Part shown: in pieces, positions 1 to 64,000 of the stretch
How positions within the stretch are numbered: the stretch's first letter is position 1
Layout: the number at the start of each line of letters is the position of its first letter
NCBI GenBank assembly: GCA_018057765.1
Contig: JAGPDB010000002.1
Location: 32,138 to 96,137, forward strand
Source of the DNA: Acidimicrobiia bacterium
Lineage (GTDB): Bacteria; Actinomycetota; Acidimicrobiia; IMCC26256; JAGPDB01
Direction: 5' to 3'
DNA: 64,000 bases
Notes under the pieces: generated by a model
The model's database searches: none
What the model saw: only the letters and a program-made list of their open reading frames with translations
Told to the model about the DNA's origin: nothing
Program-made: the position numbers and the translations under genes

Positions 1-29
1 TGAGGCACAATTACTGCACAAATGTGGCA

Positions 30-67
30 CAAAAAAGCGTCCTACCCAAAAACCCAGGCAGGACGCT
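30..67 (-). terminator. Putative intrinsic terminator downstream of rplA. Hairpin agcgtcct..aggacgct followed on the minus strand by a TTTTTT run.
   Basis: An 8-bp inverted repeat at 36-43 and 60-67 with a 16-nt loop. The plus-strand A6 at 31-36 gives a U-run on the rplA transcript just past the rplA stop at 81. Confidence 0.4.
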
Positions 68-80
68 CAAAATTTGATAA

Positions 81-770
81 TTAACCGACAAGTACTTTTA
101 TACCGGGTCCCATTGTTGTTGAGATAGAAACATTTTTTATGTATTTACCTTTAGATGCAGCAGGTTTCTGTCTTTGAATTTCTTCTAATACAGCAGAATA
201 ATTCTCAGCAAGTTTGCTTGGTTCTAGGTTAGCTTTACCAATAACAATATGTATATTTCCAAAACGGTCAGTACGATATTCAACTTTACCAGCCTTGAAT
301 TCTTCAACAGCTTTAGCAACGTCAACTGTAACAGTTCCAGTTTTAGGGTTAGGCATAAGCCCACGAGGACCAAGAGCCTTACCTAAACGACCAACTTTTG
401 CCATCATGTCAGGAGAAGCAATAACAAGATCGAAATCCATCATTCCTTTTTCAACATCTGCTACAAGTTCATCAGCACCAACAAAGTCAGCGCCAGCAGC
501 TTTAGCAGCACTAGCAGCCTCACCTTGAGCGAATACTGCAATACGAACTGTTTTACCAGTTCCTTGTGGAAGGGCAATAGAGCCTCTAAGCATTTGGTCA
601 GCTTTACGCGGATCAATACCAAGACGGAAAACTACTTCAACACCTTCAACAAATTTACGTGCAGAGCTTGACGCAATTTCAGTTAACAATTCAAATGCTT
701 GTTTTGCTTCATACTGAACTTCTGGATTAACTTTTGCTTGTGCGTCTCTTACTTTTTTTGAAACTGCCAT
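81..770 (-). CDS. rplA: 50S ribosomal protein L1
   Basis: The ORF translation matches the L1 family. The likely true start is MAVSKK (ATG at 768-770) with a GGAGG RBS 6 nt upstream. The start lies 2 nt from the rplK stop. Confidence 0.93.
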
Positions 771-772
771 GA

Positions 773-1201
773 TTATGCCTCCACAACTTCTATACCCATT
801 GAACGACATGTGCCTTCAATTTGTAACATTGCGCCTTCAATGTCGATAGCGTTAAGGTCGGGCATTTTAACTTCCGCGATCTCTTTAACTTGAGCGCGAG
901 TAATTTTTCCAACTTTAGTAGTTCGAGGATTATCAGTACCCTTTTCTAAACCCGCAGCTTTAAGAATTAATTTTGGAGCTGGAGGAGTTTTGAGTTTGAA
1001 ATCAAATGTACGGTCATCGTAGATAGAAATATCTACAGGAATAACTTGACCTTTTTTATCTTGTGTTGCTTCATTGTAAGCCTTACAGAAATCCATAATG
1101 TTTACACCGGTTGGACCAAGCGCGGTACCAACTGGAGGTGCTGGAGTTGCACCACCTGCTTGAATCTGTAGCTTTACTACAGTAGTAATTTTTTTCGCCA
1201 T
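773..1201 (-). CDS. rplK: 50S ribosomal protein L11
   Basis: 142 aa carrying the L11 N-terminal motif [43 protein letters not shown]. Immediately upstream of rplA, the classic rplKA operon. Confidence 0.95.
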
Positions 1202-1317
1202 GAGGCTACCTGCTTTCTGTATAGTTACGTTCCTTGGTTTAAGGACATAATCACAAACCGAGGTTTTGTTTGCGAGCTTAAATTCTAGCGCTTTTCAGCT
1301 ATTAAGCCCAATCAGGT

Positions 1318-3177
1318 TTAAACAACCATACCAATAGGAGAAACTGTTGATGTACCAGGCCTTAAAAGGTCTGTGGGTATGTCAAGATCACCCAAAGCCT
1401 TTCTAAGACTGTCGATCCCTAAATATACGATTGATTTTTTCATATCAACAAAAACAGGATTTTTTAAGGAATATTTATCGCCCAATGGTGTAAGAACCTC
1501 AGTTCCGATATCTAAAACCAAAATTCTGTTTTTATCTTCACCAAGTGCAATACGCGAATAGCCACTGATTGTACTTTCATCAAATTTGGTTTCATTCGAT
1601 TCTCCCAGCTCCGCATCTACGTCTGGTGAAGACTCCAAACCAACATGTGTCAAGATACCTGTTTTAAAGTCAACAGTTTCCCAAATTACTCCTAAGTCTT
1701 GCAAAAATTTTTGTTCTTGTTCACTCAAACTTCCATATTTGCGGCTACTTAAAAAGCTTTTCAAAGTAGTTAACGGTTCACGGAGATTATCGTGACGCAA
1801 AGTATATATCTCACCAGAAGCCGTAACCAGCTCAGTTCCTACTGGGATAACTACATTTTGATTGAAGTTACCTTTTTTTGGAAGTTGATTAGGGTCAAGA
1901 TAACGGTCTGGAAAATTATCTGACCACATCTCTAAAGTTTTGAAATTGCGAGCTCTAATAAACTCATCGATTTCAAAGATGAACCCGCTTGCTAGTAAAA
2001 CTTTTCTCTGTTCATCAGAAATCACAAACTCGCCTTTGCGGATTTTATCCGCCGCAAAACCAACTTCTATTTTTACCTGGCTACTACTTTTATTTATTCC
2101 GAATTCTGCAATTAGCTTAGATGGTATATCTGCTAATTCAAAAGTTGCATTATTACCTATTGCTATGAATTCAAATTCTTTGTTAACTTCTTTCCATCTT
2201 TCGAAAGCAATTAGAAATAACTCAAAATCATGAGAGCCCATTTGCTCAAATACAATCGTATCTGCATTTTTCTTATCAGCTTTCATACCGTTGTTGTTTA
2301 TTAGCTCCTCTAGCAACTCAACATCGACAACAGTATTTCCGTCTATATTCAAATCAAACTCACCAGCAAAAAATCTACCTATTGCTACATCGCGTGTTTC
2401 ATCTATTCCATAAGGCCTGCCATTATGATCAAAGAAATAAGCACCTTTTTCGATATGAATTTTTGTATTTAATGGGAATAGTTTTGCATCTGGGTTCCGA
2501 TTCATCCAAAGTGCATATAGAGAATCATACATCGTACGTTCTGCTAATTTTTTACTTTTTAATACATCAACTGAAAGATCAGCAATCTCATATTGAAAAA
2601 TTATTCTTGGAATATTACCTTTCTCATTTAAATGTAAATAAAATTCTCCTACATCGAACGTAAGTGGCATAAAGATCTCGGATTTTTTACCATTAGCTAA
2701 TGAAAATTTTGTTCCTGGATCTAAGGTATATTTCTCACCAAGAATAGGTGGTCGTGAATTTTTCTTAATGAAAGATTCTAAAGCCATTAAATTTGCCATG
2801 AATTCAAAATGAAAAGAGGTTGGAGTAACATCTAATTGGGGAATATTTGCAATAGCATTATCGTTCAAAAAAGCTCTAATAGAAAGAGACCGTTTCGCAG
2901 TATAGCCACCAACGATCAGATACAATGGGTGAGCTAATTCTGCTTGTAGATGGTCGACCCTAATTGAACAACCTGCACAAAAATTAAAAGCCCGAAGCCT
3001 ATCGACCACCTTTCTACTATCAAATATTTTTGTGTCAGTATTTATACAGCTAGCAAATTGATATAATTCCGAACCAGCATTTCCTATAGCATCAGCAATG
3101 CTTGTAACTGGTTTACTTAAATATACAGGCGTCCCAGGTATACCTTTTGAACTATCATCATCCATGAAAATTTTCAT
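1318..3177 (-). CDS. Large hypothetical protein (619 aa) of unknown family. No P-loop and no recognisable catalytic motif.
   Basis: A long uninterrupted ORF with codon usage like its neighbours. Sits between rplK and nusG, where no gene is normally present. I could not assign a family from sequence alone. Confidence 0.6.
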   Translation of the reverse strand: MKIFMDDDSSKGIPGTPVYLSKPVTSIADAIGNAGSELYQFASCINTDTKIFDSRKVVDRLRAFNFCAGCSIRVDHLQAELAHPLYLIVGGYTAKRSLSIRAFLNDNAIANIPQLDVTPTSFHFEFMANLMALESFIKKNSRPPILGEKYTLDPGTKFSLANGKKSEIFMPLTFDVGEFYLHLNEKGNIPRIIFQYEIADLSVDVLKSKKLAERTMYDSLYALWMNRNPDAKLFPLNTKIHIEKGAYFFDHNGRPYGIDETRDVAIGRFFAGEFDLNIDGNTVVDVELLEELINNNGMKADKKNADTIVFEQMGSHDFELFLIAFERWKEVNKEFEFIAIGNNATFELADIPSKLIAEFGINKSSSQVKIEVGFAADKIRKGEFVISDEQRKVLLASGFIFEIDEFIRARNFKTLEMWSDNFPDRYLDPNQLPKKGNFNQNVVIPVGTELVTASGEIYTLRHDNLREPLTTLKSFLSSRKYGSLSEQEQKFLQDLGVIWETVDFKTGILTHVGLESSPDVDAELGESNETKFDESTISGYSRIALGEDKNRILVLDIGTEVLTPLGDKYSLKNPVFVDMKKSIVYLGIDSLRKALGDLDIPTDLLRPGTSTVSPIGMVV

Positions 3178-3252
3178 CCTTATTAATTGATTATAAAGAA
3201 TAGTTCTTATTGATACGGATACTCAAGTTTGAATAATTGATATACTCGGTTA

Positions 3253-3897
3253 ATGCAAAGCACAGTATTGATATATCTAAGTGGTACTGGGCCAATTCGC
3301 TTTCCAGTCGAAATCGACAAATTAAAGCTAGTCAAGGTTATTGCCGCGGATTCAGGCATTGAATTAGCGCAAAAACATAATACGCACGTTGATGTTTTAG
3401 TCGGTGATTTAGATTCAGCATCAGAACATTGCATATTGATAGCAGAGAAAGACGGCACTGAGATAATTGAATTTGACATTGACAAAGATTTTACAGATTT
3501 TGAATTAGCTGTGGCAGAAGCGAAAACAACAGATGCAGAAAGGTTAATAATAATTGGTGGGGGTGGGCTAAGAAGCGACCACCTACTTGCTAATATCTCG
3601 GTTTTAGCAGGAAGTCACACAGAAGAATTTATTGTTGATATATATTTCGAAAACGAGATATTAAAAATATGTAGAAATAATCAACCTAGAAATATCTATG
3701 GAAAAATTGGTTCCTTGGTTTCCTTGATTCCTGTAAATGGAGATGTACAAGGTGTCACTACTAATAATTTAAAATGGAATTTAGAAAATGAAAAGTTAAG
3801 TTCATCGCGCGCATTAGGAATCAGTAATGTACTATTAGATAATGAAGCAGATATAGAAATAAAAAGTGGATCGTTATTAATTGTCCAGCAGATTTAA
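3253..3897 (+). CDS. thiN: Thiamine pyrophosphokinase (TPK)
   Basis: TPK-like motif order: VIAADSG, VGDLDS (a GDxDS-like motif), a DxTDFELA-like motif, IIGGGGLRSDHLLANI, and a C-terminal thiamin-binding beta domain. Size 214 aa. Confidence 0.7.
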   Translation: MQSTVLIYLSGTGPIRFPVEIDKLKLVKVIAADSGIELAQKHNTHVDVLVGDLDSASEHCILIAEKDGTEIIEFDIDKDFTDFELAVAEAKTTDAERLIIIGGGGLRSDHLLANISVLAGSHTEEFIVDIYFENEILKICRNNQPRNIYGKIGSLVSLIPVNGDVQGVTTNNLKWNLENEKLSSSRALGISNVLLDNEADIEIKSGSLLIVQQI

Positions 3898-3975
3898 ATT
3901 ATTTAAGTTATTTAAATCTTTATCTTTCTATCTTTTTATTTTTTTATCTTTTTATCTTTTTATTTTTCTATTTCA
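3898..3975. repeat. Short T-rich tandem repeat (units like TTATCTTTT / TATTTTTC) between convergent genes
   Basis: The string ttatctttctatctttttatttttttatctttttatctttttatttttctatttc is directly visible. It sits between the thiN stop and the MarR stop. Confidence 0.5.
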
Positions 3976-4427
3976 ACACCAGGTGCTATTGAATTAAATA
4001 CATCTGTTAAATATTTTACTTTGCCATCACCTATTGGTTCAATAAAGTTTTGCAAAACACCATCGACATGTACAGAAGAATATTTTTTTATTAGCGCAAA
4101 ACCTTTTTTAGTTAACTGACAAGTTTGACCCCTACCATCTTCTAAAACTTCTAATCTTTTGACCAAACCGTCTATTTCTAATTGTGTGACTCTATAAGTC
4201 AACCTGGATTTATTTGCGCTAACACTTTTAGCTAAATCTGTCATACGCATAGAATGGTCATTGCTTTCGGAAAGTTTGACAAATATCTCGTATGTCAAAA
4301 GATCAATTCCTGCACTTTTTTCTAAATCTTCATTAAGTTTTTTCGTCAGACGAAATTGTGCACCAAGAAATGCTCTCCATAATTTTTGTTCTTCTAGTGT
4401 TAACCACCGTTTTGGTGCTTTATCCAT
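3960..4427 (-). CDS. MarR-family transcriptional regulator
   Basis: 155 aa. A winged-helix region (MTDLAKSVSANKSRLTYRVTQLEIDGLVKRLEVLEDGRGQTCQLTKKG) typical of MarR. Divergent from a YceI-like gene. Confidence 0.85.
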   Translation of the reverse strand: MDKAPKRWLTLEEQKLWRAFLGAQFRLTKKLNEDLEKSAGIDLLTYEIFVKLSESNDHSMRMTDLAKSVSANKSRLTYRVTQLEIDGLVKRLEVLEDGRGQTCQLTKKGFALIKKYSSVHVDGVLQNFIEPIGDGKVKYLTDVFNSIAPGVEIEK

Positions 4428-4550
4428 TTTTCCTCTTAATCTTTACTATTAACCTAATTGTATTGACAATTCAGAATATTGTTCAAATCTGAACTATATT
4501 CTATTCCATTGATACAATATATGTTATATCAAAGATAATAAGGAGATAAA

Positions 4551-5087
4551 ATGACATTACCAATCGCTACCGGAAAATGGGCTATAGACCCAACACATTC
4601 AAGCATCGGATTTATTGCGAAACATTTAGGTTTCACAAAAGTTAGAGGATCATTCGAAGAATATTCACTCGAAGTAAACGTAGGCGATACATTAGAAAAC
4701 TCAAGTGTAAGTACTACAGTTAATTTAAATAGTGTCAATACTTCGAATGCAGACCGTGATGAGCACCTAAAGGGTGCGGATTTTTTTGGTGGCAGCGAAA
4801 ACCCAACAATGGTCTTTAAATCATCATCAATTACTGGTAGTGCAGATGATTTTAAAATATTAGGTGACCTAACTATCAATGGAAAGACAATGCCAGTTGA
4901 ATTCGAAGCTGAATTCGGTGGAGCAGTTACAGACCCATTCGGAAATCTAAAAGCTGGGTTTGAAGCTAAAGGTGAAATTAACAGAACTGATTTCGGCATT
5001 AATTGGAATGTTCCAGTTGGAGATGGTTTTCTAGTTTCAGAAAAAATCAAAATTGAATTAGATGTACAATTAACACCCGCTAGTTAA
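4551..5087 (+). CDS. YceI-like (polyisoprenoid-binding) family protein
   Basis: 178 aa. N-terminal WAIDPTHSSIGFIAKHLGFTKVRGSF and C-terminal EINRTDFGINW are characteristic of the YceI family. Has a GGAG RBS. Confidence 0.85.
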   Translation: MTLPIATGKWAIDPTHSSIGFIAKHLGFTKVRGSFEEYSLEVNVGDTLENSSVSTTVNLNSVNTSNADRDEHLKGADFFGGSENPTMVFKSSSITGSADDFKILGDLTINGKTMPVEFEAEFGGAVTDPFGNLKAGFEAKGEINRTDFGINWNVPVGDGFLVSEKIKIELDVQLTPAS

Positions 5088-5132
5088 ATTTCCTCAAAAG
5101 ACTCTAAGGTCTGTACTTGCCGCGCAGTTTAT

Positions 5133-5170
5133 CCATATATGGGTAAATTTTGCAGGGACGGACCTTGTAG
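5133..5170. repeat. Copy a of the conserved intergenic hairpin motif (…atatgggtaaattttGCAGGGACGGACCTTGTag)
   Basis: Near-identical to the 8826-8860 copy, including about 20 nt of 5' flank. Stem gcaggg/ccttgt with loop ACGGA. Confidence 0.6.
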
Positions 5171-5206
5171 ATCCTTGTAGAGCTTGTACCCTACAACTTG
5201 ACAAAC

Positions 5207-5938
5207 TTAGAGTTTGGCTACTTGACCAAATTCCAATTCAACTGGTGTTTCGCGCCCAAAAATATCAACAAGTACTTTAAGTGTATTCTTATCAATATCA
5301 ATATCTGAAATTGCACCATTGAAATCTGCAAAAGGACCAGTAGTAACTCGCACTTGTTGTCCAACTTCGAAATCTAAACGAGGATGAGATTTAACTGCAG
5401 CTGCTACTTGTGTTTTCTCACCAGTATCACCACTACCCAAAATATTTTCTACTTCTTTACGGCTTAACGGATTTGGTTTTGAATCAGCACCAACGAAACC
5501 AGTAACACCAGGTGTGTTACGAATCACGTACCAAGTATCATCATCAAGATTCATACGAATCAAAACATATCCTGGAAAAACTTTTTTCTTAACAATAGTT
5601 TTCTTGCCATTTTTAAATTCAATAACGTCTTCCATAGGAACGACTATTTCGTGGATACGCTCTTCAACATTCATAGAACGCATACGAGTCTCTATATTTT
5701 GCTGAACACGGTTTTCGTATCCTGCATATGAATGAAGTACATACCATTTACCTTTGCGGTCATATGGAGAAATGATAATTTCGTCTTCGTCTTCATCATC
5801 ATCACTTGAAACCACATCAACAAGTTCAGCAGCATCATCAAAAGCAACTTCGCCCTTATCAATTGTTTCGGGTTCAACGAACGCAGTTCCGTCTGCTTCA
5901 TTGATTTGATCGGTTTCGTTTATAGTTGTTTCTTCCAT
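5207..5938 (-). CDS. nusG: Transcription termination/antitermination factor NusG, with an acidic N-terminal extension
   Basis: An NGN domain (WYVLHSYAGYENRV) and a KOW region (FEVGQQVRVTTGPFADFNGAISDID). Lies downstream of secE. Confidence 0.95.
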   Translation of the reverse strand: MEETTINETDQINEADGTAFVEPETIDKGEVAFDDAAELVDVVSSDDDEDEDEIIISPYDRKGKWYVLHSYAGYENRVQQNIETRMRSMNVEERIHEIVVPMEDVIEFKNGKKTIVKKKVFPGYVLIRMNLDDDTWYVIRNTPGVTGFVGADSKPNPLSRKEVENILGSGDTGEKTQVAAAVKSHPRLDFEVGQQVRVTTGPFADFNGAISDIDIDKNTLKVLVDIFGRETPVELEFGQVAKL

Positions 5939-5972
5939 TTTCTTTCCAATATCCTTCTAGATTTTTAAATAA

Positions 5973-6344
5973 TTATTTACTGTAAATTATATTTGCTAAT
6001 TTTTCAGCACCGTAATCAGTTCCAAGGATTAATATTGTAACAAGAACTATGCATACAAGTACAATAATGGTTGAATTTACCACTTCTTTACCGCTAGGCC
6101 AAGATACTTTTTTGAGTTCTTGCCATGCTTCTTTGAAAAAGTTTATAGATTTTTTGATGACATTTACTTTGGGAGCATTAGGATTTTTCGGTGGACGCTT
6201 TTTTGTGGCAGCATTCTTTTTCATATTTGCTCGTTGAGAATCTGCATCCATTCCCATTTTTGTGGTCATGCGACGCATCTCGCGGTTCATTGGTTCTTCA
6301 GGTGATGTCATAAGTGAATTCATTTTAGTACGCAATGAGCCCAA
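5973..6344 (-). CDS. secE: Preprotein translocase subunit SecE, with an N-terminal extension
   Basis: A C-terminal single TM helix with the conserved FFKEAWQELKKVSWPSGKEVVNSTIIVLV segment. Positioned immediately upstream of nusG. Confidence 0.85.
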   Translation of the reverse strand: MGSLRTKMNSLMTSPEEPMNREMRRMTTKMGMDADSQRANMKKNAATKKRPPKNPNAPKVNVIKKSINFFKEAWQELKKVSWPSGKEVVNSTIIVLVCIVLVTILILGTDYGAEKLANIIYSK

Positions 6345-6472
6345 TAACCTGATTAGTTTTGCATTTTTTAGACTTTATCTAAAACATTTATAAAAATAAC
6401 GATAAGATTGGCGATTCTGTAACATCAAGCTCAACTGTCCTGCTAATTAAAAGACAAATTGATAGCCAACAT

Positions 6473-7147
6473 TTATTTTTTGGTTGAAGCCATTGAAAGG
6501 TTTTTTAATGCTACTCGTATTGCAGATATAGCTTTATCTACTTCAAAGTCACGCACTAATACCATAATCTCATTTAGTGTTGTGTATATTTCTATTACCG
6601 AAATACCTTCCCAAGCTAAAATCCTGAGTGGGAATTGCAATACACCTGTAGTTTCAATTTGACCATGTGTGCGTTGCAGAGAAATACCAGTCAGATCGGG
6701 GATGATGTTGACGATTTCTTCATTTTTTAATTCAATTTCTAAAGTCGATTGTAGTGATTTACTTGTTATTATTGATGTCTCATTAAACCCTTGTGTGAAA
6801 ATAAATACAGACGCGAAGTTAGTTTCCAAATTTTTTGAGATCTTTGCCAACTTTGTTAATAGCTCTGATGAATTTTTGACAGTCATTTCAAATAGGTCAG
6901 ATCGAAGTCCAAGGTTTGCTAAATAATCGGCCGGATTGACTTGATAGTAGGGTTTCATTTGGGAAACGTAACGCTGCAGAGCTATAACTACCGATCCCTG
7001 GGTAATTGATTTTCGCAATTCATTTTGTATTTGTGGCTGTATCTTGCGCGCCAAAGAAGAAAGGTTAATCAGCTTTTCGGTTAATGCTTCGCGCATATAA
7101 GGCGACTGGTTAACTATTTCTTCAACACTTTGTGAGATTGATATCAT
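6473..7147 (-). CDS. Hypothetical protein (about 224 aa)
   Basis: The ORF extends to 7213, but the plausible start is MISISQ (ATG at 7145-7147). No family recognised. Confidence 0.55.
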   Translation of the reverse strand: MISISQSVEEIVNQSPYMREALTEKLINLSSLARKIQPQIQNELRKSITQGSVVIALQRYVSQMKPYYQVNPADYLANLGLRSDLFEMTVKNSSELLTKLAKISKNLETNFASVFIFTQGFNETSIITSKSLQSTLEIELKNEEIVNIIPDLTGISLQRTHGQIETTGVLQFPLRILAWEGISVIEIYTTLNEIMVLVRDFEVDKAISAIRVALKNLSMASTKK

Positions 7148-7268
7148 GTATATTATTATACAGACACTATTAGAATTGTACAATATGTATAAATAATTGA
7201 TTCTTATCATCATTTCGCCTTTAATAACTTATACAAGCTACGAGCTTGTGGTATTTAAGGACGAGATT

Positions 7269-8810
7269 ATGGTTACTAAGAAGAAGAAAAGAACGAAACC
7301 AATTTTTATACGTGATACTGAAGGCATAGTTAGCAAAAAACTTGCTGAGTATCTTTTAAGTCTGCGCAAAACTGGTGAAGTTGATCAGACTCCAGTACTC
7401 ACTAAAACAAAAGCGGTTGCTTGGGCTAAAACACATACTACTTTTCCTCAACGACATTTGGACAGGTATGAACTTGGTCTAGTTGAAGAACAACTGAGAG
7501 GTCATTTTGATATCCGTTATTCAAGTACAAAGCTAGTTGAAGTTGCCGAATATGTATATAAAGTGCGAAGTGTTTACGGGATGAACCTTAGGCAATGTCG
7601 CGATTTTCTTTCGAGTCATTTCGTTGCGAGCAGACCAGCAGTACAAGACGCCTTAAATGCTGCGATTATGAATTCATTCCAACTTTCAAGAGATCTACCT
7701 TTTTGGGATCAAGCTCAGTATGGAAAATTTGAATACCTGTGCAAGAATTTAGCGGATGAACAAAAAATAGACACTCGGCTTGGTTGGGAAAGACACGTGT
7801 TCACCCAGGTACAAAACTATATATTCCAATGTCTACATATGGCTTCTCCCAGAAATGATGCTCGATACAAAATAGCTCCTGATGAGCTTAAAAGGTTTAG
7901 GCCAATAATCGAAAACGAGCTAAGAGCACTAGTAGATCGCAGTCGCGATGCTGGACAAGAACAACTTGTTGAACTCACAAAAAGAATAATAGAAATTAGC
8001 TCATTTCGGTCAATAGATTTTTCAGGATTTGATCTTGCAGTAGCTTTCATGTCGCAATTTGATCTACCTAATTTTGAGCTTTATGCGAATCTAAGATTAT
8101 TCATATCTCAACCCGAGAGTTTAAAAGCGGTTCAGAAATTTACTGAATTTGTTAAAGATTTATCGCCAGAAGAATTGGTTGAAAGTTTTAGACAGATAGC
8201 GCCCATACATCGTCATGGTTCCAGTGCTGTTGTGCTTGCGAACCTAATTAAGAGTAATGCCTTAACCCCAGAACAGTCTATTGCATTTGCAGAATTTGCT
8301 GTTCAAGAGTGGGCTGGATTCCCAAAATATAATCATGAGAAAGCAGACAGACTATTCAATTTTGGAATGAGTGGCGAGTTGGATGCATTTAAAGATTCTA
8401 ATAGTCAAGCATACGAAGCATTTATGCTATTTTCTGTTCTTAGAAAACAACCGACAGAGGATTGGGATAAAATCCCCCGAAGTACAGGGCCAAATCCTGC
8501 GTTTGATGTGCTTGTGAATAGTTTTCCAGAATATGTTGAGAAATTAATCGATGCCAACTTTGTCCCAGAGCAAGAGGAAATTAGTACCGTAGCTAAGGCA
8601 TTTGGTTTAGATAGCGATGATCCCGCCGTTACTAATGTTTTACAACAATTAGTGACTCATCCTAATGCCAGTGACGTATTAGCTAGCCTTCAAGTTCGCA
8701 GAGCAGACAGGGAAGCTAAATCCAGTGCCATTCGAGCATCCATATTACAAGAAGGAGTTACGTCCTCAATCCAAGCCAGCTCAATAGAAGCCTTACCAAT
8801 AACCCACTAA
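7269..8810 (+). CDS. Hypothetical protein (about 513 aa)
   Basis: Start MVTKKKK at 7269 with an AAGGA RBS. A long ORF with no recognised family. Part of the block between secE and tRNA-Trp. Confidence 0.6.
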   Translation: MVTKKKKRTKPIFIRDTEGIVSKKLAEYLLSLRKTGEVDQTPVLTKTKAVAWAKTHTTFPQRHLDRYELGLVEEQLRGHFDIRYSSTKLVEVAEYVYKVRSVYGMNLRQCRDFLSSHFVASRPAVQDALNAAIMNSFQLSRDLPFWDQAQYGKFEYLCKNLADEQKIDTRLGWERHVFTQVQNYIFQCLHMASPRNDARYKIAPDELKRFRPIIENELRALVDRSRDAGQEQLVELTKRIIEISSFRSIDFSGFDLAVAFMSQFDLPNFELYANLRLFISQPESLKAVQKFTEFVKDLSPEELVESFRQIAPIHRHGSSAVVLANLIKSNALTPEQSIAFAEFAVQEWAGFPKYNHEKADRLFNFGMSGELDAFKDSNSQAYEAFMLFSVLRKQPTEDWDKIPRSTGPNPAFDVLVNSFPEYVEKLIDANFVPEQEEISTVAKAFGLDSDDPAVTNVLQQLVTHPNASDVLASLQVRRADREAKSSAIRASILQEGVTSSIQASSIEALPITH

Positions 8811-8825
8811 TGTACAGTTTATGTA

Positions 8826-8860
8826 GATATGGGCAAATTTCGCAAGGACGGACCTTGCAC
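8826..8860. repeat. Copy b of the conserved intergenic hairpin motif (atatgggcaaatttcGCAAGGACGGACCTTGCac)
   Basis: Perfect 6-bp stem gcaagg/ccttgc around loop ACGGA. The flank is shared with the 5133-5170 copy. Confidence 0.6.
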
Positions 8861-8876
8861 AATCAGACAATACAGT

Positions 8877-10040
8877 TTAAAGGCCGGGCTGATGTGGTGT
8901 AGTAGCCAGAGTGGTAGGTGGTGTAGTTGCGGGTGGTTGAGTTGTATGAGGAATTTCTTGCGTTGCAACAGTTGATTCCCCACCATCACTCCAAGGTTGG
9001 TGGTGAGGTTTCTCTGGTATGACCATACTTGGATCATGTGGAGGATTTTTTGGTCGGTTGTTATCTGGTAATAGTGATGGTTCGCCCTCTGGATCTGCAA
9101 AACTACGTTTGGTATTAGGCGAATTTGGGATATGATGTCCTGAAGTTCCCTCAGTATCGTTAAGTTCAAATGTTGAAAGACGATTAGCATCTATAGAAGA
9201 TGGGCGTGGGCTCTGATGAGAGGCTACAAGCCGGGGATAACTAAATTTCTCAGGTACACCACCAAAAGTTGATGGTTCAATTATTATAGTGCGCATAGCC
9301 TTGCCATTCTCACCTATATCTTCATTGTCAATACTTACACCATCGAGCTTGTGAGCATAATCAAATACCAAGCTACCTGAATTAGCCTCAATAAGCTGGC
9401 GTACAATATCTTTATGGTCAAGACCCTCAAACTTTTCTATGTTTTTTAATACCGAAAGCCCATTACCCGCAACTATAAGCCTTCGCGCAATTTCACCATG
9501 ATATTTAGCATCAAAATTTTCTATACCCACGGCAGCTTCAAAGCCAACACCAGCATCAATTGCACTTTCAACAACAGACATTTGATCTAATTTATCGAAT
9601 ATGTTCATATTATTAATTACAAAACTGAATTCTCGTTTTTGCATTAAATGATCTGCAAGTTCAGCTGTTAGATTTTTGAATCCTTCTATATATTTTTTAA
9701 CATCATTGACATAGCCATTTTCTGTCAAAAATATCGCAATCGCATTATGGTCCGATTCAGGAAAGTATTTGATCCCTGGTGCTATGAACTCTCCATAGCC
9801 ACCAACTATGAGACCGACTGCTATCTCTGCATCTAGGGAACTAACTTTTTCGTAACTATATTCCTCTAGCTTATATGCTACTGCCCACCCTTGTTTTAGT
9901 GCGATAAGCCTATGAGCAATATACTTTTGATCTTCTGGTGAATATCTAGAGACATCGATTGATAATCTTTCATAATCTCCATTGACTAATCTTATATCCG
10001 CTTGTTCTCTTGGTATTGTCATCCCATTAGCATACAACAA
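8877..10040 (-). CDS. Hypothetical repeat protein (387 aa) with about 7 internal roughly 24-aa repeats and a Pro/Thr/His-rich C-terminal tail
   Basis: Repeats of the form xxxIAxxLIxxGxGxxVxxNxxKF (for example HRLIALKQGWAVAYKL, ARRLIVAGNGLSVLKNIEKF, VRQLIEANSGSLVFDYAHKL). The tail reads TTQPPATTPPTTLATTPHQPGL. Confidence 0.65.
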   Translation of the reverse strand: MLYANGMTIPREQADIRLVNGDYERLSIDVSRYSPEDQKYIAHRLIALKQGWAVAYKLEEYSYEKVSSLDAEIAVGLIVGGYGEFIAPGIKYFPESDHNAIAIFLTENGYVNDVKKYIEGFKNLTAELADHLMQKREFSFVINNMNIFDKLDQMSVVESAIDAGVGFEAAVGIENFDAKYHGEIARRLIVAGNGLSVLKNIEKFEGLDHKDIVRQLIEANSGSLVFDYAHKLDGVSIDNEDIGENGKAMRTIIIEPSTFGGVPEKFSYPRLVASHQSPRPSSIDANRLSTFELNDTEGTSGHHIPNSPNTKRSFADPEGEPSLLPDNNRPKNPPHDPSMVIPEKPHHQPWSDGGESTVATQEIPHTTQPPATTPPTTLATTPHQPGL

Positions 10041-10506
10041 ACATATACTTTACGTCAAAAGGGCGTATTGTGATACTTTAAGTCGTAAATACAGGAATAA
10101 TGTGAAGTGCGTATATTAGTTTACTAAACCTGGTGTAGATGTTACTGCCACTGTCGTATCAGTCAACGCACTTCTCGGTACATAGTTCATTTTTCTTACA
10201 TTTGGTAAAGCAGGCTCTGCAGGCATACCTAGATGCCTTTGTGAATCTAATCCAGCTGACACACCGCTCACAGCTGGAGATGTTGCTTCTTGATGTGGAC
10301 TTGGTATATTTGCTTGAGACATATTAACACTCTACATACATAAGACTTAATATGTCAAGAATACAGAAATTTTAGTTTGTATATCGTAAAGTTTAATGTT
10401 AGAAGTAATACAAACAGCAGTAATATAAGAATATATATCTTACATCACATATGGTGTATATACATTAAGTTGACATTAAAGAACGATTTCTTCTATTCTT
10501 ATCTTC

Positions 10507-11322
10507 ATGCTAAAAACACTATCTAAGGGATATTATGGACCATTTAAAGCCACACGCTTGATTGGTAGGGGCCACTCTGGAAAATTAGCTACCACACTCA
10601 GAAATTATCGCGATTTAGATTATTCACATGCATTTAACCTGATAGGAACTAATCATGGAGATCAGGTTGCGCAAAATATTATGAGCTTTATGGCTAAACG
10701 CCATGGAATAATTGTTAAAGAACTAATTCGTCAAAAGAAATTTACTGAGCTACTCAAAAATATAAAAATATTGAATAGTGAAGTTACTAGCAGGATCGAG
10801 CCAAACGAATTAGCGAAGCTCGCTATTGACTTAGATGATGTCGAAGGGTTAAGTGAATTAGATAAGACAAAGCGTATTGGTAAACTAGTAAATTATCTAA
10901 GCAACTTTGATACCTATAAATTAGATAAATATGTTGCTCAAGCCATTATCGACGCTGGACTAATTAAACAGTTTTCTGAGAATTTAAATAAATTTTTTGA
11001 TCTCGATTTAAAAATAGTGCTCCAATTATTTGAAGCGGGATACGGCGAAAAAGCCTCACTAAATAATCGTAGCTTTAAAGACGTAAGCATCAAAAAAGAA
11101 ATTCTTCCATATACTGGCCACGCCATCTATGGAATTCAAACCCCATCCTCCATAGAAGATGAAGAACCCATCCTGAGAATATTTACTGAAGATACTATGA
11201 TCCTGGACAGTTCAAATGCAGATACAGAAACACGATTTCTTGAATTTATGAGACATGCCAGTTCGCAAATAACTGATGGTGCAAATAAAATAGCCACAAG
11301 TTTTCAACTGACTAATCCTTAA
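10507..11322 (+). CDS. Hypothetical repeat protein (271 aa), paralogous to the 8877-10040 product by repeat type
   Basis: The same roughly 24-aa repeat family (YVAQAIIDAGLIKQFSENLNKF, LKIVLQLFEAGYGEKASLNNRSF). Confidence 0.6.
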   Translation: MLKTLSKGYYGPFKATRLIGRGHSGKLATTLRNYRDLDYSHAFNLIGTNHGDQVAQNIMSFMAKRHGIIVKELIRQKKFTELLKNIKILNSEVTSRIEPNELAKLAIDLDDVEGLSELDKTKRIGKLVNYLSNFDTYKLDKYVAQAIIDAGLIKQFSENLNKFFDLDLKIVLQLFEAGYGEKASLNNRSFKDVSIKKEILPYTGHAIYGIQTPSSIEDEEPILRIFTEDTMILDSSNADTETRFLEFMRHASSQITDGANKIATSFQLTNP

Positions 11323-11403
11323 TTTACACTAATAAGTTAATAGTTTCCTAAAATTATAAATCTGTGGACAACTTCGCTAAAGGCTAAACCTTAATACTTG
11401 CTT

Positions 11404-11523
11404 CGCAGGGCACAAGGGACCCAGAACTACCGTACCCCAACCAGGTTGGGGAAATAAATATATGCAGGACACAAGGGACCCAGAACTACCGTACCCCAAC
11501 CAGGTTGGGGAAATAAATATATG
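11404..11523. repeat. Two tandem 60-bp direct repeats that are degenerate copies of the 3' end of the adjacent tRNA-Trp (att-like pseudo-tRNA ends)
   Basis: The unit gcagg(g/a)cacaagggacccagaactaccgtaccccaaccaggttggggaaataaatatat occurs twice, followed by the real tRNA beginning gcagggcaggagggactcgaacccccaacc. Each unit has an internal perfect hairpin ccccaacc-a-ggttgggg. Confidence 0.75.
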
Positions 11524-11597
11524 CAGGGCAGGAGGGACTCGAACCCCCAACCGCCGGATTTGGAATCCGATGCGCTACCAATTGCGCCACTGCCCTT
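11524..11597 (-). tRNA. trnW: tRNA-Trp (anticodon CCA)
   Basis: The reverse complement reads AGGGCAGTGGCGCAATTGGTAGCGCATCGGATTCCAAATCCGGCGGTTGGGGGTTCGAGTCCCTCCTGCCCTG. Has a cloverleaf with TTCGAGT T-loop and anticodon loop TTCCAAA. Confidence 0.9.
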
Positions 11598-11761
11598 TGG
11601 TTCAGCAATTCATAATTTTAAGAAAGCTAAGTTAGTAATCTTAGCAACTATGACGCACTTAACGAATAACGTGCGGATGAATTATTATGAATTTCATAAA
11701 GTCCCATGTTAAGGTGACGATACCCATTCAAATCAAACAATAACTTAATCAAGGAATTAAA

Positions 11762-13834
11762 ATGCCATTAGTTACCATATTAATAATAATAGGAATATTC
11801 ATTCTCGTAATTGTTGCGTTTAAATCAATTACAGTTATAGGCCCAACACAAATTGGTTTGGTTAGAAAAAATTTCTCTTTCAAAAAATTGCATGATGATT
11901 CCCCAATTGCGTTTAATGGTGAAGCAGGATACCAAGCAAAATTATTAATGCCAGGTTTGCGATTTAAACTTTACCCTGTTTTCTCTGTACAAAAATTCCC
12001 TTGGGTTCAAGTTCCTGCTGGTGAGATTGGTGTTGTTATTGCTCAAACTGGTTCTCCTCTCCCTATAGGTGCGAAGTCTGCTATCTATAAACCAATATTT
12101 GAAAATTTTTCTAATGTAGAAACTTTCTTAGTAAACAAAGGACAAAAAGGTGTTCAACGACCTGTTCTTCCTCCTGGTACTTTGGTACCAATTCATCCTG
12201 TTGCTTTTCTTGTTATTACAAGCCGCGAAGTTTTTGGTTTGCCTGTCTCACCAGATTTTGCAACTATTTCACGAAAGGGTGGCTTGACTCCACAGCATTT
12301 TGGTTTGAATCCAGAACAACTTCGTGTTGTTGAAATTTCTCCACAGGGCGATAGAGATGTTTTAGGTATTGTTACAACTCTTGAAGGCGACCCACTACCA
12401 AGTGGTGATATCGCTGGTCGACTAAATGGTTTTGCTGATGTACAAGAAAAAGAAAACCAAGATGCGACTGATGCTGAACTCATCGACATGATTATTGGTA
12501 CTAAAAATGAATTACACAATAACTATCAAGATTTCCAATTATTTTTAGATAATGGTGGAAAAATTGGTCTACAACACGACCCTTTGCTTTATGGTGCATA
12601 TTTGTTGAACCCGTTTTTAGTTCGCGTTGAACTTGTCCCAATGTTGGTTGTAAACCAAGGTGAGGTTGCTGTTATAAAAGGATACGTAGGTTTACCAACT
12701 CTAGATACTTCCGGAGTTGAATTCAAACATGGTTCAATAGTGCGACCTGGCCATCGCGGTATCTGGCAAGAGCCGCTGCGCACAGGTAAATTCCCTATCA
12801 ACCCAAGATGCTATGCAGCAGAAATAGTTCCTACTTCAATTCTGACATTGAACTGGTCTGACGAAAATTCTCAAGCTCATGATTTAGACGCACACCTTAA
12901 AGCTATTAATGGTAAATCTCGTGAAGGTTTCGTTTTTAGTTTGGAGTTACAAGTACAAATTCATGTTCCAGATACGAAAGCACCGAAAGTAATTTCTATG
13001 GTCGGAACAATGATGAATCTTGTCAATGAAGTTTTACAAAGTGCTGTAGGTAACCATTTTAGAAACACTTTACAAGCTGCTGAAGCTGTTACTTTTATTG
13101 AAACTCGCCAACAAGTTCAGGAAGATGCATTGATAGCAGTTACCCGACATTTGTCTAATTATGAAGTTGAGACTAAAGGTGTATATATACAAAATGTTGA
13201 ATTCCCACCAGAATTAGTTGAAGTATTAACTCGTCGTGAAATTGCAAACCAAGAAAAGGCTACTTTCCAAGAACAAGAACGTGCACAAATTGTTCGTGTA
13301 CAAATGGAGAAAGCAAAAGGTACTGCCGACATGCAGAGTTCGCTTGCTAGTGCTCAAGTAAAAGTAGAAATTTCTAAAAATGAGGCAATGGCCAAAGAAG
13401 CTGCCGCTGGAGGTGAAGCCGCATTTATATCTACTACAGGTAAAGCTGAAGGTGAAAAAATTGCAGCAATAGGTTTAGCAAATGCTTCTGCAAAACAGGC
13501 TTATGTTTTAGCTGTCGCTAAAGGTGCTGAAGCACTTGGACTTGCTCGAGCACGAGGGTACGAAGAACAAGTGCGGGCTGTTGGTGTTCAAACTACCGGT
13601 TTAGTTGCTGTAGCCAATGCGATTTCAGAAGGCAAGATTACTGTAATGCCAGAAATTTTGGTTAATGGTGGTGGCGGTGCTGGAGAAGGTTTAGCTGCAA
13701 CACTTATGGGTTGGTTAAAATCTATGGGATCTGACGTTAACTCAAGCGAGAAACTTAAAGATGAGGTCAAAGAAGTTGTTAAACAAAATATAAAAGAAAA
13801 AATTGAAATAAAACCAATAGACACTATATCTTAA
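11762..13834 (+). CDS. Flotillin-like SPFH/band-7 domain protein (YqiK/FloA-like)
   Basis: An N-terminal TM helix, an SPFH domain, then a long Ala/Glu-rich coiled coil (EAAAGGEAAFISTTGKAEGEKIAAIGLANASAKQAYVLAVAKGAEALG) typical of flotillins. Confidence 0.85.
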   Translation: MPLVTILIIIGIFILVIVAFKSITVIGPTQIGLVRKNFSFKKLHDDSPIAFNGEAGYQAKLLMPGLRFKLYPVFSVQKFPWVQVPAGEIGVVIAQTGSPLPIGAKSAIYKPIFENFSNVETFLVNKGQKGVQRPVLPPGTLVPIHPVAFLVITSREVFGLPVSPDFATISRKGGLTPQHFGLNPEQLRVVEISPQGDRDVLGIVTTLEGDPLPSGDIAGRLNGFADVQEKENQDATDAELIDMIIGTKNELHNNYQDFQLFLDNGGKIGLQHDPLLYGAYLLNPFLVRVELVPMLVVNQGEVAVIKGYVGLPTLDTSGVEFKHGSIVRPGHRGIWQEPLRTGKFPINPRCYAAEIVPTSILTLNWSDENSQAHDLDAHLKAINGKSREGFVFSLELQVQIHVPDTKAPKVISMVGTMMNLVNEVLQSAVGNHFRNTLQAAEAVTFIETRQQVQEDALIAVTRHLSNYEVETKGVYIQNVEFPPELVEVLTRREIANQEKATFQEQERAQIVRVQMEKAKGTADMQSSLASAQVKVEISKNEAMAKEAAAGGEAAFISTTGKAEGEKIAAIGLANASAKQAYVLAVAKGAEALGLARARGYEEQVRAVGVQTTGLVAVANAISEGKITVMPEILVNGGGGAGEGLAATLMGWLKSMGSDVNSSEKLKDEVKEVVKQNIKEKIEIKPIDTIS

Positions 13835-13841
13835 ATACTAT

Positions 13842-14810
13842 CTATCCTTCTTGACTAGACTTTTTAATATTTTTTCGGTTGACTATTGTTTTTACGATCA
13901 AAATTATAAGTCCAAACAAAATTATGAATGGGAATGTTGCTCCCAGGATTATTACGATTCCACCAAGTGAAGTCAATAACGACTTAGATGATTTATCCCA
14001 CGACTTTCCTAAAATCGATTTCGAACCCTCGTCTTGCGCTGATGAAGTTTCTCCTTTTTCAGTGAGAGTTACAGTTATTGTCGATAGCGATATTTGTTCG
14101 TTTAATAATTCTTGTTGACCTTTAGTATTTTCGATATCTGACTGTACATCGAATATTTGTTGCTGTATATCAAGAGCACTATTTGGTGTCGCCTTTTCAA
14201 GAGCAACGAGTAGAACCGCTTTTCGTTGTTCTAAAATTGCTAGTCGAGCAGTATAATCTTTTACGTTATATGACTCATCAAATGAATCTAGAGAAGAACC
14301 TGTTACTGTACCTAATTCACGTAGTGCAACTAATTGTTCATCTAATTTGTCGCTTGGAATTCGAACAGTAATAACCGCACTATGTAGAGTTGAATCATTA
14401 CTTTGAATATATCCTCCATCTTTTTTGATGATCAAGACAACTTTGTCATAGTTCTTTGTTAAAGAATTTTTATCAATAGTTATATCAATAGTTCCAGTTT
14501 TAACAATATACTTACTTAATGGGTCGCCAATATTTGACTGAGGTGCTTGCTCTGTAAGACCATTTTTAGTTTCGGAACCAGACTTAGACGTTTCAAAACC
14601 ACTGTCTTGGCTTGAACTGTTCGAATCATTTATACCAGGAATATCCTGCGCATCCGATCTTACACCAACTAATCCATCCTGATTCCTATAAGTAGACGGT
14701 GATGCTTTTTGCGAATCTTTTTCTGCACCCAATTCGTTTATTCCAACGAAATATCCAGATATTAATAGGAAAACTATTGCTGTACTTAATACTATTTTCT
14801 TCATGGCCAC
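13842..14810 (-). CDS. Membrane-anchored secreted protein, possibly DUF4349-like
   Basis: An N-terminal signal/TM segment, a central coiled-coil/Gln-rich region and a C-terminal TM anchor (GGIVIILGATFPFIILFGLIILIV). The family assignment is tentative. Confidence 0.55.
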   Translation of the reverse strand: MAMKKIVLSTAIVFLLISGYFVGINELGAEKDSQKASPSTYRNQDGLVGVRSDAQDIPGINDSNSSSQDSGFETSKSGSETKNGLTEQAPQSNIGDPLSKYIVKTGTIDITIDKNSLTKNYDKVVLIIKKDGGYIQSNDSTLHSAVITVRIPSDKLDEQLVALRELGTVTGSSLDSFDESYNVKDYTARLAILEQRKAVLLVALEKATPNSALDIQQQIFDVQSDIENTKGQQELLNEQISLSTITVTLTEKGETSSAQDEGSKSILGKSWDKSSKSLLTSLGGIVIILGATFPFIILFGLIILIVKTIVNRKNIKKSSQEG

Positions 14811-15157
14811 TCCTTGTTTTTTGAATCTACAGGTTGTGACGTCATGAAGAAAGAAATAGTTCCAAAATTGGTGTTTTATTATTTTATTTTTAGAGTTTCT
14901 TCATACTTAGATGGATGATAATCATAATCTTTTGGGTTCGATTTAGCATTTCCTATATTCTTTTTGCAATATTGCAATATTTTTTTGCTCAACACGGTTT
15001 GTGTAAAGCTCTTTATTTAGTGCAGCAATTGCTAATACTTCTGTTGAATCTGTATACTCTAAAAATGCTCCTGTTTCTAGTTAATCATTGATACTTACAT
15101 CTAAGAATTTTTGATTTTCTCACAATGGACAGATATTAAATAAGACATTGCGAGGGT

Positions 15158-16048
15158 TTATTCATACTTGCCGCTAGTCAAATTTTTTTTAATTTCTTCA
15201 ATTGCAGTATTTATCTTTGCTTTATTGCCTAGCTTTAAATTGTATTCTAAATCCCGAAAAGCAATGATGCTAGCGCGCAAGGCAATTTTCCTATTTAAAA
15301 TATCATTAGCGCCATATGATTTTAATGCTGATTCCAGAACCACTTGATCTTGTATGGCACAAAAATCTTGCGAAGCATCATAGTAGCCCAAATCTCCAAA
15401 ATCTATTACCCCAATAAAACCATCTTTCTTCATAATAAGGTTCCCGTAGCCGATGTCTCCGTGACACATTACTGGTTCAATTCCAAGTGACTGTATTTTT
15501 GTTGGAAATAATTCTTTAACAAAGTTATTCAAAATAGATATTTCATTCAAACTAAATAACTCTTTGAGAGCCATTTGTAAATTTGTATACTTCTGACCCA
15601 ATAACAATATTTCGTCTTCAAGAGATATTCTTTCCAATCCATCTAGTTCCAATGAATGCAACTTCTTTAGAAAGGTACCCAATGTAATGCCGATATGGAT
15701 TTTAGTTTCAGCGTCGAGTTCATTTTGTATATCTCTTAATTCTGATCCGACGACACCTTCGTAACCTATATATTCGTATTTGTCAGACACCCAAAGAATT
15801 TTTGGTACTTGAATGCTCAGTTGTTGATTCTCTAAAAGATAGTATATTTTTACTTCACTTCGGTAGTCGTCTTTCACTTCGGAACGTCTTGGAAACTTAA
15901 AAACATACTTACCTGAATCGACAATGTAGACACGACTCATCCAACCAGTTTCATTTAATTCAATTTGAACATTTGCATTACCCTCTAAGTCACTAACAAG
16001 CTCGACAACAATTGCTTTCTCATCATCAATATTAAATGCCATAATCAA
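15158..16048 (-). CDS. Aminoglycoside/choline-kinase-like phosphotransferase (APH family, protein-kinase-like fold)
   Basis: Catalytic motifs HGDIGYGNLIM (a Brenner HGDxxxxN motif) and IDFGD (a DFG-like motif). 296 aa. The start overlaps the upstream gene stop (ATGA). Confidence 0.8.
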   Translation of the reverse strand: MIMAFNIDDEKAIVVELVSDLEGNANVQIELNETGWMSRVYIVDSGKYVFKFPRRSEVKDDYRSEVKIYYLLENQQLSIQVPKILWVSDKYEYIGYEGVVGSELRDIQNELDAETKIHIGITLGTFLKKLHSLELDGLERISLEDEILLLGQKYTNLQMALKELFSLNEISILNNFVKELFPTKIQSLGIEPVMCHGDIGYGNLIMKKDGFIGVIDFGDLGYYDASQDFCAIQDQVVLESALKSYGANDILNRKIALRASIIAFRDLEYNLKLGNKAKINTAIEEIKKNLTSGKYE

Positions 16049-18324
16049 TTATTATAATTTGTACGAAAGAAGCTTGTAGCTAGTATCAAGACACCACTAG
16101 ATATTAGCAATATGGCAAAGAGTAAATTCTCTACAATATTCAGACCAGTACTAGAAAGTTCACCATTAGCAATACCTGTCACACTCCCAACAGAATTAAG
16201 ACCAGGAGCAACATTTTCATTTTCGAAATTAGATATCAATGGCACTGTAGTAGTTATGTTTTGAACAGGAGTAGTCACAATAGTTGTTGTAGTAGTGGAT
16301 TCTTGATCTGAATTAGGATCTCTCGTAGTATAAAGAGAACCTCCGTAAGCTCCGGCAACTAAATATGTACCACTTGCATTCATTGTAATGCTACGCCAGT
16401 CTGCTGAACCCAAATCGTCATGTCGAGTCCATGTGACTCCCCCGTCTGTTGAGGTATGTATATAGCCAGGATCTGCATAGTCTCTTTCTGTCGCTGCCAA
16501 AATGCTCCCATCAGCATTTGATGAAATAGACGTCCATTCGGTTTGAATACCTGATGATGTTCTTTCGATCCACGTTGTACCAGCATCAGAAGAAGTATAA
16601 ATATAGCCACCATTTGGATAGCTAGCATCTGTAGCAGCCAACATATTTCCGTCAGAACTAGATGTGATGGACATGAGGTTTTGTGAACCAATAACATTTC
16701 TAGCTACCCACGTAACTCCATAATCAGTTGACATATATGCATAATCATTTTCTACAGTCACCAATTTACTGCCGTCAGCACTTGAAGTAACACTGCTTAA
16801 ATATTGAGCGCCGGTCACTAGAGAAGTCGTCCAATTTTGTCCACCGTCGTTGGATAAATAAATTGTATCTGTACCATTTGCAGCAGCTAACTTTGTTCCA
16901 TCAGCACTAGAAGTAATTGATGTCCAATATTGAGTACCAAGGTCCGAGTTTTCAGTCCAAGTAAGTCCAGCATCGTTAGAGTTATATACATATCCACCGT
17001 TAACAAGTCCTATTAGTTTATTACCATCTGCGCTTGAAGTAACAAATATCCAATCGCGAGCACCCGAAGTAGTTTGTTGAACCCAAGTTACGCCAAAGTC
17101 ATTAGAGGTATATATATAATCTCCTGATGCACCTGCAGCGACCAGATTTTTACCATCTAAACTAGAATCTATTGATATCCACGGGTTGACTCCAGGAATA
17201 TTATTTTCTTTTTCCACCCATGTTGTACCAGAATCTGAAGAAATATAAATATAGCCTCCGCTAACATAGTTGTTGTCGGTAGCAATAATTTTGTTGGCAT
17301 CTTTAGAATAAGTAACAGTATCAAAATTATGCATGCCGCCTGTTACTGCCTGTGATGTCCATGTGGTGCCTGAATCATTCGAGATGTAAATACTTCCTCC
17401 ACCAAACTGTAAATTTACTGCTACTAATTTAGTGCCGTCGGAATTCGATGATATATATTTCCAATTACGATTTCCAGCTGAAGTTTGTTGTGTCCATGTA
17501 ACACCTGCATCATTTGAAGTATAGATATAGTTATTTCCAGCAACTGCTGCTAATTTATTCCCATCATCGCTAGAGGTTATTGAATAGTAGGCATGAGGTG
17601 CTCCCATTGAAGTTCTCTTTGTCCACGTTGCACCTGAATCATTAGAAGTATATATATAGCCTGATGATGAATTATTATTTGCTGCGGCTAACTTTGTACC
17701 ATCTGCACTAGATGCTATAGAAGTTACATAAAGAAATGAAGCAACTTCGACTCTAGATGAGTTCCATGTAATACCATAATCACTCGACTGATATACATAA
17801 CCACCACTGTAATCCCCAGTTGCAGCGATTTTTGAACCATCAGCACTCGACACAATAGATGTCCAATAATGAGAACCGCTTGCTGTTTGTTTTATCCAAG
17901 TAACGCCAGAATCAGAAGATGTATAAATATATCCCTCAATTTCTGCGAGTGCTAAATGTGTGCCATCAGCACTAGAAGAAATTCGGCTAAATTTTTTATT
18001 TACAGGAGTAGTCTGATCTACCCAAGTCTCTCCAGAATCGCTAGAAGTTTGAACAGTCCGATTATTTCTTATGACTGCTAACTTCGAACCATCATTGCTC
18101 GCTGCGACTGGACTCCAATAGTTATATCCATTCTTATCGATCTTATGCCATGTATATCCGCCATCTGCATTTGCAGGGATTGTCAAAACTATCAACAAAA
18201 AGAAAGCTGCCGAAATCATAAAGCGTGACCACAACACACGCTTTGTATTATTTGATGTCTCGAAAATATTCATATGTCGCTTTTCTTGATTTGTTCGATA
18301 TAACATCGACCAAAAAACAAGCAA
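16045..18324 (-). CDS. Cell-surface BNR/Asp-box repeat beta-propeller protein, Ycf48/sortilin-like (about 740-759 aa)
   Basis: At least 13 S-x-D-x-G-x-T-W Asp-box repeats (SSDSGETW, SSDSGVTW, SNDSGATW, SNDAGVTW and others). An N-terminal signal/TM segment, a Thr-rich linker and a C-terminal TM anchor. Alternative starts exist at 18273. Confidence 0.85.
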   Translation of the reverse strand: MLVFWSMLYRTNQEKRHMNIFETSNNTKRVLWSRFMISAAFFLLIVLTIPANADGGYTWHKIDKNGYNYWSPVAASNDGSKLAVIRNNRTVQTSSDSGETWVDQTTPVNKKFSRISSSADGTHLALAEIEGYIYTSSDSGVTWIKQTASGSHYWTSIVSSADGSKIAATGDYSGGYVYQSSDYGITWNSSRVEVASFLYVTSIASSADGTKLAAANNNSSSGYIYTSNDSGATWTKRTSMGAPHAYYSITSSDDGNKLAAVAGNNYIYTSNDAGVTWTQQTSAGNRNWKYISSNSDGTKLVAVNLQFGGGSIYISNDSGTTWTSQAVTGGMHNFDTVTYSKDANKIIATDNNYVSGGYIYISSDSGTTWVEKENNIPGVNPWISIDSSLDGKNLVAAGASGDYIYTSNDFGVTWVQQTTSGARDWIFVTSSADGNKLIGLVNGGYVYNSNDAGLTWTENSDLGTQYWTSITSSADGTKLAAANGTDTIYLSNDGGQNWTTSLVTGAQYLSSVTSSADGSKLVTVENDYAYMSTDYGVTWVARNVIGSQNLMSITSSSDGNMLAATDASYPNGGYIYTSSDAGTTWIERTSSGIQTEWTSISSNADGSILAATERDYADPGYIHTSTDGGVTWTRHDDLGSADWRSITMNASGTYLVAGAYGGSLYTTRDPNSDQESTTTTTIVTTPVQNITTTVPLISNFENENVAPGLNSVGSVTGIANGELSSTGLNIVENLLFAILLISSGVLILATSFFRTNYNN

Positions 18325-18349
18325 AGTTGACAGATAAAAATAGTATTAT

Positions 18350-18604
18350 TTAATCAAAGATACTTAATTCAAGCATTAAACCTTGATGATCGTAAAGCTT
18401 GATACATTCTTGACCACAATTAAGTGCTGCTTCTACAACTTCTTCAGCTCTGTCTGGGTCTACAGCTGCTATTTTATTAGGGTCTTCTAATAGTCCATCA
18501 TTTGGGTCAACAACAAATGCTACACCTCCGGTTTCTTCAATTACAAAAATACCAGGCGCATCAGTTACACAAGTCCCAATACCAGTACATGAATCACGAT
18601 CCAC
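18350..18604 (-). CDS. Small single-cluster ferredoxin (3Fe-4S/4Fe-4S type)
   Basis: Motif C-x-G-x-G-x-C-x3-AP-x2-F near the N-terminus and a distal Cys in NCGQEC. The start is GTG at 18604, preceded by GGAG. An in-frame stop lies 11 codons upstream. Confidence 0.7.
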   Translation of the reverse strand: MDRDSCTGIGTCVTDAPGIFVIEETGGVAFVVDPNDGLLEDPNKIAAVDPDRAEEVVEAALNCGQECIKLYDHQGLMLELSIFD

Positions 18605-18761
18605 CCTTACTCCAACAACACTATTAATGTCACTGCAACTTCCGCACCATTAGCTGGTGTAGTTTGTCCAGTCATAATAACCTCTTCCTTGTCTTGAACT
18701 TGCAATAAAAAGTATCACTTAATTTCTCACTTTGTCAAAATCCAAGGTAGTTCTAATGATA

Positions 18762-19361
18762 TTACATAGTTAAACTGACTGAAGTTGATAAGTCAAGCAA
18801 CTGGTTACTCAAAGCTAATCTTACTGGATCAGTTAATGTGTGATTTAGTGGAACGGGTGATCTTTTTTCTATTTCGTAAGGATGTAGTACGTGATGGGCT
18901 CTTCGTTGTAGTTCTTCGGGAATTTGAGATTTCCACCCAGGTCTTTTATAAAGTAGATTAAAGGCTGCCAATCTAAGGATAAAAGGGTTAGCCTTGCCTT
19001 TTGGATCTTTGCGCAAATCAACTATGGTTGAATTTGGAGCGAGAGTCTCAGGTAGGAAAGACGAAGTCTGATCATCAAGTATCTTTTCAGATTCTTTGAT
19101 TATCAACTTTTCTACTTCTAATCTCAAATTTCGGTTTTGAAATCTTCCGTTTTGTTCTGTAGATAATCTAAAGAGATTTCTTAAAACATACTTTTGTAAT
19201 TCTGTCGGAAATATTTCTGGCTTTTTGTGAAGTAGTTTTAATGCTTTTACACAATCAGCTTGAGAATTCATCAAAATGGTATCAATACATAGAAGCAGCC
19301 TATTTATGTCATCTATCTTAAGAACCTCTCGCACCAAGTCATCTTGTTTTCGTCTTGCCAT
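18762..19361 (-). CDS. Hypothetical protein (199 aa)
   Basis: A clean ORF with no family recognised. Confidence 0.5.
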   Translation of the reverse strand: MARRKQDDLVREVLKIDDINRLLLCIDTILMNSQADCVKALKLLHKKPEIFPTELQKYVLRNLFRLSTEQNGRFQNRNLRLEVEKLIIKESEKILDDQTSSFLPETLAPNSTIVDLRKDPKGKANPFILRLAAFNLLYKRPGWKSQIPEELQRRAHHVLHPYEIEKRSPVPLNHTLTDPVRLALSNQLLDLSTSVSLTM

Positions 19362-19774
19362 ATATCAATTATATAGAGCCATCAAGATTTGTGCAATTAT
19401 CCCGATTTAAACCATTTCATATAGAATATCATTTATAAAAGTTAAAGAAGCCATAAAATATCATCTAAAGGCAATTCAGTATGTACAATGCTTTTATTCA
19501 TTACTTTATATGTCCGAAAAGTACCTGCAAGCGGAATCAACATTATAATTGCACTTAACCAAAATGTTTAACACAATTGCTATTAACCACATATTATTAC
19601 TTCAAGAGCAACGAAAGTAGTCATTTTTAATTCAATAAAACATTTAATATAAGTGATACCGCCTAATTAAATATGCCTAAAAATCGACAATGACTATCGA
19701 ACAGGCTGAGAAAATGAAAAAAGTTTTCACAAAATATTCTAAACTATTCTACTGAAGTAAAATAGAAAGTAGTA

Positions 19775-21973
19775 ATGGGATACGTATCACATAAATTAAA
19801 AAATCCGGTAGCTGGCGCACTAGCTGGTGGTGGCGATCCAGCATCATCACCACTTTACGTATTCGGTCCATTTCTAAAATTACTCTTAGCAGCAGGACTA
19901 ACTAAAGTAGTTTTTGGTGCAAGCGTTTGGCTAGTAATTTTTACAGTTGTATTTGTTTCCTTGATGTATCGCTCGGTAATGAAATGGATAACTGATGGAT
20001 CAGGCGGTAGTGGACTATCCGAAGAAGAATTTGGGAGTTGGGCAGTAAAAATTACTGCTGGTATTACATTTGTAGAATACACGCTTACATTCTTAGTATC
20101 TATGGCTGCACTTGTAACCTTTGCAGCTGACCGTTTCCCTACATTAAACGATACAGTTTTCATTGTACAAAATAGAGCATGGTTAGCAATCGCTGTAAGT
20201 TTTTTTACAGCATGGTTAGTCAATCGCGGTCCAGCAACAGCCGCTAAAGCATTTGGTCCTGCTACTGCTGGAGTACTAATTTTGCTTTGGGTATTAATGT
20301 TCGTCACGATTTTTAAACGTGGCTTTGAAATCCCAGGAATTAACTTTGATGCTTTTAAATCAAATGCCATAGGTACAACATTTGGTGGATATGCTCGAAT
20401 ATTAGCATTGATGACCGGTGTTGAAGTATTTGCGAATATGGTTGCAGCATACGACGGTGAACCAGCACAAAGAAGTCGTAAAGCATTTAATTCTCTGATG
20501 ATAATAATGGTAACAACTGGTATGACAATGTTAATTGTTGGTCCAGCTATACGTGACTTGGCAGATCCTAGTAACGAAAAAGTTTCAGTATTCACTCAAA
20601 CAATGGACCAACTACTACCAAAATGGTTATCTAGTATTGGTACATTTGTTGGTATCGCAGTTTTACTTTCCGCGAGTGCTTCAAGTGCTTTGGGTTTACA
20701 GAATTTATGTGTTGGCCTAAAGTTACGTCATTATGTTCCAGCAACGCTTGGAAAAATAAACAGATTCGGTGTAGCAGGACGACCTGTATGGCTCGAAGCC
20801 TTAATTGCAGCAATCGCTTATTTAATTTTTGGCACTAGTGAAGAAACATACTTGGCTCTATATGCAGCAGGCGTATTTGTTTTACTATCGATGACTGGTT
20901 GGGCTGCAACTAAAAGACTCTTTAAACTACAAAAGCAAACACCGTCGCTACATAATATTGTTATTTTAATAGGAACAATACTGGCAGCACTTCTAACAAC
21001 GGGTGCCACTTGTATTATATTTTACGAAAGATTTACTGATGGAGCATGGACATATTTTATGTTCATCCCTGCACTATATATTATATTTAGTATATTTAGA
21101 AAACTTCTTGGTCCTCCTACAATTACAGAGCAACAAACTGCAACTCAAATTGAAGCAAACTTTTTACAATCAGCAGATTCAGCTCTTTGGGAGATCGAAT
21201 CACAACATGTAGTTAATTCTATTGTTGTTCCAACCGATGGCACAGTACCATCACAAAATGCTATTTTAATTGCGAAGGCAGTCGCAAAAAATATAATTGC
21301 GGATATCCATTATTTACATATCGATAAAAATAATGACAACCATAATAATTTTATTTACGCTAATGATGTAGATCTATTAACACCAGAAATTAAAGAAAGC
21401 GTTCCACGCAGTATTGTTTCTTATGCTGATACAAAAGGTGCAGATTTAATTATTATGGGGACGCGTGCTGCTACCGGAAAGTCAAATATTACATCGCGAT
21501 CAGTAACTGCAGGTGTCATCCAATTGACTGATTGTCCCGTGTTAGTAGTGCCCGCAAATTGGACGGTGCCTGAAAAAATTACACGACCAAAAAAAATGTT
21601 AATTGCATTAGATGGTTCGAGGTCTAGTGAGCGAGCACTTGCATTCGCTGTTAATATTGCAAAGAATTTCAACACACCCATAACTTTATTACATGTTCCA
21701 GCAAATCCAACTCGAATAAAACCAATGACACAATATCTAAAAAGTATCGCAAAATTTATAGAAGCCAATGATATCACTACCAACATTATGGTCGAAGGAT
21801 TAGAACCAACAACAGCGATTCCAGAAATCGCAAAGGAAATTGGCGCAGATTTATTGTTTATGACAACACGAGGACTTTCTGGTTTCTCTAAAGTAATAAT
21901 TGGCAGTATTACGGATAAAGTTATTAGAAGTGTTGATATTCCAACAGTAGTAGTACCTATGGTAGAGGATTAA
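19775..21973 (+). CDS. APC-family amino-acid permease fused to tandem C-terminal universal stress protein (UspA) domains
   Basis: The N-terminus has about 12 TM helices (GGGDPASSPLYVFGP...). The C-terminus has two Usp signatures (ADLIIMGTRAATGKSNITSRSVTAGVIQLTDCPVLVVP and ADLLFMTTRGLSGFSKVIIGSITDKVIRSVDIPTVVVP). Confidence 0.85.
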   Translation: MGYVSHKLKNPVAGALAGGGDPASSPLYVFGPFLKLLLAAGLTKVVFGASVWLVIFTVVFVSLMYRSVMKWITDGSGGSGLSEEEFGSWAVKITAGITFVEYTLTFLVSMAALVTFAADRFPTLNDTVFIVQNRAWLAIAVSFFTAWLVNRGPATAAKAFGPATAGVLILLWVLMFVTIFKRGFEIPGINFDAFKSNAIGTTFGGYARILALMTGVEVFANMVAAYDGEPAQRSRKAFNSLMIIMVTTGMTMLIVGPAIRDLADPSNEKVSVFTQTMDQLLPKWLSSIGTFVGIAVLLSASASSALGLQNLCVGLKLRHYVPATLGKINRFGVAGRPVWLEALIAAIAYLIFGTSEETYLALYAAGVFVLLSMTGWAATKRLFKLQKQTPSLHNIVILIGTILAALLTTGATCIIFYERFTDGAWTYFMFIPALYIIFSIFRKLLGPPTITEQQTATQIEANFLQSADSALWEIESQHVVNSIVVPTDGTVPSQNAILIAKAVAKNIIADIHYLHIDKNNDNHNNFIYANDVDLLTPEIKESVPRSIVSYADTKGADLIIMGTRAATGKSNITSRSVTAGVIQLTDCPVLVVPANWTVPEKITRPKKMLIALDGSRSSERALAFAVNIAKNFNTPITLLHVPANPTRIKPMTQYLKSIAKFIEANDITTNIMVEGLEPTTAIPEIAKEIGADLLFMTTRGLSGFSKVIIGSITDKVIRSVDIPTVVVPMVED

Positions 21974-22016
21974 TAATTCACTCAACTAAATATAACCTGA
22001 GTGCTATGTTTATTTT

Positions 22017-22330
22017 ATGAGCGCAATTAATGTTCAAAATGTTGCTAAATCTTTTGATTCTTTTCAAGCATTAAATAATATTTCTCTTGATATTGAACAA
22101 GGAGAAATATTCGGTTTTTTAGGTCCAAATGGTGCTGGAAAATCTATAACAATTCGATGTATTATTGGTGCTATTTTTCCAGATAGCGACAAAATTACTA
22201 TTGATAATAACTCCGTAATAAATAATTCTTATAAGTACTGAGAAATATTGGTTTTGTCCCCCCTGATTTGAATCTAGAAAATAATTGGAATGTTATGATA
22301 TTATTTCGATGGTGCAAGTACTTTAGTTAA
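22017..22330 (+). pseudogene. Remnant of an ABC-transporter ATP-binding protein gene (N-terminal 74 codons intact, then frameshifted and truncated)
   Basis: Walker A motif FLGPNGAGKS at 22017-22241. The downstream text continues in another frame with an ABC-like RNIGFVPPDLNLENNWNV, then stops. No Q-loop, signature or Walker B is present. Confidence 0.6.
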
Positions 22331-22560
22331 AGATAATATTGCTTTCTCGGCAAAAGAATTTTTTATAATAGTCTCAACTGTTTGCCTATTCTTAAGTTTT
22401 CAAATTTTTCGTAATCGCGATATTTTTATCTAACAATTTCGTAATATGCGTGATATAACATAAATATCATCTATATAAATTCTAAATGGTTCATATAACC
22501 TATAAATGTTTCTATAACTAATACCGAGAGTATTTATAGAGATAATTTAATAGGAGTAAA

Positions 22561-24147
22561 ATGAAGATTCCATCAGGGAAATTAAAGCAAATAATAGCAA
22601 TTGTATCGTTGGCAATAATTGTACAAGTAAGTTTTATCTCTTCATCATTTGCAGATAGCCTGAACTCTCCGCAAGGTACATCTGGTGATTTGTCTTTAAG
22701 CATTACTGCCGTTGCGAAAGAACGCGCGTTTGCAGTAACGGTTTGTAATAATGGAACTGATCCAATCACCAGTATAGATCTTGATATATCCTCAACAAAT
22801 TATACGTTCGATAATCAATTAGTTTTACCTTTAGGTCTTGCAAACAATAACGCAAGTGATCTTGGAACATATGATGCAGAAACTGGAATATGGCAGGGTG
22901 TAATAAACCCAGCAGGCTATGAGAATCCTGGTGATCCTTTAGAGTGCATAGCAATTGGCTATACAGGTATCGTAACTGGTCAAGTTGGTCAAACAATTAC
23001 ATTTACAGCATCAATTATTTCAAGTGTATTAGGTGACTCAACATCAAACATTGACCCAAATAATAATAACGATTCAGATACTTATACAACGGCTCCAATA
23101 GTTCTTGATCCCGATTTAGCATTAGAAACTCGTCTCTTAACTACTGGTGAGATAACAGCTGGATCACCAGTTAGTTTCGGTCTTAAAGTAACAAATAATG
23201 GTTTAGGAGATTATATAGACGATCAAATTGGAATACCATTTGGAGTATATTTTATAATCCCAAATGGATCTACTTTTGTTGATGTTACTGATGCCGACTT
23301 AACAGACAATGTGACAATTACCCCTGGTGACTGTGCCGAGGTATCAAATGATGTATCCACTAGTCTTCCAGCATTCGCTAGTTACCATGGCGCGTTATTA
23401 GGTTGCCAGTTGATACCAACAAGTGGCGTCATTGCACCGGGTGAAAGTTTTGAATTAAATTTCAATATGACAGCGAGCGGTCCTTTCTCAACGGGAAACA
23501 CTCAAGCCATTGCTATTATCACTGCAAACGATGTAGACAATATTCTATTGCAAGCTACTATGTTTACACCGAGTACCGATCCTTTTAATATAGTTAACGA
23601 CAATGTAAGCGTACTCACTTATGATGGTAATGCTCTTGCAGTAACTATCAATCCTTGTAATGGAACCAATACAGTCGTAAATGTAAACGACGCATGTTTC
23701 AAAGTAACATTCAATAAAAAGATTGTTGATGAATCATTTACTCAAGATGACTTAGTACTTACAGGTGGTGGAACAATATATGAGTTCACTAAAACTAGTG
23801 CTAACGAATGGACTGTAAGAATGAATGGATTACCTGTTAATGAAAATGTAACACTCTCTTTAGATATTGCAAGCGTACAAGATTATTCTGCTGTACTTAA
23901 TCAAACTGAAGTTTTGGGTATCAACCAAGTTCGTTATGAAGTCCTAAGTGATGTTGTTCCCAATGCAGCACCTACAGGCACAAGTAATGGTACTGTAAGC
24001 GGCTCGGTGTCAGGATCATTACCTCAAACTGGTTTCAATGATGCTATCTACCAATTTGCTTTAGTATTAATGCTACTTGGATCAATCCTAACTTTTAGTT
24101 CAAAACGCAGTTTTAATGCCACGAATTTAATTAGATTAAGCGACTAA
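22561..24147 (+). CDS. LPXTG cell-wall-anchored surface protein with a DUF11-like repeat domain (sortase substrate)
   Basis: An N-terminal signal peptide. The C-terminus has LPQTG, a hydrophobic stretch and a KRS basic tail. Confidence 0.85.
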   Translation: MKIPSGKLKQIIAIVSLAIIVQVSFISSSFADSLNSPQGTSGDLSLSITAVAKERAFAVTVCNNGTDPITSIDLDISSTNYTFDNQLVLPLGLANNNASDLGTYDAETGIWQGVINPAGYENPGDPLECIAIGYTGIVTGQVGQTITFTASIISSVLGDSTSNIDPNNNNDSDTYTTAPIVLDPDLALETRLLTTGEITAGSPVSFGLKVTNNGLGDYIDDQIGIPFGVYFIIPNGSTFVDVTDADLTDNVTITPGDCAEVSNDVSTSLPAFASYHGALLGCQLIPTSGVIAPGESFELNFNMTASGPFSTGNTQAIAIITANDVDNILLQATMFTPSTDPFNIVNDNVSVLTYDGNALAVTINPCNGTNTVVNVNDACFKVTFNKKIVDESFTQDDLVLTGGGTIYEFTKTSANEWTVRMNGLPVNENVTLSLDIASVQDYSAVLNQTEVLGINQVRYEVLSDVVPNAAPTGTSNGTVSGSVSGSLPQTGFNDAIYQFALVLMLLGSILTFSSKRSFNATNLIRLSD

Positions 24148-25018
24148 TATTTTCTCTTATTCTATTTACGTCGAGTCTGATCCCATCATTATTACCCATG
24201 AATGTAATTTTCTCGTCAGCTATTGCTTTTAGGTTCGAAGTATCTCTAAGCGTATAGTATGCAAATGTTTCGGCAAAATCTTCTATACAATTAGTAGCAC
24301 CATATTCGCTTACGAAATCTTTTTCTCGACCAGGATAATATTCTCCAAAGTTTTGTGAATCGGGATTAGCATTTAAACTCGACCAAAATTTTTCATAGTA
24401 AAGATTTATATAACTTTGATCTAATGCACAACCTTCAGAAATCAATAAGTCAGGACAACTACCTGTTACTCGCCCATTAACTTGCGTTGGATTTAATGAG
24501 AATATATGAGCATATTCATGAACCATAGTATAAATCAAATCGGCTTTTTCACTAATGAACGCAAGATTCACGCTAAGGTCCCATTTATTTGGATCGGTTT
24601 CGTTTGCTCCAACACCAGCATCAATATCACTTGTTGAATCATTATAGAAATCTACCTTAGCCATATATTTTGAAATAAATTCATCACCAGCTATTGCTTT
24701 GTAATATTTCCACGCTTTTATTTGGTCTGGGTCTGTCGGTGTGGGGCTAAGGTCACTACCAACTACTTTGAAAGTACCTTCTATTTGTGAGTCTATTTCT
24801 GCATCACGAAAACCAGAAATAGGTTTATCTTTAGAAGAATTATCTATTCGAGATTTTGAATCTTGAAAATAAGTGTCAAATTTCTTAGTACTAACTTTAT
24901 TCTTAATATTTACAGTTCTATAAATTATATATCCACCAACTGCTAATGAAAAATATACGAAAACAATAGAGGAAATAAAGAATACCCAGAAAACCTGTTT
25001 ATGGATAAAATTTTTCAT
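24131..25018 (-). CDS. Membrane-anchored putative zinc metalloprotease (HExxH)
   Basis: An N-terminal TM helix. A HEYAH motif with downstream acidic residues. 295 aa. Confidence 0.65.
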   Translation of the reverse strand: MKNFIHKQVFWVFFISSIVFVYFSLAVGGYIIYRTVNIKNKVSTKKFDTYFQDSKSRIDNSSKDKPISGFRDAEIDSQIEGTFKVVGSDLSPTPTDPDQIKAWKYYKAIAGDEFISKYMAKVDFYNDSTSDIDAGVGANETDPNKWDLSVNLAFISEKADLIYTMVHEYAHIFSLNPTQVNGRVTGSCPDLLISEGCALDQSYINLYYEKFWSSLNANPDSQNFGEYYPGREKDFVSEYGATNCIEDFAETFAYYTLRDTSNLKAIADEKITFMGNNDGIRLDVNRIRENISRLI

Positions 25019-25029
25019 TGATATATTCT

Positions 25030-25106
25030 AATTATTAATTGGTAGCGAGGGCGGGACTCGAACCCGCGACCTCACGATTATGAGACGTGCGCTCTAACCG
25101 CCTGAG
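25030..25106 (-). tRNA. tRNA with CAU anticodon (elongator Met or Ile2-lysidine type)
   Basis: The reverse complement reads GGCGGGGTAGCTCAGGCGGTTAGAGCGCACGTCTCATAATCGTGAGGTCGCGGGTTCGAGTCCCGCCCTCGCTACCA. CCA is encoded. The acceptor stem has two G-U pairs. Confidence 0.75.
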
Positions 25107-25394
25107 CTACCCCGCCGCTACCGGCTTAAAGACTAGCAAATATTCATTTGTTTGCACCAAATGAAATATAAATTTTGACTTTTTCACAAAATTTTTCTTG
25201 AGCTTGCTAATATCGACACAAACCTTATTCAACTCAAAAGTTCCTTTGTATACTCACATATAGCCGTCATAGCATTATTTAATGATGGTGACGATAATTT
25301 ACATTGTTGTAGATATAACGGAATTCGAAACAATAATATTGGTTTTAGAACGTAAGCCTTGTTCTAAGTTACTAATTTCTAGCCAGTAAAATTC

Positions 25395-25724
25395 TTAATG
25401 AGAAGACATATATGACGAGACAGTTGCAATTATGAAGGCTACTGTCAACAAGGCATTAATAATGAGTGCAGCCATCGCAAATTTTTGATTCTTCTTTTTC
25501 GCATTAAAGGCAATAGCTGTTCCGATTGCGGCAACGAAAGCAATAAACAAAAATGCTAAATATAGATTTCCAAGACCACGCAAATCAACACAATTTGGTT
25601 GGCCTTCACACGCTAGAGGCTTGCGGCCATTTTTTTCTATTTGTCCATATATCCACAGGATAAGAAAAGTTGCTGGCACCAATACTACTGACCAGAGTGC
25701 CATATTATTTTTATTTTTCTCCAT
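25395..25724 (-). CDS. Small hypothetical membrane protein (about 100 aa, 3 predicted TM helices)
   Basis: A hydrophobic ORF. The start is possibly at MALWSV. Confidence 0.45.
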   Translation of the reverse strand: MEKNKNNMALWSVVLVPATFLILWIYGQIEKNGRKPLACEGQPNCVDLRGLGNLYLAFLFIAFVAAIGTAIAFNAKKKNQKFAMAALIINALLTVAFIIATVSSYMSSH

Positions 25725-25825
25725 ACAATTAGGTTAGTGCGGATTTGTTATAAATTGTTGACTATTTAGCATATAGCAGTTGGGGTGTGAATATGAAAGC
25801 AAGTTCCTCACTCTCCTCTTGAGAG

Positions 25826-25870
25826 TTCGGCTACCAGAGTCGAACTGGTGACCTCATCCTGATCATGAAC
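25826..25870. repeat. Partial duplicate (30 identical bp) of the 3' half of tRNA-Thr, located 37 bp downstream of the intact gene
   Basis: ctaccagagtcgaactggtgacctcatcct at 25831-25860 matches 25902-25931 inside the tRNA. The flanks are also similar. Confidence 0.7.
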
Positions 25871-25892
25871 ACTGTCGCTCGAAAAGCGCAAT

Positions 25893-25968
25893 TGGAGCCT
25901 CCTACCAGAGTCGAACTGGTGACCTCATCCTTACCATGGATGCGCTCTGCCAACTGAGCTAAGGAGGC
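25893..25968 (-). tRNA. tRNA-Thr (anticodon GGU)
   Basis: The reverse complement reads GCCTCCTTAGCTCAGTTGGCAGAGCGCATCCATGGTAAGGATGAGGTCACCAGTTCGACTCTGGTAGGAGGCTCCA. CCA is encoded. Confidence 0.9.
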
Positions 25969-26029
25969 GAAGCAACAATAATACTAGAAAAACTTAAAGT
26001 ATCAAGATCTCTGAAAAGTGTCTATTTTT

Positions 26030-26524
26030 TTAATTTACTGTAAAGCTAGTACTCATACCATTTTCATAATGACCAATTAGATTACAGAATACAACATATT
26101 TTCCGGGCTTTAAATTTACAGCAAGATTTTTAGTAACACCTCTGGTTATACCTTCTATCTCGTCTATAAACTCAACACCCTTACCATCGAAATTTAAAGT
26201 AACTAGGCCATCTTTATCAACCGGCAATGCCCTTTCATCGAGATCAGTTTTGGCTACAACTATTTCGTGTTCAATCTTTCCTTCATTCGTGCTAACAAAA
26301 GTGATATCTCCAGCTGATGCAGTATTTGAATCTAGATCAAATGAAAATTCATTGAGCAAAGCATTGATTTGAGTGCCTTTAATTTTATCCGATCTAGTTA
26401 GGAGCGAATCCTCTTTTGTATCTTTACTTTCTTTGTTTTTCTCGTCATTTTCGTTAGAGTTACAAGAAGCCAGTAAAACTAGAGATAACAGCGAAATAAG
26501 CATAATTGATAGTATACGTTTCAT
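26030..26524 (-). CDS. Small blue-copper (cupredoxin/plastocyanin-like) lipoprotein
   Basis: A lipobox LLASC. Type-1 copper ligand pattern: an upstream His (KIEHE) plus a C-terminal FCNLIGHYENGM (C-x4-H-x4-M). Confidence 0.7.
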   Translation of the reverse strand: MKRILSIMLISLLSLVLLASCNSNENDEKNKESKDTKEDSLLTRSDKIKGTQINALLNEFSFDLDSNTASAGDITFVSTNEGKIEHEIVVAKTDLDERALPVDKDGLVTLNFDGKGVEFIDEIEGITRGVTKNLAVNLKPGKYVVFCNLIGHYENGMSTSFTVN

Positions 26525-26677
26525 ATTTTCCTTTACTAGAAATATTTAGTTAGGTCAACCTTACTATCTATAATTAAATTAAAACAAACTCGGACAGTAT
26601 AAAACTTGTAAATGTACGTAAATTTCACCATATGCTAAGATGAACTAACAATAACTGTTATCAATTCAAGGAAGAAA

Positions 26678-28396
26678 ATGGTTTCTAATCGTCGTAAATT
26701 CATGACTAAAGCTTTTATTCCACTAGTTGGAATTCTTGGTGGTGGAGCTGCGCTAAATATCGTACAACCAAGCCAGACCATAAGAGTAACTGCAGTGAAC
26801 GTTGATATAACGACTTCTATCGGAAATTCCGTAACACTTTTTGGTGATGATATTGCAGATACAACTGGAATAGGAGCTACTGTTAAAGTTGGAACAATTA
26901 ATAACGATCAATACCCTCAAGCATTCAGTGATTTTAGAGTAGTATTCGCACCAACATCAGCGAATAAGCCTCCCAACAAAGATGAGACATTAAGCAGAAT
27001 TAATGATTTATATCAAGGAAAAGCTTTATGGCTTTTAATAAAACTAGCTGGGGAAAATATTGCAATATTTGCAGTTGGATATGCAAGTGCCGATGCGTTG
27101 AGACGTAATGGTGTAAAAAATATTAAGAAGATGCTTGTCGATTCCCTTGAGAAAAATCCAATTTATTATAATTCACGTTTAGATGAAAAGCCGTTTGGAC
27201 ATGAAGCTATCTATATTATTAATCACTTGCGAGAATTTCTCAATGAACATATAGAAGGAAGACCAAATAGCTCCCAGAAACTTTTTAATACATTAGTATG
27301 CGGTGCTACAGTTTGCGTATTAATTTTAGGTGGTAACGCTTATCAACTTTCTAACGCTACAGATACTACTCATAAAATCGAAGGTGCTGTTAGATCTCCA
27401 ATTAATAAATATCTTGTGTCCAACACATCAACAGCGGCAGCGGATTTAAGTGATGTCACTGAAAATGTTGGAGATAATTTAATTCGAATCACAGATATAA
27501 ATAGTGATCTTAGAGAAGCCAAGAAAGCAATTGATGCAAATGAAGCAAATGAAGTAAATACATTTACATTACTTGTAACTTCTGACTCTCACAATTTACC
27601 TGTAGTTCCAACCACAACAGAAGCAATAGCACGTGCAAGTAGAGCTGACGCCATTATTGGATTGGGCGATTGGCTTAATACTGGGAAAGGGCCAGAAAAA
27701 GATGCACTCGGCGGTTTACCTATCGGGGAAACAAAATTTAGCGGCTACGACGATATTTTGACTTGTGTTGGATATGACGCCGAAAGAAATTGTATCAAAG
27801 AAGGTGCGCAGTTCCCTTTTTACGGCCTAACGGGAAACCACGATACAAAAGATTTAATGGAAGTATTAAACAAACTTGGGGTAAAAGACCTCACGAAAGA
27901 AAGGCCTGATTTTTTACCTAATGTATTTGCTTTAAACGACGCATGCTACGTGGATGGAAATGACTGTGGTGGGAACTACCACCAGAATGAAAAAGTATAT
28001 GCTGAAGCTGCATTAGTAAAATTCAAAGAAAAATATAGTGGAAAAAATGCTGTAAATAAACCAAGGATTGGATTTTTTGCTAGTGAAGACGCAGCCAAGG
28101 TATTTATTGGTGAAATAGATACAATCATACATGGTGGTGCTCATGTGTTCAAAGCATACGAAAAGAATAATTCAAAAGTAATAAGTATAGGCTCAATCGG
28201 CAAAGGGTTCCCTAGAGGTGCACCATATGCCAATGCTGCTTTATTAGAGATTGCTTCAACACCGGGTGGTGCTATTAAAGAAATTGATGGCTATAAAGTT
28301 GCGCTACCTGACAGAATGAATGTATTAGATTGCAAATCACTTCAATGGGATCCATACCAAATTCGTACAGAAGCTTTAGCACCCTGTTTCCCTTAG
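26678..28396 (+). CDS. Tat-secreted calcineurin-like metallophosphoesterase
   Basis: A twin-arginine N-terminus (SNRRKFMTKAF). Phosphoesterase motifs LLVTSDSHNLP, IIGLGDWLNTG and GLTGNHDT. Confidence 0.75.
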   Translation: MVSNRRKFMTKAFIPLVGILGGGAALNIVQPSQTIRVTAVNVDITTSIGNSVTLFGDDIADTTGIGATVKVGTINNDQYPQAFSDFRVVFAPTSANKPPNKDETLSRINDLYQGKALWLLIKLAGENIAIFAVGYASADALRRNGVKNIKKMLVDSLEKNPIYYNSRLDEKPFGHEAIYIINHLREFLNEHIEGRPNSSQKLFNTLVCGATVCVLILGGNAYQLSNATDTTHKIEGAVRSPINKYLVSNTSTAAADLSDVTENVGDNLIRITDINSDLREAKKAIDANEANEVNTFTLLVTSDSHNLPVVPTTTEAIARASRADAIIGLGDWLNTGKGPEKDALGGLPIGETKFSGYDDILTCVGYDAERNCIKEGAQFPFYGLTGNHDTKDLMEVLNKLGVKDLTKERPDFLPNVFALNDACYVDGNDCGGNYHQNEKVYAEAALVKFKEKYSGKNAVNKPRIGFFASEDAAKVFIGEIDTIIHGGAHVFKAYEKNNSKVISIGSIGKGFPRGAPYANAALLEIASTPGGAIKEIDGYKVALPDRMNVLDCKSLQWDPYQIRTEALAPCFP

Positions 28397-28406
28397 TAAA
28401 TCAATT

Positions 28407-29123
28407 TTAAGAAAACCATCCAGCAATTGTACTTGTTACAAGATCATATTGATTTGTGACTAACAACAATCCTAATATTATCAATAACGCGCCGGTATAT
28501 TTTTCTACCTTCTGAGCAATATTTGCCAACTTTCCTATGAGCGAAGGGTAAGATGCTAGTAGTAAAGACACAACTAAGAAAGGTATTCCTATACCTAAAG
28601 CATATACGAATAAATAGATTGATCCTTCAAGTACTTGTCCAGAGCGAGAAGCTATTGCCAAGGCTGATCCTAATAAAGGACCAACGCAAGGTGACCATGC
28701 TGCGCCAAAAGCAATACCTAAAATAAATGGGCGCAATAATTTTAACTTTGGTGACAATTTTGGAAGTGATGTAATTAATCTTTTTTCACGACCGAACACT
28801 TTTTTGAAGAGACCTAGTAATGCTAGTCCCATAATAATTATGATGACTCCACCAACTATTTTTATGACTTCTTGAGCATCGCCTTTCGCAATACCTAATG
28901 CGCCAACGAGTGCACCAAGCGATGTGAATACAGCAGCGAAACCTGCAATGAAAATCAGAGTTGGGATAACTGGAGTTTTTGGCTTCTTACCTTCAGCTTG
29001 TTTCTCAGAGACATCGCCAGCAATCATACCCATGTATGCAGGAACTAAGGGAACGACACAGGGGGCTAAAAAACTAGCGATGCCGGCCCCTAGTTCTGCA
29101 AATATAATTGATGTTTCTAACAT
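28407..29123 (-). CDS. ccdA: Cytochrome c-type biogenesis protein CcdA (DsbD-family thiol-disulfide transporter)
   Basis: Six TM helices. Conserved Cys motifs LAPCVVPLVP and SPCVGPLLG. Confidence 0.85.
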   Translation of the reverse strand: MLETSIIFAELGAGIASFLAPCVVPLVPAYMGMIAGDVSEKQAEGKKPKTPVIPTLIFIAGFAAVFTSLGALVGALGIAKGDAQEVIKIVGGVIIIIMGLALLGLFKKVFGREKRLITSLPKLSPKLKLLRPFILGIAFGAAWSPCVGPLLGSALAIASRSGQVLEGSIYLFVYALGIGIPFLVVSLLLASYPSLIGKLANIAQKVEKYTGALLIILGLLLVTNQYDLVTSTIAGWFS

Positions 29124-29131
29124 TGTTTAAC

Positions 29132-30268
29132 CTAACTTCCAAATGTGAATGAATATAGTGCTATATTTTTTTGTTGAGCGCTGAAAGTTAAGATACCTTG
29201 GGTTATTTTTTTAGCATTAATGATATTTACTAAATCTGGTGAAGATACTTCGACACAAGTATCACCGTTACTCTCAACTTTTATATCTTTACCACGCATG
29301 TTTTTTGGAATAGGCTTACCATCAAGTTCGACTTTAAGCTTTGCAACTTGCGATTTATCTGCATTAATATTTTCAGCTACTAAGTTAACTTCAGCAGCTT
29401 TAAAATTAAGCAACATTTTCGAACCAACTTCTTGGAGTACAGTTCGGTCAAGTTGAGAATCTATATTTCCAAAGTATGTAATATTATTAAGAGTTGGTTT
29501 TACTTCTTTTTCAACTTTAGTTATGCCAGAGTTTATATTTGACTTTCCACGGACTGGATTTAAATATAATTCTGGTGTTATATCTTCATTAGAAGTTGTT
29601 TCTTTTGCTCCTGGGAAAATTGCCCGTGGTGAGTCTTTATCTACACCAAGCAATGCTCTAACAACATCTTCTGTTTCTTCGTATCGACCCTCTCCAAAAT
29701 GCTCGTAACGTAATTGTCCTTTTTTATCTGTAATATATTTTGCCGGCCAAAATTCATTCTCAAAGTTATCCCAGTTACTCATATTGTCATCAAATAATAC
29801 CGGCCAATTAACCTTATATTTTTTTGCAGCTTTTTCAACATTAGAATGTATTTTCTCAAAATCAAATTCAGGAGAATGAACACCAAGAATAATGAGGCCG
29901 TCTTTTTCATAGCGGTCATATATTGCGCGTAAGTATGGAAGTGTTCTTTGACAATTGATACAAGAATAGGTCCAAAAATCATATATCACTACAGAACTAT
30001 TTATTTTTTCTTGACTAATACCTTCAGTATTTAACCAACCTAATGAGTCATCAATATTAGGAACTTTAGTTTTAATCACTTCTAGATTATTAGCATCAAC
30101 TTTTGGAAGAACATCTTCAGACTTTACATTTCGCGAAAAGATAACAGCAAATGATCCCGCTATTAATACAGCGACAAGAATAGAAATTGGGATGATGTTG
30201 AATTTCTTCTTATTATTCGAGGCTGTTGCGGGATTTGTAGTTCTTGTGTCTTTATTTTCTGCAGTCAT
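29132..30268 (-). CDS. Membrane-anchored thioredoxin-like (TlpA/ResA-type) thiol:disulfide oxidoreductase with an extra roughly 150-aa C-terminal domain
   Basis: An N-terminal TM helix. A CxxC active site in FWTYSCINCQRTLPYL with a redoxin fold. The stop lies 8 nt from the ccdA start. Confidence 0.8.
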   Translation of the reverse strand: MTAENKDTRTTNPATASNNKKKFNIIPISILVAVLIAGSFAVIFSRNVKSEDVLPKVDANNLEVIKTKVPNIDDSLGWLNTEGISQEKINSSVVIYDFWTYSCINCQRTLPYLRAIYDRYEKDGLIILGVHSPEFDFEKIHSNVEKAAKKYKVNWPVLFDDNMSNWDNFENEFWPAKYITDKKGQLRYEHFGEGRYEETEDVVRALLGVDKDSPRAIFPGAKETTSNEDITPELYLNPVRGKSNINSGITKVEKEVKPTLNNITYFGNIDSQLDRTVLQEVGSKMLLNFKAAEVNLVAENINADKSQVAKLKVELDGKPIPKNMRGKDIKVESNGDTCVEVSSPDLVNIINAKKITQGILTFSAQQKNIALYSFTFGS

Positions 30269-30314
30269 ATTGTATTTACGTTTCAGCTACTCACACTGGA
30301 TTAAATATGACGAT

Positions 30315-30380
30315 ACGACAGGGTCCGTCCCTGCAATAACTGGACATTTTGACTATATTTGACAGAGTCCGTCCCTGAAG
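30315..30380. repeat. Two tandem copies (d and e, minus orientation) of the conserved intergenic hairpin motif
   Basis: cagggtccgtccctgc at 30319-30334 and cagagtccgtccctga at 30363-30378. These are reverse complements of GCAGGGACGGACCCTG and TCAGGGACGGACTCTG. Confidence 0.6.
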
Positions 30381-30708
30381 AGCTAGTGATCGTTGGTTAA
30401 AATATTCGTTCTATATCGCTCTATATAATTAGTATTTTCCGTTGTTTTTGTAAAGTTTAATTGTAAATTAGAAACATATGTACGAAGTAAAATGCTTGTC
30501 AAATATGTCGTACACATTCAAATAAATTTCTTCAACAAATACTTTGTGACAATTAACCCACAACACGATATAAAGTAGGTTCAAATTCATAAACCGAGGT
30601 CGCAGATCTTGTATTGCAACAACTCATATAAAACACCAACTGATTCTTAATGATACGAACTGGGTGATTAGCACAATATATATATTAAGAATTACTATTG
30701 AACTTCTA

Positions 30709-31446
30709 CTATGTATTACTCGCTTTGCTCAGATGATCAGATGCTCCTAAATATAGGGGTGGAAATTTTGCGTTTAAAGTTTTATCAATATTTATCAAAG
30801 GGATAATACTATTTTCTAATAATGAATTCAAAATATTTACTGGGAGTATATCGTCGGTATGTAGGTTCAATGCAATAGCTTCTATATTTCCATTCACCAC
30901 TTCTACAATTTTATCTATTACATCATCTTCATTGTGAGTATCAAAATATTGTTTATCAATGCCACGACAAGAAAGAGCCAAAGGTACGCCAGTTGAATAT
31001 TTAATCTCCATAATTGACTCTAATGCAATGTGCTCATTTATCCAATGTGGTTCTATTACAAGATCTGATGAATATGGTTTAAATTCTAGTTCTGAAGTGT
31101 AGCTGTGAAGTAAGCATTTCTCAGCACCAAAGTTTTTTATGATTTCTGTAGCTAATGAAATTAATTTTTTACTTTTAATATCCAAAACTAAAAATATATT
31201 TGCTGACTTCATCTCATTCAGTACTATATCAAGTTCGAGATTATTTGGTGCTTGTATGTTCATAAATTCATAAAATGAAAGTGGATGACCAATATATGGC
31301 TTTCCATTTTTATCAATAGATAAATCTATTTCTAAGCTTTTCTTTGCCTGCTTCGCTCTATCTAAAATTTCTCGATTTAGTACACGTGTATGAAAATACG
31401 TAAAAGATTTTTGTTTACTTATGATCTCATTAATAGGGTTTGTCAT
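30709..31446 (-). CDS. Hypothetical protein, possibly a GDPD/PLC-like phosphodiesterase (TIM-barrel)
   Basis: 245 aa. An N-terminal FHTR..E.D....GKPYIGH pattern is reminiscent of glycerophosphodiester phosphodiesterases. This is a weak assignment. Confidence 0.45.
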   Translation of the reverse strand: MTNPINEIISKQKSFTYFHTRVLNREILDRAKQAKKSLEIDLSIDKNGKPYIGHPLSFYEFMNIQAPNNLELDIVLNEMKSANIFLVLDIKSKKLISLATEIIKNFGAEKCLLHSYTSELEFKPYSSDLVIEPHWINEHIALESIMEIKYSTGVPLALSCRGIDKQYFDTHNEDDVIDKIVEVVNGNIEAIALNLHTDDILPVNILNSLLENSIIPLINIDKTLNAKFPPLYLGASDHLSKASNT

Positions 31447-31449
31447 TAT

Positions 31450-31911
31450 TCACCTTATATAGGTGCCACTATCACAAACAACCAAAGTGTTAACATCTTC
31501 GAGCACTCCTTTAGCGCTTGCTGTATCTCCTACGTTTAATGATGGTATTTTTATTGCATCTTTATCACAGTTAGACATGCCAGGTGATAGATAAAGTGTA
31601 TAACTTATATTATTTGAAAGAATATTGATTATACCGCTACTATCTGTTTGTAATGGCTTCAAATCAATTAAAGTTACTTTACCGATTATCTCTAATTCTT
31701 TTCCAAGCGATGGATCTAAATGAGGGTTATCAGCAGTATTTATTGGCGCACTAGAGTAGAAACTTATTTTTGTAGTCGTTGTGGAATTTTTTATCGCTGT
31801 TTTTGATTTCGTTTGAGATTCATTTTCATTATTAGAAACTAGAAAAAGAACGATAAACATTATAGATACAACAATAATTGCAGCAGCTAAAAAGAGAATT
31901 CTTTTCTTCAT
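31450..31911 (-). CDS. Hypothetical membrane-anchored or secreted protein (153 aa)
   Basis: An N-terminal TM/signal helix. Separated by 3 nt from the upstream gene start, so likely operonic. Confidence 0.5.
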   Translation of the reverse strand: MKKRILFLAAAIIVVSIMFIVLFLVSNNENESQTKSKTAIKNSTTTTKISFYSSAPINTADNPHLDPSLGKELEIIGKVTLIDLKPLQTDSSGIINILSNNISYTLYLSPGMSNCDKDAIKIPSLNVGDTASAKGVLEDVNTLVVCDSGTYIR

Positions 31912-31948
31912 AGATTTATCTTAGTGTCCATTATGAAGAGAACAAAGT

Positions 31949-32112
31949 ATCACGCCAACACTTCAGTGGATACATCACACTGAAATAAAAAATACAGAGA
32001 GTGGGCCAAGCGGGTTTCCATAGGGAAACCCGGTAACAAACTTAAATCGTCGAATCGCGCCAACACTTCAGTGGATACATCACACTGAAATAAAAAATAC
32101 AGAGAGTGGGCC
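31949..32112. repeat. Pair of 58-bp direct repeats (one mismatch) flanking a 46-bp spacer with a perfect 9-bp-stem hairpin. The second repeat overlaps the 3' end of tRNA-Tyr.
   Basis: atc(a/g)cgccaacacttcagtggatacatcacactgaaataaaaaatacagagagtgggcc occurs at 31949-32007 and 32053-32112. The spacer contains cgggtttcc-ata-gggaaacccg. Confidence 0.75.
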
Positions 32113-32187
32113 GGGTAGGATTCGAACCTACGTAGCTCTCGCAGCAGATTTACAGTCTGCCCCCTTTGGCCGCTCAGGTACCGACCC
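32107..32187 (-). tRNA. tRNA-Tyr (anticodon GUA), type II with a long variable arm
   Basis: The reverse complement reads GGGTCGGTACCTGAGCGGCCAAAGGGGGCAGACTGTAAATCTGCTGCGAGAGCTACGTAGGTTCGAATCCTACCCGGCCCA. No CCA is encoded. Confidence 0.85.
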
Positions 32188-32299
32188 TCTGTAAGGTTTA
32201 CAGGTTATCAAATATATGTATGTATCGCTCGAGTCGTAGAGGTGAATTTGTGGTGATTGTTGTTTAGACTCTAGTATTCAAGTTATATAAGGAGAAGAT

Positions 32300-32791
32300 A
32301 TGCCAAGTTTTGATGTTGTTAGCGAAGTTGATATTCAAGAGGTAAGAAATGCTGTCGATCAAACTGCTCGAGAAGTCGGTACTAGGTTTGATTTTAAAGG
32401 TACCGAATCAAAAATCGAGTTTGATGGAAAAGGTGAAATATCAATTAATTCTGTATCTGAAGATAGAGTTAAAGCTATAATTCAAATCTTAGAAGAGAAG
32501 TTTGTAAAACGCCATGTTTCATTAAAATCGCTAGACCACCAGAATGGTGAAGAAGCTGCAGGTGCTCGTTGGAAACAAATTACTAAATTAGTTCAAGGTC
32601 TGACTACTGAAAAAGCAAAAGAAATAGGAAAATATATAAAAGAAAATGGTACAAAAGGATTGCAACACCAAATCCAAGGCGATCAACTTCGTATTACTGG
32701 TAAAAAGCGTGACGATTTACAGAATGCCATTGCAATGTTAAAAGAACATGATTTTGGAATTCCTTTACAATTTGAAAACTTTAGAGATTAA
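32300..32791 (+). CDS. yajQ: YajQ-family (UPF0234) nucleotide-binding protein
   Basis: 163 aa. Conserved N-terminus MPSFDVVSEVDIQEVRNAVDQTAREVGTRFDFKG. Has an AAGGAG RBS. Confidence 0.9.
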   Translation: MPSFDVVSEVDIQEVRNAVDQTAREVGTRFDFKGTESKIEFDGKGEISINSVSEDRVKAIIQILEEKFVKRHVSLKSLDHQNGEEAAGARWKQITKLVQGLTTEKAKEIGKYIKENGTKGLQHQIQGDQLRITGKKRDDLQNAIAMLKEHDFGIPLQFENFRD

Positions 32792-32811
32792 CTTATTGCA
32801 GCAATGTCCTA

Positions 32812-32840
32812 ATTTGGCAAGGACGGACCCTGCAAACCCT
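32812..32840. repeat. Copy c of the conserved intergenic hairpin motif (aatttgGCAAGGACGGACCCTGCaa)
   Basis: Stem gcaagg/ccctgc (one mismatch) around loop ACGGA. Lies between the yajQ stop and the stop of the MidA-like gene. Confidence 0.6.
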
Positions 32841-32893
32841 GAAAACTACGGCAAACCTTTTGCAAGATTAGCCACATTTTAATCAAAGTATCT

Positions 32894-33967
32894 CTATACT
32901 TGGCGAACAGCACTGAGCACCTGAAAAGAACCCAATCCATTTTCATCTAAAAGTACTTCTCTTTCATTCATGAAACTTTTGGACATATCAACATCAGATC
33001 CATGAGTTGAAAATTGAATTAGTTGATCATATGAACTCTGGTGTTTCTGTGGAACACAAAATAAATCAATATCATTATCATTCAACCATTGGTTTTGTGT
33101 TTGTATCTTTATTTTGGAGAAACCTTCTCTATCAAGTAATACGTATAAATCATTACTTGTAACATCACAAGTGATGTCTCCTTTCTTGCCCTTTACTATT
33201 GCATTTAATACATTGTCAACGCCAACTATTCTTTGATTACTGGAATACATCCTTAACCAATTCTCATCTGCCATATCAGGTATTGCTTTAATATAATCAA
33301 AAAATAATAATTGTAAATCAGTTACATTCATTGTGGCCTGCATAAGTTCATCTATCCACGAAGCTAAACCAACGTGTAAAGGTATTCTAAAATCTCCAAT
33401 ATTATGTGCAACATTAGATCGTGAAAGGTTATCTATATCTCCCGATATTCCAAAAAATGCTGCATACGCTGGTTTGTCAAGATAATCTGGCTCAAAGTTT
33501 GAATACACTTCGCTAACCTTGCCGATATTAAAAATTAGATTATCTAAAAGTTCATTTGCAATTACTAAGGTAGGCTTGTCACACTCTGGAATAGTTCCAT
33601 GGACTGACCAAGAGAATTTAGGTGACAATTTACTTAATTTTTCAGTTACAGCTGCTCTATGTTTCGCAGATATATCAACAAGATAAAATTCTATTTCACT
33701 TGCGTTTTTCATATTAGCCCTAGAAATAGATGCAGCCAATGAGCCCGGCCCACAACCAGCATCAATAACTATTGCCCCACTTGGATTTTTTAGATTATCA
33801 TACCAATCATCAATATAATCAGCAAGGACACGACCAAACAAGTCGCCAACTTCTGGTGACGTTAAAAAATCTTTAGTACGCCCCGAACCTCCACCTTTAG
33901 TATAAAAACCATCGTCACCGTAAAGTACCTCTTGCATATAATCTGCAAAATTATTTTCAATGTCCAT
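32894..33967 (-). CDS. MidA/NDUFAF7-like (DUF185) SAM-dependent methyltransferase. A homologue of the mitochondrial complex I assembly factor 7.
   Basis: The DUF185 signature DFLTSPEVGDLFGRVLADYID. The class I MTase glycine-rich loop VIDAGCGPGSLAASI. 357 aa. Sits immediately downstream of nuoN of the first nuo operon. Confidence 0.75.
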   Translation of the reverse strand: MDIENNFADYMQEVLYGDDGFYTKGGGSGRTKDFLTSPEVGDLFGRVLADYIDDWYDNLKNPSGAIVIDAGCGPGSLAASISRANMKNASEIEFYLVDISAKHRAAVTEKLSKLSPKFSWSVHGTIPECDKPTLVIANELLDNLIFNIGKVSEVYSNFEPDYLDKPAYAAFFGISGDIDNLSRSNVAHNIGDFRIPLHVGLASWIDELMQATMNVTDLQLLFFDYIKAIPDMADENWLRMYSSNQRIVGVDNVLNAIVKGKKGDITCDVTSNDLYVLLDREGFSKIKIQTQNQWLNDNDIDLFCVPQKHQSSYDQLIQFSTHGSDVDMSKSFMNEREVLLDENGLGSFQVLSAVRQV

Positions 33968-34019
33968 TTACAAAGTCTAATGTGAATAACAAGGCCTGTA
34001 AGGACAGTCCCTCTATCCT

Positions 34020-35591
34020 CTATTTTACTAGGACTATTAATTCACCGACTCTGGCAATAATTCCGGGAAAGAAACCGAGCAAAATTGTAACTCCAGCACA
34101 TAATACTATCGCTACTCGAAGTGCTGGAGTTATTACGACAGTAGATTTTTTATCAGCCAACAAAAGAGATCCTTCACTCGTCTCTGGCTGATCAAATAAA
34201 TCTAATTCAGCTGGGTCTTCAAGCCACATGCGCTTTATAATTCCTGCATAATATGTAAATGCAACAACTGAAGTTACAGCTGCAACAATAGCGAGAGTAA
34301 TAGAAGCTACAGAATTGATTTCCAATGCTGCTTTAAACATCACAAATTTTGCAAACCAACCAGCCAAAGGTGGAACACCAGCTAAAGAAAATAAGAAAAT
34401 TGTCAACATTAGAGACAAGAAAGGTTCACGTCTTCCTAGACCATTATATTTTGCTATATCGCCAGAATTAATTCGTCGAGAAATTGCAATAATGCTCGCA
34501 AAGGCTCCTAAGTTAGCGAATAAATAAATCGCTAAATAAATATAAGTTGATTGAACTGCGCTGTTAAAAAATTCATTAGTTCCCAAGGTCGACGTTTTTG
34601 AATTATCGCCATAACCCAATAAAGCAATTGGCAATAAAATAAATCCACCTTGAGCAATTGAGGAATACGCTAACATGCGAACAATATTTGTTTGTTTTAA
34701 TGCAGCAAAGTTTCCGATAATTAAAGATGCTACAACCATTACTGACAGTATTGGCATCCAAATTTCTCTTTCATTTAAAAATGCATACTGGCCTAAAGCT
34801 AAGATACCGACAAAACCAGCACCCTTTGAAAGTACACTTAAAAATGCAGTAACTGGTGTAGGTGCCCCTTCATATACATCTGGTGTCCATTGATGAAAAG
34901 GAACTGAAGAAATTTTGAAAGCAAAACCAATTACGGTAAAGATCACTGCTAAGTGAGCCAAAATAGGGATGTTGTTGCCATAAAAATATTTTTGAATATC
35001 AACAAATTTTGTTGAACCTACAAAACCAACGACAAAGCTCATCCCATAGAGCATTATTGCAGAACTCATAACACCAATTAAATAATATTTTATTCCAGCC
35101 TCATTAGATTTAAGATCACGTTTTCGCCAAGATGCCAAGACGAATGTTGGAATAGTAACAGTCTCGATAGAAACAAATAGAGAGATCAAATCTCGCGACG
35201 ATGAAAGGGTGCTCATACCCAATACTGACATTGTAAGCAAGAACCAAAACTCGGCCTGGAAATAATCTCCTTCGCGAATATAATCCCCACTTAGTAGCAC
35301 GGAAATATACGCACCAACTAAAAAGAATGCTTTAAAAGCCAGCGCTTGATTATCAACAATGTACGAACCGCCAAACATTGATCTGTTTGTTCCATCAATA
35401 GCTAAAGTTATTACTGGAATCAATGCCACTAAAAAAGTTAATGCAGCTATATTTGATGTTTTCCATGATGAACGTTTCTTTAAGAAAAGATCAGCAATCA
35501 AAATTGTTAATGCACCAATTATAATAACGACTTCTGGCGCAAATGCGTGCCAGTCAATCATTGGCGATTTCTGTATAACTATAGCTAACAT
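34020..35591 (-). CDS. nuoN: NADH-quinone oxidoreductase subunit N (cluster 1)
   Basis: A 523-aa polytopic antiporter-like subunit. Last gene of the 11-gene nuo array. Confidence 0.85.
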   Translation of the reverse strand: MLAIVIQKSPMIDWHAFAPEVVIIIGALTILIADLFLKKRSSWKTSNIAALTFLVALIPVITLAIDGTNRSMFGGSYIVDNQALAFKAFFLVGAYISVLLSGDYIREGDYFQAEFWFLLTMSVLGMSTLSSSRDLISLFVSIETVTIPTFVLASWRKRDLKSNEAGIKYYLIGVMSSAIMLYGMSFVVGFVGSTKFVDIQKYFYGNNIPILAHLAVIFTVIGFAFKISSVPFHQWTPDVYEGAPTPVTAFLSVLSKGAGFVGILALGQYAFLNEREIWMPILSVMVVASLIIGNFAALKQTNIVRMLAYSSIAQGGFILLPIALLGYGDNSKTSTLGTNEFFNSAVQSTYIYLAIYLFANLGAFASIIAISRRINSGDIAKYNGLGRREPFLSLMLTIFLFSLAGVPPLAGWFAKFVMFKAALEINSVASITLAIVAAVTSVVAFTYYAGIIKRMWLEDPAELDLFDQPETSEGSLLLADKKSTVVITPALRVAIVLCAGVTILLGFFPGIIARVGELIVLVK

Positions 35592-35594
35592 TAT

Positions 35595-37109
35595 TTATGC
35601 TCCAAAAAGTGCAGCAACTGGTGTTGCGAAATATTTGAATAGTAAATCTGGATAAACACCAAATATAAAAATTGGTATCAATATTGGGGTCCAAGCAAGC
35701 CATTCACTTATATGAACGTCATGGATTTCTTTATCTTTAAACTCGTCATTAACTTCACCAAATGCAACTCTTTGGAACATCCACAATAAATAGGCGGCAG
35801 CTAGAACTGTACCAACGGCAGCAACGACCATGTAGAACCTAAATAGAGGAACACTTAAACCAGGAGCAGGACTAAAGGCACTCAATACTGCTGGAAATTC
35901 TCCCCAGAAGCCAGCCAAGCCAGGAAGGCCAAGTGAAGCCATACAGCAAAGACCGAACAACCAACCCATCTTTGGAATTTGTTTTAGCATACCACCAAGT
36001 CGTGACATTTCACGTGTGTGATATCTGTGTTGAACAGAACCACCAATAAAAAACAACATACCAGTAATTAGACCGTGTGCAAACATTCCAAACAAGGCTG
36101 CATTCATACCGAATTCAGTTCCTGTTGAAATAGCCAACATAACAAAACCCATATGGGCAACTGAAGAAAATGCAATCAAACGTTTCATATCGCTTTGTGC
36201 CAAACAACATAGGGAACCATATATAATACCTATCACTGCCAGACCACCGATATATGGTGACCATGAAGTAAATGCCTTTGGCAATATTGGAATAGCGATC
36301 TTAATAAAACCGTATGTACCAAGCTTTAGCAAAATAGCAGCAAGTATAACTGAACCCTGTGTTGGAGCTTCAGTATGAGCATCTGGTAGCCAAGTATGAA
36401 ACGGGAACATAGGCACTTTAATCGCAAAACCAAGGAACAATCCGCCAAATATTATTAAGCCAGTAGTCTTTGCAATATTTAGCTGACCTGATTGGGCCAT
36501 TGCTGTCAATTCTGGAATTGAGAAGGTATGGCCTCCCTTAAAGAATAGCGCTAAGAAACCTAGAAGCATCATGGCAGAACCGAATAGTGTGAACAAGAAA
36601 AATTTGAGTGAGGCGTATTTACGATTCGAACCACCCCAAACACCAATTAGAAAGAACATTGGAAGTAAAACGATTTCGAAGAAAACAAAGAATAAGATTA
36701 GATCTTGAGCGACGAAAGTACCGTTCATTCCGACTTCTAATAAAAGTGTCATTGCTAGAAATGCTTTTGGAGTCCGCGGGTCTGGGAAATGATCCCAAGA
36801 ATATATGATTACAGATAAGGTAATAAGCATTGAAAGAATCAGCATTGGCAAACCAATACCATCTAGTCCAATTTCGTAGCGAGCATTAATAAGTGGTATC
36901 CACGCTTTATTTCGACCGAACTGTAAGCCTTCTTGGCCAATATTATATCTCACTAATATAGCTATACCTACACCTAGAGTTGCTATTGCTGTACCTAAAG
37001 CAATGGATTTAGCCACCACCTCATTTTTTTTAGGTGTCAGTAAAACACCTACCATTCCAGCTAGTGGAATGAATACTGCCAATGTGAGAGAGATTTTGTC
37101 GAAGTTCAC
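35595..37109 (-). CDS. nuoM: NADH-quinone oxidoreductase subunit M (cluster 1)
   Basis: 504 aa. Mrp-antiporter-like. Positioned between nuoL and nuoN. Confidence 0.85.
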   Translation of the reverse strand: MNFDKISLTLAVFIPLAGMVGVLLTPKKNEVVAKSIALGTAIATLGVGIAILVRYNIGQEGLQFGRNKAWIPLINARYEIGLDGIGLPMLILSMLITLSVIIYSWDHFPDPRTPKAFLAMTLLLEVGMNGTFVAQDLILFFVFFEIVLLPMFFLIGVWGGSNRKYASLKFFLFTLFGSAMMLLGFLALFFKGGHTFSIPELTAMAQSGQLNIAKTTGLIIFGGLFLGFAIKVPMFPFHTWLPDAHTEAPTQGSVILAAILLKLGTYGFIKIAIPILPKAFTSWSPYIGGLAVIGIIYGSLCCLAQSDMKRLIAFSSVAHMGFVMLAISTGTEFGMNAALFGMFAHGLITGMLFFIGGSVQHRYHTREMSRLGGMLKQIPKMGWLFGLCCMASLGLPGLAGFWGEFPAVLSAFSPAPGLSVPLFRFYMVVAAVGTVLAAAYLLWMFQRVAFGEVNDEFKDKEIHDVHISEWLAWTPILIPIFIFGVYPDLLFKYFATPVAALFGA

Positions 37110-37128
37110 TTTATCTCTACCTTTCTTA

Positions 37129-39273
37129 TTATCTACTTATAAAAATTATTATTGCACTTAAAACTAATACACCACTAAATAAAAATATTGCATAACGTTG
37201 TAGTTTTCCGCTTTGAACTTTTGTTAAAACCGAACCTGTTCCTTGAGAAGTTGAAGCTAAACCATTTACGATCCCGTCAACACCTTTTTGATCAATTTTC
37301 TCGTAAGTAAACGTACCAATTTTTGCAGTAATTTTACCTACGCCATTAACAAAAGCGTTAATTATATTGTCGTTAGTCCAAAGAACAGCATTAGAGATTT
37401 GCTTTTTAAGTCCACCAACAATTATGTCAGTGTAAAGAACATCTAAGAAATATTTCTTTTCTAAAAATGTGTATCCTGCCTTAGCGATTTTGCTTTTTTT
37501 AGTTAAATCAATAAAGCCGATTTTTTTCCAATAGTAAAGATAAGTAACTAAAATACCAAACAGTCCACATGCAGTAGCAATACCAGCATCTATCCAAGAA
37601 AATTCAGCATGAGATATAAACGCACCTGCACCTTGGACTAATCCCTCTAATGGAAACGCTCCTTTAGGTTCAACCCATTCTTTAAATTTCTCAATACCAA
37701 ACGGTGTAGCATTTAATAGTCCTGCAAAAATTGAGAATATCGCCAAGATTATTAAAGGAATTGTTATAGCTTTAGGCGATTCGTGCGGGTGATGATGTCC
37801 TCTATATTCACCGAAGAAAGTTAGATAAACACAACGTGTCATATATGCAGCGGTCAATATAGCACCTGCTAGACCAACATAAACGAAAAATTGATAACCA
37901 TTATGGCCAACGTTTGCCAAGATTTCATCTTTTGACCAGAAACCAGCAAATGGGAATATGCCAGCAAGCGCTGCAGTACCAATCATGAAAGTAGTAAAAG
38001 TTACTGGCATCAATTTACGAAGCCCACCCATATCTTTTTTCATTTCAAAAGAATGATGAGATCCACTATGTGCGACAGATCCTGCGCCTAAGAATAATAA
38101 AGCTTTGAAAAATGCGTGTGTAAATAGATGGAATACTGCAGCTACCCAAGCGCCAGATCCAAGCGCCATAACCATATAGCCAAGTTGTGAAATTGTTGAA
38201 TATGCCAATACTTTTTTGATATCACTTTGCACAAAGGCCAAAACAGCACCAGCGATAATAGTTATACCACCAATAAGAATCATAGGATTCAAACCAGTTT
38301 CACCAATATTGAAACCTTCCCAAAAGATAGGAAAAACGCGAGCACCAAGATAAACACCAGCAACAACCATAGTTGCAGCATGGATAAGCGCAGAAACAGG
38401 AGTTGGACCAGCCATAGCATCAGGCAGCCAAGTATGTAGAGGAAATTGTCCCGACTTGCCCATGATACCTAGCAATAGGGCAAGAGCCGTCATAAGTATT
38501 AATGTGTGACCAACTTTTCCAGAAAGGGCAGCATTATTAATTGAAAGAATTGAGAAAGATCCAGAACCAGTTGCACGTTGCACGATAAAGAATGTCATTA
38601 CAACACCAGTTAATAACCCAATATCACCAAAACGAGTAGTGAAGAAAGCTTTTAGGGCAGCATTTGAATTTTCTTTTTCTTCCCACCAATGCCCAATGAG
38701 CATAAATGAACATAGTCCAACGAGTTCCCAACCGAGCAACAATTGCAAAGTATTACTTGCAACTATAAGCATCATCATTGAAGCTGTAAAAAGAGATAGC
38801 GCTGCATAATAATGCGTATATCTAATATCACCTTTTAAATATTCAGTCGAATAGATATGTACGAGTGTAGAAATTACACCTACAACAATTAACATCATTA
38901 CTGCAAGGCCATCAATCTGAGTACCAGCTTCTAGTTTTAAAACACCAAAACGTAACCAAGTATAAGCCTGACCATAAACTTTTGACTCGTCAGCAAAATT
39001 TATCCATTGATAAGCAGCCATTATTGCATAAGCTAAAACAGCTACCAATGCAGTAATGCCAATTTCATGCCCTCCTTTTGGAAGTTTCTTACCAAAAAAT
39101 AAAATCAAAAAGAAACTAACGAGAGGAATTAAAACTATCAGCCAAGCATGTGTTAAAAACCAAGGACCTTGTGAACTTAATGAAGTAATCTTTTCACCTA
39201 AGTGATGTGCGCCTTCAGCTGACTCGCCTTCTCCACCTTGCAAAAGGTTAGTTAACAATATAGAACTAATCAT
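37129..39273 (-). CDS. nuoL: NADH-quinone oxidoreductase subunit L (cluster 1), long form of 714 aa
   Basis: Antiporter-like core plus a C-terminal long horizontal helix/TM. Follows nuoK. Confidence 0.85.
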   Translation of the reverse strand: MISSILLTNLLQGGEGESAEGAHHLGEKITSLSSQGPWFLTHAWLIVLIPLVSFFLILFFGKKLPKGGHEIGITALVAVLAYAIMAAYQWINFADESKVYGQAYTWLRFGVLKLEAGTQIDGLAVMMLIVVGVISTLVHIYSTEYLKGDIRYTHYYAALSLFTASMMMLIVASNTLQLLLGWELVGLCSFMLIGHWWEEKENSNAALKAFFTTRFGDIGLLTGVVMTFFIVQRATGSGSFSILSINNAALSGKVGHTLILMTALALLLGIMGKSGQFPLHTWLPDAMAGPTPVSALIHAATMVVAGVYLGARVFPIFWEGFNIGETGLNPMILIGGITIIAGAVLAFVQSDIKKVLAYSTISQLGYMVMALGSGAWVAAVFHLFTHAFFKALLFLGAGSVAHSGSHHSFEMKKDMGGLRKLMPVTFTTFMIGTAALAGIFPFAGFWSKDEILANVGHNGYQFFVYVGLAGAILTAAYMTRCVYLTFFGEYRGHHHPHESPKAITIPLIILAIFSIFAGLLNATPFGIEKFKEWVEPKGAFPLEGLVQGAGAFISHAEFSWIDAGIATACGLFGILVTYLYYWKKIGFIDLTKKSKIAKAGYTFLEKKYFLDVLYTDIIVGGLKKQISNAVLWTNDNIINAFVNGVGKITAKIGTFTYEKIDQKGVDGIVNGLASTSQGTGSVLTKVQSGKLQRYAIFLFSGVLVLSAIIIFISR

Positions 39274-39275
39274 TT

Positions 39276-39575
39276 TTAACCCTTCAACTTATCTAATTCA
39301 TCAAGATTTGGAGATTTCTTGTTACGAGCAATAAGTAAAACTAAACCTAAGCCTACGCATATTTCAGCTGCAGCAATAGTAATTACAAATACTGCAAAAG
39401 TATTACCAACAACGTTTTGTGAAAATTGTGAAAAAGCAATAAGGTTTAAGTTCACTGCATTAAGCATCAACTCAATACTCATTAAGACCAAGATTCCATT
39501 CTTTCTTGCAATAATCCCATACATCCCACAAGAAAAAAGAAACGCGCTAACTATTAAAATCATATTAATTTGCAT
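39276..39575 (-). CDS. nuoK: NADH-quinone oxidoreductase subunit K (cluster 1)
   Basis: 99 aa, 3 TM helices. Conserved Glu-containing helices (ELMLNAVNL). Confidence 0.85.
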   Translation of the reverse strand: MQINMILIVSAFLFSCGMYGIIARKNGILVLMSIELMLNAVNLNLIAFSQFSQNVVGNTFAVFVITIAAAEICVGLGLVLLIARNKKSPNLDELDKLKG

Positions 39576-39576
39576 C

Positions 39577-40095
39577 TCAGTCCTTCCTCGCTAAAACAAC
39601 CGCGCCAATTAAAGCTGCTAAAAGCAAAACTCCGACTAACTCAAAGGCAAAGACATTATCGAAAATGAGTGAATTGCTTAATGCATCCATACGGCCATTT
39701 GCTAAAGTACTATTCACACTTGTACCACTGATTGCAATTTTCTCCTTATTATCAAATGCCTTAATAATAAGAGTTGATATTAATGCGAATGTTGCTAACG
39801 ATACTATATAAGCAGGTATACGATTTTTATTATCTAAATCTTCGTTATCTCCCATAGGTGAGCGAGTTAACATTATGCCGAATAGCAAAAGTACCATTAC
39901 TGCACCTATGTAAATAAGTATCTGGACCCAAGCCAAAAATTCTGCAGCAATCAATAAATATATTCCAGCTATCGCACCCAAAACAGCTACTAAATATAAT
40001 GCAGCATGGACAATATTTGGTGTACGTACAACTGCAAAGCCACCTACACAAGCAACAATGCTTAAGAGAACAAAAATTACATTCTGTACTATCAT
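39577..40095 (-). CDS. nuoJ: NADH-quinone oxidoreductase subunit J (cluster 1)
   Basis: A 172-aa hydrophobic subunit between nuoI and nuoK. Confidence 0.8.
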
Positions 40096-40643
40096 TTTTT
40101 CTTCTTTACTTTTGCAGGAATTGCGCCTGCTTCAAGAGGCTCTGGCTCAGGTATTGTATCCATCCAATCAAAAAGTGTTTGTTTTTGGTGCAACAAATTA
40201 GCAATACGAAATTCACTATATTCAAATTCTGGTGACCAAAAAAGTGCATCGAAAGGACAAACCTCAACACAGATTCCACAATACATACAAAGGCTATAGT
40301 CAATGTCGAAACGATCCAAAATATTAACGTTACGTTCTTTACCACCTTCACGTCGAGGTGGTGCTTTTGTTTTATGTCCTTCAATATAGATACACCAGTC
40401 TGGGCAAGATCTAGAACATAACATACAAGCTGTGCAGTTTTCTTCGGAAAGAGCAATAACACCACGCGCACGTGGGGCAACTTCTTCTTTTTCATGAGGA
40501 TACTGAATAGTTACTGCAGGTTCCATCATTGTACGGAAAGGCACAGTTAAACCCTTGACCACACCTGGAATCTTTGGCTTTTTACTTTTTTTAGGTTTAT
40601 CACTCATATAAATCCTTCCGTTAATTCCAGACCATGAAAGCAC
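40092..40643 (-). CDS. nuoI: NADH-quinone oxidoreductase subunit I (cluster 1), a 2x[4Fe-4S] ferredoxin-like subunit
   Basis: Two CxxCxxCxxxCP motifs ([12 protein letters not shown] and [12 protein letters not shown]). Confidence 0.9.
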
Positions 40644-41667
40644 CAGTAACCAAAATATTTAATACTGATATTGGTATTAAATATTTCCATGCAAGGCTTT
40701 GAAGTTGGTCTTCTCTAAATCGCGGATAAGTAAATCGGGCCCAGAACATCAAAAATGCAATCAACATAATTTTTGTAAATAAAACTAGTGGTCCCAAAAA
40801 TTTCATATAGCTAGCGTCGAGTGGCACTCCTGGTAGTGACCATCCACCTAAAAATAATGTTGCCGAAATTGCTGAGAATGCAAAAGCGGTACCAAATTCA
40901 GCCATGAAGAAGAATAAGAATCTAAAACCTGTGTACTCAACCATATAGCCACCAACGAGTTCTGACTCAGCTACAGGCATATCAAATGGAGGCTGTGTTA
41001 ATTCTGCTTGTGAAGCAACCATGAACAATCCAAAACCAACAAACTGAGTTAAAATAAATGGATTACCTATTGCATGCAAACCAAAAATTGAACCTTCGTG
41101 TTGTGCTGCAACTATACCTTGTAAGTCTGCAGTACGTGCTTGCATAACAACACCTACAACAGCTAAAAGCAATGGAAGTTCATAGGCAATTAATTGAGCA
41201 GCAGCACGCAAAGCACCTAGTAAAGCAAACTTAGAAGCACTTGCCCACCCAGCCATCAAAACACCAATAACGCTTAATGATGAAACAGCCAGCGCATAAA
41301 AAACTCCAACATTTAAATTTCGTACTTGAAGATCAGGACCAACAGGAATAACGATATAAACCAAAAAGGTAGACATCAAAATAACAATAGGTGCCATTGC
41401 GAAAACTTTTTTATCAGCATCTTCTGGCATGATATCTTCTTTTTGCAAGAATTTTATACCGTCACCAACAAGTTGGAACCAACCATGAAATCCACCTGGG
41501 TCCATAGGACCTAAACGTGATTGCATATGACTCATCATTTTTAGAAGGAATACATAACCAAGAATTAAAGCACCTGCAGGGATAGTTCCTAAGACTATTG
41601 CAGTTTTAATTGCAGCTGTCCAGCCCCAACCTATCTCTAGAGCAAAAGTTACACCATGAGAAATCAT
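40621..41667 (-). CDS. nuoH: NADH-quinone oxidoreductase subunit H (cluster 1)
   Basis: Start MISHG (ATG at 41665-41667), overlapping the nuoD stop as ATGA, with a GGGAG RBS. Conserved MQSRLGP motif and 8 TM helices. Confidence 0.85.
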
Positions 41668-42842
41668 CTGTCTATATCTCCCAAAATAAAATATAATGAG
41701 GCAAGAATTGTCACAATATCTGGAACATAAACACCTTTTAATAACCATGGGCAAATTGAAACATTAGAAAAAGATGCAGATCTTATTTTCACACGGAAAG
41801 GTCCCGTAGATCCTTTTGAATATATATAGTAACCCATTTGACCAAGAGGGTTTTCTGTTTCAACCCAAACTTCACCTTCTGGAACTTTAATAATCAATGG
41901 AACTTTGGTCATGATTGCACCACTTGGTAATTTGTCAATAAGTTGTCGAACCATATTTATTGATTCACGTGTTTCTTGCAAGCGCACCCAATAGCGAGAG
42001 AATGAATCTCCATCGGGATGAGTCCAAACTTTAAAATCTATATCGTCATAAGCTAAATATTTTTGTCCATCGCGACGTAAATCCCAATCAACACCGCTAG
42101 CTCGAATATTTGAACCACTAACTCCGTATTTCAAACCCATCTCTTTGGTTATGATTCCAACACCACGTGTGCGAGCTTGAAAAATCTCGTTTTCCATTAC
42201 CAATCGTTCAAAATCATCAATAGATTTTTCACAAATATCCAAAACTCGTTTACACTCACTAGTCCAGCCCCATGGTAAGTCATTATATAGACCACCTATG
42301 CGGTTAAAGTTTGGATGAAAACGTCCACCAGTAACGGCTTCAATTAAGTTGACAACATATTCACGATCACGAAAACCATAAAATGCAGGTGTAATTGCAC
42401 CGACTTGTAATCCCATCTCACCTAAAAATAATAGAAATGTAGAAATACGAGAAAGTTCTGTCAGTATTGTCCGCAAATATTCTGCACGTGGAGGGGCTTC
42501 TACTCCCAAAAGTTTTTCTGCGCCGTTAATAAATGGAACTTCATTTGCAAAGGAACTCAACCAGTCAATACGGTTAATTAAAGTAGTAATTTGTGGATAT
42601 GTTCTGTATTCGGTGAGTTTTTCGTAACCTCTATGCATGTAACCAATAACAGGATCTGCAGCAATAACTCTTTCACCATCAAGTCGCACAACTAATCGCA
42701 AAGTACCATGAGTAGCTGGATGCTGTGGACCCATGTTTAGAATCATGTCGCCATTATCTAATTCTAGGTTTAATTTTGCATTAGAAATATCACCAAGTTG
42801 TGATGGGTCTACTTCAATCATATCTGAGGTGTTTTTAGTCAT
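41664..42842 (-). CDS. nuoD: NADH-quinone oxidoreductase subunit D (cluster 1)
   Basis: 392 aa. NMGPQHPATHGTLRL and the 49-kDa subunit fold. Directly followed by nuoH with no nuoEFG between. Confidence 0.9.
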   Translation of the reverse strand: MTKNTSDMIEVDPSQLGDISNAKLNLELDNGDMILNMGPQHPATHGTLRLVVRLDGERVIAADPVIGYMHRGYEKLTEYRTYPQITTLINRIDWLSSFANEVPFINGAEKLLGVEAPPRAEYLRTILTELSRISTFLLFLGEMGLQVGAITPAFYGFRDREYVVNLIEAVTGGRFHPNFNRIGGLYNDLPWGWTSECKRVLDICEKSIDDFERLVMENEIFQARTRGVGIITKEMGLKYGVSGSNIRASGVDWDLRRDGQKYLAYDDIDFKVWTHPDGDSFSRYWVRLQETRESINMVRQLIDKLPSGAIMTKVPLIIKVPEGEVWVETENPLGQMGYYIYSKGSTGPFRVKIRSASFSNVSICPWLLKGVYVPDIVTILASLYFILGDIDR

Positions 42843-43528
42843 TATTCTTTAACCTCCGGCATAGCCTCAACATCTGTAAGGCCTGGCCATGGTTTTACAA
42901 CTCGTGCAAGTAGTGGAAAATCTTTTCTTAAAGGAAAGCCTTCAAATTCACCTGGTAAATATAAATGTCGAATTTCGGGATGACCTATAAAATCTATACC
43001 GTACATTTCCCATGTTTCACGTTCGTGCCAATCTGCTCCAGGAAATACATCAACAAAAGATGCGACACTAAAATTCTTAGTGTCGTTAGGATCATCACAA
43101 ACATCAACTTTGATTGTTATACCAAAATGTTTTGTTGTTGATTGTACATGTGAGAAAACTTGAAAACGAGTTTCTCCACCACCAACACCAACAGTTTGTT
43201 CTTTTGGTTGAGTCGGTTGTGCTGCTTCGCGATTAAAATCATCTTCGTTTACCGGCATCGGCATAAAATCTATTGCACTGACAAAAGACAAGAAGTCGCA
43301 ATCTAATTCTTCGTTTGTTATCTTCGCGGCCTTTGCATAACCAGCTTTTGTAACACGAATGATCAAATCACCATGATTCGATTCAAGTTGTAATAATTCT
43401 TTACCGAAGGCTTCTTTAACAGATGCAATTAATGTTTCTGATGGAGCATTTGTAGCCGAAGTCTCAATAGAAGACTGAGAGACTGAGCCAGCTTGTCGAA
43501 TCACGTCATCGGTAGAATCAACCATCAT
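42842..43528 (-). CDS. nuoC: NADH-quinone oxidoreductase subunit C (cluster 1)
   Basis: A 228-aa 30-kDa subunit with an N-terminal Ser/Thr-rich extension. Confidence 0.85.
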
Positions 43529-44154
43529 GCACCTGTCTTTGATGTAATCGCAACTGGAACTTCTTCTGTATTTTGATTGTATCGGGGTGTCGCAGCCGTT
43601 GCTACTGGCATAATTTTTCGTCCAGTAAATTCACCTAGTGTAGGCTTTCCTAAAAATCTATTCTGTAATTCGTCATTGTCAATACCTTCAAGTTGAATTC
43701 TCTCTTGCAACATTGTTACAGCCTGAATTAAAGCTTCTGGCCGAGGAGGGCATCCTGGTATATAAACATCGACTGGCAATATTTGGTCAATTCCTTTTGT
43801 GACGGAATACGAATCCCAATATGGACCACCGCTGTTAGCGCACGCACCCATTGAGATAACATATTTTGGATCAGGCATCTGTTCGTATAATCGAACAATT
43901 GCAGGAACCATTTTGTCTGTGACTGTACCAGATATCACAACCAAGTCAGCTTGACGAGGAGATGCTGGAAATGGAATTACTCCAATGCGCATCATGTCAT
44001 ATCGGGGTGATGCTAATGCCGCACCCATTTCTATTGCGCAACAAGCTAGCCCCCATTGAAACATCCACAGTGAATATTTTCTCGAATAATTCAATAACCA
44101 AGTTAACGGTTTGATCTTTTTGCCGTTTAGTAAACCTTTGTCGACTACGCCCAT
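43525..44154 (-). CDS. nuoB: NADH-quinone oxidoreductase subunit B (cluster 1)
   Basis: N2 cluster ligands [17 protein letters not shown] and GCPPRP. Confidence 0.9.
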
Positions 44155-44576
44155 TTAAGTAATCCTTTGCGCCAGTCATACGCGAGACCAACAAATAATA
44201 CGACTAGAAAAATCGCCATGGCATTAAAACCAAAAACACCAAGTCCTTCAACATTTAAAGCCCATGGAAAAACAAATATTGCTTCAACGTCGAAAATAAC
44301 AAATAATAATGCAAATATATAATATCTAATATTGCTTTGGCCTAGACCACCAATTGGATCTGATCCTGATTCATAAACTTTATATTTTTGTTTTGCACTA
44401 ACGTTAGGCCTTAGCAATTTCGCCATACCCAACATTGCGCCAACCATGCCCATTGCAGCAAACATAAATATAGCTACAGATAGATAGTTGCGGTAATATT
44501 CGGTCATGGGGTTCGAACTAATTTTACTTGTGGCTATATTAGCTATTGTGGCGATTTGATGATTGAAACTAAACAT
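44145..44576 (-). CDS. nuoA: NADH-quinone oxidoreductase subunit A (cluster 1). The probable true start is MTEYY at 44507.
   Basis: 3 TM helices and a conserved [12 protein letters not shown] segment. Overlaps the nuoB start. Confidence 0.8.
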
Positions 44577-44715
44577 ATCCGAATGTGAGTCTATTAGGTT
44601 TTAAGTACATTTTCAGAAAATAAGGGGTAATTTTTTAAAAAAAACAGTTACTAGATATCAACGTTTTAATTACACGAGATTTTCTACCAAGAAAGTTGTT
44701 TTAAAGGTTAAGCGT

Positions 44716-45933
44716 TTAATTGCTAAGTATTTGTTTTCCAAGAAAAGAATCTACATGTACGGTACTAATACATATACTAGGTGGTATTTGCGGATCTACC
44801 GTTGAAGGATCAGGTACGACTCCATCAAATGATGAAACGCGCTCACCAATGTCATCTATTTCTTTCGACACGTGACCTTCAGGAAAGCCATTTACGTCAA
44901 ATCCAGTACCTATAATTGCACCATCGGTATCTACAACTTCCACTGTTGGCAGTTTAGAAGCAATTTTATGGTAGCTATCAAATAGTAGAGTTGCACTTGG
45001 ACGATTTGGCACTAATCTTTGAGCTGAGATTGAACGTCTATTTTTTGCTTCTTTAATTAGATGAACAATACTACCCACTGTTATTGCACCCGCTGAAACT
45101 AAAGGTACATGCATGGATAAAGTACCCGCTTGGAGCCGCATTGCAGAGATTGCTGCACTCATAAAACAATAAGAAGTAATATAAATCGAGGAATGACTTA
45201 GATTTAATTTTGATTGGAACCTTTCAGACCCAGCTACGACTGTCTCAAGCAGACCGCCATGAATTTCTTTTGCAATTGTGGCAGATATATCCAAAGATTT
45301 CAAAAACCCACGTAATTCTCCTCTTGCAATTTTGTAATTAATATTAATATTTCCTCTTGTGGCACTCAATAAAACTTTAGATTCACGTTTAATTGAATCT
45401 CTAAAATCTGCTCTTTGTTTTTCGCTGCTATTTTTAATAGCAGCTCTAATTAACTGTGATGACTGATAAAAGCCACTAATTGCGCGTTTATAACTAGTAT
45501 TTTGATACTTAGATAGAGAATCTGTGATTTTCTGAATCCTTTTATTATAATAACCCATTAGATCTTCGTCAGATATCCAACCCATATCGGCGATTTGTGC
45601 TATTTTCTCGCGATATGCCATATATAGATAGGTCGCGTTTTCATTCTTTGCTGGGTCAGCATCTGAGTTCATACTTGATTCAGACAATTCGCTTATTTGT
45701 CGGACTCCGATTAGATCAGCCATTTTCTTGGCTATAGCATCAAAAGTTTTAAGACTTTCCTGTAAATCAGTGATTAAACTTCTTCCGATTAGATCACTAG
45801 ATACAAAATCCTTACAACAAGGATATCGCTGGATCAACAAATCTACAGATTGATTAGCATCATGACGGCTCGGAAAATCAAGTTGCTTAATTTGGTCATC
45901 ATTGGCTGTAACGGGAATACCTGGTTGAGTCAT
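44716..45933 (-). CDS. Hypothetical protein (405 aa) directly upstream of nuoA of cluster 1
   Basis: A clean ORF. The gap to nuoA on the same strand is 140 bp. No recognised family. Confidence 0.55.
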   Translation of the reverse strand: MTQPGIPVTANDDQIKQLDFPSRHDANQSVDLLIQRYPCCKDFVSSDLIGRSLITDLQESLKTFDAIAKKMADLIGVRQISELSESSMNSDADPAKNENATYLYMAYREKIAQIADMGWISDEDLMGYYNKRIQKITDSLSKYQNTSYKRAISGFYQSSQLIRAAIKNSSEKQRADFRDSIKRESKVLLSATRGNININYKIARGELRGFLKSLDISATIAKEIHGGLLETVVAGSERFQSKLNLSHSSIYITSYCFMSAAISAMRLQAGTLSMHVPLVSAGAITVGSIVHLIKEAKNRRSISAQRLVPNRPSATLLFDSYHKIASKLPTVEVVDTDGAIIGTGFDVNGFPEGHVSKEIDDIGERVSSFDGVVPDPSTVDPQIPPSICISTVHVDSFLGKQILSN

Positions 45934-45960
45934 GACAGGATATCAGCATGATCATACCTT

Positions 45961-46869
45961 TTGATACAATTTGCATTTATCAATAGATCATTTAAGAGCA
46001 AAGCAAAAATTATTGATACATTTAATATTAGAATGTTGATGATGCATTTATTTAAGAAGAAAAAACCCAAATTAAAGGCTTTCGTGCTTTCGGGTGGAGC
46101 AAATATGGGTTGTGCCCAAGTTGGTATGCTGCAAGCCTTATTTGAACATGGTATTTATCCAGACCTACTTATAGGTACATCAGTTGGTGCACTTAACGCT
46201 GCTGCTCTCGCAACAAACCCTACAATCAGTGGAATTTCTGATTTGACTGAATTCTGGAAAAATATTAAAACCGGCGATGTATTCCCTGGTGGATCTTTTA
46301 CTAGAGCTTGGAATTTACTCAAAAGAGATTTATACCTTGTAGAAAATACCGGATTATCAAAAGTAATTGATAGAGCTACAAGAGTACGAGAGATTGAAGA
46401 TTTACAATTACCCATAAGAATTGTCACATGTGATTTAACCACCGGAGAAGAAATCATATATTCAAAAGGCCCACTTAAAGAGGCATTATTAGCAAGTGCT
46501 GCACTACCAGGAGTTTTTCCACCTATAAAACACGATGGCAGAATATTAGTTGATGGAGGTGTGGTTAACGCTGTACCAATTTGGCATGCAATAAGTGAAG
46601 ACGTTGGAGAAATATATGTATTAAATGTTTCCGGATCTTCACCAATAAAAAATCTAAGGACACCATTAGATGTTATTACTAGGTCTTTCTCAATTTCACG
46701 CTCTCAAAGATTCGATACGGAACTGCGTGAAGCCAAACATAATATAAAAGTATTTCATATGCCTCGACCAATTGATAGAAGAGATATGTATGACTTTAGT
46801 AATAGTGAAATACTAATGGAAGAAACTTATAAGCAGTCTTTTGCGTTTTTGGATGCACATCGCTTATAA
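45961..46869 (+). CDS. Patatin-like phospholipase. The probable start is around 46033-46042.
   Basis: An oxyanion/Gly-rich loop FVLSGGANMG, a nucleophile elbow GTSVGALNAA (GxSxG) and a DGG catalytic Asp (VDGGVVNAVP). Confidence 0.85.
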   Translation: MIQFAFINRSFKSKAKIIDTFNIRMLMMHLFKKKKPKLKAFVLSGGANMGCAQVGMLQALFEHGIYPDLLIGTSVGALNAAALATNPTISGISDLTEFWKNIKTGDVFPGGSFTRAWNLLKRDLYLVENTGLSKVIDRATRVREIEDLQLPIRIVTCDLTTGEEIIYSKGPLKEALLASAALPGVFPPIKHDGRILVDGGVVNAVPIWHAISEDVGEIYVLNVSGSSPIKNLRTPLDVITRSFSISRSQRFDTELREAKHNIKVFHMPRPIDRRDMYDFSNSEILMEETYKQSFAFLDAHRL

Positions 46870-48339
46870 AACGTTAGTAAACCCAGTTAGTAGTGATGGG
46901 AAAACACCTATAGCAACTGTGATAAATACGCAGACGCCTATAGCTATTGAAGTTGGCTTCGGAACAATATTTGCTTTCACATCAATTACTTTTTCGGTAT
47001 CATGATTAAAAGAATCAGAGTACATTGAAAGAATTAGTTTTAAATAGAATGCTGCACTTATAACAGTTGCAATTAATACAATTAATGATGTTATATAAAA
47101 TTTTGAATCTAACGCAACTCTAAACACTTCGAATTTTGCAATAAATCCACTTGTTAAAGGAATACCAGCTTGAGCTAATAAAAATACTGTTAAAGAGCCT
47201 GCTATATAAGGATTAGTCTTAGCTAAAGCGTTGATTGAAAGTATTGAATCATTTTGTTCATTTGGTGTACTCAAATAGCCTATAACTAAATATGTTCCTA
47301 CAATAATAAATCCATATGCAATTACATATGTAATTACAGGACCTAAAGCCAATGATCCACCTGATTTCATAGCCAATAAAATATAGCCCGTATGTGAAAT
47401 CGAAGAATATGCAATAGCACGTTTAATATTAGATTGCTTTAAGGCAACTGTAGCTCCAAAAATTGCAGAAGTTAAACAAGCGAGTGTTAATAAAACGCGT
47501 CCAGAGGGTCCATTGATTCCTGCATCTATAACGTTTGTTGACACAAGCCGTGCAAAAACTACAAAAGCTGCCAGTTTTGTTGAAGCTGACATAAAAGTGG
47601 TTATGGGTGAAGGCGCCCCTTGATATGCATCAGGAGACCAAAAATGAAAAGGGAAAGCTGCGACTTTAAAAAGTAAACCAACACTTAGCAATACCATTGA
47701 AACATTTGCTAGTGAAGAATTCTCGGCAACTCCAACTAAAGCTGTTGAACCTGTTAATCCATAATGTAAAGCTACACCATATAAAAAGATTGCTGATGAA
47801 ACAGCTCCCATTATAAAGTATTTAAATCCTGCTTCTAATGATCGCAGACGTCGAGCATCATATGCTGTTAAAACATATAAAGGAATAGAGAAAGTTTCTA
47901 AAGCTATAAATATTGCTACTAAATCATTCGCCATAACAAATGCGAACATTCCTAAAATAACAATTTGTAACAAGATGAAAAATTCTCCAGCTGGTATATC
48001 TTTTCTTGATTTTAAATAAGACGATGCACTCAAAGATACAAGTATAGAGATTAACGAAATGACTAATATTGAAATAACGCTAATACGGTCGGTACTTACT
48101 AGGCCATTGAGAGTTAATAGATCTTTCTTTCCCAGAAGTCCTTGATCAAATTTTCTCCATCTAGCTAGTTGAGAAATAACTACAATCGAACTTGCACTAA
48201 TAGTTGAAATAACTCCAACTCTTCTATGCAAATTATAATTAGTTCTTATTAATGATCTAAAAAGTGTCAACGAACAAATACTTATAACAAAAATTATAAG
48301 TGGAAAAAGTCCGTTGAAGTTAACGTCACCAATATTCAT
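46864..48339 (-). CDS. nuoN: NADH-quinone oxidoreductase subunit N (cluster 2)
   Basis: A 491-aa antiporter-like subunit. Last gene of the 14-gene operon. Confidence 0.85.
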   Translation of the reverse strand: MNIGDVNFNGLFPLIIFVISICSLTLFRSLIRTNYNLHRRVGVISTISASSIVVISQLARWRKFDQGLLGKKDLLTLNGLVSTDRISVISILVISLISILVSLSASSYLKSRKDIPAGEFFILLQIVILGMFAFVMANDLVAIFIALETFSIPLYVLTAYDARRLRSLEAGFKYFIMGAVSSAIFLYGVALHYGLTGSTALVGVAENSSLANVSMVLLSVGLLFKVAAFPFHFWSPDAYQGAPSPITTFMSASTKLAAFVVFARLVSTNVIDAGINGPSGRVLLTLACLTSAIFGATVALKQSNIKRAIAYSSISHTGYILLAMKSGGSLALGPVITYVIAYGFIIVGTYLVIGYLSTPNEQNDSILSINALAKTNPYIAGSLTVFLLAQAGIPLTSGFIAKFEVFRVALDSKFYITSLIVLIATVISAAFYLKLILSMYSDSFNHDTEKVIDVKANIVPKPTSIAIGVCVFITVAIGVFPSLLTGFTNVL

Positions 48340-49865
48340 TTTGACTCTCCAGAATGTATAGATTTAGAAATTTGTGTAGTTGTTTTATGAACTGAAGGGT
48401 TTATGCGATCTAACATATATTGAGGCACTAGTCCTAAAAATAAACTCATCAATAAAAGTGGTACTACGACAACTATTTCTCTAAAAGAAAGATCTTTCAT
48501 CTTTTTTGCTAGAGCATTTGGTTCACCAGTGAATATTCTCTGGTATGCCCATAATAGATATAGTGCTGCGAATATAACGCCAGTTACAGCAATGACTGTA
48601 TAGAAACGTGCGGAATTAAATGCACCTAACATGCTCAGGAATTCTCCAACAAAACCAGAAAAACCAGGTAAACCAATTGAAGCAAATGTAGCAATCAAAA
48701 ACGCTCCGCTCAACACTGGCACAGTTTTCATCAGTCCAGAATAATCAGCGATTTTCCTTGTATGGGTTCTGTCATACATCATACCCACTATTGCAAATAA
48801 GGCACTAGTAGTCAAACCGTGACTGACCATTGTAAATGTTGCTCCCGAGATACCAAGTTCGGTAAATGAGAAAATACCTAAAACTACAAAACCCAAATGA
48901 GCAATAGATGAATACGCAATAAGCCTTTTGAGATCAGGCTGCATTGTTGCAACGATTGCACCATATATAATTCCAATAACAGCAACAGTTAAGAATATCC
49001 ATCTGAGTTGATGAGCGGCTGACGGGAAAAACGATACTGCAATTCTCAAGAATCCATAGGTTCCAAGTTTAAGTAAAAGACCTGCCAATATTATTGAACC
49101 AGCTGTAGGTGCCTCTGTGTGGGCATCTGGCAGCCAGGTATGTAATGGGAATAAAGGAACTTTTACTGCGAAAGCAATGGCGAATCCAGCAAATAGCCAG
49201 AGTCCAACAGATCCAGAAACATTATTTACGCTATACACACGCAGTTGTTCGATATCAAAACACCATGTACCAGTACTACCATGTCGCATTGCTGCAATGG
49301 TCAACATCGATGCCAAGAAAAATACTGATCCACCCATGGTGAATAAGAAAAACTTCATTGAAGCTTTCTTTGCGTTTTCATGCCCAAAACCAAGAATGAG
49401 AAAATACATTGGGATAAGAACTAATTCAAATCCAATAAAGAAAACGAAAATATCTCTTGCTACAAAAACAGTAATAATTGCTGCTTCTAAGAATAATAGC
49501 CATGCAATAAATGAACGCTCATTATTTTTGATACTTTTAGAAGCCAATATCGCTAAAGGAAAAAGGAAAACACTTAAAGCAACTAGAAAAACACTTAAAC
49601 CATCAACGCCTAACGAAAAATTGATTCCTAAATCTTTGATCCATGTGTAAGATTCTTTCGCTTGTATATTTGAAACTGATTTAAATGCATATACAAGATA
49701 TATACCTAAACCTAACGCAGCACTAGTAAATACTAAACCAAGCATACGAGCAAGACCAGCTTGCGCTTTACTCAAAAGTGCAACAACTATTGCGCCAATT
49801 AAACAAATGCCAATCATTGAACTTAATATAGGAAAATTCATACTATTAATTTGTGCAAAAATCAT
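48336..49865 (-). CDS. nuoM: NADH-quinone oxidoreductase subunit M (cluster 2)
   Basis: 509 aa. Overlaps its neighbours by 4 bp. Confidence 0.85.
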   Translation of the reverse strand: MIFAQINSMNFPILSSMIGICLIGAIVVALLSKAQAGLARMLGLVFTSAALGLGIYLVYAFKSVSNIQAKESYTWIKDLGINFSLGVDGLSVFLVALSVFLFPLAILASKSIKNNERSFIAWLLFLEAAIITVFVARDIFVFFIGFELVLIPMYFLILGFGHENAKKASMKFFLFTMGGSVFFLASMLTIAAMRHGSTGTWCFDIEQLRVYSVNNVSGSVGLWLFAGFAIAFAVKVPLFPLHTWLPDAHTEAPTAGSIILAGLLLKLGTYGFLRIAVSFFPSAAHQLRWIFLTVAVIGIIYGAIVATMQPDLKRLIAYSSIAHLGFVVLGIFSFTELGISGATFTMVSHGLTTSALFAIVGMMYDRTHTRKIADYSGLMKTVPVLSGAFLIATFASIGLPGFSGFVGEFLSMLGAFNSARFYTVIAVTGVIFAALYLLWAYQRIFTGEPNALAKKMKDLSFREIVVVVPLLLMSLFLGLVPQYMLDRINPSVHKTTTQISKSIHSGESK

Positions 49866-51823
49866 CTAGAAACACCTACAGACACTATTAAGACCATTAC
49901 AAATGTTGCACAAGATATCAATAATACATACCGTCGTAAATACCCACTTTGTATTTTACGAAATGACTCACCAGCTCTATTGGTAACAGTAGCCAAAGAC
50001 ATAACACTTCGATCAACAATATTGGTATCAAACGAACATAATAAATTAGAGAATCTAACTCCGATTGTTGAAACTAATTTTGCAATAGATATATTTACGT
50101 ACCAAGCATTTTGTGTCACAGACAAGAAGCCACCAAGTGATTCCAATGGTTCATCATCAACATTTATTGGTCTGGTTCTATATTTGTATATGCCAAAAAT
50201 GATTCCACATATTGCTAGTACAAGTGAGATACCTGCCAATATCAACCCTTTGCTTTCATCAAAACTTGCTGCTATTTGAGAAGGCGCACCTTCTATTGCT
50301 GGTTCTAAAAATTTCGTGAAATCCTCACGTGCATGTGTAGGAAAATTGAGGAAACCGATAACTGCAGCAAAGAAACTCAAAACAATTAGTGGGATTGTCA
50401 TAGTTTTTGGAGATTCATGAGGCTTATGTTCGACTTCACCATATCTTGCTTTACCAAAAAATACCATCCGAACTTGTCTTGTCATATAAAAAGCAGTCAA
50501 CAGTGCAGTAATTAAACCAACAAACCATAAAGAGTAACCAAGCACACCACCACTAGCGAAAGCAGCACCTAGAATTTCGTCTTTCGAAAAGAAACCTGCA
50601 AAAGGGAATACACCCGCAATTGCTAACCAACCAATTATAAAAGTAATAGAGGTAATAGGTAATAGCTTCTTTAAACCACCCATAAATCTCATATCTTGTG
50701 CATCAAAATTTTTCTCATGCCCTGGTCCGTGCATTGCATGAATTACAGATCCTGAACCTAAGAATAAAAGAGCCTTAAAAAATGCGTGCGTTACTACATG
50801 AAATATCGCACCTGAATAAGATCCAACTCCAATAGCTAGAAAGGTATAGCCCAATTGCGAAACTGTTGAATAAGCAAGAACACGTTTAATATCGTTTTGT
50901 GCCAATGCACATGTTGCAGCATATAGAGCAGTTAAAACACCTACAATTGCAATTACATGACTAACCCATGGTGATGAACTCCCGATCAAGGGTGAAACTC
51001 GCACCATCAAATAGACACCTGCAGTAACCATGGTTGCAGCATGAATCAATGCTGAAACTGGTGTTGGCCCTTCCATTGCATCAGGTAACCAAATATGTAA
51101 TGGAAATTGTGCACTCTTACCCATTGCGCCAATAAATAATAATAAAATTATCCATGTTGCGCTTGTAGAGTTTACATTTGAACTCTTTTCTAAAATATCG
51201 CTATATGTAAGTGAACCCAAACTAGGTGTTGCAACAATAAGAAACATAGCAAGCATAAAGCCCACATCACCAACTCGGTTTGTCACAAATGCTTTTTTAC
51301 CCGCTACTGCGGCGCTGTTTTTTTCAAACCAGAACGAGACAAGAAGATAAGAACAAAGACCTACACCTTCCCATCCTAAAAATGTTACTAATAAATTATT
51401 CCCCAATACCAAGGTGAGCATTGAAGCAGCAAAAAGATTTAGATAACCAAAGAATCTAGAAAACCTAACATCGCCTTTCATATAACCAATTGAATATAAG
51501 TGAATCAATGACGCTACAAAGGTAATGAAACCAACCATTATAATCGATAGAGGGTCAACCATAAACCTTAAATCTATTTGAAAATTACCAACGTGCATCC
51601 AAATGTATCCATCGCTAGAAAATCTTCTAACTCCATCGCCAGATACATTATGAATAGCTAAGAATGCAATAACCCAAAATATGAAGGTCGAACTCATAGC
51701 TAAGGTTGCCAGAACACCAGAAAATAATGGTTTAAATCTTTTTCCAAAAAGTAAAATAAAAATTGAACTAAGTAGTGGAACTACAGGTATAAGCCACGAA
51801 TATTTCAACACTTCTACATTCAT
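49862..51823 (-). CDS. nuoL: NADH-quinone oxidoreductase subunit L (cluster 2)
   Basis: 653 aa with a long C-terminal helix. Confidence 0.85.
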   Translation of the reverse strand: MNVEVLKYSWLIPVVPLLSSIFILLFGKRFKPLFSGVLATLAMSSTFIFWVIAFLAIHNVSGDGVRRFSSDGYIWMHVGNFQIDLRFMVDPLSIIMVGFITFVASLIHLYSIGYMKGDVRFSRFFGYLNLFAASMLTLVLGNNLLVTFLGWEGVGLCSYLLVSFWFEKNSAAVAGKKAFVTNRVGDVGFMLAMFLIVATPSLGSLTYSDILEKSSNVNSTSATWIILLLFIGAMGKSAQFPLHIWLPDAMEGPTPVSALIHAATMVTAGVYLMVRVSPLIGSSSPWVSHVIAIVGVLTALYAATCALAQNDIKRVLAYSTVSQLGYTFLAIGVGSYSGAIFHVVTHAFFKALLFLGSGSVIHAMHGPGHEKNFDAQDMRFMGGLKKLLPITSITFIIGWLAIAGVFPFAGFFSKDEILGAAFASGGVLGYSLWFVGLITALLTAFYMTRQVRMVFFGKARYGEVEHKPHESPKTMTIPLIVLSFFAAVIGFLNFPTHAREDFTKFLEPAIEGAPSQIAASFDESKGLILAGISLVLAICGIIFGIYKYRTRPINVDDEPLESLGGFLSVTQNAWYVNISIAKLVSTIGVRFSNLLCSFDTNIVDRSVMSLATVTNRAGESFRKIQSGYLRRYVLLISCATFVMVLIVSVGVSR

Positions 51824-52152
51824 TATTCACCTACCTTTACAGAAGACTCGCGCATTAAAGAAATTTCGTCTGGACTCGTACCAGATTTAGTTCGTTTAAA
51901 AATTGCTACTAATAATGCCAAGCCAACTGCTACTTCACCAGCAGCAACTACCAAGGTAAAGAATGTTGCAACTTGGCCAGCAACATCATCTAGCATCTTT
52001 GAGTATGCAACAAAAGTTAGATTTGCAGCATTAAGCATTAGTTCAATACTCATAAACATTACAATTGCATTTTTGCGAATTGAAACACCTGCTAAACCAA
52101 CACAAAAAATAATTGCAGCTAAAAATAAAAAATGAGATTCTGTTATGTTCAT
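51823..52152 (-). CDS. nuoK: NADH-quinone oxidoreductase subunit K (cluster 2)
   Basis: 109 aa. ELMLNAANL. Confidence 0.85.
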   Translation of the reverse strand: MNITESHFLFLAAIIFCVGLAGVSIRKNAIVMFMSIELMLNAANLTFVAYSKMLDDVAGQVATFFTLVVAAGEVAVGLALLVAIFKRTKSGTSPDEISLMRESSVKVGE

Positions 52153-52790
52153 TTTACTTCTTCCACATCTTTAGGGCCTGTACCTCGGCGAGCTTCGCTC
52201 GCAAGGTCGGACCCTCCTACGACAAAACTAGTATTGTCTGCGCTAGCAAGATCCAGTAGATCATCATCACTACTTGTAGAACGCCTAGCTAAAACAACAG
52301 CTCCAATTACAGCCCCAACTAGCAGGATGCTTGTCAGTTCAAATATAAATACATATTTTGTAAAAAGTTTCTCAGCAACTATTTCTATATTACTCAAACC
52401 ATTATTTTTACTAGATTTTAATGATCCAGTTAAACTCTTATTTCCACTTGCCCATTTAATACCGCCAACGAACAAAAGTGTTAAAGCGAAAAGTATAGAT
52501 ACAAAAGATGCAATTACGCGTTGACCAATTAATGGTTCATCTAATGTTTCATGATCATCAACACCCAAAAGCATGATAACGAATAAAAACAAAATTACAA
52601 TTGCGCTTGCATAAACAATAACTTGCACAGCAGCAGCCAAATCTGCCCCAAGCAAAACATAATGCACAGCAAAACTCATTAAAGTCATAACTAAGAACAT
52701 TGCGCTATGTATAGGATTTGGTGAAACAACAACACCAATTGCACCCGCTATTGAACAAAGAGCAGCTATATAAAAAACTACAGAAACCAT
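52149..52790 (-). CDS. nuoJ: NADH-quinone oxidoreductase subunit J (cluster 2), with a C-terminal extension
   Basis: 213 aa, hydrophobic, between nuoI and nuoK. Confidence 0.8.
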   Translation of the reverse strand: MVSVVFYIAALCSIAGAIGVVVSPNPIHSAMFLVMTLMSFAVHYVLLGADLAAAVQVIVYASAIVILFLFVIMLLGVDDHETLDEPLIGQRVIASFVSILFALTLLFVGGIKWASGNKSLTGSLKSSKNNGLSNIEIVAEKLFTKYVFIFELTSILLVGAVIGAVVLARRSTSSDDDLLDLASADNTSFVVGGSDLASEARRGTGPKDVEEVK

Positions 52791-53392
52791 CAGCTAAAAT
52801 CCCTTTCATCGGATTGGCCTATTTCTGGCTTAACAATTCCTTTTCCTAATTCATTACTCCATAACACCTTGCCAACGAAATCCGAATTTCCACTTGGTGA
52901 GGTTGCACGCATCCATGCAGATGAATCATTGTCTTCATATCCGTGCCATAATTCCCATGGCATTCTTTGTGCTCGACCTTCGTCATCTACTAATAGCTCA
53001 TCCTTTGTATAGATTGCATCACTTCTGTTATTAAATGAAAATTCAAATAATTTAGATTCAGTTATTGCTCCTGTTGGACATGCTTCTACGCAAAGATCAC
53101 AATGAATACACCTTAAATAATTAATTTCATATGTATAACCATATCGCTCACCTGGAGAAGTTGGATTATCAATATCATTATCTTTTCCACGAACATATAT
53201 ACATTTTGCTGGGCATACACCTGCACATAATTCACAACCGATACATTTTTCCATGCCATCTTCATAACGATTTAATTGATGACGTCCATGAAAACGCAAA
53301 GGTTTTGGCCTTTTAACTTTTGGATATTTTCCAGTTATCTTCTTTTTAAATACCTGAGCAAGTGTAATTCTGAAACCGCTATAACGACCCAA
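52790..53392 (-). CDS. nuoI: NADH-quinone oxidoreductase subunit I (cluster 2)
   Basis: CIGCELCAGVCP and CIHCDLCVEACP (2x[4Fe-4S]). Confidence 0.9.
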   Translation of the reverse strand: MGRYSGFRITLAQVFKKKITGKYPKVKRPKPLRFHGRHQLNRYEDGMEKCIGCELCAGVCPAKCIYVRGKDNDIDNPTSPGERYGYTYEINYLRCIHCDLCVEACPTGAITESKLFEFSFNNRSDAIYTKDELLVDDEGRAQRMPWELWHGYEDNDSSAWMRATSPSGNSDFVGKVLWSNELGKGIVKPEIGQSDERDFS

Positions 53393-54685
53393 TCAACTCA
53401 CCTCTTTTACATTATCGTTATCTACAATCGACATTGTAGATGTATTCTCATTTTCACTTGGAATACATTTACTTAATACAACAAATATTAGAAATCCTGT
53501 TACCACTGTAATTAACGATACAACAACACCAGTAATTTGTTCAGAACCACTAACAAATGACCATGCTTGGCTTTTTGAAACTCGCAAAACTAATAATGCT
53601 GCCACCCACAAAAAAGAAAGCTCTATCAAATATTTCCATGCAAGACCCATAAGTTGGTCATATCTTAATCTTGGCAAAGTTGCACGTAACCATACTGTTC
53701 CATATAGTAAAAGTAAAAGTTTTGCCATGAAATAAGCCGACGGTAAAATCCAAGTATCTATCCAGTTTCCAGAACCAATCAAAGGTCCAGAGGTTCCACC
53801 TAAAAATAAAGTTACGCCTACAGCACTCATAGTTATCAGATTCATAAATTCAGCCAAGAAAAATATTGCAAAACGAATACCTGTATATTCAGTATGAAAT
53901 CCTCCAACAAGTTCTTGCTCAGCTTCAACTAAGTCAAAAGGTGGATGATTCGTCTCAGCAACAGCACTTAACAAAAATAACAGAAAACTAATAAATGCTG
54001 GAATCAAAAACCATTTAAAAAGTGGCCAGTCACCAATATGAGCAAAACTCCAAATACCTTCACCATTTTGAGTATCTACAATAGTTCGAGTTGAGAGTGA
54101 TCCAGATTGAATTACAGCGCCAGCAATTGCTAAACCTATTGTTGCCTCATAGCTTAAAAGCTGTGCACTTGCACGAATAGATCCCAATAGAGGATATTTT
54201 GAACCAGAAGACCAGCCTGCTAAAAGTACTCCGTAAAGTCCTAATCCAGACATCATTAGTAACCATAAAATACCCATAGGTAATTCAACAAGCTGTAAAT
54301 TAGTTTTATGACCTGCAATAGTTACTGTACCGCCGATAGGGATAATTGCGAAAGCAAGGAATGCGGGTACGATGGCAAAATATGGCGCTAAACGGAACAT
54401 CGATCTATCCGCATTATCTGGTATTGATTGCTCTTTAAAAAATAGTTTTGTACCGTCAGCCAAACTTTGCAATACGCCAAATGGGCCTGCCTTCGATGGC
54501 CCTATACGGTTTTGCATATCTGCTATTACTTTTCTCATTGACCATATGTATAACATTACGCCAACTAGCAGAATGACAAATATTGCAACTGCTTTTCCGA
54601 GAATAATTAGTAAAGTTGTTAAATCAAATTTACTATTATCGATCGGATCTACAATAGATAATATAAAAGTCGAAGAATGGTACAT
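53393..54685 (-). CDS. nuoH: NADH-quinone oxidoreductase subunit H (cluster 2)
   Basis: 430 aa. MQNRIGP motif. Confidence 0.85.
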   Translation of the reverse strand: MYHSSTFILSIVDPIDNSKFDLTTLLIILGKAVAIFVILLVGVMLYIWSMRKVIADMQNRIGPSKAGPFGVLQSLADGTKLFFKEQSIPDNADRSMFRLAPYFAIVPAFLAFAIIPIGGTVTIAGHKTNLQLVELPMGILWLLMMSGLGLYGVLLAGWSSGSKYPLLGSIRASAQLLSYEATIGLAIAGAVIQSGSLSTRTIVDTQNGEGIWSFAHIGDWPLFKWFLIPAFISFLLFLLSAVAETNHPPFDLVEAEQELVGGFHTEYTGIRFAIFFLAEFMNLITMSAVGVTLFLGGTSGPLIGSGNWIDTWILPSAYFMAKLLLLLYGTVWLRATLPRLRYDQLMGLAWKYLIELSFLWVAALLVLRVSKSQAWSFVSGSEQITGVVVSLITVVTGFLIFVVLSKCIPSENENTSTMSIVDNDNVKEVS

Positions 54686-54687
54686 GA

Positions 54688-57327
54688 TTATGCACCTTCC
54701 TTACTTGGATTTTCAAATCGCAAATCAGTAACTTCAAAATTATGATCTACAAGAATATTTAGTGGATGATCATTTGACAAGTTAGCAACTACAACTCCGC
54801 GCATAACAGAGTTATCTATTTTGAAGTTTACTTCAACGCTACCTTTATCATTTTTGAATTTAATCGATTTTGCGTCTTTATCAATGAAACCATCGATACT
54901 TCTTGAATTTACTCTTACGCTATATGTTTCATGTGTAGTTGAGACAAAATTTAACGAATCCGAATTATTAGATAAAGTTGATTTTTTGTAAAACTGTTTC
55001 TTGAATACTAGACGCAATGAATATTGATCCAAATGACGCGTATGGGATTTCTCTCGACTAAAAGGCTTAGTAATCATTTGTGCAAAATCTATATTTGCAC
55101 TTGGATGATGTTCCTCTTTATTTAATTCTTCTAATGGATTTTCGTGAACTACAGCGACAGACACAATCGGTTCCCATGACGGAGTATCAACAGAAATTGA
55201 ATCATTACCAACAAGTGAATCTTTATTTTCAATTACAGGTAAAATCGCTCCATCTCTAGCACGATCCAAAACTGTTGTGGATAGATGCGCAAAACTAGTT
55301 GCTACTCTTGAAATTTCATTTGTAATATCATCCACTGTATTAATAAAATGTTCACAACCTAAGCGCTTAGAAAGCATGGCTGCTATTTGCCAATCATTTA
55401 ATATATTTCCTTGTGGAGCAACTACTTGTGAAACGCGCTGAACACGAGATTCAATATTTGTAACTGTTCCAGATTTCTCTGAAAAAGTTGTTGTAGGCAA
55501 GAAGATATTTGCAAACTTAGTAGATTCATTCTCAAATATATCTACAGCTATTATTGTTTCGATACATCTAAATGCATTTTCTACAAGATCTTTATCTCCT
55601 ACAGAAGCAAATGGATTAGCACCTATAAGAAAAAGAACTTTTATGTCTCCCCTCGATGCAGCTTTTAATATTTCAATAGTGTTTTCTCCACTATTTTGAG
55701 AATAATCACTTGCTGGCCAAGAAGGTACAATATTAGAATTCTGCTCAACACGGCCCGGAAGTAACGACGGAGCAAAACCCATTTCAAAGGCTCCAAGTAT
55801 ATTCGATGTCGAGTGTGAAGGTAAATAATATATATCCTGATTCTCTAATAAGTTTTGAACTAATTCAATAAATGAACTTGGATCTTGTGCTTGGTTTATA
55901 TCACCAGCAATAAGAATTATTTTCGAATTTGAATCACCATTGACTTCTTTAATACTTGAGACTGCATCTTCGATTTCTTTTAGTACTGAAATTTCATTAC
56001 CAGGAATCAATTCAATTTGTGTATTACTTAAACTGGACATCGAAGTAGCGAAGGAATTTACTTCAACCAACTTTGCTTTGCTCTCTTTAACTGCTTTTCT
56101 TAGACGTAAATAAAGAACAGGTAGAGTTTCTTTAATATCGCAACCCAATGTAATTATTGCGCTAGCTTTATCTAAGTCACTAATGCGTGCACGCTTTGAA
56201 GAAAAGATAATATCAGCAGGAACAACATTTTCACATACGTCTATCCGATTCGTTCCAACTACGGATTTAGCTAAACGGGTAAATTCGTATGCATCTTCAT
56301 TTGTACCACGTGATCCGCCTAAAAATGCAATCGATTTATCACCAAAAATATCTTTAGCATTTTTGGTAGCTTCAGCTGCAAGATCTAGAGCAGTATTATA
56401 ATTTACTTTTTCTTTTTCGCTATTTATATTTAAAATATAAGGAGAAAGTATTCGATTATCTGATTGCGTATAATCATAGCCGTATCTACCTTTATCGCAA
56501 AGCCAACCTTGATTCACTTGCTCTGAGTCAACACCCAAAAATCTTACCATTTCGTTTCGTGATGTTTGGGCAACACCGCGACATCCAACCGAACATCCAG
56601 AACATGTAGTTTCAATAGATGCTAGATCCCATGGTCGTGAACTAAAACGGTAGGGTTTTGCTGTAAGCGCGCCCACTGGACATATTTGAACTATGTTTCC
56701 AGAGAAGTATGATGCAAATTCGTCATCAGGAAAAGTATTTACTTCTGTATGCTGACCACGCTCAGCAAATGTTATCAATGGGTCACCAGCAACATCGTCG
56801 GCAAAACGTGTACATCGCGCACACTGTATACAGCGTTCGCGATCTAATAATACATGATCAGAAATTTCAATTGGTTTTTCCCAATGACGCTTTTCTTCTT
56901 CAAAACGTGACTCACCAGGACCAAATGCAAGAGTCTGATCTTGCAAAGGGCATTCTCCACCACGGTCACAAACAGGACAATCGAGTGGATGGTTGATCAA
57001 TAAAAACTCAAGTACACCCTCTTGTACTTTTTCAACATTATCTTTTTGAAAATGAATAACTTGGTCTTGCGAAACAGGAGTCGTACAAGAAGGTGGCATA
57101 CCGCGTACACCTTCAATTTCCACTAAACACATTCTGCACATACCAACTGGTTCTAGTCGATCATGGTAACAAAAACGTGGAATAAAAATACCAGCATTTT
57201 GGGCAGCTTTTATTATTAGCTCTCCCTTTTTTGCCACAACTAAATTTCCATCAATCATTAAAGATACTTCATCATCTTTTAAATTTGAAGTATCAAGTTG
57301 TGTTGGCACGGGTGGTGTAGTTGTCAT
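54688..57327 (-). CDS. nuoG: NADH-quinone oxidoreductase subunit G (cluster 2), 879 aa
   Basis: An N-terminal 2Fe-2S region (CYHDRLEPVGMCRMCLVEIEG), 4Fe-4S motifs (CIQCARCTRF and CPVGAL) and a molybdopterin-like domain. Confidence 0.9.
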   Translation of the reverse strand: MTTTPPVPTQLDTSNLKDDEVSLMIDGNLVVAKKGELIIKAAQNAGIFIPRFCYHDRLEPVGMCRMCLVEIEGVRGMPPSCTTPVSQDQVIHFQKDNVEKVQEGVLEFLLINHPLDCPVCDRGGECPLQDQTLAFGPGESRFEEEKRHWEKPIEISDHVLLDRERCIQCARCTRFADDVAGDPLITFAERGQHTEVNTFPDDEFASYFSGNIVQICPVGALTAKPYRFSSRPWDLASIETTCSGCSVGCRGVAQTSRNEMVRFLGVDSEQVNQGWLCDKGRYGYDYTQSDNRILSPYILNINSEKEKVNYNTALDLAAEATKNAKDIFGDKSIAFLGGSRGTNEDAYEFTRLAKSVVGTNRIDVCENVVPADIIFSSKRARISDLDKASAIITLGCDIKETLPVLYLRLRKAVKESKAKLVEVNSFATSMSSLSNTQIELIPGNEISVLKEIEDAVSSIKEVNGDSNSKIILIAGDINQAQDPSSFIELVQNLLENQDIYYLPSHSTSNILGAFEMGFAPSLLPGRVEQNSNIVPSWPASDYSQNSGENTIEILKAASRGDIKVLFLIGANPFASVGDKDLVENAFRCIETIIAVDIFENESTKFANIFLPTTTFSEKSGTVTNIESRVQRVSQVVAPQGNILNDWQIAAMLSKRLGCEHFINTVDDITNEISRVATSFAHLSTTVLDRARDGAILPVIENKDSLVGNDSISVDTPSWEPIVSVAVVHENPLEELNKEEHHPSANIDFAQMITKPFSREKSHTRHLDQYSLRLVFKKQFYKKSTLSNNSDSLNFVSTTHETYSVRVNSRSIDGFIDKDAKSIKFKNDKGSVEVNFKIDNSVMRGVVVANLSNDHPLNILVDHNFEVTDLRFENPSKEGA

Positions 57328-57329
57328 TT

Positions 57330-58703
57330 TTATATTTCTACCTTTTTATTAGAGCCTGTACCTCTTTGAGCTTGACTCGCAAGGTCAGATCCTATCTCAT
57401 TATCAACTGTTTGGTTTACAGGTGATATGCGCTTAAGTACTTCATCTTTAAAAAATTTATTCAAACTGACAATACAAGAAACCGCACTTGGCCCAAGTGG
57501 ACAAATTGTTGTTTGAGAGAATGGTGCATTTAATCCGGGAGAAATATTATCGCCAATATCTAAAAGCATATCTAAATCTGTTGGTCGTCCCTCATTATGC
57601 AATATCCTATATAAAACTTTCTCCAGCCAACCCGTTCCTTCGCGACACGGTGTACATTTACCACAACTTTCATGAGCGTAGAATTTAGCTAACCTCCAGG
57701 CAACTAATACTGGATCTGTGCTTTGGTCATATACCATTATTGCACCAGAACCAAGCATGACACCAAAACGTTGTCCAACTTCGTCCATATCAAGAGGACA
57801 GTCTAAGTGTTCATCTGATCCTATAAGCCATTGTGATGATCCTCCACCAGGAATAAAAAACTTTATTTTTCCATTATTTTTAATACCACCAGCAAGATCA
57901 TCAATTAGTTGTCGAAAGGTACAACCAAGTTCAACTTCATAATTACCCGGTTTATTAACATGTCCAGAAACAGAAAAGATTCTTGTACCCGTTGATTTAT
58001 TAACACCTAGTTCACCATATTTAGCTCCGCCCATTTCTAAGATATGAGGCACAGTTGATATTGTTTCAACATTATTTACAACAGTAGGTTTTGCATATAG
58101 GCCAGCAATAGCTGGAAATGGAGGTCGGATTCGAGGCATCCCTCGTTCGCCTTCAAGCGATTCTATTAATGCTGTTTCTTCCCCACAAATATATGCTCCT
58201 GCACCACGATGAACAACTATCTCAAGATCATAATCAGAACCAAAAATATTTTTACCAACAAAACCTTTTGATCGTGCATCTGATATTGCATTGACTACTC
58301 GATCATATGCAAGAGCTAACTCCCCACGCAAATATATGAAGGCAAGATTACTTTGAATTGCAAACGCAGAACATATAATTCCCTCTACGAGTTGATGCGG
58401 ATCATTTGTTAATAACATATTGTCTTTAAAAGTAGATGGCTCACCCTCGTCTGCATTTATAACTAAATATCTTGGGAAAGAATCTGGTGCCAAAAATGAC
58501 CATTTTAATCCCGTAGGGAATCCTCCACCACCACGACCACGCAAACCTGATGCCTTTACTTCTTCAATAATAAAAGCAGGATCTAAAGTTAATGCCTTCT
58601 TAGCAATTTCGTACCCACCACTAGCAATATATTCATCTATCAGATGATTATTCTCATTTTCGCGAAGCCGCTTAGTAATAATTCGTGTTTCTTTCAGGGC
58701 CAT
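57330..58703 (-). CDS. nuoF: NADH-quinone oxidoreductase subunit F (cluster 2)
   Basis: An FMN/NADH site (RGRGGGGFPTGLKW) and the N3 cluster (ESCGKCTPCREG). Confidence 0.92.
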   Translation of the reverse strand: MALKETRIITKRLRENENNHLIDEYIASGGYEIAKKALTLDPAFIIEEVKASGLRGRGGGGFPTGLKWSFLAPDSFPRYLVINADEGEPSTFKDNMLLTNDPHQLVEGIICSAFAIQSNLAFIYLRGELALAYDRVVNAISDARSKGFVGKNIFGSDYDLEIVVHRGAGAYICGEETALIESLEGERGMPRIRPPFPAIAGLYAKPTVVNNVETISTVPHILEMGGAKYGELGVNKSTGTRIFSVSGHVNKPGNYEVELGCTFRQLIDDLAGGIKNNGKIKFFIPGGGSSQWLIGSDEHLDCPLDMDEVGQRFGVMLGSGAIMVYDQSTDPVLVAWRLAKFYAHESCGKCTPCREGTGWLEKVLYRILHNEGRPTDLDMLLDIGDNISPGLNAPFSQTTICPLGPSAVSCIVSLNKFFKDEVLKRISPVNQTVDNEIGSDLASQAQRGTGSNKKVEI

Positions 58704-59323
58704 CAGTTGTCACCCTCTGTACCATCATGTGAGCGAACATCTGGAGTGAGGTTCGAGACTACAGGCTCGACACGTCCCGAAGGGCTCGAAGCAGTGAGTG
58801 GTAATGAAGGAACAGAAGTACCAACCTCAAAAGTTCCTTGCAAACTCCCCGATATAGAACGAGCGACACGTGCCCCTGACTTATAATCCTCAACCACGTC
58901 AATTGCTTCTTGTGGGGTGACATTTTCCACGAATTCATAATTGACTTGAAAACAAGGAGCTCCATCGCATTTAGCCAGACATTCAACTTCTTCTACAGTT
59001 ACATCATCATCTGTTAAATATTTTTTAGTTAAAGTTTCATGTATTTCTGGTCCGCCTAAAACAAGACAAGTTACATTTGTACAAACAGATACTAAATATT
59101 TACCAACAGGCTCACGTTTAAACATTGTGTAAAAACTACATGTACCTTGAACTTGTGCTGCTGTTACATCTACTAATTTTGCAATTTCGCGCATTGCTTC
59201 TGGGGAAAGCCAGCCGTCTTGATCTTGAGCTAGATGCGCTAAAGGTAAGATAGCGGATTTTTTATTTGGATATTGTGAAATTATTTGTTTAGATTGCTCG
59301 AGATTTTTTTCCGTAAACGCCAT
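58703..59323 (-). CDS. nuoE: NADH-quinone oxidoreductase subunit E (cluster 2)
   Basis: A thioredoxin-like [2Fe-2S] subunit with Cys in VSVCTNVTCLVLGG and CLAKCDGAPC. Confidence 0.88.
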   Translation of the reverse strand: MAFTEKNLEQSKQIISQYPNKKSAILPLAHLAQDQDGWLSPEAMREIAKLVDVTAAQVQGTCSFYTMFKREPVGKYLVSVCTNVTCLVLGGPEIHETLTKKYLTDDDVTVEEVECLAKCDGAPCFQVNYEFVENVTPQEAIDVVEDYKSGARVARSISGSLQGTFEVGTSVPSLPLTASSPSGRVEPVVSNLTPDVRSHDGTEGDN

Positions 59324-60681
59324 TATCTATCTACCTCTCCCATAATAGGATCAACGCTGGAAATTACAGCAACAGCATCTGCCAGGTAACGTCCTTGCAT
59401 CATTGGGCTCATGGTTTGCAAATTATAAAAACTTGGTCCTCTAATGTGCATACGTAAAGGCTTAGGTTCACTATCGGCGACAATATAACATCCAATTTCT
59501 CCACGTGGAGATTCAACAGCCATATAGGTCTCACCTGCAGGAACTTTAAAACCCTCAGTAAAAATTTTAAAATGGTGAATTAGTGCTTCCATGGATTCGT
59601 CAATACGTTGACGAGGCGGAGGTGTAACTTTTTTATCTTGAACACGAAAATCACCGAGTGGCATTTTATCTACACATTGGCGGACTATTTTTACAGATTC
59701 TAAAATTTCATATAACCTAATTCGATAACGGTCGAATACATCGCCATTTTCTGTTGTTATAACATCAAACTCAACTTCATTATATGCCAAATAAGGTTGT
59801 TCTTTTCGTAAATCCCAAGCATAGCCTGTTGATCGCAATATTGGTCCCGTAGCACTTAACCCTAGAGCATCTTCGGTCGATAAGATACCTACACCAACCA
59901 TGCGCTCACGATATATTGGGTTAGCGCTTAACAATAAATCATATTGTTTAACACCTTTTTCGACCATGTCACAAATCTCTAAAACATCTTTTTTCCAACC
60001 ATCAGGAAGATCTGCTGCTATTCCGCCGACACGGATAAAGTTATGGTTCATTCTTAAACCAGTTATCTTTTCTAATAATCTCAGTACTTCTTCGCGTTCA
60101 CGCCAACCATAAATCATCATCGAAACCGCACCAACATCCATACCATTTGTTGCCTGAAATAGTAAGTGTGATGAAATCCTGTTTAACTCAACTAACATCA
60201 TTCGAGCCCATGTTGCACGTGCAGGTATTTCTATATCTAATAATTTTTCAGCGGCTAAAGAATATACAAGTTCATTTGATAATGGTGACGCGTAATCCAT
60301 ACGGGTTACATTTGTGCAACCTTGAACATAAGTCAGTTCTTCACCAGTTTTTTCCATTCCAGTATGGAGGTATCCGATGATTGGTTTTGAATCTATAACT
60401 GTTTCGCCATCTAATTCCATCATCACACGAAGGACACCATGTGTTGAAGGATGTTGTGGACCCATGTTTATAAGCATTGTCTCATCGAGATCGCCATCTG
60501 GCCATGGGCCTCCTGCAAATACTATTTCTTTTTTCTTTAAGGTTTGTGAACCCTCATCTGTTTGAGCAAAAAGTCTATCGTTTGCATTTTCGTGAAAAAT
60601 ATTGTCTTGGGATGCGAGAAATTCTTGTTTTTCATCATCTGTATTCTCATCGAATATATCTTTATTTAGTTCTTGATCCAT
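59323..60681 (-). CDS. nuoD: NADH-quinone oxidoreductase subunit D (cluster 2), with an N-terminal extension
   Basis: 452 aa. NMGPQHPSTHGVLRV. Confidence 0.9.
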   Translation of the reverse strand: MDQELNKDIFDENTDDEKQEFLASQDNIFHENANDRLFAQTDEGSQTLKKKEIVFAGGPWPDGDLDETMLINMGPQHPSTHGVLRVMMELDGETVIDSKPIIGYLHTGMEKTGEELTYVQGCTNVTRMDYASPLSNELVYSLAAEKLLDIEIPARATWARMMLVELNRISSHLLFQATNGMDVGAVSMMIYGWREREEVLRLLEKITGLRMNHNFIRVGGIAADLPDGWKKDVLEICDMVEKGVKQYDLLLSANPIYRERMVGVGILSTEDALGLSATGPILRSTGYAWDLRKEQPYLAYNEVEFDVITTENGDVFDRYRIRLYEILESVKIVRQCVDKMPLGDFRVQDKKVTPPPRQRIDESMEALIHHFKIFTEGFKVPAGETYMAVESPRGEIGCYIVADSEPKPLRMHIRGPSFYNLQTMSPMMQGRYLADAVAVISSVDPIMGEVDR

Positions 60682-61250
60682 TAGCTAAAATCTCGCTTTT
60701 CAACGGGGTGTGACTGGTCTTGCTTTGCAATAGAAGGATCCGATTTCGAATCTCGTGGTAAATCATCTGTAAAATTAACTGGAATCCTCGCTGGCGTATC
60801 ATCTTTACGAAGTGGATAACCTATCCATTCTTCAGGCATTAGTATTCTAGACATTTCTTCATGTCCATCAAAAGTTATACCGAACATGTCGTATACTTCG
60901 CGCTCTGCAAAATTTGCGCCAGGAAATATATCCATTATTGAATCAACATTTGTTTTATTTTCATTAACTGGAACAATAAGTCGTATTCTTTCATTGCGTT
61001 TGTGAGAAATAAAATTAGATACAATTTCAAAACGTTCTAATGATACTCCAGCTATACTTATTCTTTCATGTGCACCATGAAAATCCACTGCAGTAACATC
61101 TATGCACATAATTACATCACACTGATCTTTTAGGAATCTAACTATGTCTTTATAATCAGTTTTGCTTGCGTAAATGACGTCCTGTCCATGTGAATCTGTT
61201 GGTATTACATTAACAAATTTTTCTATTACACTACTAGACAAGGAATTCAT
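60681..61250 (-). CDS. nuoC: NADH-quinone oxidoreductase subunit C (cluster 2)
   Basis: 189 aa, 30-kDa subunit family, between nuoB and nuoD. Confidence 0.85.
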
Positions 61251-61825
61251 GATTTAACCTTTCGAACTGTAGGGTTCGGTAAGGGTTTTCCGCTGGCAGT
61301 TTGACCATCTATTTGAGGAATAATTATTCCTGCACCTGTTCTATTTTCGCTACGACGTTTTAAAATATCTCCATTTTTTACTTGCTCATGGAGAGTTAAA
61401 ATACCATGTATCAAAGTCTCAGGCCCTGGAGGACAACCAGGTACGTACACATCAACTGGAACTATTTGATCCACCCCTTGGACAATGGCGTAATTATTAA
61501 ACATTCCACCGCTAGAAGCACAAACACCCATTGAAATAACCCATTTTGGTTCTGCCATCTGATCGTATACTTGACGTAATACTGGTGCCATTTTCTGACT
61601 TACTCTACCAGCAACTATCATCAAGTCTGCTTGACGCGGAGAAGCGCGAAATACTTCCATTCCAAATCGAGCAATATCATAGTGAGCAGCTCCAGATGCC
61701 ATCATCTCGATTGCACAACATGCTAATCCAAAAGTTGCAGGCCACATAGAATTTTTTCTTGCCCATTGAACCATGTCTTCTAAACGACCGGTCAAAAAGT
61801 TATGTGATACTGATTCTAAACCCAT
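61247..61825 (-). CDS. nuoB: NADH-quinone oxidoreductase subunit B (cluster 2)
   Basis: [17 protein letters not shown] and GCPPGP. Confidence 0.9.
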
Positions 61826-62286
61826 TATTTTTCACCTCGAACGAAACCCTCTGAGCGGATTATTGGTTTTACGATTTTTGATTTTCTTGATGTCAAGGGT
61901 CCAAAATTTAAAACTCCACTAGATAATAAATAGGCAAAAGGAAAAAGGAGAACAATCAAAAATATTCCCATAACAGCTAGACCAGCCGAACCTAAACCGG
62001 CAATCTCTATTCCATTAGGGAATGTTCTACGTACAAATATTGTCGCAAATGGATATAGAAATATTATTTCAACATCGATAACTATAAAAGCTATTGCAAG
62101 CAAATAGAATTTTACAGAAAATCTTTCCTGCGTGTCTTTTTCTGGGATTATTCCACATTCATAAGGTGCAGTTTTTGCCATAGTTCTTCGTTTTGGACCC
62201 AAAAGAATTGAGGCAGCAAAAGAAGCAAAAACAAATATTAGCGCTATAACTAAAAGTATTAAAATAGGTTGATAAGAACGAAGCAT
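61825..62286 (-). CDS. nuoA: NADH-quinone oxidoreductase subunit A (cluster 2)
   Basis: 153 aa. [15 protein letters not shown] motif. First gene of the operon. Confidence 0.85.
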
Positions 62287-62301
62287 TGCAGAGTTTAATT
62301 C

Positions 62302-62586
62302 CTATTCATCGTTTTCATTATTACTTTTTTTCGATTCCTTCGATCTTTTGATTCTATCCATAGCAAATATCCCAAGAATTATAACAGTAACTACCAAGAA
62401 CAAGATTACGAATCCCAGGCCTCCACCGCCCGGTTGTGTTCCTCCACCTTTTTCGCCGGACGCATCAATAGCAACTCCACCACGTTCTGTAGTACACGCA
62501 TTTAAAATAATTGCAATTACTGAAAAACAAGATAATCGAATAATAGATTTATTAATTTTTAAAGATATTTTCTTCATCTTATGCAT
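62302..62586 (-). CDS. Small Gly-rich membrane or lipoprotein-like protein (94 aa)
   Basis: A lipobox-like ILNAC, a Gly-rich middle and a C-terminal TM helix. Sits 16 bp upstream of nuoA2. Confidence 0.45.
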   Translation of the reverse strand: MHKMKKISLKINKSIIRLSCFSVIAIILNACTTERGGVAIDASGEKGGGTQPGGGGLGFVILFLVVTVIILGIFAMDRIKRSKESKKSNNENDE

Positions 62587-63385
62587 CTACCTTTTCTTTT
62601 TCTTCGTCCTCTTTAATATCACCATTCACAACTTCTTCTGGTTTAGTATCTTGTTCCCTCCAGTGAAGATTCAAAAGAAATATTATGCACAAAATAAATG
62701 AACCGAGAAACAAAAAAGTAGGTGGTTGCCTGAGTGAACCAAGGTCCTTTTCTAAAACCAATACCTTTGTGTTAGTTTTTCCGTCGAGCGGAGTCTCACA
62801 TGTATTTCTAAAAGCTGTTTTACTTTTTATTTCATCAAGTGGACAATATATAGCAACAGCATATAGTGGCTTGTGCTTAAATTCTAAGTGGAGTGGATTA
62901 GCTGTCGAACCACCAATACGATAAATATCTGTAACAACAATCGGTTTAGATGGAAGATCAGCAGCGATGGATTCAGGTTTTTCAGTACCTTCTAAAGCTG
63001 GAGCTAAGATTGTGTCTGCTGCAGCTTTAATATTTGCATATTCAGCACCAGTTATTTTTGTTCCCGAATTTTCAATATCTTGGACTGCTATAGTTTTAGA
63101 ACTTTTTGCAGTATTGTTAATAGATAGCGGCTTCCATTCTTCCACTCGACCTTTAAAAACATTTAATGGTGTAGCAGTTGTCATCCAAAGTAACGACAAC
63201 ACACAAAGAAAAGCAGTTACAACAGAACCAACGATTAGGAAACCTAAACGTGATCCAACGTTCGTAGCCAATAACAAATAGGTAGAACCGAAGAACATAC
63301 CCACTCCAGCTATAACCACCAGCCAACCAATGCTTAGTGGGTATAAGATTGTTTTTTCTAAGACTTCATTTGCTAGAAATATCAT
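62579..63385 (-). CDS. Hypothetical integral membrane protein (268 aa)
   Basis: Hydrophobic helices at both termini. No family recognised. Confidence 0.5.
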   Translation of the reverse strand: MIFLANEVLEKTILYPLSIGWLVVIAGVGMFFGSTYLLLATNVGSRLGFLIVGSVVTAFLCVLSLLWMTTATPLNVFKGRVEEWKPLSINNTAKSSKTIAVQDIENSGTKITGAEYANIKAAADTILAPALEGTEKPESIAADLPSKPIVVTDIYRIGGSTANPLHLEFKHKPLYAVAIYCPLDEIKSKTAFRNTCETPLDGKTNTKVLVLEKDLGSLRQPPTFLFLGSFILCIIFLLNLHWREQDTKPEEVVNGDIKEDEEKEKVDA

Positions 63386-63387
63386 GA

Positions 63388-64000
63388 TTATTTTCCTGTT
63401 TTATCCAAGGTGCCAGCACCTTCATTTGAATTTGTACCAGTTTTAATTTTTGAATTACTTTGGGAACCGGCATTTGTATTGTTCTTATCTGAATTGCTAC
63501 CGCCAGGAATTGAATTATTCTTAGAGATACCAGAACCTAAGGGTACAACACCCAATGAGTTTCCACTCTGAGAGACCAACCCATTGCGCTCATAATCAAC
63601 AATCATTGCTATTTCATCTTCATTTAATAATGCACCAGGAGCAGTATTGTATCCCGGCATTCGGCCAGACCCAATTCCTCTAGCGCCGTAAACAACTTGA
63701 TATATAGAACCTGAGCCTATGAATAGTTTCTGATCTGTTTCACTTAAGAACTGATTTACTACCGAACCTCCAGCTAGGTTTGGCCCCATAGCACCAGTAC
63801 CCTGCGCAGATGGTAATGCAATTCTAGAATCAGAAGGATTAAAGAATGACCAGCCTTTTGTATGACATCTAGCGCAGTTAGCTTCAAATAATAATTGGCC
63901 ATCATTTTCACTCTTGACTTGCTCTAGCCTTAATTTAGAATTTTCAAATGATGCAGGAGCGAAAATCTCTTTAGTAGCTTTTGCTCTTGCTAATGCATCA
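63388..64000 (-). CDS. c-type cytochrome (C-terminal portion; the gene continues beyond the window end)
   Basis: The translation of the reverse strand at 63790-64000 continues the ORF in frame and contains the heme-binding CARCH (CxxCH) motif: ...LFEANCARCHTKGWSFFNPSDSRIALPSAQGTGAMGPNLAGG... Confidence 0.7.
   Translation of the reverse strand, partial: DALARAKATKEIFAPASFENSKLRLEQVKSENDGQLLFEANCARCHTKGWSFFNPSDSRIALPSAQGTGAMGPNLAGGSVVNQFLSETDQKLFIGSGSIYQVVYGARGIGSGRMPGYNTAPGALLNEDEIAMIVDYERNGLVSQSGNSLGVVPLGSGISKNNSIPGGSNSDKNNTNAGSQSNSKIKTGTNSNEGAGTLDKTGK

Follow-up and report, generated by a model that had tools for sequence, protein, structure and literature searches.

The 64-kb window, which is the whole stretch of DNA analysed here, contains a short stem-loop that recurs between genes, and the question it raises is whether this hairpin is kept for its structure or has been spread as a mobile repeat. 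The stem-loops very probably are REP elements (repetitive extragenic palindromes), short non-autonomous mobile DNA repeats spread by a REP-associated tyrosine transposase (RAYT) that is encoded in the same genome. An earlier note on this DNA had listed at least five good copies, and the core GGACGGAC is indeed present in exactly five places: 5156, 8846 and 32821 on the plus strand (copies a, b, and e) and 30323 and 30367 on the minus strand (copies c and d). Shuffling of the window yielded 0.28 expected copies, and five or more were reached in 0 of 100 shuffles. The 16-mer GCARGGACGGACCYTG is present in four exact copies and in a fifth with two mismatches. Overall, five copies are observed against 0.06–0.28 expected per 64 kb. 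A two-mismatch match at 52201, inside a coding region, is probably due to chance.

The core sits within a 17-nt imperfect palindrome, GCARGG-ACGGA-CCYTGY, consisting of a 6-bp stem and a 5-nt loop. The repeat unit spans ~38–46 nt, with an AT-rich 5' tail preceding the palindrome and AA following it (Table 1). The tail is conserved over 18–27 nt with the consensus cCTTTTGTCCAaaTTTT, and a variant of it occurs in copies a and b. These two copies had been described as having a common 5' flank; they share a longer one (5125-5151 and 8815-8841), are ~83% identical across 46 nt and form one sub-family. Copies c and d form a direct tandem, copy d lying 44 nt further upstream on the minus strand and lacking the family 5' tail. 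Four further assemblies of the species carry copy a with the same sequence, and the five window copies are fixed throughout the species assemblies examined, with no insertion polymorphism seen. The weaker copy that had been proposed at about 34000-34023 is not a member of the family, as its core is mismatched, the family flanks are absent and its fold is no better than that of shuffles.

Table 1. Putative REP copies in the window, their parts and their neighbouring genes.
Feature	Position	Strand	Sequence or remark
Copy a, whole unit	5125..5170	+	
Copy a, 5' tail	5125-5151	+	CAGTTTATCCATATATGGGTAAATTTT
Copy a, hairpin	5152-5168	+	GCAGGG-ACGGA-CCTTGT
YceI-family gene	4551-5087	+	beside copy a, convergent with nusG
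nusG	5207-5938	-	beside copy a
Copy b, whole unit	8815..8860	+	
Copy b, 5' tail	8815-8841	+	
Copy b, hairpin	8842-8858	+	GCAAGG-ACGGA-CCTTGC, perfect 6-bp stem
Gene beside copy b	7197-8810	+	convergent with the next gene
Gene beside copy b	8877-10040	-	
Copy c, whole unit	30318..30352	-	
Copy c, hairpin	30318-30334	-	GCAGGG-ACGGA-CCCTGT (minus-strand reading)
Copy c, 5' tail	30335-30350	-	AAAATGTCCAGTTATT
ResA/TlpA-like thioredoxin gene	29132-30268	-	copy c lies 51 nt upstream of its start
Copy d, degenerate, hairpin only	30362..30378	-	TCAGGG-ACGGA-CTCTGT
Copy e, whole unit	32799..32835	+	
Copy e, 5' tail	32799-32816	+	GCAGCAATGTCCTAATTTG region
Copy e, hairpin	32817-32833	+	GCAAGG-ACGGA-CCCTGC, A-C mismatch at pair 4:14
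yajQ	32300-32791	+	beside copy e, convergent with the next gene; 102-nt spacer
Methyltransf_28 gene	32894-33967	-	beside copy e
Non-member (proposed weaker copy)	33990..34023		AAGGACAGTCCCT

The copies had been called intergenic and mostly situated between convergent gene ends, and both statements hold. All five lie in spacers, four in number; the intergenic share of the window is ~9.3%, giving a chance probability of ~7e-5 for four loci. Gene ends are convergent at three of the four loci, and the copies are located 20–65 nt beyond stop codons. The two genes beside copy b have no Pfam or NCBIfam match.

Covarying stems around an invariant loop had been taken as a sign of a hairpin under structural selection. 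The organism's DNA offered 19 distinct copies for this analysis, spread over 14 loci, the extra ones having been fetched by the motif itself. Three of the six stem pairs are invariant, two vary on one side only, and a single pair (4:14) varies on both sides, albeit independently (G-C 7, G-T 6, A-T 3, A-C 3; Fisher p = 1.0). In a pair-count control for stem covariation, the observed score was reached by 260 of 500 shuffles, and A-C mismatches in the stems are as frequent as chance predicts. The stems are thus devoid of covariation, and the claim of structural selection falls with it. Furthermore, the hairpins of the family are weak. Folded as DNA, copy a reaches only -1.5 kcal/mol, and the predicted minimum-energy fold of copy e, with the A-C mismatch on its own strand, is not the hairpin. 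With z between +0.35 and -2.2, fold energies are mostly no better than those of shuffles. Copies as nearly identical as these are expected of a recently spread repeat that is recognised by one enzyme, and the invariant loop and almost invariant stem can be attributed to such recognition and to recent common descent rather than to selection on RNA structure.

It is improbable that the hairpins are primarily RNA elements at transcript ends, acting as terminators without a U-tract or as barriers to 3'-5' exonucleases that stabilise the upstream mRNA. Such a role would suit their position shortly after stop codons, the convergence at three of four loci, the absence of canonical terminators from those spacers and the RNA folds of -6 to -10 kcal/mol, and secondary roles at transcript ends are known for the REPs of E. 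coli. However, the missing covariation, the chance-level A-C mismatches and the shuffle-like fold energies speak against it, as do copies that are oriented either way relative to the nearest gene and also occur in divergent and 5' regions. A role in stability explains neither the invariant loop nor the conserved tail, and it leaves the association with a RAYT gene, described below, unaccounted for. In addition, the orthologous junction in one relative (L280) is without the repeat, and a close relative (L282) employs an ordinary terminator. The RNA-processing site, protein-binding site or 3'-end stabiliser that had also been suggested would be at most secondary effects, which are not needed to explain the data.

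Two further candidates were rejected. An intrinsic (Rho-independent) terminator is contradicted by the lack of a U-run, which had been pointed out before; no terminator-like hairpin with a T-run overlaps any window copy, and the 3' tails read AGATCC, ACAATC, AAACCC, and CGTATC. The guanidine-II riboswitch (mini-ykkC, RF01068) was considered in the comparison with Rfam that had been set as a check, in which the repeat found no match, not even when E ≤ 10 was allowed for the tandem of c and d. Moreover, the loop is the pentaloop ACGGA instead of an ACGR tetraloop, and the downstream gene is thioredoxin-like, whereas the tandem hairpins of this riboswitch precede genes for guanidine exporters or related functions.

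A REP-like repeat family was among the candidates put forward earlier, and this one is borne out by a cognate RAYT gene in the same MAG, flanked by inverted motif copies. Located beyond the window, with ftsK on one side and the RNase J gene on the other, the gene codes for an HUH/Tyr Y1 transposase of 196 aa (Y1_Tnp, Pfam PF01797; loci L217 and L265-L270). It is enclosed, at 55–58 nt on each side, by two inverted copies of the motif, GCAGGGACGGACCTTGT/C; element by element, these loci read REP(+), a 58-nt gap, RAYT, a 39–42-nt gap, and REP(-). The best and only credible NCBIfam match is NF047646, "REP-associated tyrosine transposase", with 36–46 bits against a curated cut-off of 80 bits. Among 30 homologues, neither the HUH motif (N75, H76, H78) nor the Tyr motif (R136-Y137-I-H-x-N-P) varies, and both align with those of TnpA_REP 4ER8. 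The AlphaFold model (pLDDT 88.9) finds its best fold match in PDB 4ER8, the E. coli REP-associated tyrosine transposase bound to a REP hairpin (E 2e-7), and matches the TnpA proteins of ISDra2 and IS608 at ~1e-4. 4ER8 is also the sole PDB profile match, while sequence-only similarity is weak (E 0.18). The modelled fold and the profile matches support an assignment of the enzyme to the RAYT branch, below the equivalog level, and not to the TnpA of IS200/IS605.

The RAYT and the window repeats belong to the same organism. In GCA_037046625.1, the window region is found on JBAOGY010000002.1 and the RAYT on JBAOGY010000005.1, both labelled 'Acidimicrobiia bacterium'. In tetranucleotide composition, L217 correlates with the window at 0.955 and the longer RAYT loci L265-L270 at 0.98–0.988; the window and RAYT loci also turn up together in the same samples, with similar coverage. 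The organism's copies are singlets or direct tandems, such as two copies with a 25-nt period (L170/L181) and three with a 21-nt period (L208); the only inverted pair seen is that around the RAYT gene. By a crude ORF call at the other loci, most copies are intergenic and several were scored inside an ORF. Extrapolation from five copies per 64 kb gives an estimated 130–230 copies genome-wide.

The same Y1_Tnp family includes the transposases of the IS200/IS605 insertion sequences, and it was considered whether the repeats belong to an ordinary autonomous element of this kind, as its ends or as miniature forms of it (PATE-like MITEs), with no domesticated RAYT involved. This reading is very improbable, even though the fold matches to IS608 and ISDra2 transposases are significant and the chemistry, in which a single-stranded DNA hairpin is recognised and cleavage is guided by adjacent bases, is likely to be common to both by analogy. 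As a lead only, the conserved tail 5' of the hairpin also resembles the segment that separates the cleavage site from the hairpin at the left ends of IS608. IS200/IS605 elements carry direct end hairpins, are multicopy, move as whole units and often include tnpB. In contrast, the hairpins flanking the gene here are inverted, tnpB is absent from the RAYT locus, and TnpA_REP, rather than IS608, is the top match by fold and by profile. The gene was seen at one locus only in all assemblies examined, and the repeats far outnumber it in the DNA seen. A sister species shows the same synteny (ftsK - RAYT - RNase J - dapB ... PNPase) with a RAYT that is 59–60% identical, as would be expected of a resident RAYT gene passed on vertically.

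For REP elements served by this RAYT, a sequence of events can be proposed by analogy with E. coli TnpA_REP and IS200/IS605. The hairpin would form wherever the repeat becomes single-stranded, as on the template of the lagging strand. The RAYT may then recognise this hairpin, whose ACGGA loop is fixed, together with the neighbouring tail, and would cut and rejoin the strand. Copies would thereby be moved into intergenic spacers that tolerate insertion, mostly just past the 3' ends of genes, and whatever the transcribed hairpin does to mRNA 3' ends would have arisen as a by-product or been co-opted later. According to a published survey, REPs are found mostly between convergent or unidirectional ORFs, downstream of coding regions, and G-T pairs are common in their stems (PMC3733652). 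The location and orientation of the copies described here fit such surveys and are therefore counted in favour of REP elements.

The repeat is lineage-specific. This hairpin type is absent in three of the four relatives sampled, namely L280 (20.8 kb), L281 (20.8 kb) and L282 (4.9 kb), and at the one orthologous site recovered, the yajQ/methyltransferase spacer, L280 has 5 nt without the repeat compared with 102 nt here. L282, a close relative, carries an ordinary hairpin and T-run terminator. Four RAYT homologues chosen from a protein search, with the motif disregarded (L275, L277, L278, L279), are each flanked by an inverted pair of similarly built hairpins, with related arms and differing centres.

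Loci fetched by the motif include RAYT genes of Saccharibacteria or CPR-like bacteria that are flanked by the identical core (L108, L187, L253, L244, L212, L175). The Saccharibacteria/CPR-like loci contain inverted doublets of this core with 28–51-nt spacers, and the RAYTs that go with the core are 39–57% identical among themselves. In the CPR-like loci, TANNNT hexamers peak 15–17 nt outside the TTGCAA arm.

It is extremely improbable that the repeats are double-stranded operator sites for a palindrome-binding regulator and mark its regulon. The 6+5+6 palindrome with its invariant centre would be suitable for such a protein, copies c and d are located upstream of a resA/ccdA-like operon and downstream of promoter-like hexamers, and the spacing of the TANNNT hexamers in CPR-like loci points the same way. 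Nevertheless, three of the four window loci are bordered by convergent 3' ends, where a promoter is not expected, the neighbouring genes have no common function, the palindrome centre is asymmetric, and in many genomes a transposase gene is flanked by the repeat.

Returning to REP elements, the kind of element is already known, and the hosts here are an uncultured low-GC actinobacterium and Saccharibacteria; a search of the literature yielded no description of REP-RAYT in either. Saccharibacteria live as epibionts on Actinobacteria. It is conceivable, although rather doubtful, that one RAYT sub-family with a base-conserved core GCARGGACGGACCYTG is common to ~1 Mb Saccharibacteria/CPR and low-GC Acidimicrobiia through REP-RAYT transfer or a rigid recognition code. 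Given the epibiont lifestyle, the sharing could record that a complete REP-RAYT system passed between an episymbiont lineage and a host phylum, which would contradict purely vertical inheritance of these systems. The alternative would be an unusually rigid protein-DNA recognition code preserved across very deep divergence. If either were true, REP-RAYT systems would thrive in the most streamlined bacterial genomes.

Among known systems, the REP/BIME of E. coli resemble the family in being short extragenic imperfect palindromes, probably in many copies here as well, and E. coli TnpA_REP resembles the RAYT in being encoded by an HUH/Tyr Y1 enzyme gene, here putatively single, between inverted repeat copies, with 4ER8 as the closest fold and aligned catalytic motifs. 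The differences lie in the host, a gammaproteobacterium compared with an Acidimicrobiia MAG, in the shorter stem (6 bp) with its fixed 5-nt loop, in the conserved AT-rich tail on one side and in the arrangement as singlets or direct tandem arrays instead of alternating clusters. The RAYT here is only ~15% identical to 4ER8 over the fold alignment and 30–45 aa longer. In addition, E. coli REPs have GTAG at the hairpin foot, a tetranucleotide which this family does not have. In an alignment of 18 copies, TTTT precedes GCAGGG and AA follows CCYTGY, with no unpaired GTAG or CGTC at either hairpin end; copy a alone happens to read TGTAG. The GTAG/CGTC REP super-families (Di Nocera et al. 2013, PMC3733652) are similar in size, stem (5–9 bp), loop (4–5 nt) and G-T pairs in the stem, and they likewise favour spacers that follow convergent or unidirectional genes. 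They differ in their unpaired tag, as CGTC occurs here only within the loop and stem of the complementary strand, and neither Actinobacteria nor Saccharibacteria are among the phyla named for them (PMC3733652). In the REPIN-RAYT systems of Pseudomonas studied by Bertels and Rainey, the RAYT is vertically inherited at a fixed locus, and the 16-mers flanking it recur elsewhere in the genome, whole-genome 16-mer frequency being the measure that defines these systems (PMC3116915, PMC5581495). Unlike Pseudomonas and E. coli with their REPINs, the window organism showed no inverted doublets save the pair around the RAYT. The Saccharibacteria and CPR-like loci do share the inverted doublets with Pseudomonas, and the RAYT of the window organism, whose flanking repeat also recurs elsewhere in its genome, likewise appears to occupy a fixed locus and to be vertically inherited in related species.

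The stem-loops of the window belong to a REP-RAYT system, a known kind of association between repetitive extragenic palindromes (REPs) and a REP-associated tyrosine transposase (RAYT). The palindrome is extragenic and multicopy. Five occurrences of its core GGACGGAC were counted in the window, compared with 0.28 expected from dinucleotide-preserving shuffles, and sequence inspection reveals the 17-nt imperfect palindrome GCARGG-ACGGA-CCYTGY at all five sites. The 16-mer GCARGGACGGACCYTG is exact at four of these copies and carries two mismatches at the remaining one. The five good copies reported in the earlier note are thereby confirmed, while the site near 34000, described as a weaker copy at about 34000-34023, is not a member of the family.

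Coordinates of repeat copies, flanking hairpins, and other features in the window and in fetched loci (L-numbers: metagenome contigs or genomes of relatives)
Feature	Sequence	Position	Strand	Description
Core, copy a	window	5156	+	
Core, copy b	window	8846	+	
Core, copies c and d	window	30323, 30367	-	
Core, copy e	window	32821	+	
Further 2-mismatch match to GCARGGACGGACCYTG	window	52201		within a gene
Convergent spacer	window			YceI-family gene / nusG
Convergent spacer	window			two genes without family match
Convergent spacer	window			yajQ / Methyltransf_28 gene
Fourth spacer	window			two copies in direct tandem, upstream of ResA-like thioredoxin gene
Flanking hairpin	L275	9928-10630		TTGCAGGGCCTGGCCTAG, around syntenic RAYT
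Flanking hairpin	L277			TTAAGGGTGAGACCCTTAA
Flanking hairpin	L278			CAAGGGTCGGACCCTTG
Flanking hairpin	L279			GCAGGGTGACACCCTGC
RAYT homologue and defence-like run	L277	2844-12413		
Intrinsic terminator	L282	3290-3355		GAGCGGGTCGCAAGGCCCGC + TTTTTT, between convergent genes
Variant repeat	L283	7880-7900, 14560-14640		AGAGGGTCGGACCCTCT
Partial units before full REP	L196	993-1060		
Partial units before full REP	L164	4017-4080		
Partial units before full REP	L099	1-70		
Inverted doublet (example)	L178	901-976		
TTGCAA arms (example)	L152	798-850		
TTGCAA arms (example)	L212	8831-8880		
Complex-I (nuo) operons	window	34020-44576, 46864-62286	-	
Overlapping tRNA calls	window	25823-25968		tRNA-Glu 25823-25916, tRNA-Thr 25893-25968

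All five copies are intergenic and occupy four spacers; as about 9.3% of the window is intergenic, the probability of this arising by chance is about 7e-5. The preference for convergent gene ends noted from the sequence alone also holds, with three of the four repeat-bearing spacers being of this type. Likewise, the elements are indeed not classical intrinsic terminators followed by a U-run, since no hairpin with a T-run overlaps any of the five window copies. In an alignment of 18 copies, the conserved unit includes about 18 nt before the hairpin and 2-3 nt after it (cCTTTTGTCCAaaTTTT + GCARGGACGGACCYTGY + AA), with neither a GTAG nor a CGTC end tag. Copies a and b, for which a common 5' flank had been described, share the longer variant tail CAGTTTAT..A.ATATGGGYAAATTTY. 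In the window organism, the repeat stands alone or in direct tandem, the arrays having periods of 44, 25, and 21 nt. Three contigs with a GC content of 28-33% (L196, L164, and L099) contain tandem partial units, with ATTGCAAGGACGCT repeated, that precede a full REP, a pattern that points to slippage or to aborted copying at the hairpin.

Among the matches listed for the plain 16-mer in reference genomes, chance matches in high-GC genomes dominated, and Saccharibacteria/Patescibacteria loci were in excess, some of them with tandem or inverted copies. The motif pattern extended with AT-rich flanks recovered 113 metagenome loci, which form two sets. The first comprises contigs sharing the samples, coverage, GC content, and tetranucleotide signature (r = 0.95-0.99) of the window. 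The second includes many contigs with a GC content of 40-45%; here, TTGCAAGGACGGACCTTGCAA is the form of the motif, usually arranged in inverted doublets. Several metagenome loci contain an ORF of about 200 aa between two copies. These ORFs are assigned to Pfam Y1_Tnp, and their sole NCBIfam match is 'REP-associated tyrosine transposase', under the model cut-off. The motif scan of viral contigs gave no sign of a phage link, returning 25 single, mostly coding, chance-like matches. A DNA uptake sequence or Chi-like site was rejected as an identity, because the motif is limited to intergenic DNA and tied to a transposase gene.

The RAYT gene of the window organism was found by tblastn against all fetched loci and is located on the metagenome contig L217 (ERZ724516 NODE-59). 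Here, the RNase J gene is followed by a REP (-) directly after the stop, the 196-aa RAYT, a REP (+), and ftsK. A 99%-identical protein, recorded as 'transposase [Acidimicrobiia bacterium]', is encoded on contig JBAOGY010000005.1 of assembly GCA_037046625.1, and the YceI-nusG region of the window is found on contig JBAOGY010000002.1 of the same assembly. Therefore, the repeat and a RAYT-type gene flanked by inverted copies of it are present in one binned genome. The motifs N-H-x-H and R-Y-I-H-x-N-P are invariant in the RAYT family and correspond, in the alignment, to the HUH and catalytic-Tyr motifs of TnpA_REP from E. coli, which is also the sole PDB match of the family profile (E 0.18). While a single-sequence PDB search with the RAYT gave no match, its AlphaFold model (pLDDT 88.9) matches 4ER8, 'REP associated tyrosine transposase bound to a REP hairpin', with an E of 2e-7, and the transposases of IS608 and ISDra2 come next at about 1e-4. 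More than 3,000 proteins are related to this sub-family. Some homologues already bear the label 'REP element-mobilizing transposase RayT' in automated annotation, so the family is not unknown.

Four RAYT homologues (L275, L277, L278, and L279) were chosen by protein search, with the motif playing no part. In all four, the RAYT is flanked by an inverted hairpin pair of the same plan with a different centre, and the enzyme-hairpin pairing holds across the protein family. L275 represents a sister species, the RAYT of which is 59-60% identical to that of the window organism and occupies the same ftsK/RNase J locus. Such synteny matches what has been described for REP-RAYT systems, in which the RAYT is resident and inherited vertically (PMC5581495). 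The homologue in L277 adjoins a defence-like run of genes, namely DUF2779, SduA_C, GmrSD, a T5orf172/MUG113 protein, and a DEAD helicase.

The presence of the repeat is lineage-specific. No copy is found in L280 (20.8 kb), L281 (20.8 kb), or L282 (4.9 kb), in which NusG is 79-84% identical to that of the window. L280 keeps the convergent Methyltransf_28/yajQ pair with a spacer of 5 nt, compared with the 102 nt of the window spacer containing copy e; the two spacers are not alignable and yield no target site for this copy. L282, the closest relative recovered (NusG 84%, GC 36%), has an intrinsic terminator at a convergent junction. U-tract terminators are therefore in use in this lineage, though not at the REP-bearing junctions of the window. 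The further relative L283 contains its own variant of the repeat, including an inverted doublet just after rplL. As the hairpins of L275 and L283 differ from that of the window, the sequence of the repeat changes from one related species to the next, the RAYT locus remaining in place. No insertion polymorphism was observed, with all window copies being fixed in every assembly of the species examined.

Covariation of the stems had been put forward in the earlier note as an argument for a conserved hairpin, but 19 distinct copies from DNA of the window organism do not bear this out. Three stem pairs are invariant, two are variable on one side only, and one (4:14) is variable on both. The counts at this pair (G-C 7, G-T 6, A-T 3, A-C 3) are exactly those expected from independent transitions (Fisher p = 1.0), and in a pair-count control the observed covariation score was reached by 260 of 500 shuffles. 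This null result is not an ascertainment effect, because the fetch pattern permitted all four R/Y combinations. The hairpins are also predicted to be weak, with fold energies of -1.5 to -6.1 kcal/mol as DNA and about -6 to -10 kcal/mol as RNA, most copies folding no better than shuffles. In the predicted best fold of copy e, the upstream TGTCC pairs with GGACG and the hairpin is not formed.

Identities as a structured or regulatory RNA were considered as well. Comparison with Rfam gave no relevant match, either for the whole window at gathering level or for the tandem pair c/d at E <= 10. The ACGR-like loops and the tandem pair recall the Guanidine-II riboswitch, but the loop is a pentaloop, no model matches, and the gene context does not fit. 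Against CsrA/RsmA-type GGA-loop sites, which were rejected, stand the presence of copies in either orientation, their location mostly at 3' ends, and the RAYT association, which accounts for the motif. In E. coli, transcribed REPs influence mRNA ends, and by analogy the transcribed hairpins may do so here. Several features argue against such an effect as the primary reason for conservation. Among the candidates raised from the sequence alone, the REP-like repeat family is the one supported, with a RAYT flanked by inverted copies in the same genome; an RNA 3'-end role as primary cause is unlikely. By analogy with TnpA_REP and IS200/IS605, the RAYT would recognise the single strand once folded, the fixed loop and the neighbouring tail included, and would then cut and rejoin it, allowing copies to spread into spacers that tolerate insertions.

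Inverted doublets of the same REP core are found in metagenome contigs with a GC content of 40-45%, of which some have record titles naming Saccharibacteria (L167, L171, L177, L178, L188, L195, L203, L210, L248, and L259). A perfect DnaA-box 9-mer, TTATCCACA, inside AAAAAGTTATCCACAG, is present in the doublet spacer or flank in 22 of 136 flanks, and DnaA-box-bearing REP doublets occur in many places along one 497-kb contig, Ga0209748_1000001. In the CPR-like loci among L152-L264, the palindrome has TTGCAA as its outer arms, similar to a -35 hexamer. On both sides, a peak of TANNNT hexamers lies 15-17 nt outside this arm, in about one quarter to one third of 68 CPR-like copies. From this layout, CPR-like repeats may carry or create outward-facing promoters; it is not seen in the window organism. 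The REP core is identical, base for base, in Saccharibacteria and the actinobacterial lineage of the window, and pairwise identity among the RAYTs that accompany it is only 39-57%. Such a shared core could result from transfer between episymbiont and host phyla, or from an unusually rigid recognition code.

The NCBI records for the window proteins read 'MAG: ... [Acidimicrobiia bacterium]', and NusG relatives at 62-79% identity also carry the label Acidimicrobiia bacterium. Around the transposase, the genes are ordered S15, PNPase ... dapB, RNase J, ftsK, as is typical of Actinobacteria. At about 36%, the GC content of the window is unusually low for the label Acidimicrobiia. The cumulative GC skew declines steadily over the whole window, which suggests a single replichore. 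The window NusG has an N-terminal extension. Two complex-I operons lie side by side, one of the 11-subunit type without nuoE/F/G and the other of the 14-subunit type with NuoE, F, and G (Pfam matches: D, E, F, G, and N); a Methyltransf_28 (NDUFAF7-like) gene adjoins the first. The tRNA-Glu of 94 nt called by ARAGORN is probably spurious: Rfam backs only the overlapping tRNA-Thr (63.6 bits, 25896-25968), which is itself absent from the whole-window gathering run.

The conspicuous conserved hairpins of this genome are explained without a new RNA class, and they serve as a warning that near-identity of repeat copies can be misread as structural covariation. The compact enzyme-hairpin pair may be of use for studying DNA recognition by HUH transposases. 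In the literature examined, REP-RAYT systems are placed chiefly in Proteobacteria and a few other phyla. A survey of REPs names Proteobacteria, Cyanobacteria, Chloroflexi, PVC, Chlorobi, Bacteroidetes, Spirochaetes, and Thermotogae, but neither Actinobacteria nor Saccharibacteria (PMC3733652). These two are likewise not mentioned in a study of RAYTs (PMC5581495) or in a paper on HUH endonucleases, and no link of REPs with CPR taxa or Acidimicrobiia is found among the top-ranked literature matches. Compared with the described REP families, the hosts (Acidimicrobiia and Saccharibacteria/CPR) are therefore new, and an untagged ACGGA-loop REP in Acidimicrobiia and tiny CPR genomes widens the known host range. 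The repeat of the window also differs in its fixed pentaloop and its one-sided conserved tail. It lacks the end tag that characterises the GTAG/CGTC super-families (PMC3733652), and where REPIN systems form inverted REP doublets, the window host has direct tandems instead.

Follow-up and report, generated by a model that had tools for sequence, protein, structure and literature searches.

Tandem copies of the tRNA-Trp 3' end beside a variably filled tRNA-Trp–secE interval in low-GC Acidimicrobiia

In Escherichia coli, the tRNA genes tyrTV are followed by distal repeats (the rttR/tpr region) that are co-transcribed with the tRNA and annotated as encoding the small RNA rttR and tpr. In NC_000913.3, which was checked here, three in-register copies at 178-bp spacing follow tyrV in addition to the tRNA end. 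Direct repeats of tRNA fragments have also been described at the tRNA hot spots of flexible genomic islands in Ca. Actinomarinales, which do not contain mobile-element genes (Lopez-Perez et al. 2020, PMC7771536; also bioRxiv 10.64898/2026.04.03.716425). In classical integration into tRNA genes, as known for prophages, integrative conjugative elements, and islands, a direct partial duplicate reaching from the variable loop/T arm to the 3' end is found downstream of the intact tRNA.

The locus described here is part of a 64-kb stretch of DNA, the window, from a small, AT-rich genome of the Acidimicrobiia. Like the tyrTV repeats, its units downstream of tRNA-Trp are in-register tandem copies that each include the last ~20 nt of the tRNA (~21 nt in E. 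coli), with no recognisable island. However, they measure 59 bp instead of 178 bp, have no sequence relationship to the E. coli repeats, and contain a palindrome complementary to the T-stem that those do not have. With Ca. Actinomarinales the locus shares a streamlined low-GC Acidimicrobiia-class genome, tRNA-adjacent content that differs between relatives, the lack of integrases, and direct repeats of tRNA parts (PMC7771536). There, in contrast, the repeat is reported at the far end of the cassette and the content varies within species, whereas here the repeats adjoin the tRNA only and the cargo does not differ within the species. The Trp-secE junction is not described in PMC7771536 or bioRxiv 10.64898/2026.04.03.716425. 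The classical type of duplicate downstream of an intact tRNA is also present, but a recombinase and a distal copy are missing and nothing is inserted between the copies. Moreover, these duplicates form a tandem array and have been conserved, along with a hairpin not derived from the tRNA, in different genera.

The tRNA-Trp gene and its two units

The tRNA-Trp gene is found by both ARAGORN and Rfam (Table 1); it had been placed at 11524-11597 in the original prediction, which is off by one. The two units follow it in tandem on the same strand and are 98% identical to one another. They had been described as two 60-bp repeats, of which the tandem arrangement holds and the length has to be corrected to 59 bp (TRF period 59, 2.3 copies, score 247). 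The partial copy (0.3) in the TRF array is the 3' end of tRNA-Trp itself, so the array continues the tRNA in register. The window contains two occurrences of a 41-nt core of the unit and no third one, compared to zero expected in shuffles. Local alignment of the tRNA to the 260-400 nt downstream yields z = 4.9-5.0, and none of the shuffles reached the score (0/300 and 0/200), in agreement with the view that the repeats are degenerate copies of the 3' part of the tRNA. The second half of the unit reads GGTTGGGG-TACGGTA-GTTCTGGGTCCCTTGTG[T/C]CCTGC and resembles the variable loop, T arm, and acceptor 3' strand of tRNA-Trp (GGTTGGGGGTTCGAGTCCCTCCTGCCCTGC) with a 7-nt insertion in the unit. Each pseudo-end is preceded by 20 nt of non-tRNA sequence consisting of the AT-rich spacer and the 5' arm of the palindrome. 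This arm is complementary to the variable-loop/T-stem segment GGTTGGGG of tRNA-Trp.

A pseudo-3' end, not a spacer, closes the array. Both pseudo-ends lie less than 120 nt from the tRNA, between the tRNA and the block of five genes, and a further tRNA-Trp fragment was not found in the 64 kb including the secE side (3 mismatches allowed, or blastn-short). The units do not match any Rfam family at E <= 1. They could have represented a dispersed repeat, but in a metagenome scan only two stretches matched, each adjoining tRNA-Trp. Nor are the units viral.

Table 1. Positions of the features discussed, in window coordinates
Feature	Position	Strand	Remarks
nusG	5207..5938	-	Pfam NusG and KOW
secE	5973..6323	-	Pfam SecE, E = 2.5e-19
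224-aa protein gene (DUF7523/tandem-ACT)	6473..7147, longest ORF to 7213	-	
513-aa protein gene	7269..8810	+	
381-aa protein gene	8877..10022	-	Pro/Thr-rich C-terminal tail
68-aa ORF	10116..10322	-	called in all same-species contigs
271-aa helical-repeat protein gene	10507..11322	+	convergent with tRNA-Trp
Unit 2 (59 bp)	11405..11463	-	end ...CCCTGCG; covariance model R1 57.2 bits
Palindrome CCCCAACCTGGTTGGGG, second copy, in unit 2	11435..11451	.	sequence
Unit 1 (59 bp; AT-rich spacer, palindrome, pseudo T-loop and acceptor 3' strand)	11464..11522	-	end ...TCCTGCA; covariance model R1 55.1 bits
Palindrome CCCCAACCTGGTTGGGG (perfect, 17 bp) in unit 1	11494..11510	.	sequence; predicted hairpin
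tRNA-Trp (anticodon CCA)	11523..11596	-	ARAGORN; Rfam tRNA 68.2 bits at 11524-11596
Duplicate of tRNA-Thr (25893-25968)	25831..25867	-	37-nt copy (30 nt perfect), anticodon-loop-to-T-stem segment
Duplicate of tRNA-Tyr (32106-32187)	31949..32123	-	70-nt direct repeat, period 105, including the last 18 nt of the tRNA

The genes between the units and secE

Five ORFs on both strands separate the units from secE. This number had been predicted correctly. The 224-aa protein encoded at 6473..7147 matches DUF7523 and ACT and consists of an N-terminal helical domain followed by a tandem-ACT fold; its AlphaFold2 model (mean pLDDT 86) retrieves aspartate-kinase regulatory subunits in Foldseek (E about 1e-8). 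More than 100 homologues share 50-84% identity with it, and in L071 and L072 they are found in different genomic contexts. In some strains the gene is split or truncated. Judging from the homologues, it is an ordinary conserved gene of the clade that is placed elsewhere in relatives. For the 513-aa protein, no homologue was detected outside its own 90%-identity cluster. Neither the 271-aa protein nor the 68-aa ORF matches a family in Pfam, PHROG, PADLOC, or NCBIfam. The 271-aa protein also lacks close homologues beyond the species and relatives in IMG/VR, and an exhaustive HMMER search yielded only remote matches of 29-34% identity to large multi-repeat proteins. The 381-aa protein shows weak repeat similarity to it (E = 0.006), and its gene varies most between strains among the genes of the block.

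All same-species contigs contain the same five genes at at least 99% identity, and variation within the species is limited to the number of units (in one contig) and to truncations of the 224-aa gene. The neighbouring SecE comprises 116 aa in most of these contigs and 120 aa in L004. As had been predicted, an integrase or recombinase is not found among the five block proteins with Pfam, NCBIfam, and PHROGs, and the gene tables of the window species and the equivalent gap of six related lineages do not contain an integrase either. Comparing the block proteins with phage and island databases, which had been proposed as a check, did not reveal any phage, defence, or IMG/VR match. Differences in k-mer composition or GC skew had also been suggested as a check. 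The GC content of the block is inside the local range, and the codon usage of its genes deviates slightly but always in the same direction (z -0.5 to -1.9, all negative) with a higher GC3, so that some of the block could be of foreign origin.

The unit and the Trp-secE interval in related lineages

The assumption that tRNA-Trp normally adjoins secE is supported by the more distant Acidimicrobiia: wherever both genes are present at a locus (29/29), tRNA-Trp is located directly upstream of secE. The arrangement described here is therefore derived. Within the low-GC clade the gap is filled in 7/7 lineages, the window species and six relatives, with seven different fillings made up of ordinary genes. 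The relatives were compared over about 20 kb each, and those with tRNA-Trp on the contig have a NusG identity to the window of at most 84%. Their cargo comprises AhpC; fasciclin and AhpC; ECF sigma, RskA, and TMEM175; APH and TMEM175; TMEM175 and a 1270-aa protein of unknown family; or five other genes. The same five genes were not found in the locus of any relative, so that relatives carrying them in a repeat-free arrangement, which would have pointed to an ancestral state, do not occur among the loci compared. The nusG-rplK, rplA-rplJ, and Tyr-Thr intervals of the same conserved cluster are variably filled too, and a gene for a 109-aa membrane protein is located after tRNA-Thr in the window and after tRNA-Tyr in L059. 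The separation of tRNA-Trp and secE is old.

All 74 nt of tRNA-Trp have the same sequence in the six related lineages (L059, L061, L063, L067, L068, and L069). Homologous units follow the identical tRNA in L059, L067, and L069, each with different downstream genes, and the in-register tandem organisation directly after the tRNA is shared by the window and L067. Because the same unit architecture is found in lineages with unrelated cargo, the unit does not travel with the block; by this comparison it is attached to tRNA-Trp and not to the cargo. In the alignment of the units of these four lineages CCCCAACCT and GGTCCCT are invariant. CCCCAACCT, the 5' arm of the palindrome, is unchanged in 7/7 units and absent from tRNA-Trp itself. 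Identity between the lineages amounts to 76-100% in the hairpin, 83-100% in the pseudo-end, and 25-70% in the spacer and linker. For comparison, the four-fold sites of NusG are 39-59% identical with 36% expected by chance, which is near saturation, and the 120 nt upstream of tRNA-Trp are not alignable. The unit has been lost in L061, L063, and L068 without visible consequence. In the distant loci L031 and L025, which do not contain cargo, 13-nt arrays begin at the 3' end of tRNA-Trp or inside it.

Similar duplicates are present at other tRNAs. Apart from the three at tRNA-Trp, tRNA-Tyr, and tRNA-Thr, the window has no short-range non-coding direct repeats of at least 25 nt. The tRNA-Thr copy is located 26 nt downstream of its tRNA and represents an internal fragment without the last 9 nt, and L059 has in-register units after tRNA-Met. 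Across the sequences compared, partial 3'-end duplicates downstream of tRNAs thus present themselves as a general habit of the clade. The tRNA-Met and tRNA-Tyr units do not contain an anti-T-stem hairpin, and a common function is therefore doubtful.

Origin and possible role of the units

With moderate confidence, we favour the explanation that an old 3'-trailer module of tRNA-Trp, conserved across the low-GC clade, has been tandemly amplified beside a long-open variable slot, which is not a recognisable integrated island. The module consists of the AT-rich spacer, the C-rich/G-rich hairpin with its 5' arm complementary to the variable-loop/T-stem, and the pseudo T-loop with acceptor 3' strand. 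Its copy number may change by unequal crossing-over or slippage between the real tRNA 3' end and the pseudo-end, and such events would reset the end of the proximal unit to the tRNA sequence. The L067 units show the very pattern that unequal crossing-over predicts: the proximal one terminates in CCTGCCCTGC, identical to the tRNA end, and the distal one retains a decayed end CCTTCCTTTA. The single unit of contig L007 and the same-species contigs that stop inside units fit a changing copy number too. The pseudo-end might be retained mainly through conversion against the tRNA. The five-gene block would be what this species has placed in a Trp-secE slot already open at the base of the clade, composed of the relocated DUF7523/ACT gene and four lineage-specific genes. 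The content of the slot probably turns over through recombination that has its anchors in the invariant tRNA and in the conserved secE-nusG flank and does not involve a resident integrase. Integrase-free turnover of this kind matches the description of the Ca. Actinomarinales tRNA hot spots (PMC7771536).

The units might also be functionless by-products of replication slippage or unequal crossing-over, conserved only by gene conversion against the invariant tRNA and by homogenisation of the palindrome arms. In favour of this, the arrays keep the register of the tRNA, the number of copies is not the same in all lineages and may also vary within the species, like duplicates with unrelated spacers follow tRNA-Tyr, tRNA-Thr, and tRNA-Met, and covariation and extra folding energy are both absent; the losses in three lineages and the arrays at the cargo-free distant loci fit as well. 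It is hard to see, however, how neutral DNA would keep CCCCAACCT, which is not part of the tRNA, invariant in seven units while neutral sites are near saturation, and useless DNA is expected to be deleted from a streamlined genome. We therefore regard a purely neutral origin as unlikely.

The original prediction was an island integrated at the 3' end of tRNA-Trp, or its remnant. The pseudo-ends would be att scars stacked by successive integrations and the five genes a decayed island that has lost its integrase and distal repeat. Partial direct repeats of tRNA 3' ends are the classical signature of integration, and the tRNA-adjacent cassettes of Ca. Actinomarinales bear tRNA-fragment repeats (PMC7771536). 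The array stops at a pseudo-end followed by unrelated DNA, similar to an attR; an att scar would look alike, and the first unit could have arisen in this way. In addition, the cargo differs in every lineage, the block is lineage-specific with no gene shared with the relatives' loci and a 513-aa protein without homologue, and its codon usage is slightly off. However, the repeats are on the wrong side: given the usual geometry of tRNA integration, two tRNA-proximal pseudo-ends place the block outside the repeats, and each pseudo-end is preceded by 20 nt that are not derived from the tRNA. None of the seven lineages has an integrase, the window contains no distal copy, and matches to phage, defence, and IMG/VR are nil. 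The unit is shared by lineages with unrelated cargo, the DUF7523/ACT gene is a relocated clade gene, and within the species the block is present throughout and hardly varies. Thus, the derived state of the locus and the tRNA origin of the units hold, a bounded island is not supported (no distal copy, no integrase, a unit independent of cargo), and we consider integration improbable. An assembly or chimera artefact can practically be dismissed, because, even if several same-species contigs end within units and the megahit contig L007 has a single unit equal to unit 2 (which could be an assembly collapse), the two-unit layout is identical in more than 10 independent contigs, which come from various samples and assemblers and of which two belong to NCBI genome assemblies, and other lineages have homologous units in unrelated assemblies from JGI, ENA, and NCBI.

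Under the favoured trailer-module explanation, the hairpin may serve the tRNA transcript, either as a U-tract-poor terminator or as a processing or stability hairpin. This proposed RNA function is weak because the hairpin is not followed by a U-tract and shows no covariation, the units fold no better than shuffles, and canonical terminators are present in the clade, for example after the L067 tRNA-Met and the L059 fasciclin gene. Tentatively, the unit could be a functional 3' appendage of tRNA-Trp that the clade has conserved, in which a T-stem-complementary hairpin and a decoy acceptor strand act in the 3'-end formation of the pre-tRNA or offer a safe secondary recombination site for integrase-free cassette exchange. 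If this were true, the secondary site would spare the tRNA-Trp gene, which may be single-copy, and the duplication of 3' ends at tRNA-Trp, tRNA-Tyr, tRNA-Thr, and tRNA-Met would generally drive the turnover of gene order in these streamlined Acidimicrobiia.

Two tandem units in register with tRNA-Trp

On the strand of tRNA-Trp the gene ends in ...GGTTGGGGGTTCGAGTCCCTCCTGCCCTGCA and is followed by two 59-bp units without a gap, which share 98% identity with each other. Each unit reads TATATTTATTT-CCCCAACC-T-GGTTGGGG-TACGGTA-GTTCTGGGTCCCTTGTG(T/C)CCTGC(A/G). In its 5' half an AT-rich spacer leads into a perfect 17-bp palindrome, of which the 5' arm, CCCCAACC, belongs to this half and is the complement of GGTTGGGG in tRNA-Trp. 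The 3' half resembles the part of the tRNA that runs from variable loop to 3' end, with a 7-nt insertion (z ~5; 0 shuffles reach the score). The tandem repeats of the tRNA 3' end seen in the original prediction are thus real, with a unit length of 59 bp. TRF reports a period of 59 nt and 2.3 copies, and the fractional 0.3 copy is the end of tRNA-Trp itself, which puts tRNA and array in the same register. More than ten independent contigs from this species share the two-unit layout, while one further contig of the species (L007) has one unit only and several end within the units.

Coordinates of the tRNA-linked repeats and neighbouring features (in the window unless another locus is named)
Feature	Position	Strand or placement	Details
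tRNA-Trp(cca)	11523-11596	minus	Rfam 68 bits
Unit 1	11464-11522	minus, tRNA strand; directly 3' of tRNA-Trp	59 bp
Unit 2	11405-11463	minus, tRNA strand; directly after unit 1	59 bp
Five-ORF block	6473-11322	both strands	between units and secE
DUF7523/ACT gene	6473-7213		in block; also L003, L010
C-terminal third of 381-aa protein	8877-9300		in block
nusG-rplK gap	1201-5207		4 kb
742-aa ORF	16045-18273	-	no Pfam match
33-nt motif, seven copies	16637-17983		within 742-aa ORF
tRNA-Thr duplicate	25831-25867 (tRNA-Thr 25893-25968)	26 nt after tRNA	37 nt, 30 nt perfect
ARAGORN tRNA-Glu(ttc) call	25823-25916		overlaps tRNA-Thr duplicate
109-aa membrane-protein gene	25395-25724	-; directly 3' of tRNA-Thr
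109-aa protein homologue, L059	1831-2157	directly 3' of tRNA-Tyr
tRNA-Tyr repeat	31949-32123 (tRNA-Tyr 32106-32187)	-	70-nt direct repeat, 91% identical, period 105
tRNA-Met units, L059	6033-6260	directly after tRNA	two in-register tandem units, 72-73 nt
GC-rich insert, L059	8137-8201	between tRNA-Trp units
13-nt array, L031	1514-1605	tRNA-Trp-secE spacer	7.1 copies
13-nt array, L025	1452-1500	tRNA-Trp-secE spacer	~3.2 copies

The unit belongs to tRNA-Trp and not to the genes beyond it. Homologous units follow tRNA-Trp in related lineages with other cargo, namely two in L059 with an 85-nt GC-rich insert between them, two in register of 67 nt in L067, and one in L069. No unit follows tRNA-Trp in L063 and L068, and a search with a covariance model of the unit returned none in L061, L063, and L068, but a CCCCAAC motif noticed by eye 24 nt 3' of tRNA-Trp in L061 may be a remnant. 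All units in the alignment share CCCCAACCT and GGTCCCT without change. From lineage to lineage, identity is 76-100% in the hairpin and 83-100% in the pseudo-end (pseudo T-loop and acceptor 3' strand), compared to 25-70% for spacer and linker, while four-fold sites of nusG retain only 39-59% identity (36% by chance) and the region upstream of tRNA-Trp is not alignable between lineages. Given this conservation against drifted neutral sites, hairpin and pseudo-end must be under constraint or else undergo continual resetting. With the tRNA as template, resetting can account for the pseudo-end as well as the 3' hairpin arm; it cannot account for the 5' arm, because tRNA-Trp does not contain that sequence. 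In L067 the proximal unit ends in the exact tRNA end and the end of the distal unit has decayed, which is the pattern expected if a pseudo-end already existed and crossed over unequally with the tRNA end. The window has a pattern of the same type, the tRNA's own trailer following unit 1 and unique sequence following unit 2. The ~65-85 nt of unrelated GC-rich sequence between the tRNA-Trp units of the AT-rich L059 genome contain a hairpin, GCATCGCGGGC-CAA-GCCCGTCGATGC.

The hairpin may have a role in ending or stabilising the tRNA-Trp transcript. This is a prediction that we favour with low confidence only, because a U-tract is absent and covariation is not seen. A protein-binding palindrome with fixed spacing is unlikely, given that the distance between the arms, read by eye from the unit sequences and not computed, appears to vary between lineages (~4-7 nt). 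A canonical intrinsic terminator was not detected by a scan of the units, in which the T-rich tract precedes the hairpin instead of following it. As a structured RNA the unit was rejected as well: the only common element is a 6-bp hairpin, covariation is absent, folding energies are no better than those of shuffles, and no Rfam family matches the units. A decayed duplicate of the whole tRNA is rejected, because similarity to the 5' part of the tRNA is no higher for the 5' parts of units than for shuffles (p = 0.15-0.86). The possibility of a dispersed repeat had to be abandoned, since the window contains no further copies and the unit pattern occurs in the metagenome collection in two stretches only, both at tRNA-Trp; over 712 kb of loci the covariance model found the seven known units and weak matches on genuine tRNA-Trp genes, and nothing else. 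The unit pattern has no match in IMG/VR, nor does a 30-mer from the tRNA-Trp 3' end with which a phage attP was sought, and GenBank phages match only via whole tRNA-Trp genes.

The slot between tRNA-Trp and secE

As had been proposed from general gene order, tRNA-Trp is normally found directly upstream of secE, namely in 29/29 loci of distant GC-rich Acidimicrobiia. The order Tyr-Thr-Met-Trp-secE-nusG is retained in these loci and also in the window, where each interval is stretched. The low-GC clade compared here comprises lineages whose NusG is 72-84% identical to that of the window; the closest of them, which a NusG scan of genome contigs did not pick up owing to a low-complexity peptide pattern, were recovered via protein homologues and exact-protein look-ups. 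Throughout this clade tRNA-Trp is the same 74-nt sequence. The Trp-secE gap is never empty, and its contents differ from lineage to lineage: AhpC; fasciclin and AhpC; an ECF sigma factor, anti-sigma factor, and TMEM175; APH and TMEM175; TMEM175 and a 1270-aa protein of unknown family; or five other genes. None of these gaps contains an integrase. Similar variability is seen in the intervals nusG-rplK, rplA-rplJ, and Tyr-Thr. Because the gap is filled throughout the clade and neighbouring intervals vary as well, the separation of tRNA-Trp and secE is old, and it is one example of how genes generally turn over around a skeleton that stays conserved. In addition, the gene of a 109-aa membrane protein has moved between tRNA-adjacent slots, the window protein and its L059 homologue sharing 48% identity (E = 5e-36).

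Among the neighbouring intervals, the window separates the normally adjacent nusG and rplK by genes for a 615-aa protein without family match, a thiamine pyrophosphokinase, a MarR regulator, and YceI. In relatives the kinase is retained, and the remainder varies. Proteins of ~500 aa without Pfam match are encoded between rplA and rplJ in relatives.

The five ORFs of the block had been regarded as genes of unknown function. This holds for four of them, which have no family match, but the gene adjoining secE encodes a DUF7523 member with more than 100 homologues at 50-84% identity. Its real size is ~224 aa, and its structural model (pLDDT 86) combines a helical domain with a tandem-ACT fold resembling aspartate-kinase regulatory subunits. 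In relatives the gene is found at other positions, e.g. adjoining rpsJ, and it is a relocated resident and not foreign DNA. Across contigs of the same species it is called as 245, 224, 167, or 118+109 aa, suggesting start-site ambiguity together with frameshift or nonsense variants in some strains. A homologue search with the 513-aa protein found none outside its own cluster, the 271-aa protein has remote repeat-level similarity only, to very large uncharacterised proteins, and a weak repeat connects it to the 381-aa protein. In the latter, the C-terminal third is of low complexity, rich in Pro, Thr, and His, coincides with a local GC maximum of 0.43, and holds most between-strain differences of the block, which is otherwise fixed and almost invariant within the species.

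Origin of the array and of the block

When DNA integrates into a tRNA gene, the 3' fragment that it displaces comes to lie beyond the insert, at its far end. In the window, both fragments are located between tRNA-Trp and the block, each pseudo-end being preceded by only 20 nt of spacer and palindrome arm, and a distal fragment was not found. With fragments on the tRNA side only, the geometry of integration places the block outside the repeats. The idea of an integrated island or its remnant is therefore right in part: the locus is derived, it is variable, and it is linked to a tRNA, but att sites do not bound the block. The five proteins do not match phage, defence, or NCBI family models, nor GenBank phages or IMG/VR, so that these searches yielded nothing in favour of phage, defence, or island genes. 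Codon usage of the four large genes is mildly atypical (z -0.5 to -1.9), and GC is unremarkable. The very first unit possibly originated as an ancient att scar, but even then the five genes now in place would not count as an island. The account we lean towards, with slightly better than even confidence, is that an old trailer module of tRNA-Trp would have been amplified by unequal crossing-over, beside a slot that would have been open since the base of the low-GC clade and refilled through recombination anchored on the invariant tRNA-Trp and secE-nusG.

Comparable repeats are found at other tRNAs. The tRNA-Tyr direct repeat takes in the last 18 nt of the tRNA, and the tRNA-Thr duplicate copies the tRNA's own segment from anticodon loop to T stem. 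Together with the tRNA-Trp array these are the only three short-range non-coding direct repeats of at least 25 nt in the 64 kb. In L059 the tRNA-Met units end in GGTCCCG(C/T)CCCCGCTACCA, a copy of the last 18-19 nt of the tRNA including CCA. The spacers of these other repeats are mutually unrelated and lack an anti-T-stem hairpin, which points to a common mutational process rather than a common function. In the tRNA-Tyr pseudo-copy the T arm is swapped for a different perfect 8-bp hairpin, GGGTTTCC-CTAT-GGAAACCC, followed by ...GGCCCAC. Two loci of distant GC-rich Acidimicrobiia in which tRNA-Trp abuts secE have 13-nt tandem arrays in the short spacer, one in L031 (TCGAAGTCCCTGC) starting inside the tRNA-Trp end and one in L025 (TRF consensus GTCCCAACTCGTA, first copy TCGAGGTCCCAAC). 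The 13-nt unit resembles T-loop, T-stem, and terminal CTGC but is too short for significance, and the shuffle test of tRNA-likeness was not significant. Within a coding region, the 33-nt motif copies spaced by ~123-138 nt suggest that the 742-aa ORF encodes an internally repetitive protein.

Precedents and implications

Structurally, the E. coli tyrTV operon comes closest, and we checked its sequence directly: tyrV is followed by three in-register 178-bp repeats, each with the last ~21 nt of tRNA-Tyr, which overlap the annotated rttR and tpr. The closest ecological precedent are the Ca. Actinomarinales, in which tRNAs are described as insertion targets for cassettes marked by direct repeats of tRNA fragments, in genomes without identifiable mobile elements (PMC7771536; bioRxiv 10.64898/2026.04.03.716425). 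In contrast to these, the repeats at tRNA-Trp lie in tandem right beside the tRNA and are kept across genera, and the cargo is constant within the species.

For annotation, pseudo-tRNA ends beside a tRNA alone do not prove an integrated island, and they can yield spurious tRNA calls such as the tRNA-Glu(ttc) of ARAGORN, which is probably an artefact of the tRNA-Thr duplicate. Streamlined planktonic bacteria shuffle genes beside tRNA genes although they have almost no integrases. At the tRNA-Trp locus such a hot spot coincides exactly with a compact module that is conserved and derived from the tRNA, the tRNA anchor is identical across genera, and the cargo is different in every lineage. It is thus a tractable place to test what drives the turnover, the candidates being tRNA-anchored homologous recombination, pseudo-ends that cross over unequally, and a trans-acting recombinase yet to be discovered.

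Follow-up and report, generated by a model that had tools for sequence, protein, structure and literature searches.

A MidA-type methyltransferase gene linked to the 11-subunit nuo operon of Acidimicrobiia, and a candidate target arginine in NuoD

The stretch of DNA analyzed here (64,000 nucleotides, hereafter the window) carries an 11-subunit nuo operon that encodes a complex I-type enzyme and, directly behind it, the gene of a putative methyltransferase. The locus raises the question of whether this methyltransferase acts on the complex encoded next to it, and on which residue. The mitochondrial enzyme NDUFAF7 methylates Arg85 of NDUFS2, the sole substrate established for the family (PMC3829151), and the same dimethylarginine was found in Paracoccus Nqo4 (PMC3750175). 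For prokaryotic DUF185 proteins, function is described as inferred only in silico, and DNA methylation has been reported for the Wolbachia MidA when expressed in Escherichia coli (PMC12455994). The gene and two of its motifs are located as follows (positions are those of the window).

32894..33967, minus strand: DUF185/MidA-family SAM-dependent methyltransferase, 357 aa (PF02636, profile match, AF2 fold)
33833..33871, minus strand: DUF185 signature DFLTSPEVGDLFG, residues 33-45 (translation and alignment)
33734..33769, minus strand: SAM-binding motif I VIDAGCGPGSLA, residues 67-78 (translation and alignment)

The product of 32894-33967 is a full-length member of the DUF185/MidA family by Pfam, profile and fold. 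In a single-sequence Pfam search, PF02636 (Methyltransf_28, that is DUF185; gathering score 23.3) matched with 39.2 bits, and this alignment spans only profile positions 1-105 of 249. The precomputed PF02636 match is present in all of the homologues (106 of 106). When a profile of 22 homologues was compared with the PDB, the solved DUF185 structures matched over positions 4-299 of 338. The best match was 4f3n (2.9e-44, 154.9 bits, positions 6-299 of 338), ahead of 1zkd, the Rhodopseudomonas palustris DUF185 protein (2.6e-33, 118.9 bits), and 5ztz, the Dictyostelium MidA (8.4e-32, 113.9 bits). By profile score, the clade is thus nearer to the Burkholderia COG1565 protein (4f3n), whose function is uncharacterised, than to MidA itself. 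The AF2 model (pLDDT 88.1, pTM 0.86) predicts both a class I methyltransferase core and the DUF185/MidA auxiliary domain. In Foldseek, ranks 1-6 were occupied by 5zu0, 5ztz, 4f3n, 4g67 and two chains of 1zkd (TM 0.58-0.64), and the matches after rank 6 were generic methyltransferases with TM of ~0.35. The full-length profile match and the fold search rule out another type of methyltransferase with a chance N-terminal Pfam match. In NCBIfam, we found no specific curated model for the protein; BioC and HemK gave sub-threshold matches only and were set aside. The assignment to the MidA/NDUFAF7-like family made in the initial annotation is therefore upheld by PF02636, the profile matches and the fold, with no indication of another class I family.

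The open reading frame is full-length, and its alignment with the homologues runs from one end to the other. Both of the sequence motifs on which the initial annotation had based its DUF185 claim are found exactly as described. The alignment of 22 sequences shows no variation at T36, S37, P38, E39, V40 and F44 of DFLTSPEVGDLFG, and G71, G73 and G75 are conserved in VIDAGCGPGSLA. The family signatures F-x-T-(A/S)-P-E, GxGxG and (A/G)-N-E-x-x-D are represented by DFLTSPEV, DAGCGPG and ANELLDN, and residues T36, E39, G75, N138, E139 and D142 vary little or not at all among 88 homologues. The TSPE, GxGxG and NE..D motifs align with their counterparts in 4f3n, 1zkd and 5ztz. A conserved C-terminal segment, LLDPxGLGxF, falls outside the region matched to the solved DUF185 proteins.

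Directly upstream, the 11-subunit operon that had been proposed proved complete. It consists of exactly 11 contiguous genes on one strand (nuoA, B, C, D, H, I, J, K, L, M and N), each identified by Pfam or NCBIfam. The genes nuoE, nuoF and nuoG are absent from it, and nuoH comes directly after nuoD.

44145..44576, minus strand: nuoA (PF00507)
43525..44154, minus strand: nuoB, N2-cluster subunit with CC...C...C ligands (PF01058, NDUFS7 alignment)
42842..43528, minus strand: nuoC (PF00329)
41664..42842, minus strand: nuoD, the proposed substrate (PF00346, NF004739)
40621..41754, minus strand: nuoH (PF00146, aligned from residue 53)
40092..40643, minus strand: nuoI (Fer4 families)
39577..40095, minus strand: nuoJ (PF00499)
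39276..39575, minus strand: nuoK (PF00420)
37129..39273, minus strand: nuoL (PF00361, PF00662, PF01010)
35595..37109, minus strand: nuoM (PF00361)
34020..35591, minus strand: nuoN (PF00361, TIGR01770)

The TTG start listed for nuoH is probably too far upstream, so that the apparent overlap of nuoD and nuoH is likely an effect of ORF calling. The junction with the methyltransferase gene, and the gene that follows it, are given below.

33968..34019, minus strand: nuoN-methyltransferase spacer, 52 nt, without a terminator-like site or a clear Shine-Dalgarno sequence
32300..32791, plus strand: yajQ (DUF520), convergent with the methyltransferase gene and marking the downstream end of the unit (PF04461, NF003819)

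The nuoN stop codon (34020-34022) and the methyltransferase ATG (at 33967) lie on the same strand, and their coordinates agree with the claimed distance of 52 bp. A promoter and terminator scan of positions 32000-35000 returned nothing above shuffle expectation and no terminator-like site in the 52-nt spacer, and no Shine-Dalgarno sequence was seen ahead of the methyltransferase ATG. By sequence criteria (same strand, short spacer, no terminator, conserved arrangement), the gene qualifies as a member of the operon and is predicted to be co-transcribed with nuo.

To assess the extent of this arrangement, we compared 81 non-redundant Acidimicrobiia loci, in which the methyltransferases are 23-61% identical. 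In these 81 loci, the methyltransferase gene is preceded on its own strand by the nuoN of an EFG-less operon, recognizable from adjacent nuoD and nuoH. Related loci repeat the gene order of the 11-subunit operon. Of the 81 loci, 70 have a nuoN-methyltransferase gap of no more than 150 nt (median 51, with some overlaps), so that the linkage to nuo is borne out in relatives. The genes downstream of the methyltransferase vary and are reshuffled among loci while the junction stays tight, even as methyltransferase identity drops to 23-31%. For 8 of the 81 loci, the gap exceeds 400 nt, and the cases inspected contain genes, a number of which run in the opposite direction. Genes interrupt the nuoN-methyltransferase junction at roughly 10% of the loci, in some cases in opposite orientation, so co-transcription is not obligatory. 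At one further locus (L089), the 10 kb upstream of the methyltransferase gene contain no nuo. The linked loci are all of a single class and map to a conserved part of the chromosome, near tuf-rpmG-secE-nusG; restriction to one class means that inherited gene order contributes to the counts. No methyltransferase gene was found downstream of nuoN in 14-subunit operons in the available DNA, that is, the operons of two relatives. One genome, Rhodopseudomonas, served as the alphaproteobacterial control; its homologue is part of an lgt-midA-Cu_oxidase_4 cluster that contains no nuo.

The window also contains a second, 14-subunit nuo operon, which provides a comparator for the candidate target residue.

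42630..42632, minus strand: codon of NuoD Arg71 (IGYMHRGYEK) in the 11-subunit operon, equivalent to NDUFS2 Arg85 (ungapped alignment)
43924..43926, minus strand: codon of NuoB Thr77 (VISGTVTDK) in the 11-subunit operon, mitochondrial-type, at the position of Thermus thermophilus Nqo6 Arg83 (alignment)
46864..62286, minus strand: comparator 14-subunit nuoA-N operon
59323-60681, minus strand: NuoD of the 14-subunit operon; the codon equivalent to Arg85 (60361-60363) specifies Thr107
61247-61825, minus strand: NuoB of the 14-subunit operon; the codon equivalent to Nqo6 Arg83 (61604-61606) specifies Arg74

Positions 21-75 of the NuoD fragment align without gaps to residues 46-100 of the 430-residue mature NDUFS2 chains (Arg85 is in mature mammalian numbering). 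The comparison of the two NuoD paralogues called for in the initial annotation favored the linked paralogue at this position, with Arg in the 11-subunit NuoD and Thr in its 14-subunit counterpart. The peptide PVIGYMHRGYEKLTEY is a candidate methylation substrate. All 47 methyltransferase-linked NuoD sequences that cover the region contain HRG (47/47). NuoB is reciprocal to NuoD: the 11-subunit operon encodes Thr77 there, and the 14-subunit operon Arg74. Thr is also found at the Arg85 position in the NuoD of T. thermophilus, M. smegmatis and three related 14-subunit operons. The HTG/AGR states of 14-subunit operons come from a small sample, namely these three related operons, the operon of the window, T. 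thermophilus and M. smegmatis; scanning metagenomes with the NuoG of the 14-subunit operon gave only 5 loci. An intersubunit Thr/Arg switch between NuoD and NuoB has been described for Thermus (PMC8042128), and the Thr/Arg states of both operons in the window match it. A conserved Arg does not imply methylation, because E. coli NuoCD retains the Arg in unmodified form (PMC3750175). Since E. coli combines this Arg in NuoCD with Thr in NuoB, we rejected a universal rule by which all complexes with NuoD-Arg and NuoB-Thr need MidA.

From what could be computed directly here (family, fold, intact motifs, gene linkage, and a target Arg present only in the linked paralogue), we infer the substrate, the methylation type, the timing, the assembly role and the co-expression. 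The explanation that we favor, with moderate confidence, is that the protein is a SAM-dependent protein arginine methyltransferase that would modify Arg71 of NuoD from the upstream 11-subunit complex before this NuoD docks on NuoB. It would be made alongside the Nuo subunits as the product of the last gene of the operon, and would bind free NuoD and methylate Arg71 of HRGYEK. The modification would probably be a symmetric dimethylation, by analogy with mitochondria and Paracoccus. NuoD would then dock on NuoB, which would bring Arg71 next to the Fe-S cluster N2. Because Arg71 is expected to be buried at the NuoD-NuoB interface, the modification would have to precede assembly, and an enzyme acting at that stage would be an assembly or maturation factor. 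The gene is the last of the 11-subunit operon and only the NuoD of that operon keeps the Arg, so the methyltransferase is probably a dedicated maturation factor of the 11-subunit complex. The 14-subunit complex, in which NuoD has Thr and the Arg comes from NuoB instead, would have no need of it.

It is unlikely, in our view, that the protein is tied to the 11-subunit complex through another target (NuoB, NuoC or a different residue) or through a non-catalytic, chaperone-like role in assembly. The linkage evidence is silent on the residue, and the clade has diverged from MidA, as seen from the ~15% identity in the structural alignment, from the higher score of 4f3n compared with 5ztz, and from the C-terminal LLDPxGLGxF segment conserved beyond the matched DUF185 region. 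However, this arginine is the only substrate established for the family (PMC3829151), the linked NuoD always retains it, in contrast to the unlinked paralogue, from which it has been lost, and the intact SAM and signature motifs argue for a catalytic enzyme.

Slightly less likely still is an inherited gene order without functional link, in which the enzyme would act on an unrelated cellular substrate, as may hold for the proteobacterial homologues. The confinement of the linked loci to one class and one conserved chromosomal region, the opposite-strand insertions, the nuo-less L089, the position of the Rhodopseudomonas homologue away from nuo and the DNA methylation reported for the Wolbachia protein (PMC12455994) all fit such a history. 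It does not readily account for a junction that stays tight (down to 23% identity) next to reshuffled downstream genes, or for a partner that is always an EFG-less operon whose NuoD carries the known target residue of the family. The idea of a decaying or inactive remnant, for instance a pseudo-enzyme, is highly improbable: the partial Pfam alignment (105 of 249 profile positions, N-terminal) and the lack of a specific NCBIfam model would be in line with it, but the frame is intact along the whole homologue alignment, the catalytic-type motifs are conserved, the full-length fold is confidently predicted by AF2 and the profile match covers nearly the whole DUF185 domain.

Compared with known systems, the protein shares PF02636, the two-domain fold and the TSPE, GxGxG and NE..D motifs with NDUFAF7/MidA (human; Dictyostelium 5ZTZ/5ZU0, the top Foldseek match), and the NuoD linked to it has the equivalent of the Arg that NDUFAF7 modifies. 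Identity in the structural alignment is only ~15%, and unlike NDUFAF7/MidA the gene is bacterial and lies inside a structural operon, for what is predicted to be a complex without an NADH module (no NuoEFG). The alphaproteobacterial MidA homologues (R. palustris 1ZKD; Paracoccus) are bacterial members of the same family, and Paracoccus is the precedent for dimethylarginine in a bacterial complex I (PMC3750175). These enzymes would serve a 14-subunit, NADH-oxidising complex, whereas the candidate partner here has 11 subunits; the Rhodopseudomonas gene adjoins lgt and Cu_oxidase_4 (YfiH-like), unlike the nuo-linked gene of the window. The Burkholderia thailandensis COG1565 protein (4F3N/4G67) combines the best sequence-profile match with a strong fold match.

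The closest precedent for the gene order is the cluster afuABC-heliorhodopsin-nuo(11)-NDUFAF7-htpX-pspE of Ca. Actinomarina, where it is listed in passing (Bulzu et al. 2021, bioRxiv 10.1101/2021.02.01.429150). As far as the available part of that preprint goes, the 11-subunit nuo is followed by a PF02636/K18164 gene, called an accessory factor of the complex, with a 14-subunit nuo close by; that part makes no mention of the NuoD/NuoB residues or of conservation beyond the Ca. Actinomarina clade. Neither heliorhodopsin nor afu nor htpX lies beside the 11-subunit operon in the 64,000-nt window, where yajQ is found instead. Our literature search returned no earlier report of the class-wide conservation of the linkage or of the paralogue-specific arginine. 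The advance is incremental, since the family and what it does in mitochondria are known and the gene order has one earlier listing.

Loss of NDUFAF7 blocks complex I assembly in mitochondria, so catalysis cannot be studied apart there. The Acidimicrobiia provide gene-order evidence that associates a bacterial MidA homologue with a complex I-type enzyme. The case lies outside the Proteobacteria and concerns a complex that lacks the NADH module; the modification would thus be tied to the N2/quinone end and not to NADH oxidation. They also combine two paralogous complexes, of which one keeps the target Arg and the other shows the Thermus-type switch. The prediction is directly testable in cultured carriers such as Ilumatobacter (for instance I. 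coccineus) and Aquihabitans, and the A. daechungensis locus shares the gene order. A broader reading is conceivable, though we hold it as somewhat doubtful: methylation of the N2-adjacent NuoD Arg by a MidA-type enzyme could belong to the ancestral complex I, the form without NuoEFG, with the methyltransferase fixed in the operon in Acidimicrobiia and the reciprocal switch (NuoD-Arg/NuoB-Thr versus NuoD-Thr/NuoB-Arg) deciding which complex needs it. If so, the modification would not be a proteobacterial or mitochondrial speciality, and the two paralogous complexes per cell would be a natural internal control for effects on N2 and on assembly.

To our knowledge, no MidA-type gene has been reported in the operons of Desulfitobacterium Nuo11 or of NDH-1. 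Desulfitobacterium Nuo11 (PMC11238625) and cyanobacterial/chloroplast NDH-1 have the same subunits (A, B, C, D and H-N, without NuoEFG). The best PDB relatives of the 11-subunit NuoD are T. thermophilus Nqo4 and cyanobacterial NdhH, and HRG is present in both NdhH and the NuoD of the window. This NuoD differs from those 11-subunit complexes in having a Trp at the position of the usual quinone-binding Tyr.

The window is AT-rich (G+C about 36%), and its minus strand carries two complete nuo operons, one of 14 and one of 11 genes, arranged head to tail over 34020-62286 and about 2.3 kb apart.

Features around the methyltransferase gene
62286-46864, minus strand: 14-gene nuoA-N operon
44576-34020, minus strand: 11-gene operon of nuoA, B, C, D, H, I, J, K, L, M and N (Pfam/NCBIfam)
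32894-33967, minus strand: methyltransferase ORF, starting 52 nt past the nuoN stop codon
32300-32791, plus strand: yajQ, the next gene, convergent with the methyltransferase (Pfam/NCBIfam)

A patatin-like gene and a 405-aa ORF lie between the two operons. Because nuoD is followed directly by nuoH in the 11-gene operon, nuoE, F and G are missing, and no candidate electron-donor module adjoins this operon in the window. We searched the 52-nt spacer between nuoN and the methyltransferase for a terminator-like hairpin and found none; no obvious Shine-Dalgarno sequence was found ahead of the methyltransferase ATG.

The initial annotation placed the methyltransferase in the DUF185/MidA family. The motifs that it cited are present as written in the ORF, and Pfam, profile and fold comparisons all lead to DUF185/MidA rather than to another class I methyltransferase family. 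The single sequence matched PF02636 (Methyltransf_28, formerly DUF185) with 39.2 bits, where the gathering score is 23.3, although the match covers only profile positions 1-105 of 249. A phmmer search of the PDB sequences matched only the three solved DUF185 proteins, again in the N-terminal part, and NCBIfam gave no model for the protein. All 106 homologues retrieved by database search contain PF02636, and several are labeled "SAM-dependent MidA family methyltransferase" by JGI; the best genome match is only 60% identical to the window's protein. A profile of 22 homologues matched solved structures almost end to end (positions 4-299 of 338), namely 4f3n (Burkholderia COG1565, 2.9e-44), 1zkd (R. 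palustris DUF185, 2.6e-33) and 5ztz (Dictyostelium MidA, 8.4e-32). By profile score, the uncharacterised Burkholderia protein is nearer to the clade than MidA itself. The AlphaFold2 model built from 88 homologues is confident (pLDDT 88.1, pTM 0.86); its best six PDB fold matches are solved DUF185/MidA structures (TM about 0.6), followed by generic class I methyltransferases (TM about 0.35). Within the clade, TSPE, the GxGxG SAM loop and NE..D are invariant or nearly so. Together, the profile matches, the predicted fold and the conserved motifs mark the protein as a full-length and apparently active family member.

The claimed linkage to nuo also holds in relatives. We inspected the gene context of six homologues, from 57% down to 23% identity. 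In five of them an nuo operon lacking nuoEFG lies upstream on the same strand, and in one the methyltransferase start overlaps nuoN. Scanning one genome per species yielded 80 loci, all from Acidimicrobiia save some evidently mislabelled MAGs. Wherever the upstream DNA suffices, tblastn mapping places nuoD-H-...-L-M-N directly upstream of the methyltransferase. After duplicate removal, nuoN is found upstream on the same strand in 81 loci, a count inflated by shared ancestry because all linked loci belong to one class; five loci were too short to judge. In 70 of the 81, the implied methyltransferase start lies within 150 nt of the nuoN stop (median 51); the spacing is 151-400 nt in another 3 and >400 nt in the remaining 8. 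Several larger gaps contain either a small same-strand YCII gene or opposite-strand genes.

The YCII-family gene separates nuoN from the methyltransferase in the closest clade (loci L001, 9663-9995; L002, 7703-8035; and L004, 9723-10007, where it overlaps the methyltransferase start) and is absent from the window and from locus L009. The opposite-strand insertions occur in a minority of Ilumatobacter-like genomes (L031, 4530-6793; L033, 9156-10001; L083, 1935-3152), and in L031 and L033 the product of the inserted gene is rich in Thr and Pro and has a peptidoglycan-binding-like C-terminus. One locus, L089, has no nuo gene within 10 kb upstream of the methyltransferase; the 11-subunit operon of this genome is either lost or relocated. 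Its methyltransferase (10001-11038) is distant (26% identity), with groES/groEL and a luciferase-like gene upstream in place of nuo and the downstream neighbourhood kept (htpX-like M48 peptidase, tuf, rpmG, secE, nusG). At loci L007 (1093-3339, 8490-9978) and L086 (952-3096), nuoD, nuoH and nuoN are apparently split into several frames, reflecting either long-read indel errors or decay of the 11-subunit operon into pseudogenes; one of the two loci is on the Aquihabitans daechungensis DSM 27986 chromosome.

Our control from another class was the Rhodopseudomonas homologue (97% identical to the 1zkd chain fragment used as query). Its gene is flanked by lgt and a Cu_oxidase_4 gene and is far removed from nuo genes. 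Thus, the linkage is a conserved feature of the Acidimicrobiia clade and not of the whole family. The junction is tight despite divergence to 23-31% identity and a reshuffled downstream flank, a pattern that speaks for selection on this gene order.

Symmetric dimethylation of Arg85 in NDUFS2, the mammalian NuoD homologue, requires NDUFAF7, as does an early assembly step (PMC3829151; review PMC9006661). This arginine lies 3.7 Å from the Fe-S cluster N2 (PMC8042128). The initial annotation had raised the question of which NuoD paralogue keeps the target residue, and the alignment answers it. An 80-residue fragment of the 11-subunit NuoD aligned ungapped to residues 46-100 of mature mammalian NDUFS2 chains (430 residues), with Arg71 (IGYMHRGYEK) at the Arg85 position; in the same alignment, the 14-subunit NuoD has Thr107 (IGYLHTGMEK), and Thr is likewise the residue of T. 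thermophilus Nqo4 and M. smegmatis NuoD. HRG is present in 47 of 47 methyltransferase-linked NuoD sequences with the region covered, and HTG in NuoD of three further 14-subunit operons from relatives. Hameedi et al. (PMC8042128) described an intersubunit switch in which the Thr of Thermus Nqo4 is accompanied by a compensating Arg83 in Nqo6, a position occupied by Thr122 in Yarrowia NDUFS7. Precisely this switch distinguishes the two operons of the window: Arg74 of the 14-subunit NuoB aligns with Nqo6 Arg83, and Thr77 of the 11-subunit NuoB with the mitochondrial Thr. The three related 14-subunit operons also have AGR in NuoB. Judged by sequence, Arg71/Thr77 against Thr107/Arg74 makes the methyltransferase-linked complex the one with a mitochondrial-type second sphere around N2, and of the window's two complexes only this one offers the family's known substrate residue.

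Given the literature precedent and the evidence on family, linkage and target residue, Arg71 methylation is the most likely account. The gene would be expressed together with the 11-subunit operon, its product would use SAM to methylate Arg71 of free NuoD, and NuoD would then dock on NuoB. Some functional tie to the 11-subunit complex is highly probable; that the enzyme modifies Arg71 itself, by analogy with NDUFAF7, we consider reasonably probable. Paracoccus Nqo4 carries the same dimethylation. However, E. coli NuoCD lacks it though the Arg is conserved (PMC3750175), showing that this residue can remain unmodified; the clade's divergence from MidA and the exceptions in linkage (insertions, L089) also count against Arg71. 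The function of bacterial DUF185 members has been inferred only in silico (PMC12455994).

A role in the 11-subunit complex through another target, or a non-catalytic one, seems rather unlikely. The gene order might instead be inherited with no functional link, the enzyme having an unrelated substrate, including DNA, which Wolbachia MidA was reported to methylate when produced in E. coli (PMC12455994). We hold this to be distinctly unlikely, because the junction is tight and the partner is always the Arg-bearing paralogue. That the gene is an inactive remnant is very improbable given its conserved motifs and the confidently predicted full-length fold.

The comparative evidence supports the initial annotation's reading of an assembly or modification factor; the observation is real. 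The bare gene order is already known from the literature. For heliorhodopsin-bearing Ca. Actinomarina, Bulzu et al. (bioRxiv 10.1101/2021.02.01.429150) give a context of afuABC, heliorhodopsin, the 11-subunit nuo operon, NDUFAF7 (K18164/PF02636), htpX, pspE and adenosine kinase, with a 14-subunit operon close by, and they regard NDUFAF7 as an accessory part of the complex. Both nuo operons and the methyltransferase are shared with the window, whereas the other cluster genes listed there are not. Base composition and this gene layout make a related low-G+C Acidimicrobiia lineage the probable origin of the window. A literature search found no account of class-wide conservation of the linkage, of a paralogue-specific arginine with a reciprocal NuoB switch, or of the contrast with the alphaproteobacterial gene context. 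Both the family and what it does in mitochondria are well established, and automated annotation already names the methyltransferase; here it is a new, operon-embedded member attached to an unusual NADH-module-less complex I. The pairing gives a clear, testable prediction, and the two paralogous complexes are a useful natural experiment on the role of the N2-adjacent arginine.

Other features of the window were also observed. Trp94 of its NuoD (RIDWLSSF, codon 42560-42562) stands at the quinone-binding Tyr position (bovine Tyr108, T. thermophilus Tyr87). Of 48 methyltransferase-linked NuoD sequences, 47 have Trp there and only L026 differs (RMDY); the 14-subunit NuoD retains the Tyr (RMDYASPL). 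This suggests that the site for quinone or another acceptor is altered in the EFG-less complex. The 14-subunit NuoD (59323-60681, minus strand) is extended at its N-terminus by about 65 residues ahead of the conserved core. Compared with the Pfam model, the 11-subunit NuoC (42842-43528, minus strand) contains an inserted stretch of about 30 residues; its residues 58-208 match profile positions 2-122. The nuoH ORF as listed (40621-41754, minus strand) has a TTG start 91 nt inside nuoD and a Pfam match from residue 53; translation probably begins at the internal Met of MISHGVTF..., which would make the nuoD/nuoH overlap an effect of ORF listing. The 405-aa ORF (44716-45933, minus strand), with no Pfam match, lies 139 nt upstream of the 11-subunit nuoA on the same strand, at the position of heliorhodopsin in the published Ca. 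Actinomarina cluster; its sequence is not rhodopsin-like. Three more ORFs have no Pfam family (26678-28396, plus, 572 aa; 22561-24147, plus, 528 aa; 24131-25018, minus, 295 aa), and near them lie a DsbD-like/thioredoxin-like pair (28407-30268) and a small sulfocyanin-like cupredoxin (26030-26524).

Follow-up and report, generated by a model that had tools for sequence, protein, structure and literature searches.

An N-module-less complex I-like gene cluster in tandem with a 14-subunit nuo operon in an Acidimicrobiia bacterium

Gene content and divergence of the two operons

Two complex I operons lie in tandem on the minus strand of the window, the whole 64-kb stretch of DNA analyzed, which derives from an Acidimicrobiia MAG of low GC content (36%). 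Cluster 1 (34020-44576) is located 2.3 kb downstream of cluster 2 and harbors 11 genes in the order nuoA-B-C-D-H-I-J-K-L-M-N; cluster 2 (46864-62286) is a complete nuoA-N set of 14 genes, NuoE, NuoF and NuoG included (Table 1). Each gene of both clusters matched the expected Pfam family, and the 11-gene plus 14-gene arrangement described in a sequence-only reading was borne out in position as well as in family. The junctions within cluster 1 are tight or overlapping. The ATGA overlap proposed for nuoD1 and nuoH1 was read directly in the sequence (...GAC AGA TGA, with the ATG at 41667-41665) and agrees with the public-assembly gene calls, which also give a NuoH1 of 348 aa. A gene for an NDUFAF7/MidA-like methyltransferase (PF02636, 39.2 bits versus a cut-off of 23.3) follows nuoN1 after 52 nt on the same strand. 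Between the operons, the patatin-like phospholipase gene is convergent with nuoN2, overlaps its 3' end by 6 nt and occupies the same spacer position in many Acidimicrobiia loci. The 405-aa ORF next to it matched no Pfam or NCBIfam family and had no homologue in the best 80 of 594 related loci, but was found also in identical-sequence assemblies; it is probably lineage-specific and not an enzyme component.

Table 1. Features of the two nuo clusters and flanking genes.
Feature	Coordinates	Strand	Description
NDUFAF7/MidA-like SAM-dependent methyltransferase	32894..33967	-	357 aa; PF02636
nuoN1	34020..35591	-	523 aa; antiporter-like subunit; PF00361
nuoM1	35595..37109	-	504 aa; antiporter-like subunit; PF00361
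nuoL1	37129..39273	-	714 aa; antiporter-like subunit; PF00361, PF00662, PF01010
nuoK1	39276..39575	-	99 aa; PF00420
nuoJ1	39577..40095	-	172 aa; PF00499
nuoI1	40092..40607	-	171 aa (longest ORF from 40643); Fer4 families
nuoH1	40621..41667	-	348 aa from ATG 41667; PF00146, 320 bits
nuoD1	41664..42842	-	392 aa; PF00346; RW-type
nuoC1	42842..43528	-	228 aa; PF00329; ~30-aa insertion inside 30-kDa domain
nuoB1	43525..44154	-	209 aa; carrier of cluster N2; PF01058
nuoA1	44145..44576	-	143 aa (120-aa start in other gene calls); PF00507, 107.5 bits
405-aa ORF	44716..45933	-	no family match; 139 nt upstream of nuoA1
patatin-like phospholipase	45961..46869	+	PF01734; spacer gene between operons
nuoN2	46864..48339	-	PF00361
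nuoM2	48336..49865	-	PF00361, PF01059
nuoL2	49862..51823	-	PF00361, PF00662, PF01010
nuoK2	51823..52152	-	PF00420
nuoJ2	52149..52790	-	PF00499
nuoI2	52790..53392	-	Fer4 families; CxxCxxCxxxCP motif x2
nuoH2	53393..54685	-	PF00146
nuoG2	54688..57327	-	PF13510, PF10588, PF22117, PF00384
nuoF2	57330..58703	-	NADH/FMN site; PF01512 + PF10589 + SLBB (Complex1_51K, NADH_4Fe-4S)
nuoE2	58703..59323	-	PF01257 (2Fe-2S_thioredx)
nuoD2	59323..60681	-	452 aa; PF00346, 372 bits
nuoC2	60681..61250	-	PF00329
nuoB2	61247..61825	-	PF01058; N2 ligand motifs present
nuoA2	61825..62286	-	PF00507

Amino acid identity between the clusters amounts to 46.6% (NuoB), 40.5% (NuoH), 40.2% (NuoM), 39.8% (NuoK), 39.7% (NuoD), 37.5% (NuoL), 36.9% (NuoJ), 32.3% (NuoN), 31.7% (NuoA), 30.1% (NuoC) and 27.0% (NuoI). 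This range of 27-47% lies below the 50-60% that had been estimated by eye. Near-identical nucleotide sequence is likewise absent, as blastn aligned short stretches only, the longest being 394 nt at 68%. Searches with NuoE2, NuoF2 and NuoG2 (tblastn) across the whole window retrieved cluster 2 alone, all other matches having E >= 0.027, and neither frameshifts nor EFG remnants occur in cluster 1, which confirms that it lacks nuoEFG. The best PDB match of NuoD2 was M. smegmatis NuoD (8e9g, 422 bits), assigning it to the mycobacterial-type 14-subunit group, whereas NuoD1 was closest to T. thermophilus Nqo4 and cyanobacterial NdhH and reached only 269 bits with M. smegmatis. The two proteins also fell into different clades of an NJ tree. 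The same layout is present on a 919,934-bp NCBI contig (GCA_037046625.1) and in three more independent assemblies. The clusters are therefore old divergent paralogues, as had been suggested. Cluster 2 encodes an ordinary actinobacterial 14-subunit NADH:menaquinone oxidoreductase, and cluster 1 an actinobacterial N-module-less complex I-like enzyme.

Redox sites, pump residues and quinone pocket of cluster 1

The Q-module of cluster 1 contains three [4Fe-4S] sites. NuoB1 carries the N2 ligand motifs (tandem CC38-39, GACANSG and CPP135), and NuoI1, which scores about 100 bits on NuoI NCBIfam models, has the motif CxxCxxCxxxCP twice, corresponding to two [4Fe-4S] motifs. The pump residues, a TM5 Glu, a TM7 Lys and a TM12 Lys/Glu/Lys, are conserved in NuoL1 (E183, K273, K448), NuoM1 (E145, K231, E404) and NuoN1 (E143, K226, K415). 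NuoK1 retains two membrane Glu residues, both aligned to those of NuoK2, and NuoA1 a conserved D/E pair in 'FDVEAIF'.

The quinone site of NuoD1 was mapped by a gapless alignment to T. thermophilus Nqo4, in which H45 corresponds to His38, W94 to Tyr87 and Q146 to Asp139. H45, R71 and W94 are invariant over 80 orthologues; all 80 thus share the Trp at the position of the quinone-binding Tyr, and in 79 of them the partner Asp is replaced by Gln. All examined members of the actinobacterial NuoD1 clade have the Trp, and the further Trp-bearing NuoD sequences in the alignment are archaeal fused C/D proteins of the methanogen lineages Methanofastidiosia and Methanonatronarchaeales. NuoD2 keeps the canonical His, Tyr and Asp. 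The quinone-binding Tyr of complex I has been called "strictly conserved", and this residue and the Asp are thought to protonate the quinone and to trigger coupling (PMC8119997). Since Trp94 and Gln146 would remodel the pocket, quinone binding and protonation in the cluster 1 enzyme are probably unlike those of canonical complex I.

The best PDB relatives of the methyltransferase are 4f3n (COG1565), 5ztz (NDUFAF7 homologue) and 1zkd (DUF185). Its gene comes after nuoN1 in about 44 of the best 80 of 594 loci and in most Acidimicrobiia loci. In three of three Nocardioidaceae-type genomes a PF02636 gene adjoins a stand-alone RW-type nuoD. The target of NDUFAF7 is the Arg of an HRGxE motif (PMC3829151; PMC8042128). 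NuoD1 contains R71 within HRGYEK, and the Arg is kept in 80 of 80 orthologues; NuoD2 reads HTGMEK and, having Thr at this position, would not be a substrate. Homology and gene linkage suggest that the methyltransferase dimethylates NuoD1 Arg71, beside cluster N2, during assembly.

Electron donor and acceptor

The enzyme encoded by cluster 1 is proposed to pump protons while electrons pass from a donor other than NADH to the membrane quinone pool. If cyanobacterial NDH-1, FpoF-less Fpo and the models put forward for enzymes of Firmicutes and Bacteroides are taken as analogues, this donor would dock directly on NuoI1 and is most likely a reduced ferredoxin-type carrier. The complete explanation, i.e. 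an N-module-less proton pump with such a donor, a methylated Arg71 and a remodelled quinone pocket, appears to us somewhat better than an even proposition. Nothing in the window or the 80 best related loci points to a donor, as cluster 1 has no linked gene for a ferredoxin, flavodoxin, FpoF/FrhB or NdhS-like protein there. The ferredoxin gene at 18350-18604 to which the sequence-only reading had drawn attention is real (single-cluster type, Fer4_13/Fer4_15), but is separated from nuoN1 by 15.4 kb and by unrelated genes, so that a positional link did not hold. Most Acidimicrobiia are aerobic heterotrophs and would not obviously sustain a high flux of reduced ferredoxin, which weakens the case for such a donor.

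Alternatively, NuoE2F2G2 might dock on either Q-module and thereby form a second NADH dehydrogenase isoform with other quinone-site or pumping properties, or single subunits might be swapped. Throughout the class the operons remain neighbors, in some species without a break between them, which would favor co-expression; parts shared between the two enzymes would fit this tight tandem layout equally well. Spero et al. raised a shared N-module for Syntrophobacter, whose genome has a single nuoEFG but the remaining genes twice (PMC4453560), and for Streptomyces a differential incorporation of subunits has been suggested (PMC3765725). However, divergence is greatest in the subunits contacting the N-module (NuoI 27%, NuoC 30%, compared with NuoB 47% and about 40% for NuoD, NuoH and NuoM). 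NuoC1 moreover carries an insertion of about 30 aa (151 residues over 121 PF00329 profile positions) that is kept in Acidimicrobiia orthologues, and NuoI1 a conserved C-terminal extension with a Lys-rich tail. These clade-specific additions and the divergence of both subunits fit a different partner at this surface. Other phyla run 11-subunit enzymes in genomes without any NuoEFG (PMC3144371, PMC11238625), and the sponge-associated loci L040-L054 and L080 contain no 14-gene operon within 10 kb upstream of cluster 1. Sharing of the N-module is thus unlikely.

F420H2 as the donor, with cluster 1 acting as an Fpo/Fqo-like F420H2:menaquinone oxidoreductase and an FpoF/FqoF-like subunit encoded elsewhere in the genome, is quite unlikely as well. 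It was proposed by Lopez-Perez et al. for the orthologous Ca. Actinomarinales cluster on the grounds that it shares <=35% identity with Fpo of M. mazei and that F420 biosynthesis is present (PMC7771536), and the archaeal affiliation of the other Trp-bearing NuoD proteins points the same way. However, 35% does not exceed the identity to any other complex I, and FrhB/FpoF-family genes are absent both from the 64-kb window and from the neighborhood of the cluster in related loci. By the curated NCBIfam cut-offs, NuoC1 and NuoI1 fall far short of FpoC (55.5 versus 220) and FpoI (56.9 versus 180). NuoD1 passes the generic NuoD model (413.5 versus 360) but neither FpoD (341.7 versus 600) nor NdhH (365.6 versus 583), which also speaks against the NDH/Fpo-like affiliation considered earlier.

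The chemistry at the quinone end might also differ altogether, with another acceptor or a mainly reverse reaction in which the pmf drives electron transfer from menaquinol onto a low-potential carrier. That the enzyme works as an ordinary quinone reductase is not guaranteed, because the Trp and Gln replacements, the former fixed throughout the clade as examined, remove groups that have been called strictly conserved, or essential to the binding and protonation of quinone and to coupling. We nevertheless regard this as improbable, as the enzyme retains its beta1-beta2 loop His together with the N2 ligands and every pump residue, and no positive sign of another substrate emerged from this analysis. 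In Yarrowia, mutants with aromatic replacements of the quinone Tyr reportedly stayed active with short-chain quinones.

Conservation and known relatives

Conservation was assessed on the best 80 of 594 relatives, all from Acidimicrobiia/Actinomycetota with NuoD identities of 66-86%. Among these, nuoH directly follows nuoD in all 79 loci holding both (gap <=129 nt). The 14-gene operon precedes the 11-gene operon in 43 of the 58 loci with enough upstream flank, and at least nine of these 43 have a nuoN2-nuoA1 gap of <100 nt. Adjacency of the clusters is the sole point in favor of cluster 1 being a recent duplicate of cluster 2 with nuoEFG deleted, an assembly artefact or a decaying pseudo-operon, and this is refuted by the protein divergence and separate NuoD clades, the intact genes, the agreement of four independent assemblies and conservation over dozens of species of 36-70% GC. 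The cluster 1 operon is intact and evolves under purifying selection.

We found no report of the Trp for the quinone Tyr and the Gln for Asp in NuoD1, or of the methylation-target Arg in NuoD1 versus Thr in NuoD2, together with the methyltransferase gene beside the stand-alone nuoD of Nocardioidaceae-type genomes. The pairing of an 11-gene with a 14-gene operon is real but mostly an ordinary, published and conserved trait of Acidimicrobiia, and the earlier view that an 11-subunit enzyme is unusual here does not stand. The 11-subunit type has been published for actinobacteria in general (PMC3144371). Ca. Actinomarinales possess the same 11-gene operon with an NDUFAF7-like gene after nuoN and a nearby 14-subunit operon (PMC7771536; bioRxiv 10.1101/2021.02.01.429150), and their 'truncated nuo' is the orthologue of cluster 1. 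Streptomyces harbors a second, related nuo set (PMC3765725), and this nuoA2-N2 set is probably related to cluster 1. NuoD1 further shares its Trp-bearing clade with the stand-alone NuoD of Nocardioidaceae-type Actinomycetes.

Gene content and conservation of the two nuo operons

All genes that the sequence-only reading had assigned to cluster 1, the 11-gene nuo operon without nuoEFG, and to cluster 2, the 14-gene nuoA-N operon, were recovered where it had placed them, all on the minus strand, and every assignment is backed by Pfam. Cluster 1 consists of 11 contiguous genes whose junctions range from overlaps to a 19-nt gap, and encodes an 11-subunit complex I in the sense of Moparthi and Hagerhall (2011). 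The fusion of nuoD1 to nuoH1 by an ATGA stop/start overlap (41664-41667) is also found in the gene calls of public contigs. Cluster 2 encodes the complete NuoA-N set of a canonical 14-subunit complex I, including the NADH/FMN subunit NuoF as well as NuoE and NuoG. A tblastn search of the whole window with NuoE2, NuoF2 and NuoG2 matched cluster 2 alone, which agrees with the claimed absence of nuoEFG near cluster 1 and rules out remnants of these genes within it. As had also been claimed, the clusters are not near-identical, since blastn between them yielded only short stretches of 68-70% identity. The estimate of 50-60% identity between paralogues was too high; the actual values span from 27% (NuoI) to 47% (NuoB).

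The N2 ligands of NuoB1 (CC38-39, GACANSG and CPP135) and the N6a/N6b ligands of NuoI1 (two CxxCxxCxxxCP motifs) are intact. NuoL, NuoM and NuoN of cluster 1 keep the Glu of TM5, the Lys of TM7 and the Lys/Glu/Lys pattern of TM12, and the two Glu of NuoK1 and the D/E pair of NuoA1 are conserved. NuoD1 contains three cysteines in all and lacks the NiFe-ligand cysteine pairs (N-terminal motif region NRIDW, C-terminus ...FILGDIDR). Thus, the enzyme is not a group-4 hydrogenase. Two additions occur class-wide, a partly acidic insertion of about 30 residues in NuoC1 and a C-terminal extension of NuoI1 (...LLHDK..LGEWM.TVPEPEPLE...) with a Lys-rich end. Between positions 32700 and 47000, promoter-like sites were fewer than in shuffled sequences and terminators were at chance level.

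The Acidimicrobiia MAG GCA_037046625.1 has an identical NuoD1 annotated on a contig of 919,934 bp, and the same gene order occurs in three more independent assemblies, which excludes an assembly artefact. A scan with one genome per species returned 594 NuoD1 relatives, of which the best 80, all from Acidimicrobiia or unclassified Actinomycetota, share 66-86% identity with NuoD1 (41-71% GC). The ORFs of these 80 loci were labelled by comparison with the window proteins. The gene nuoH directly follows nuoD, no more than 129 nt away, in all 79 loci harboring both. In 43 of the 58 loci whose flank is long enough, nuoM2/nuoN2 of the 14-subunit operon lie upstream of nuoA1, and at least nine species have a nuoN2-nuoA1 gap below 100 nt, resulting in a contiguous array of 25 nuo genes (loci L005-L037 and others). 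About 44 of the 80 loci also have a homologue of the methyltransferase gene downstream of cluster 1 after nuoN1. Loci L040-L054 and L080, which are sponge-associated, have no 14-subunit operon within 10 kb upstream of cluster 1 and no methyltransferase downstream. The layouts of the 80 loci indicate that the arrangement is an old, class-wide trait, of which the window represents a low-GC carrier.

Features of the window and of three Nocardioidaceae-type loci (last three lines)
Feature	Position	Strand	Remarks
rplA, rplK, nusG, secE	81-6344		housekeeping
Four long ORFs, 387-619 aa	1318-3177, 7197-8810, 8877-10040, 22561-24147		no Pfam match
Single-cluster ferredoxin, Fer4_13/Fer4_15	18350-18604	-	beside BNR/sortilin-repeat protein and APH-family kinase
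Sulfocyanin-like cupredoxin domain protein	26030-26524
DsbD/CcdA-type membrane protein	28407-29123
Thioredoxin/AhpC-like protein	29132-30268
NDUFAF7/MidA-like methyltransferase	32894-33967	-	after nuoN1; PF02636
Cluster 1, nuoA1-B1-C1-D1-H1-I1-J1-K1-L1-M1-N1	34020-44576	-	Pfam
NuoI1	40092-40607	-	C-terminal extension
NuoC1	42842-43528	-	insertion
Orphan ORF, 405 aa	44716-45933	-	139 nt upstream of nuoA1; no Pfam/NCBIfam match
Patatin-like phospholipase	45961-46869	+	convergent with nuoN2, 3' overlap 6 nt
Cluster 2, nuoA-N including NuoE, NuoF, NuoG	46864-62286	-	Pfam
Three ORFs, 94, 268 and 133 aa	62302-63789	-	nearest ends 15 nt before nuoA2; no Pfam/NCBIfam match
PF02636 gene, L085	8596-9396		near stand-alone Trp-type nuoD
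PF02636 gene, L086	2033-3007		near stand-alone Trp-type nuoD
PF02636 gene, L087	5016-6017		near stand-alone Trp-type nuoD

The patatin-like gene between the two operons is the usual spacer in other Acidimicrobiia. The 405-aa ORF beside it also occurs in the identical-sequence assemblies, and no homologue was located among the 80 related loci. It was rejected as a general extra subunit, as it has no family match, shows no Fe-S-like Cys pattern and is absent from all 80 loci. Three tightly packed, co-directional ORFs directly upstream of nuoA2 could share a transcript with the 14-gene operon. Elsewhere in the window, the genes for a cupredoxin domain protein, a DsbD/CcdA-type protein and a thioredoxin-like protein resemble a gene group for envelope redox functions or cytochrome maturation, and four long ORFs occur in otherwise housekeeping surroundings.

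The quinone site of NuoD1 and the linked methyltransferase

The closest solved structure to NuoD2 is NuoD of M. smegmatis (422 bits), whereas NuoD1 matches the M. smegmatis protein with 269 bits only and is closest to Nqo4 of T. thermophilus (341 bits), followed by cyanobacterial NdhH (331 bits). A neighbour-joining tree, crude and without support values, was calculated from aligned 50%-identity cluster representatives matching NuoD1. In this tree NuoD1 belongs to a separate clade with its own sister group, and NuoD2 is placed far off among sequences with 'HTG...DY'. Cluster look-ups and a second search assigned the sister group to Nocardioidaceae/Propionibacteriales and Actinomycetales/Dermatophilaceae. 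NuoD1 scored 365.6 with the NdhH model NF005649 (cut-off 583), and with the Fpo/Fqo models the cluster 1 proteins likewise remained below the cut-offs, with 341.7 versus 600 for FpoD, 55.5 versus 220 for FpoC and 56.9 versus 180 for FpoI. By the NCBIfam cut-offs NuoD1 is classed as a generic NuoD and neither as NdhH nor as FpoD. Genes for extra small NDH-specific subunits such as NdhS were not found within or beside the cluster 1 operon, either in the window or in the 80 loci.

A gapless alignment with T. thermophilus Nqo4 places His45, Trp94 and Gln146 of NuoD1, encoded at 41664-42842, at the positions of His38, Tyr87 and Asp139. Thus, of the canonical Tyr, His and Asp at the quinone head group only the histidine is kept in NuoD1; all three are present in NuoD2. 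Among the best 80 of the 594 relatives, Trp94 occurs in all 80 Acidimicrobiia orthologues and Gln146 in 79, and the tryptophan is also shared by all 120 closest database proteins. The sister clade of Nocardioidaceae and Actinomycetales harbors Trp too, with a variable residue at the Asp position. Other named sequences with this tryptophan are only two archaeal C/D fusions, from Methanofastidiosia and Methanonatronarchaeales. The tyrosine is kept in all five NuoD homologues of solved complex I structures aligned to NuoD1 (NdhH is not among the five). In the literature this residue counts as strictly conserved and as essential to head-group binding, and one coupling model gives the His-Asp pair a central role (PMC8119997). 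NuoD1 carries a natural variant of residues held essential by current coupling models, and an enzyme functioning without this Tyr and Asp would constrain such models. A literature search with most subscription journals outside its coverage returned nothing relevant on a Tyr-to-Trp variant.

The ORF following nuoN1 belongs to the PF02636 family (score 39.2, cut-off 23.3), although the match is confined to the N-terminal half of the profile, about 105 of its 249 positions, and the sequence is very divergent. It contains the glycine-rich SAM-binding motif VIDAGCGPGSL, and its only meaningful PDB relatives are 4f3n (COG1565), 1zkd (DUF185) and 5ztz, the Dictyostelium NDUFAF7 homologue. NDUFAF7 dimethylates the Arg of the HRGxE motif, where T. 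thermophilus has Thr (PMC3829151; PMC8042128). NuoD1 contains HRGYEK, with Arg71 aligned to bovine Arg85, whereas NuoD2 contains HTGMEK, with Thr. In all three Nocardioidaceae-type genomes examined, a PF02636 gene is located near a stand-alone nuoD of the Trp type, i.e. with Trp at the quinone Tyr position, overlapping the nuoD start in one genome, separated by one gene in another and 3 kb away in the third. This linkage of methyltransferase and NuoD across two classes suggests that Arg71 is a likely substrate, and predicts a directly testable bacterial NDUFAF7 substrate.

It is conceivable, but in our estimate unlikely, that the actinobacterial enzymes without the NADH-binding N-module (NuoE/F/G) represent a mechanistically distinct branch of complex I. 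Such a branch would comprise cluster 1 of Acidimicrobiia and the Trp-type NuoD of Nocardioidaceae/Actinomycetales, with Trp throughout, Gln in Acidimicrobiia and a linked NDUFAF7-type methyltransferase. If so, the acceptor would be bound or protonated unlike in every characterised complex I, or the acceptor or the direction of the reaction would be another. The branch would then also offer a bacterial, genetically tractable system for mitochondrial-type NDUFAF7-dependent Arg methylation.

Candidate electron donors

The donor question concerns the N-module-less complex I of aerobic actinobacteria, organisms with abundant populations in oceans, lakes and soils. Neither the window nor the related loci point to a donor gene: genes for FpoF/FrhB, flavodoxin or NdhS-like proteins were not found in the 64-kb window or in the related loci, and a search of the 80 loci for conserved unlabelled neighbour genes, its result dominated by spurious ORFs of high-GC genomes, yielded no conserved redox partner. 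The ferredoxin on which the sequence-only reading had drawn is a genuine gene, but does not serve as a pointer to the donor, as its position links it to neither nuo operon. It lies 15.4 kb away, separated by unrelated genes (for the BNR/sortilin protein, a kinase, a permease and others), and no ferredoxin gene adjoins cluster 1 in the related loci.

By analogy only, a ferredoxin-type carrier that would dock on NuoI1 is considered the most likely donor. Ranked second of four is the sharing of the N-module with cluster 2, in which NuoEFG would be borrowed from the neighbouring operon. The tight tandem order argues mildly for some functional coupling of the two enzymes; however, the N-module-facing pairs NuoI and NuoC show the greatest divergence and bear clade-specific additions, which argues mildly against borrowing. 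Oxidation of F420H2 via an unlinked FpoF-like subunit is ranked third; neither FpoF nor FqoF is encoded in the 64-kb window. An altered acceptor or reverse operation is placed last.

Comparison with known systems

The closest counterpart is found in Ca. Actinomarinales. There, two nuo clusters, one of them without EFG, flank a heliorhodopsin gene, and use of F420 was speculated (Lopez-Perez et al. 2020, PMC7771536). The operon runs nuoA, B, C, D, H, I, J, K, L, M, N and then NDUFAF7 (PF02636), with a 14-subunit variant nearby (Bulzu et al. 2021, bioRxiv 10.1101/2021.02.01.429150). Shared features are the class Acidimicrobiia, the gene order with an NDUFAF7-like gene, the nearby 14-subunit operon and a low-GC streamlined genome. 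However, the operons are separated here by the patatin-like gene and the 405-aa ORF, and in Actinomarinales by heliorhodopsin, Fe3+ ABC transporter, ferrochelatase and repressor genes; the heliorhodopsin and Fe-transporter context is absent from the window. Unlike in Ca. Actinomarinales, no htpX, pspE or adenosine kinase gene follows the methyltransferase.

Streptomyces, likewise an actinobacterium, harbors besides nuoA-N an additional set that lacks N-module genes, consisting of nuoA2, B2, D2 and H2-N2 (PMC3765725). Its nuoD2 is detached, which resembles the stand-alone Trp-type nuoD near a PF02636 gene in Nocardioidaceae-type genomes. By the published description the Streptomyces set is non-contiguous and lacks nuoC2, whereas the 11 genes form one operon here. 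Actinobacteria have furthermore been counted among the carriers of 11-subunit enzymes in a study that found no common donor gene for them (Moparthi and Hagerhall 2011, PMC3144371).

The tandem of both operons with an NDUFAF7-like gene has thus already been published for Ca. Actinomarinales, a sister lineage, and is class-wide here. Together with the descriptions for actinobacteria and Streptomyces, this means that the finding as first stated was already known and adds little. The interpretation of cluster 1 as an ancient paralogue without N-module stands, but its rarity had been overstated and an unlinked ferredoxin relied on. A text search of PMC7771536 and bioRxiv 10.1101/2021.02.01.429150 found no mention of the Trp/Gln changes at the quinone site or of the Arg/Thr difference. 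The quinone-site residues, the Arg/Thr difference between the paralogues and the linkage of the methyltransferase to stand-alone nuoD were not found in the literature searched; further work might be worthwhile only on the quinone-pocket departures and on the link between methyltransferase and NuoD.

The 'ancestral' 11-subunit complex I of Bacteroidetes, Chlorobi, Firmicutes and Chloroflexi shares with cluster 1 the subunit set, the lack of an N-module and the absence of NiFe ligands from NuoD (PMC3144371; Desulfitobacterium, PMC11238625). Ferredoxin or several partners have been proposed as its donor (PMC3144371; PMC11238625). In contrast to the bacteria studied here, its hosts are mostly anaerobes or phototrophs without an adjoining second complete complex I, and neither an NDUFAF7 link nor Trp at the Tyr position has been described for these enzymes. 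Cyanobacterial and chloroplast NDH-1 shares eleven homologous core subunits and the concept of a ferredoxin-type donor, but has the extra subunits NdhL-S, V and O, including the ferredoxin-docking NdhS. Archaeal Fpo/Fqo shares a core without N-module, and some archaeal fused C/D subunits have Trp at the Tyr position; however, Fpo-specific NCBIfam cut-offs are not reached by the proteins of cluster 1, and no FpoF or FpoO is linked. The mitochondrial and alpha-proteobacterial NDUFAF7 (MidA), together with the dimethylation of Arg85 in NDUFS2, is paralleled by the PF02636 family of the methyltransferase and by the HRGxE Arg near N2 in NuoD1. The difference is that the NDUFAF7-like gene, with a predicted activity, is located here in an operon with a bacterial N-module-less enzyme.
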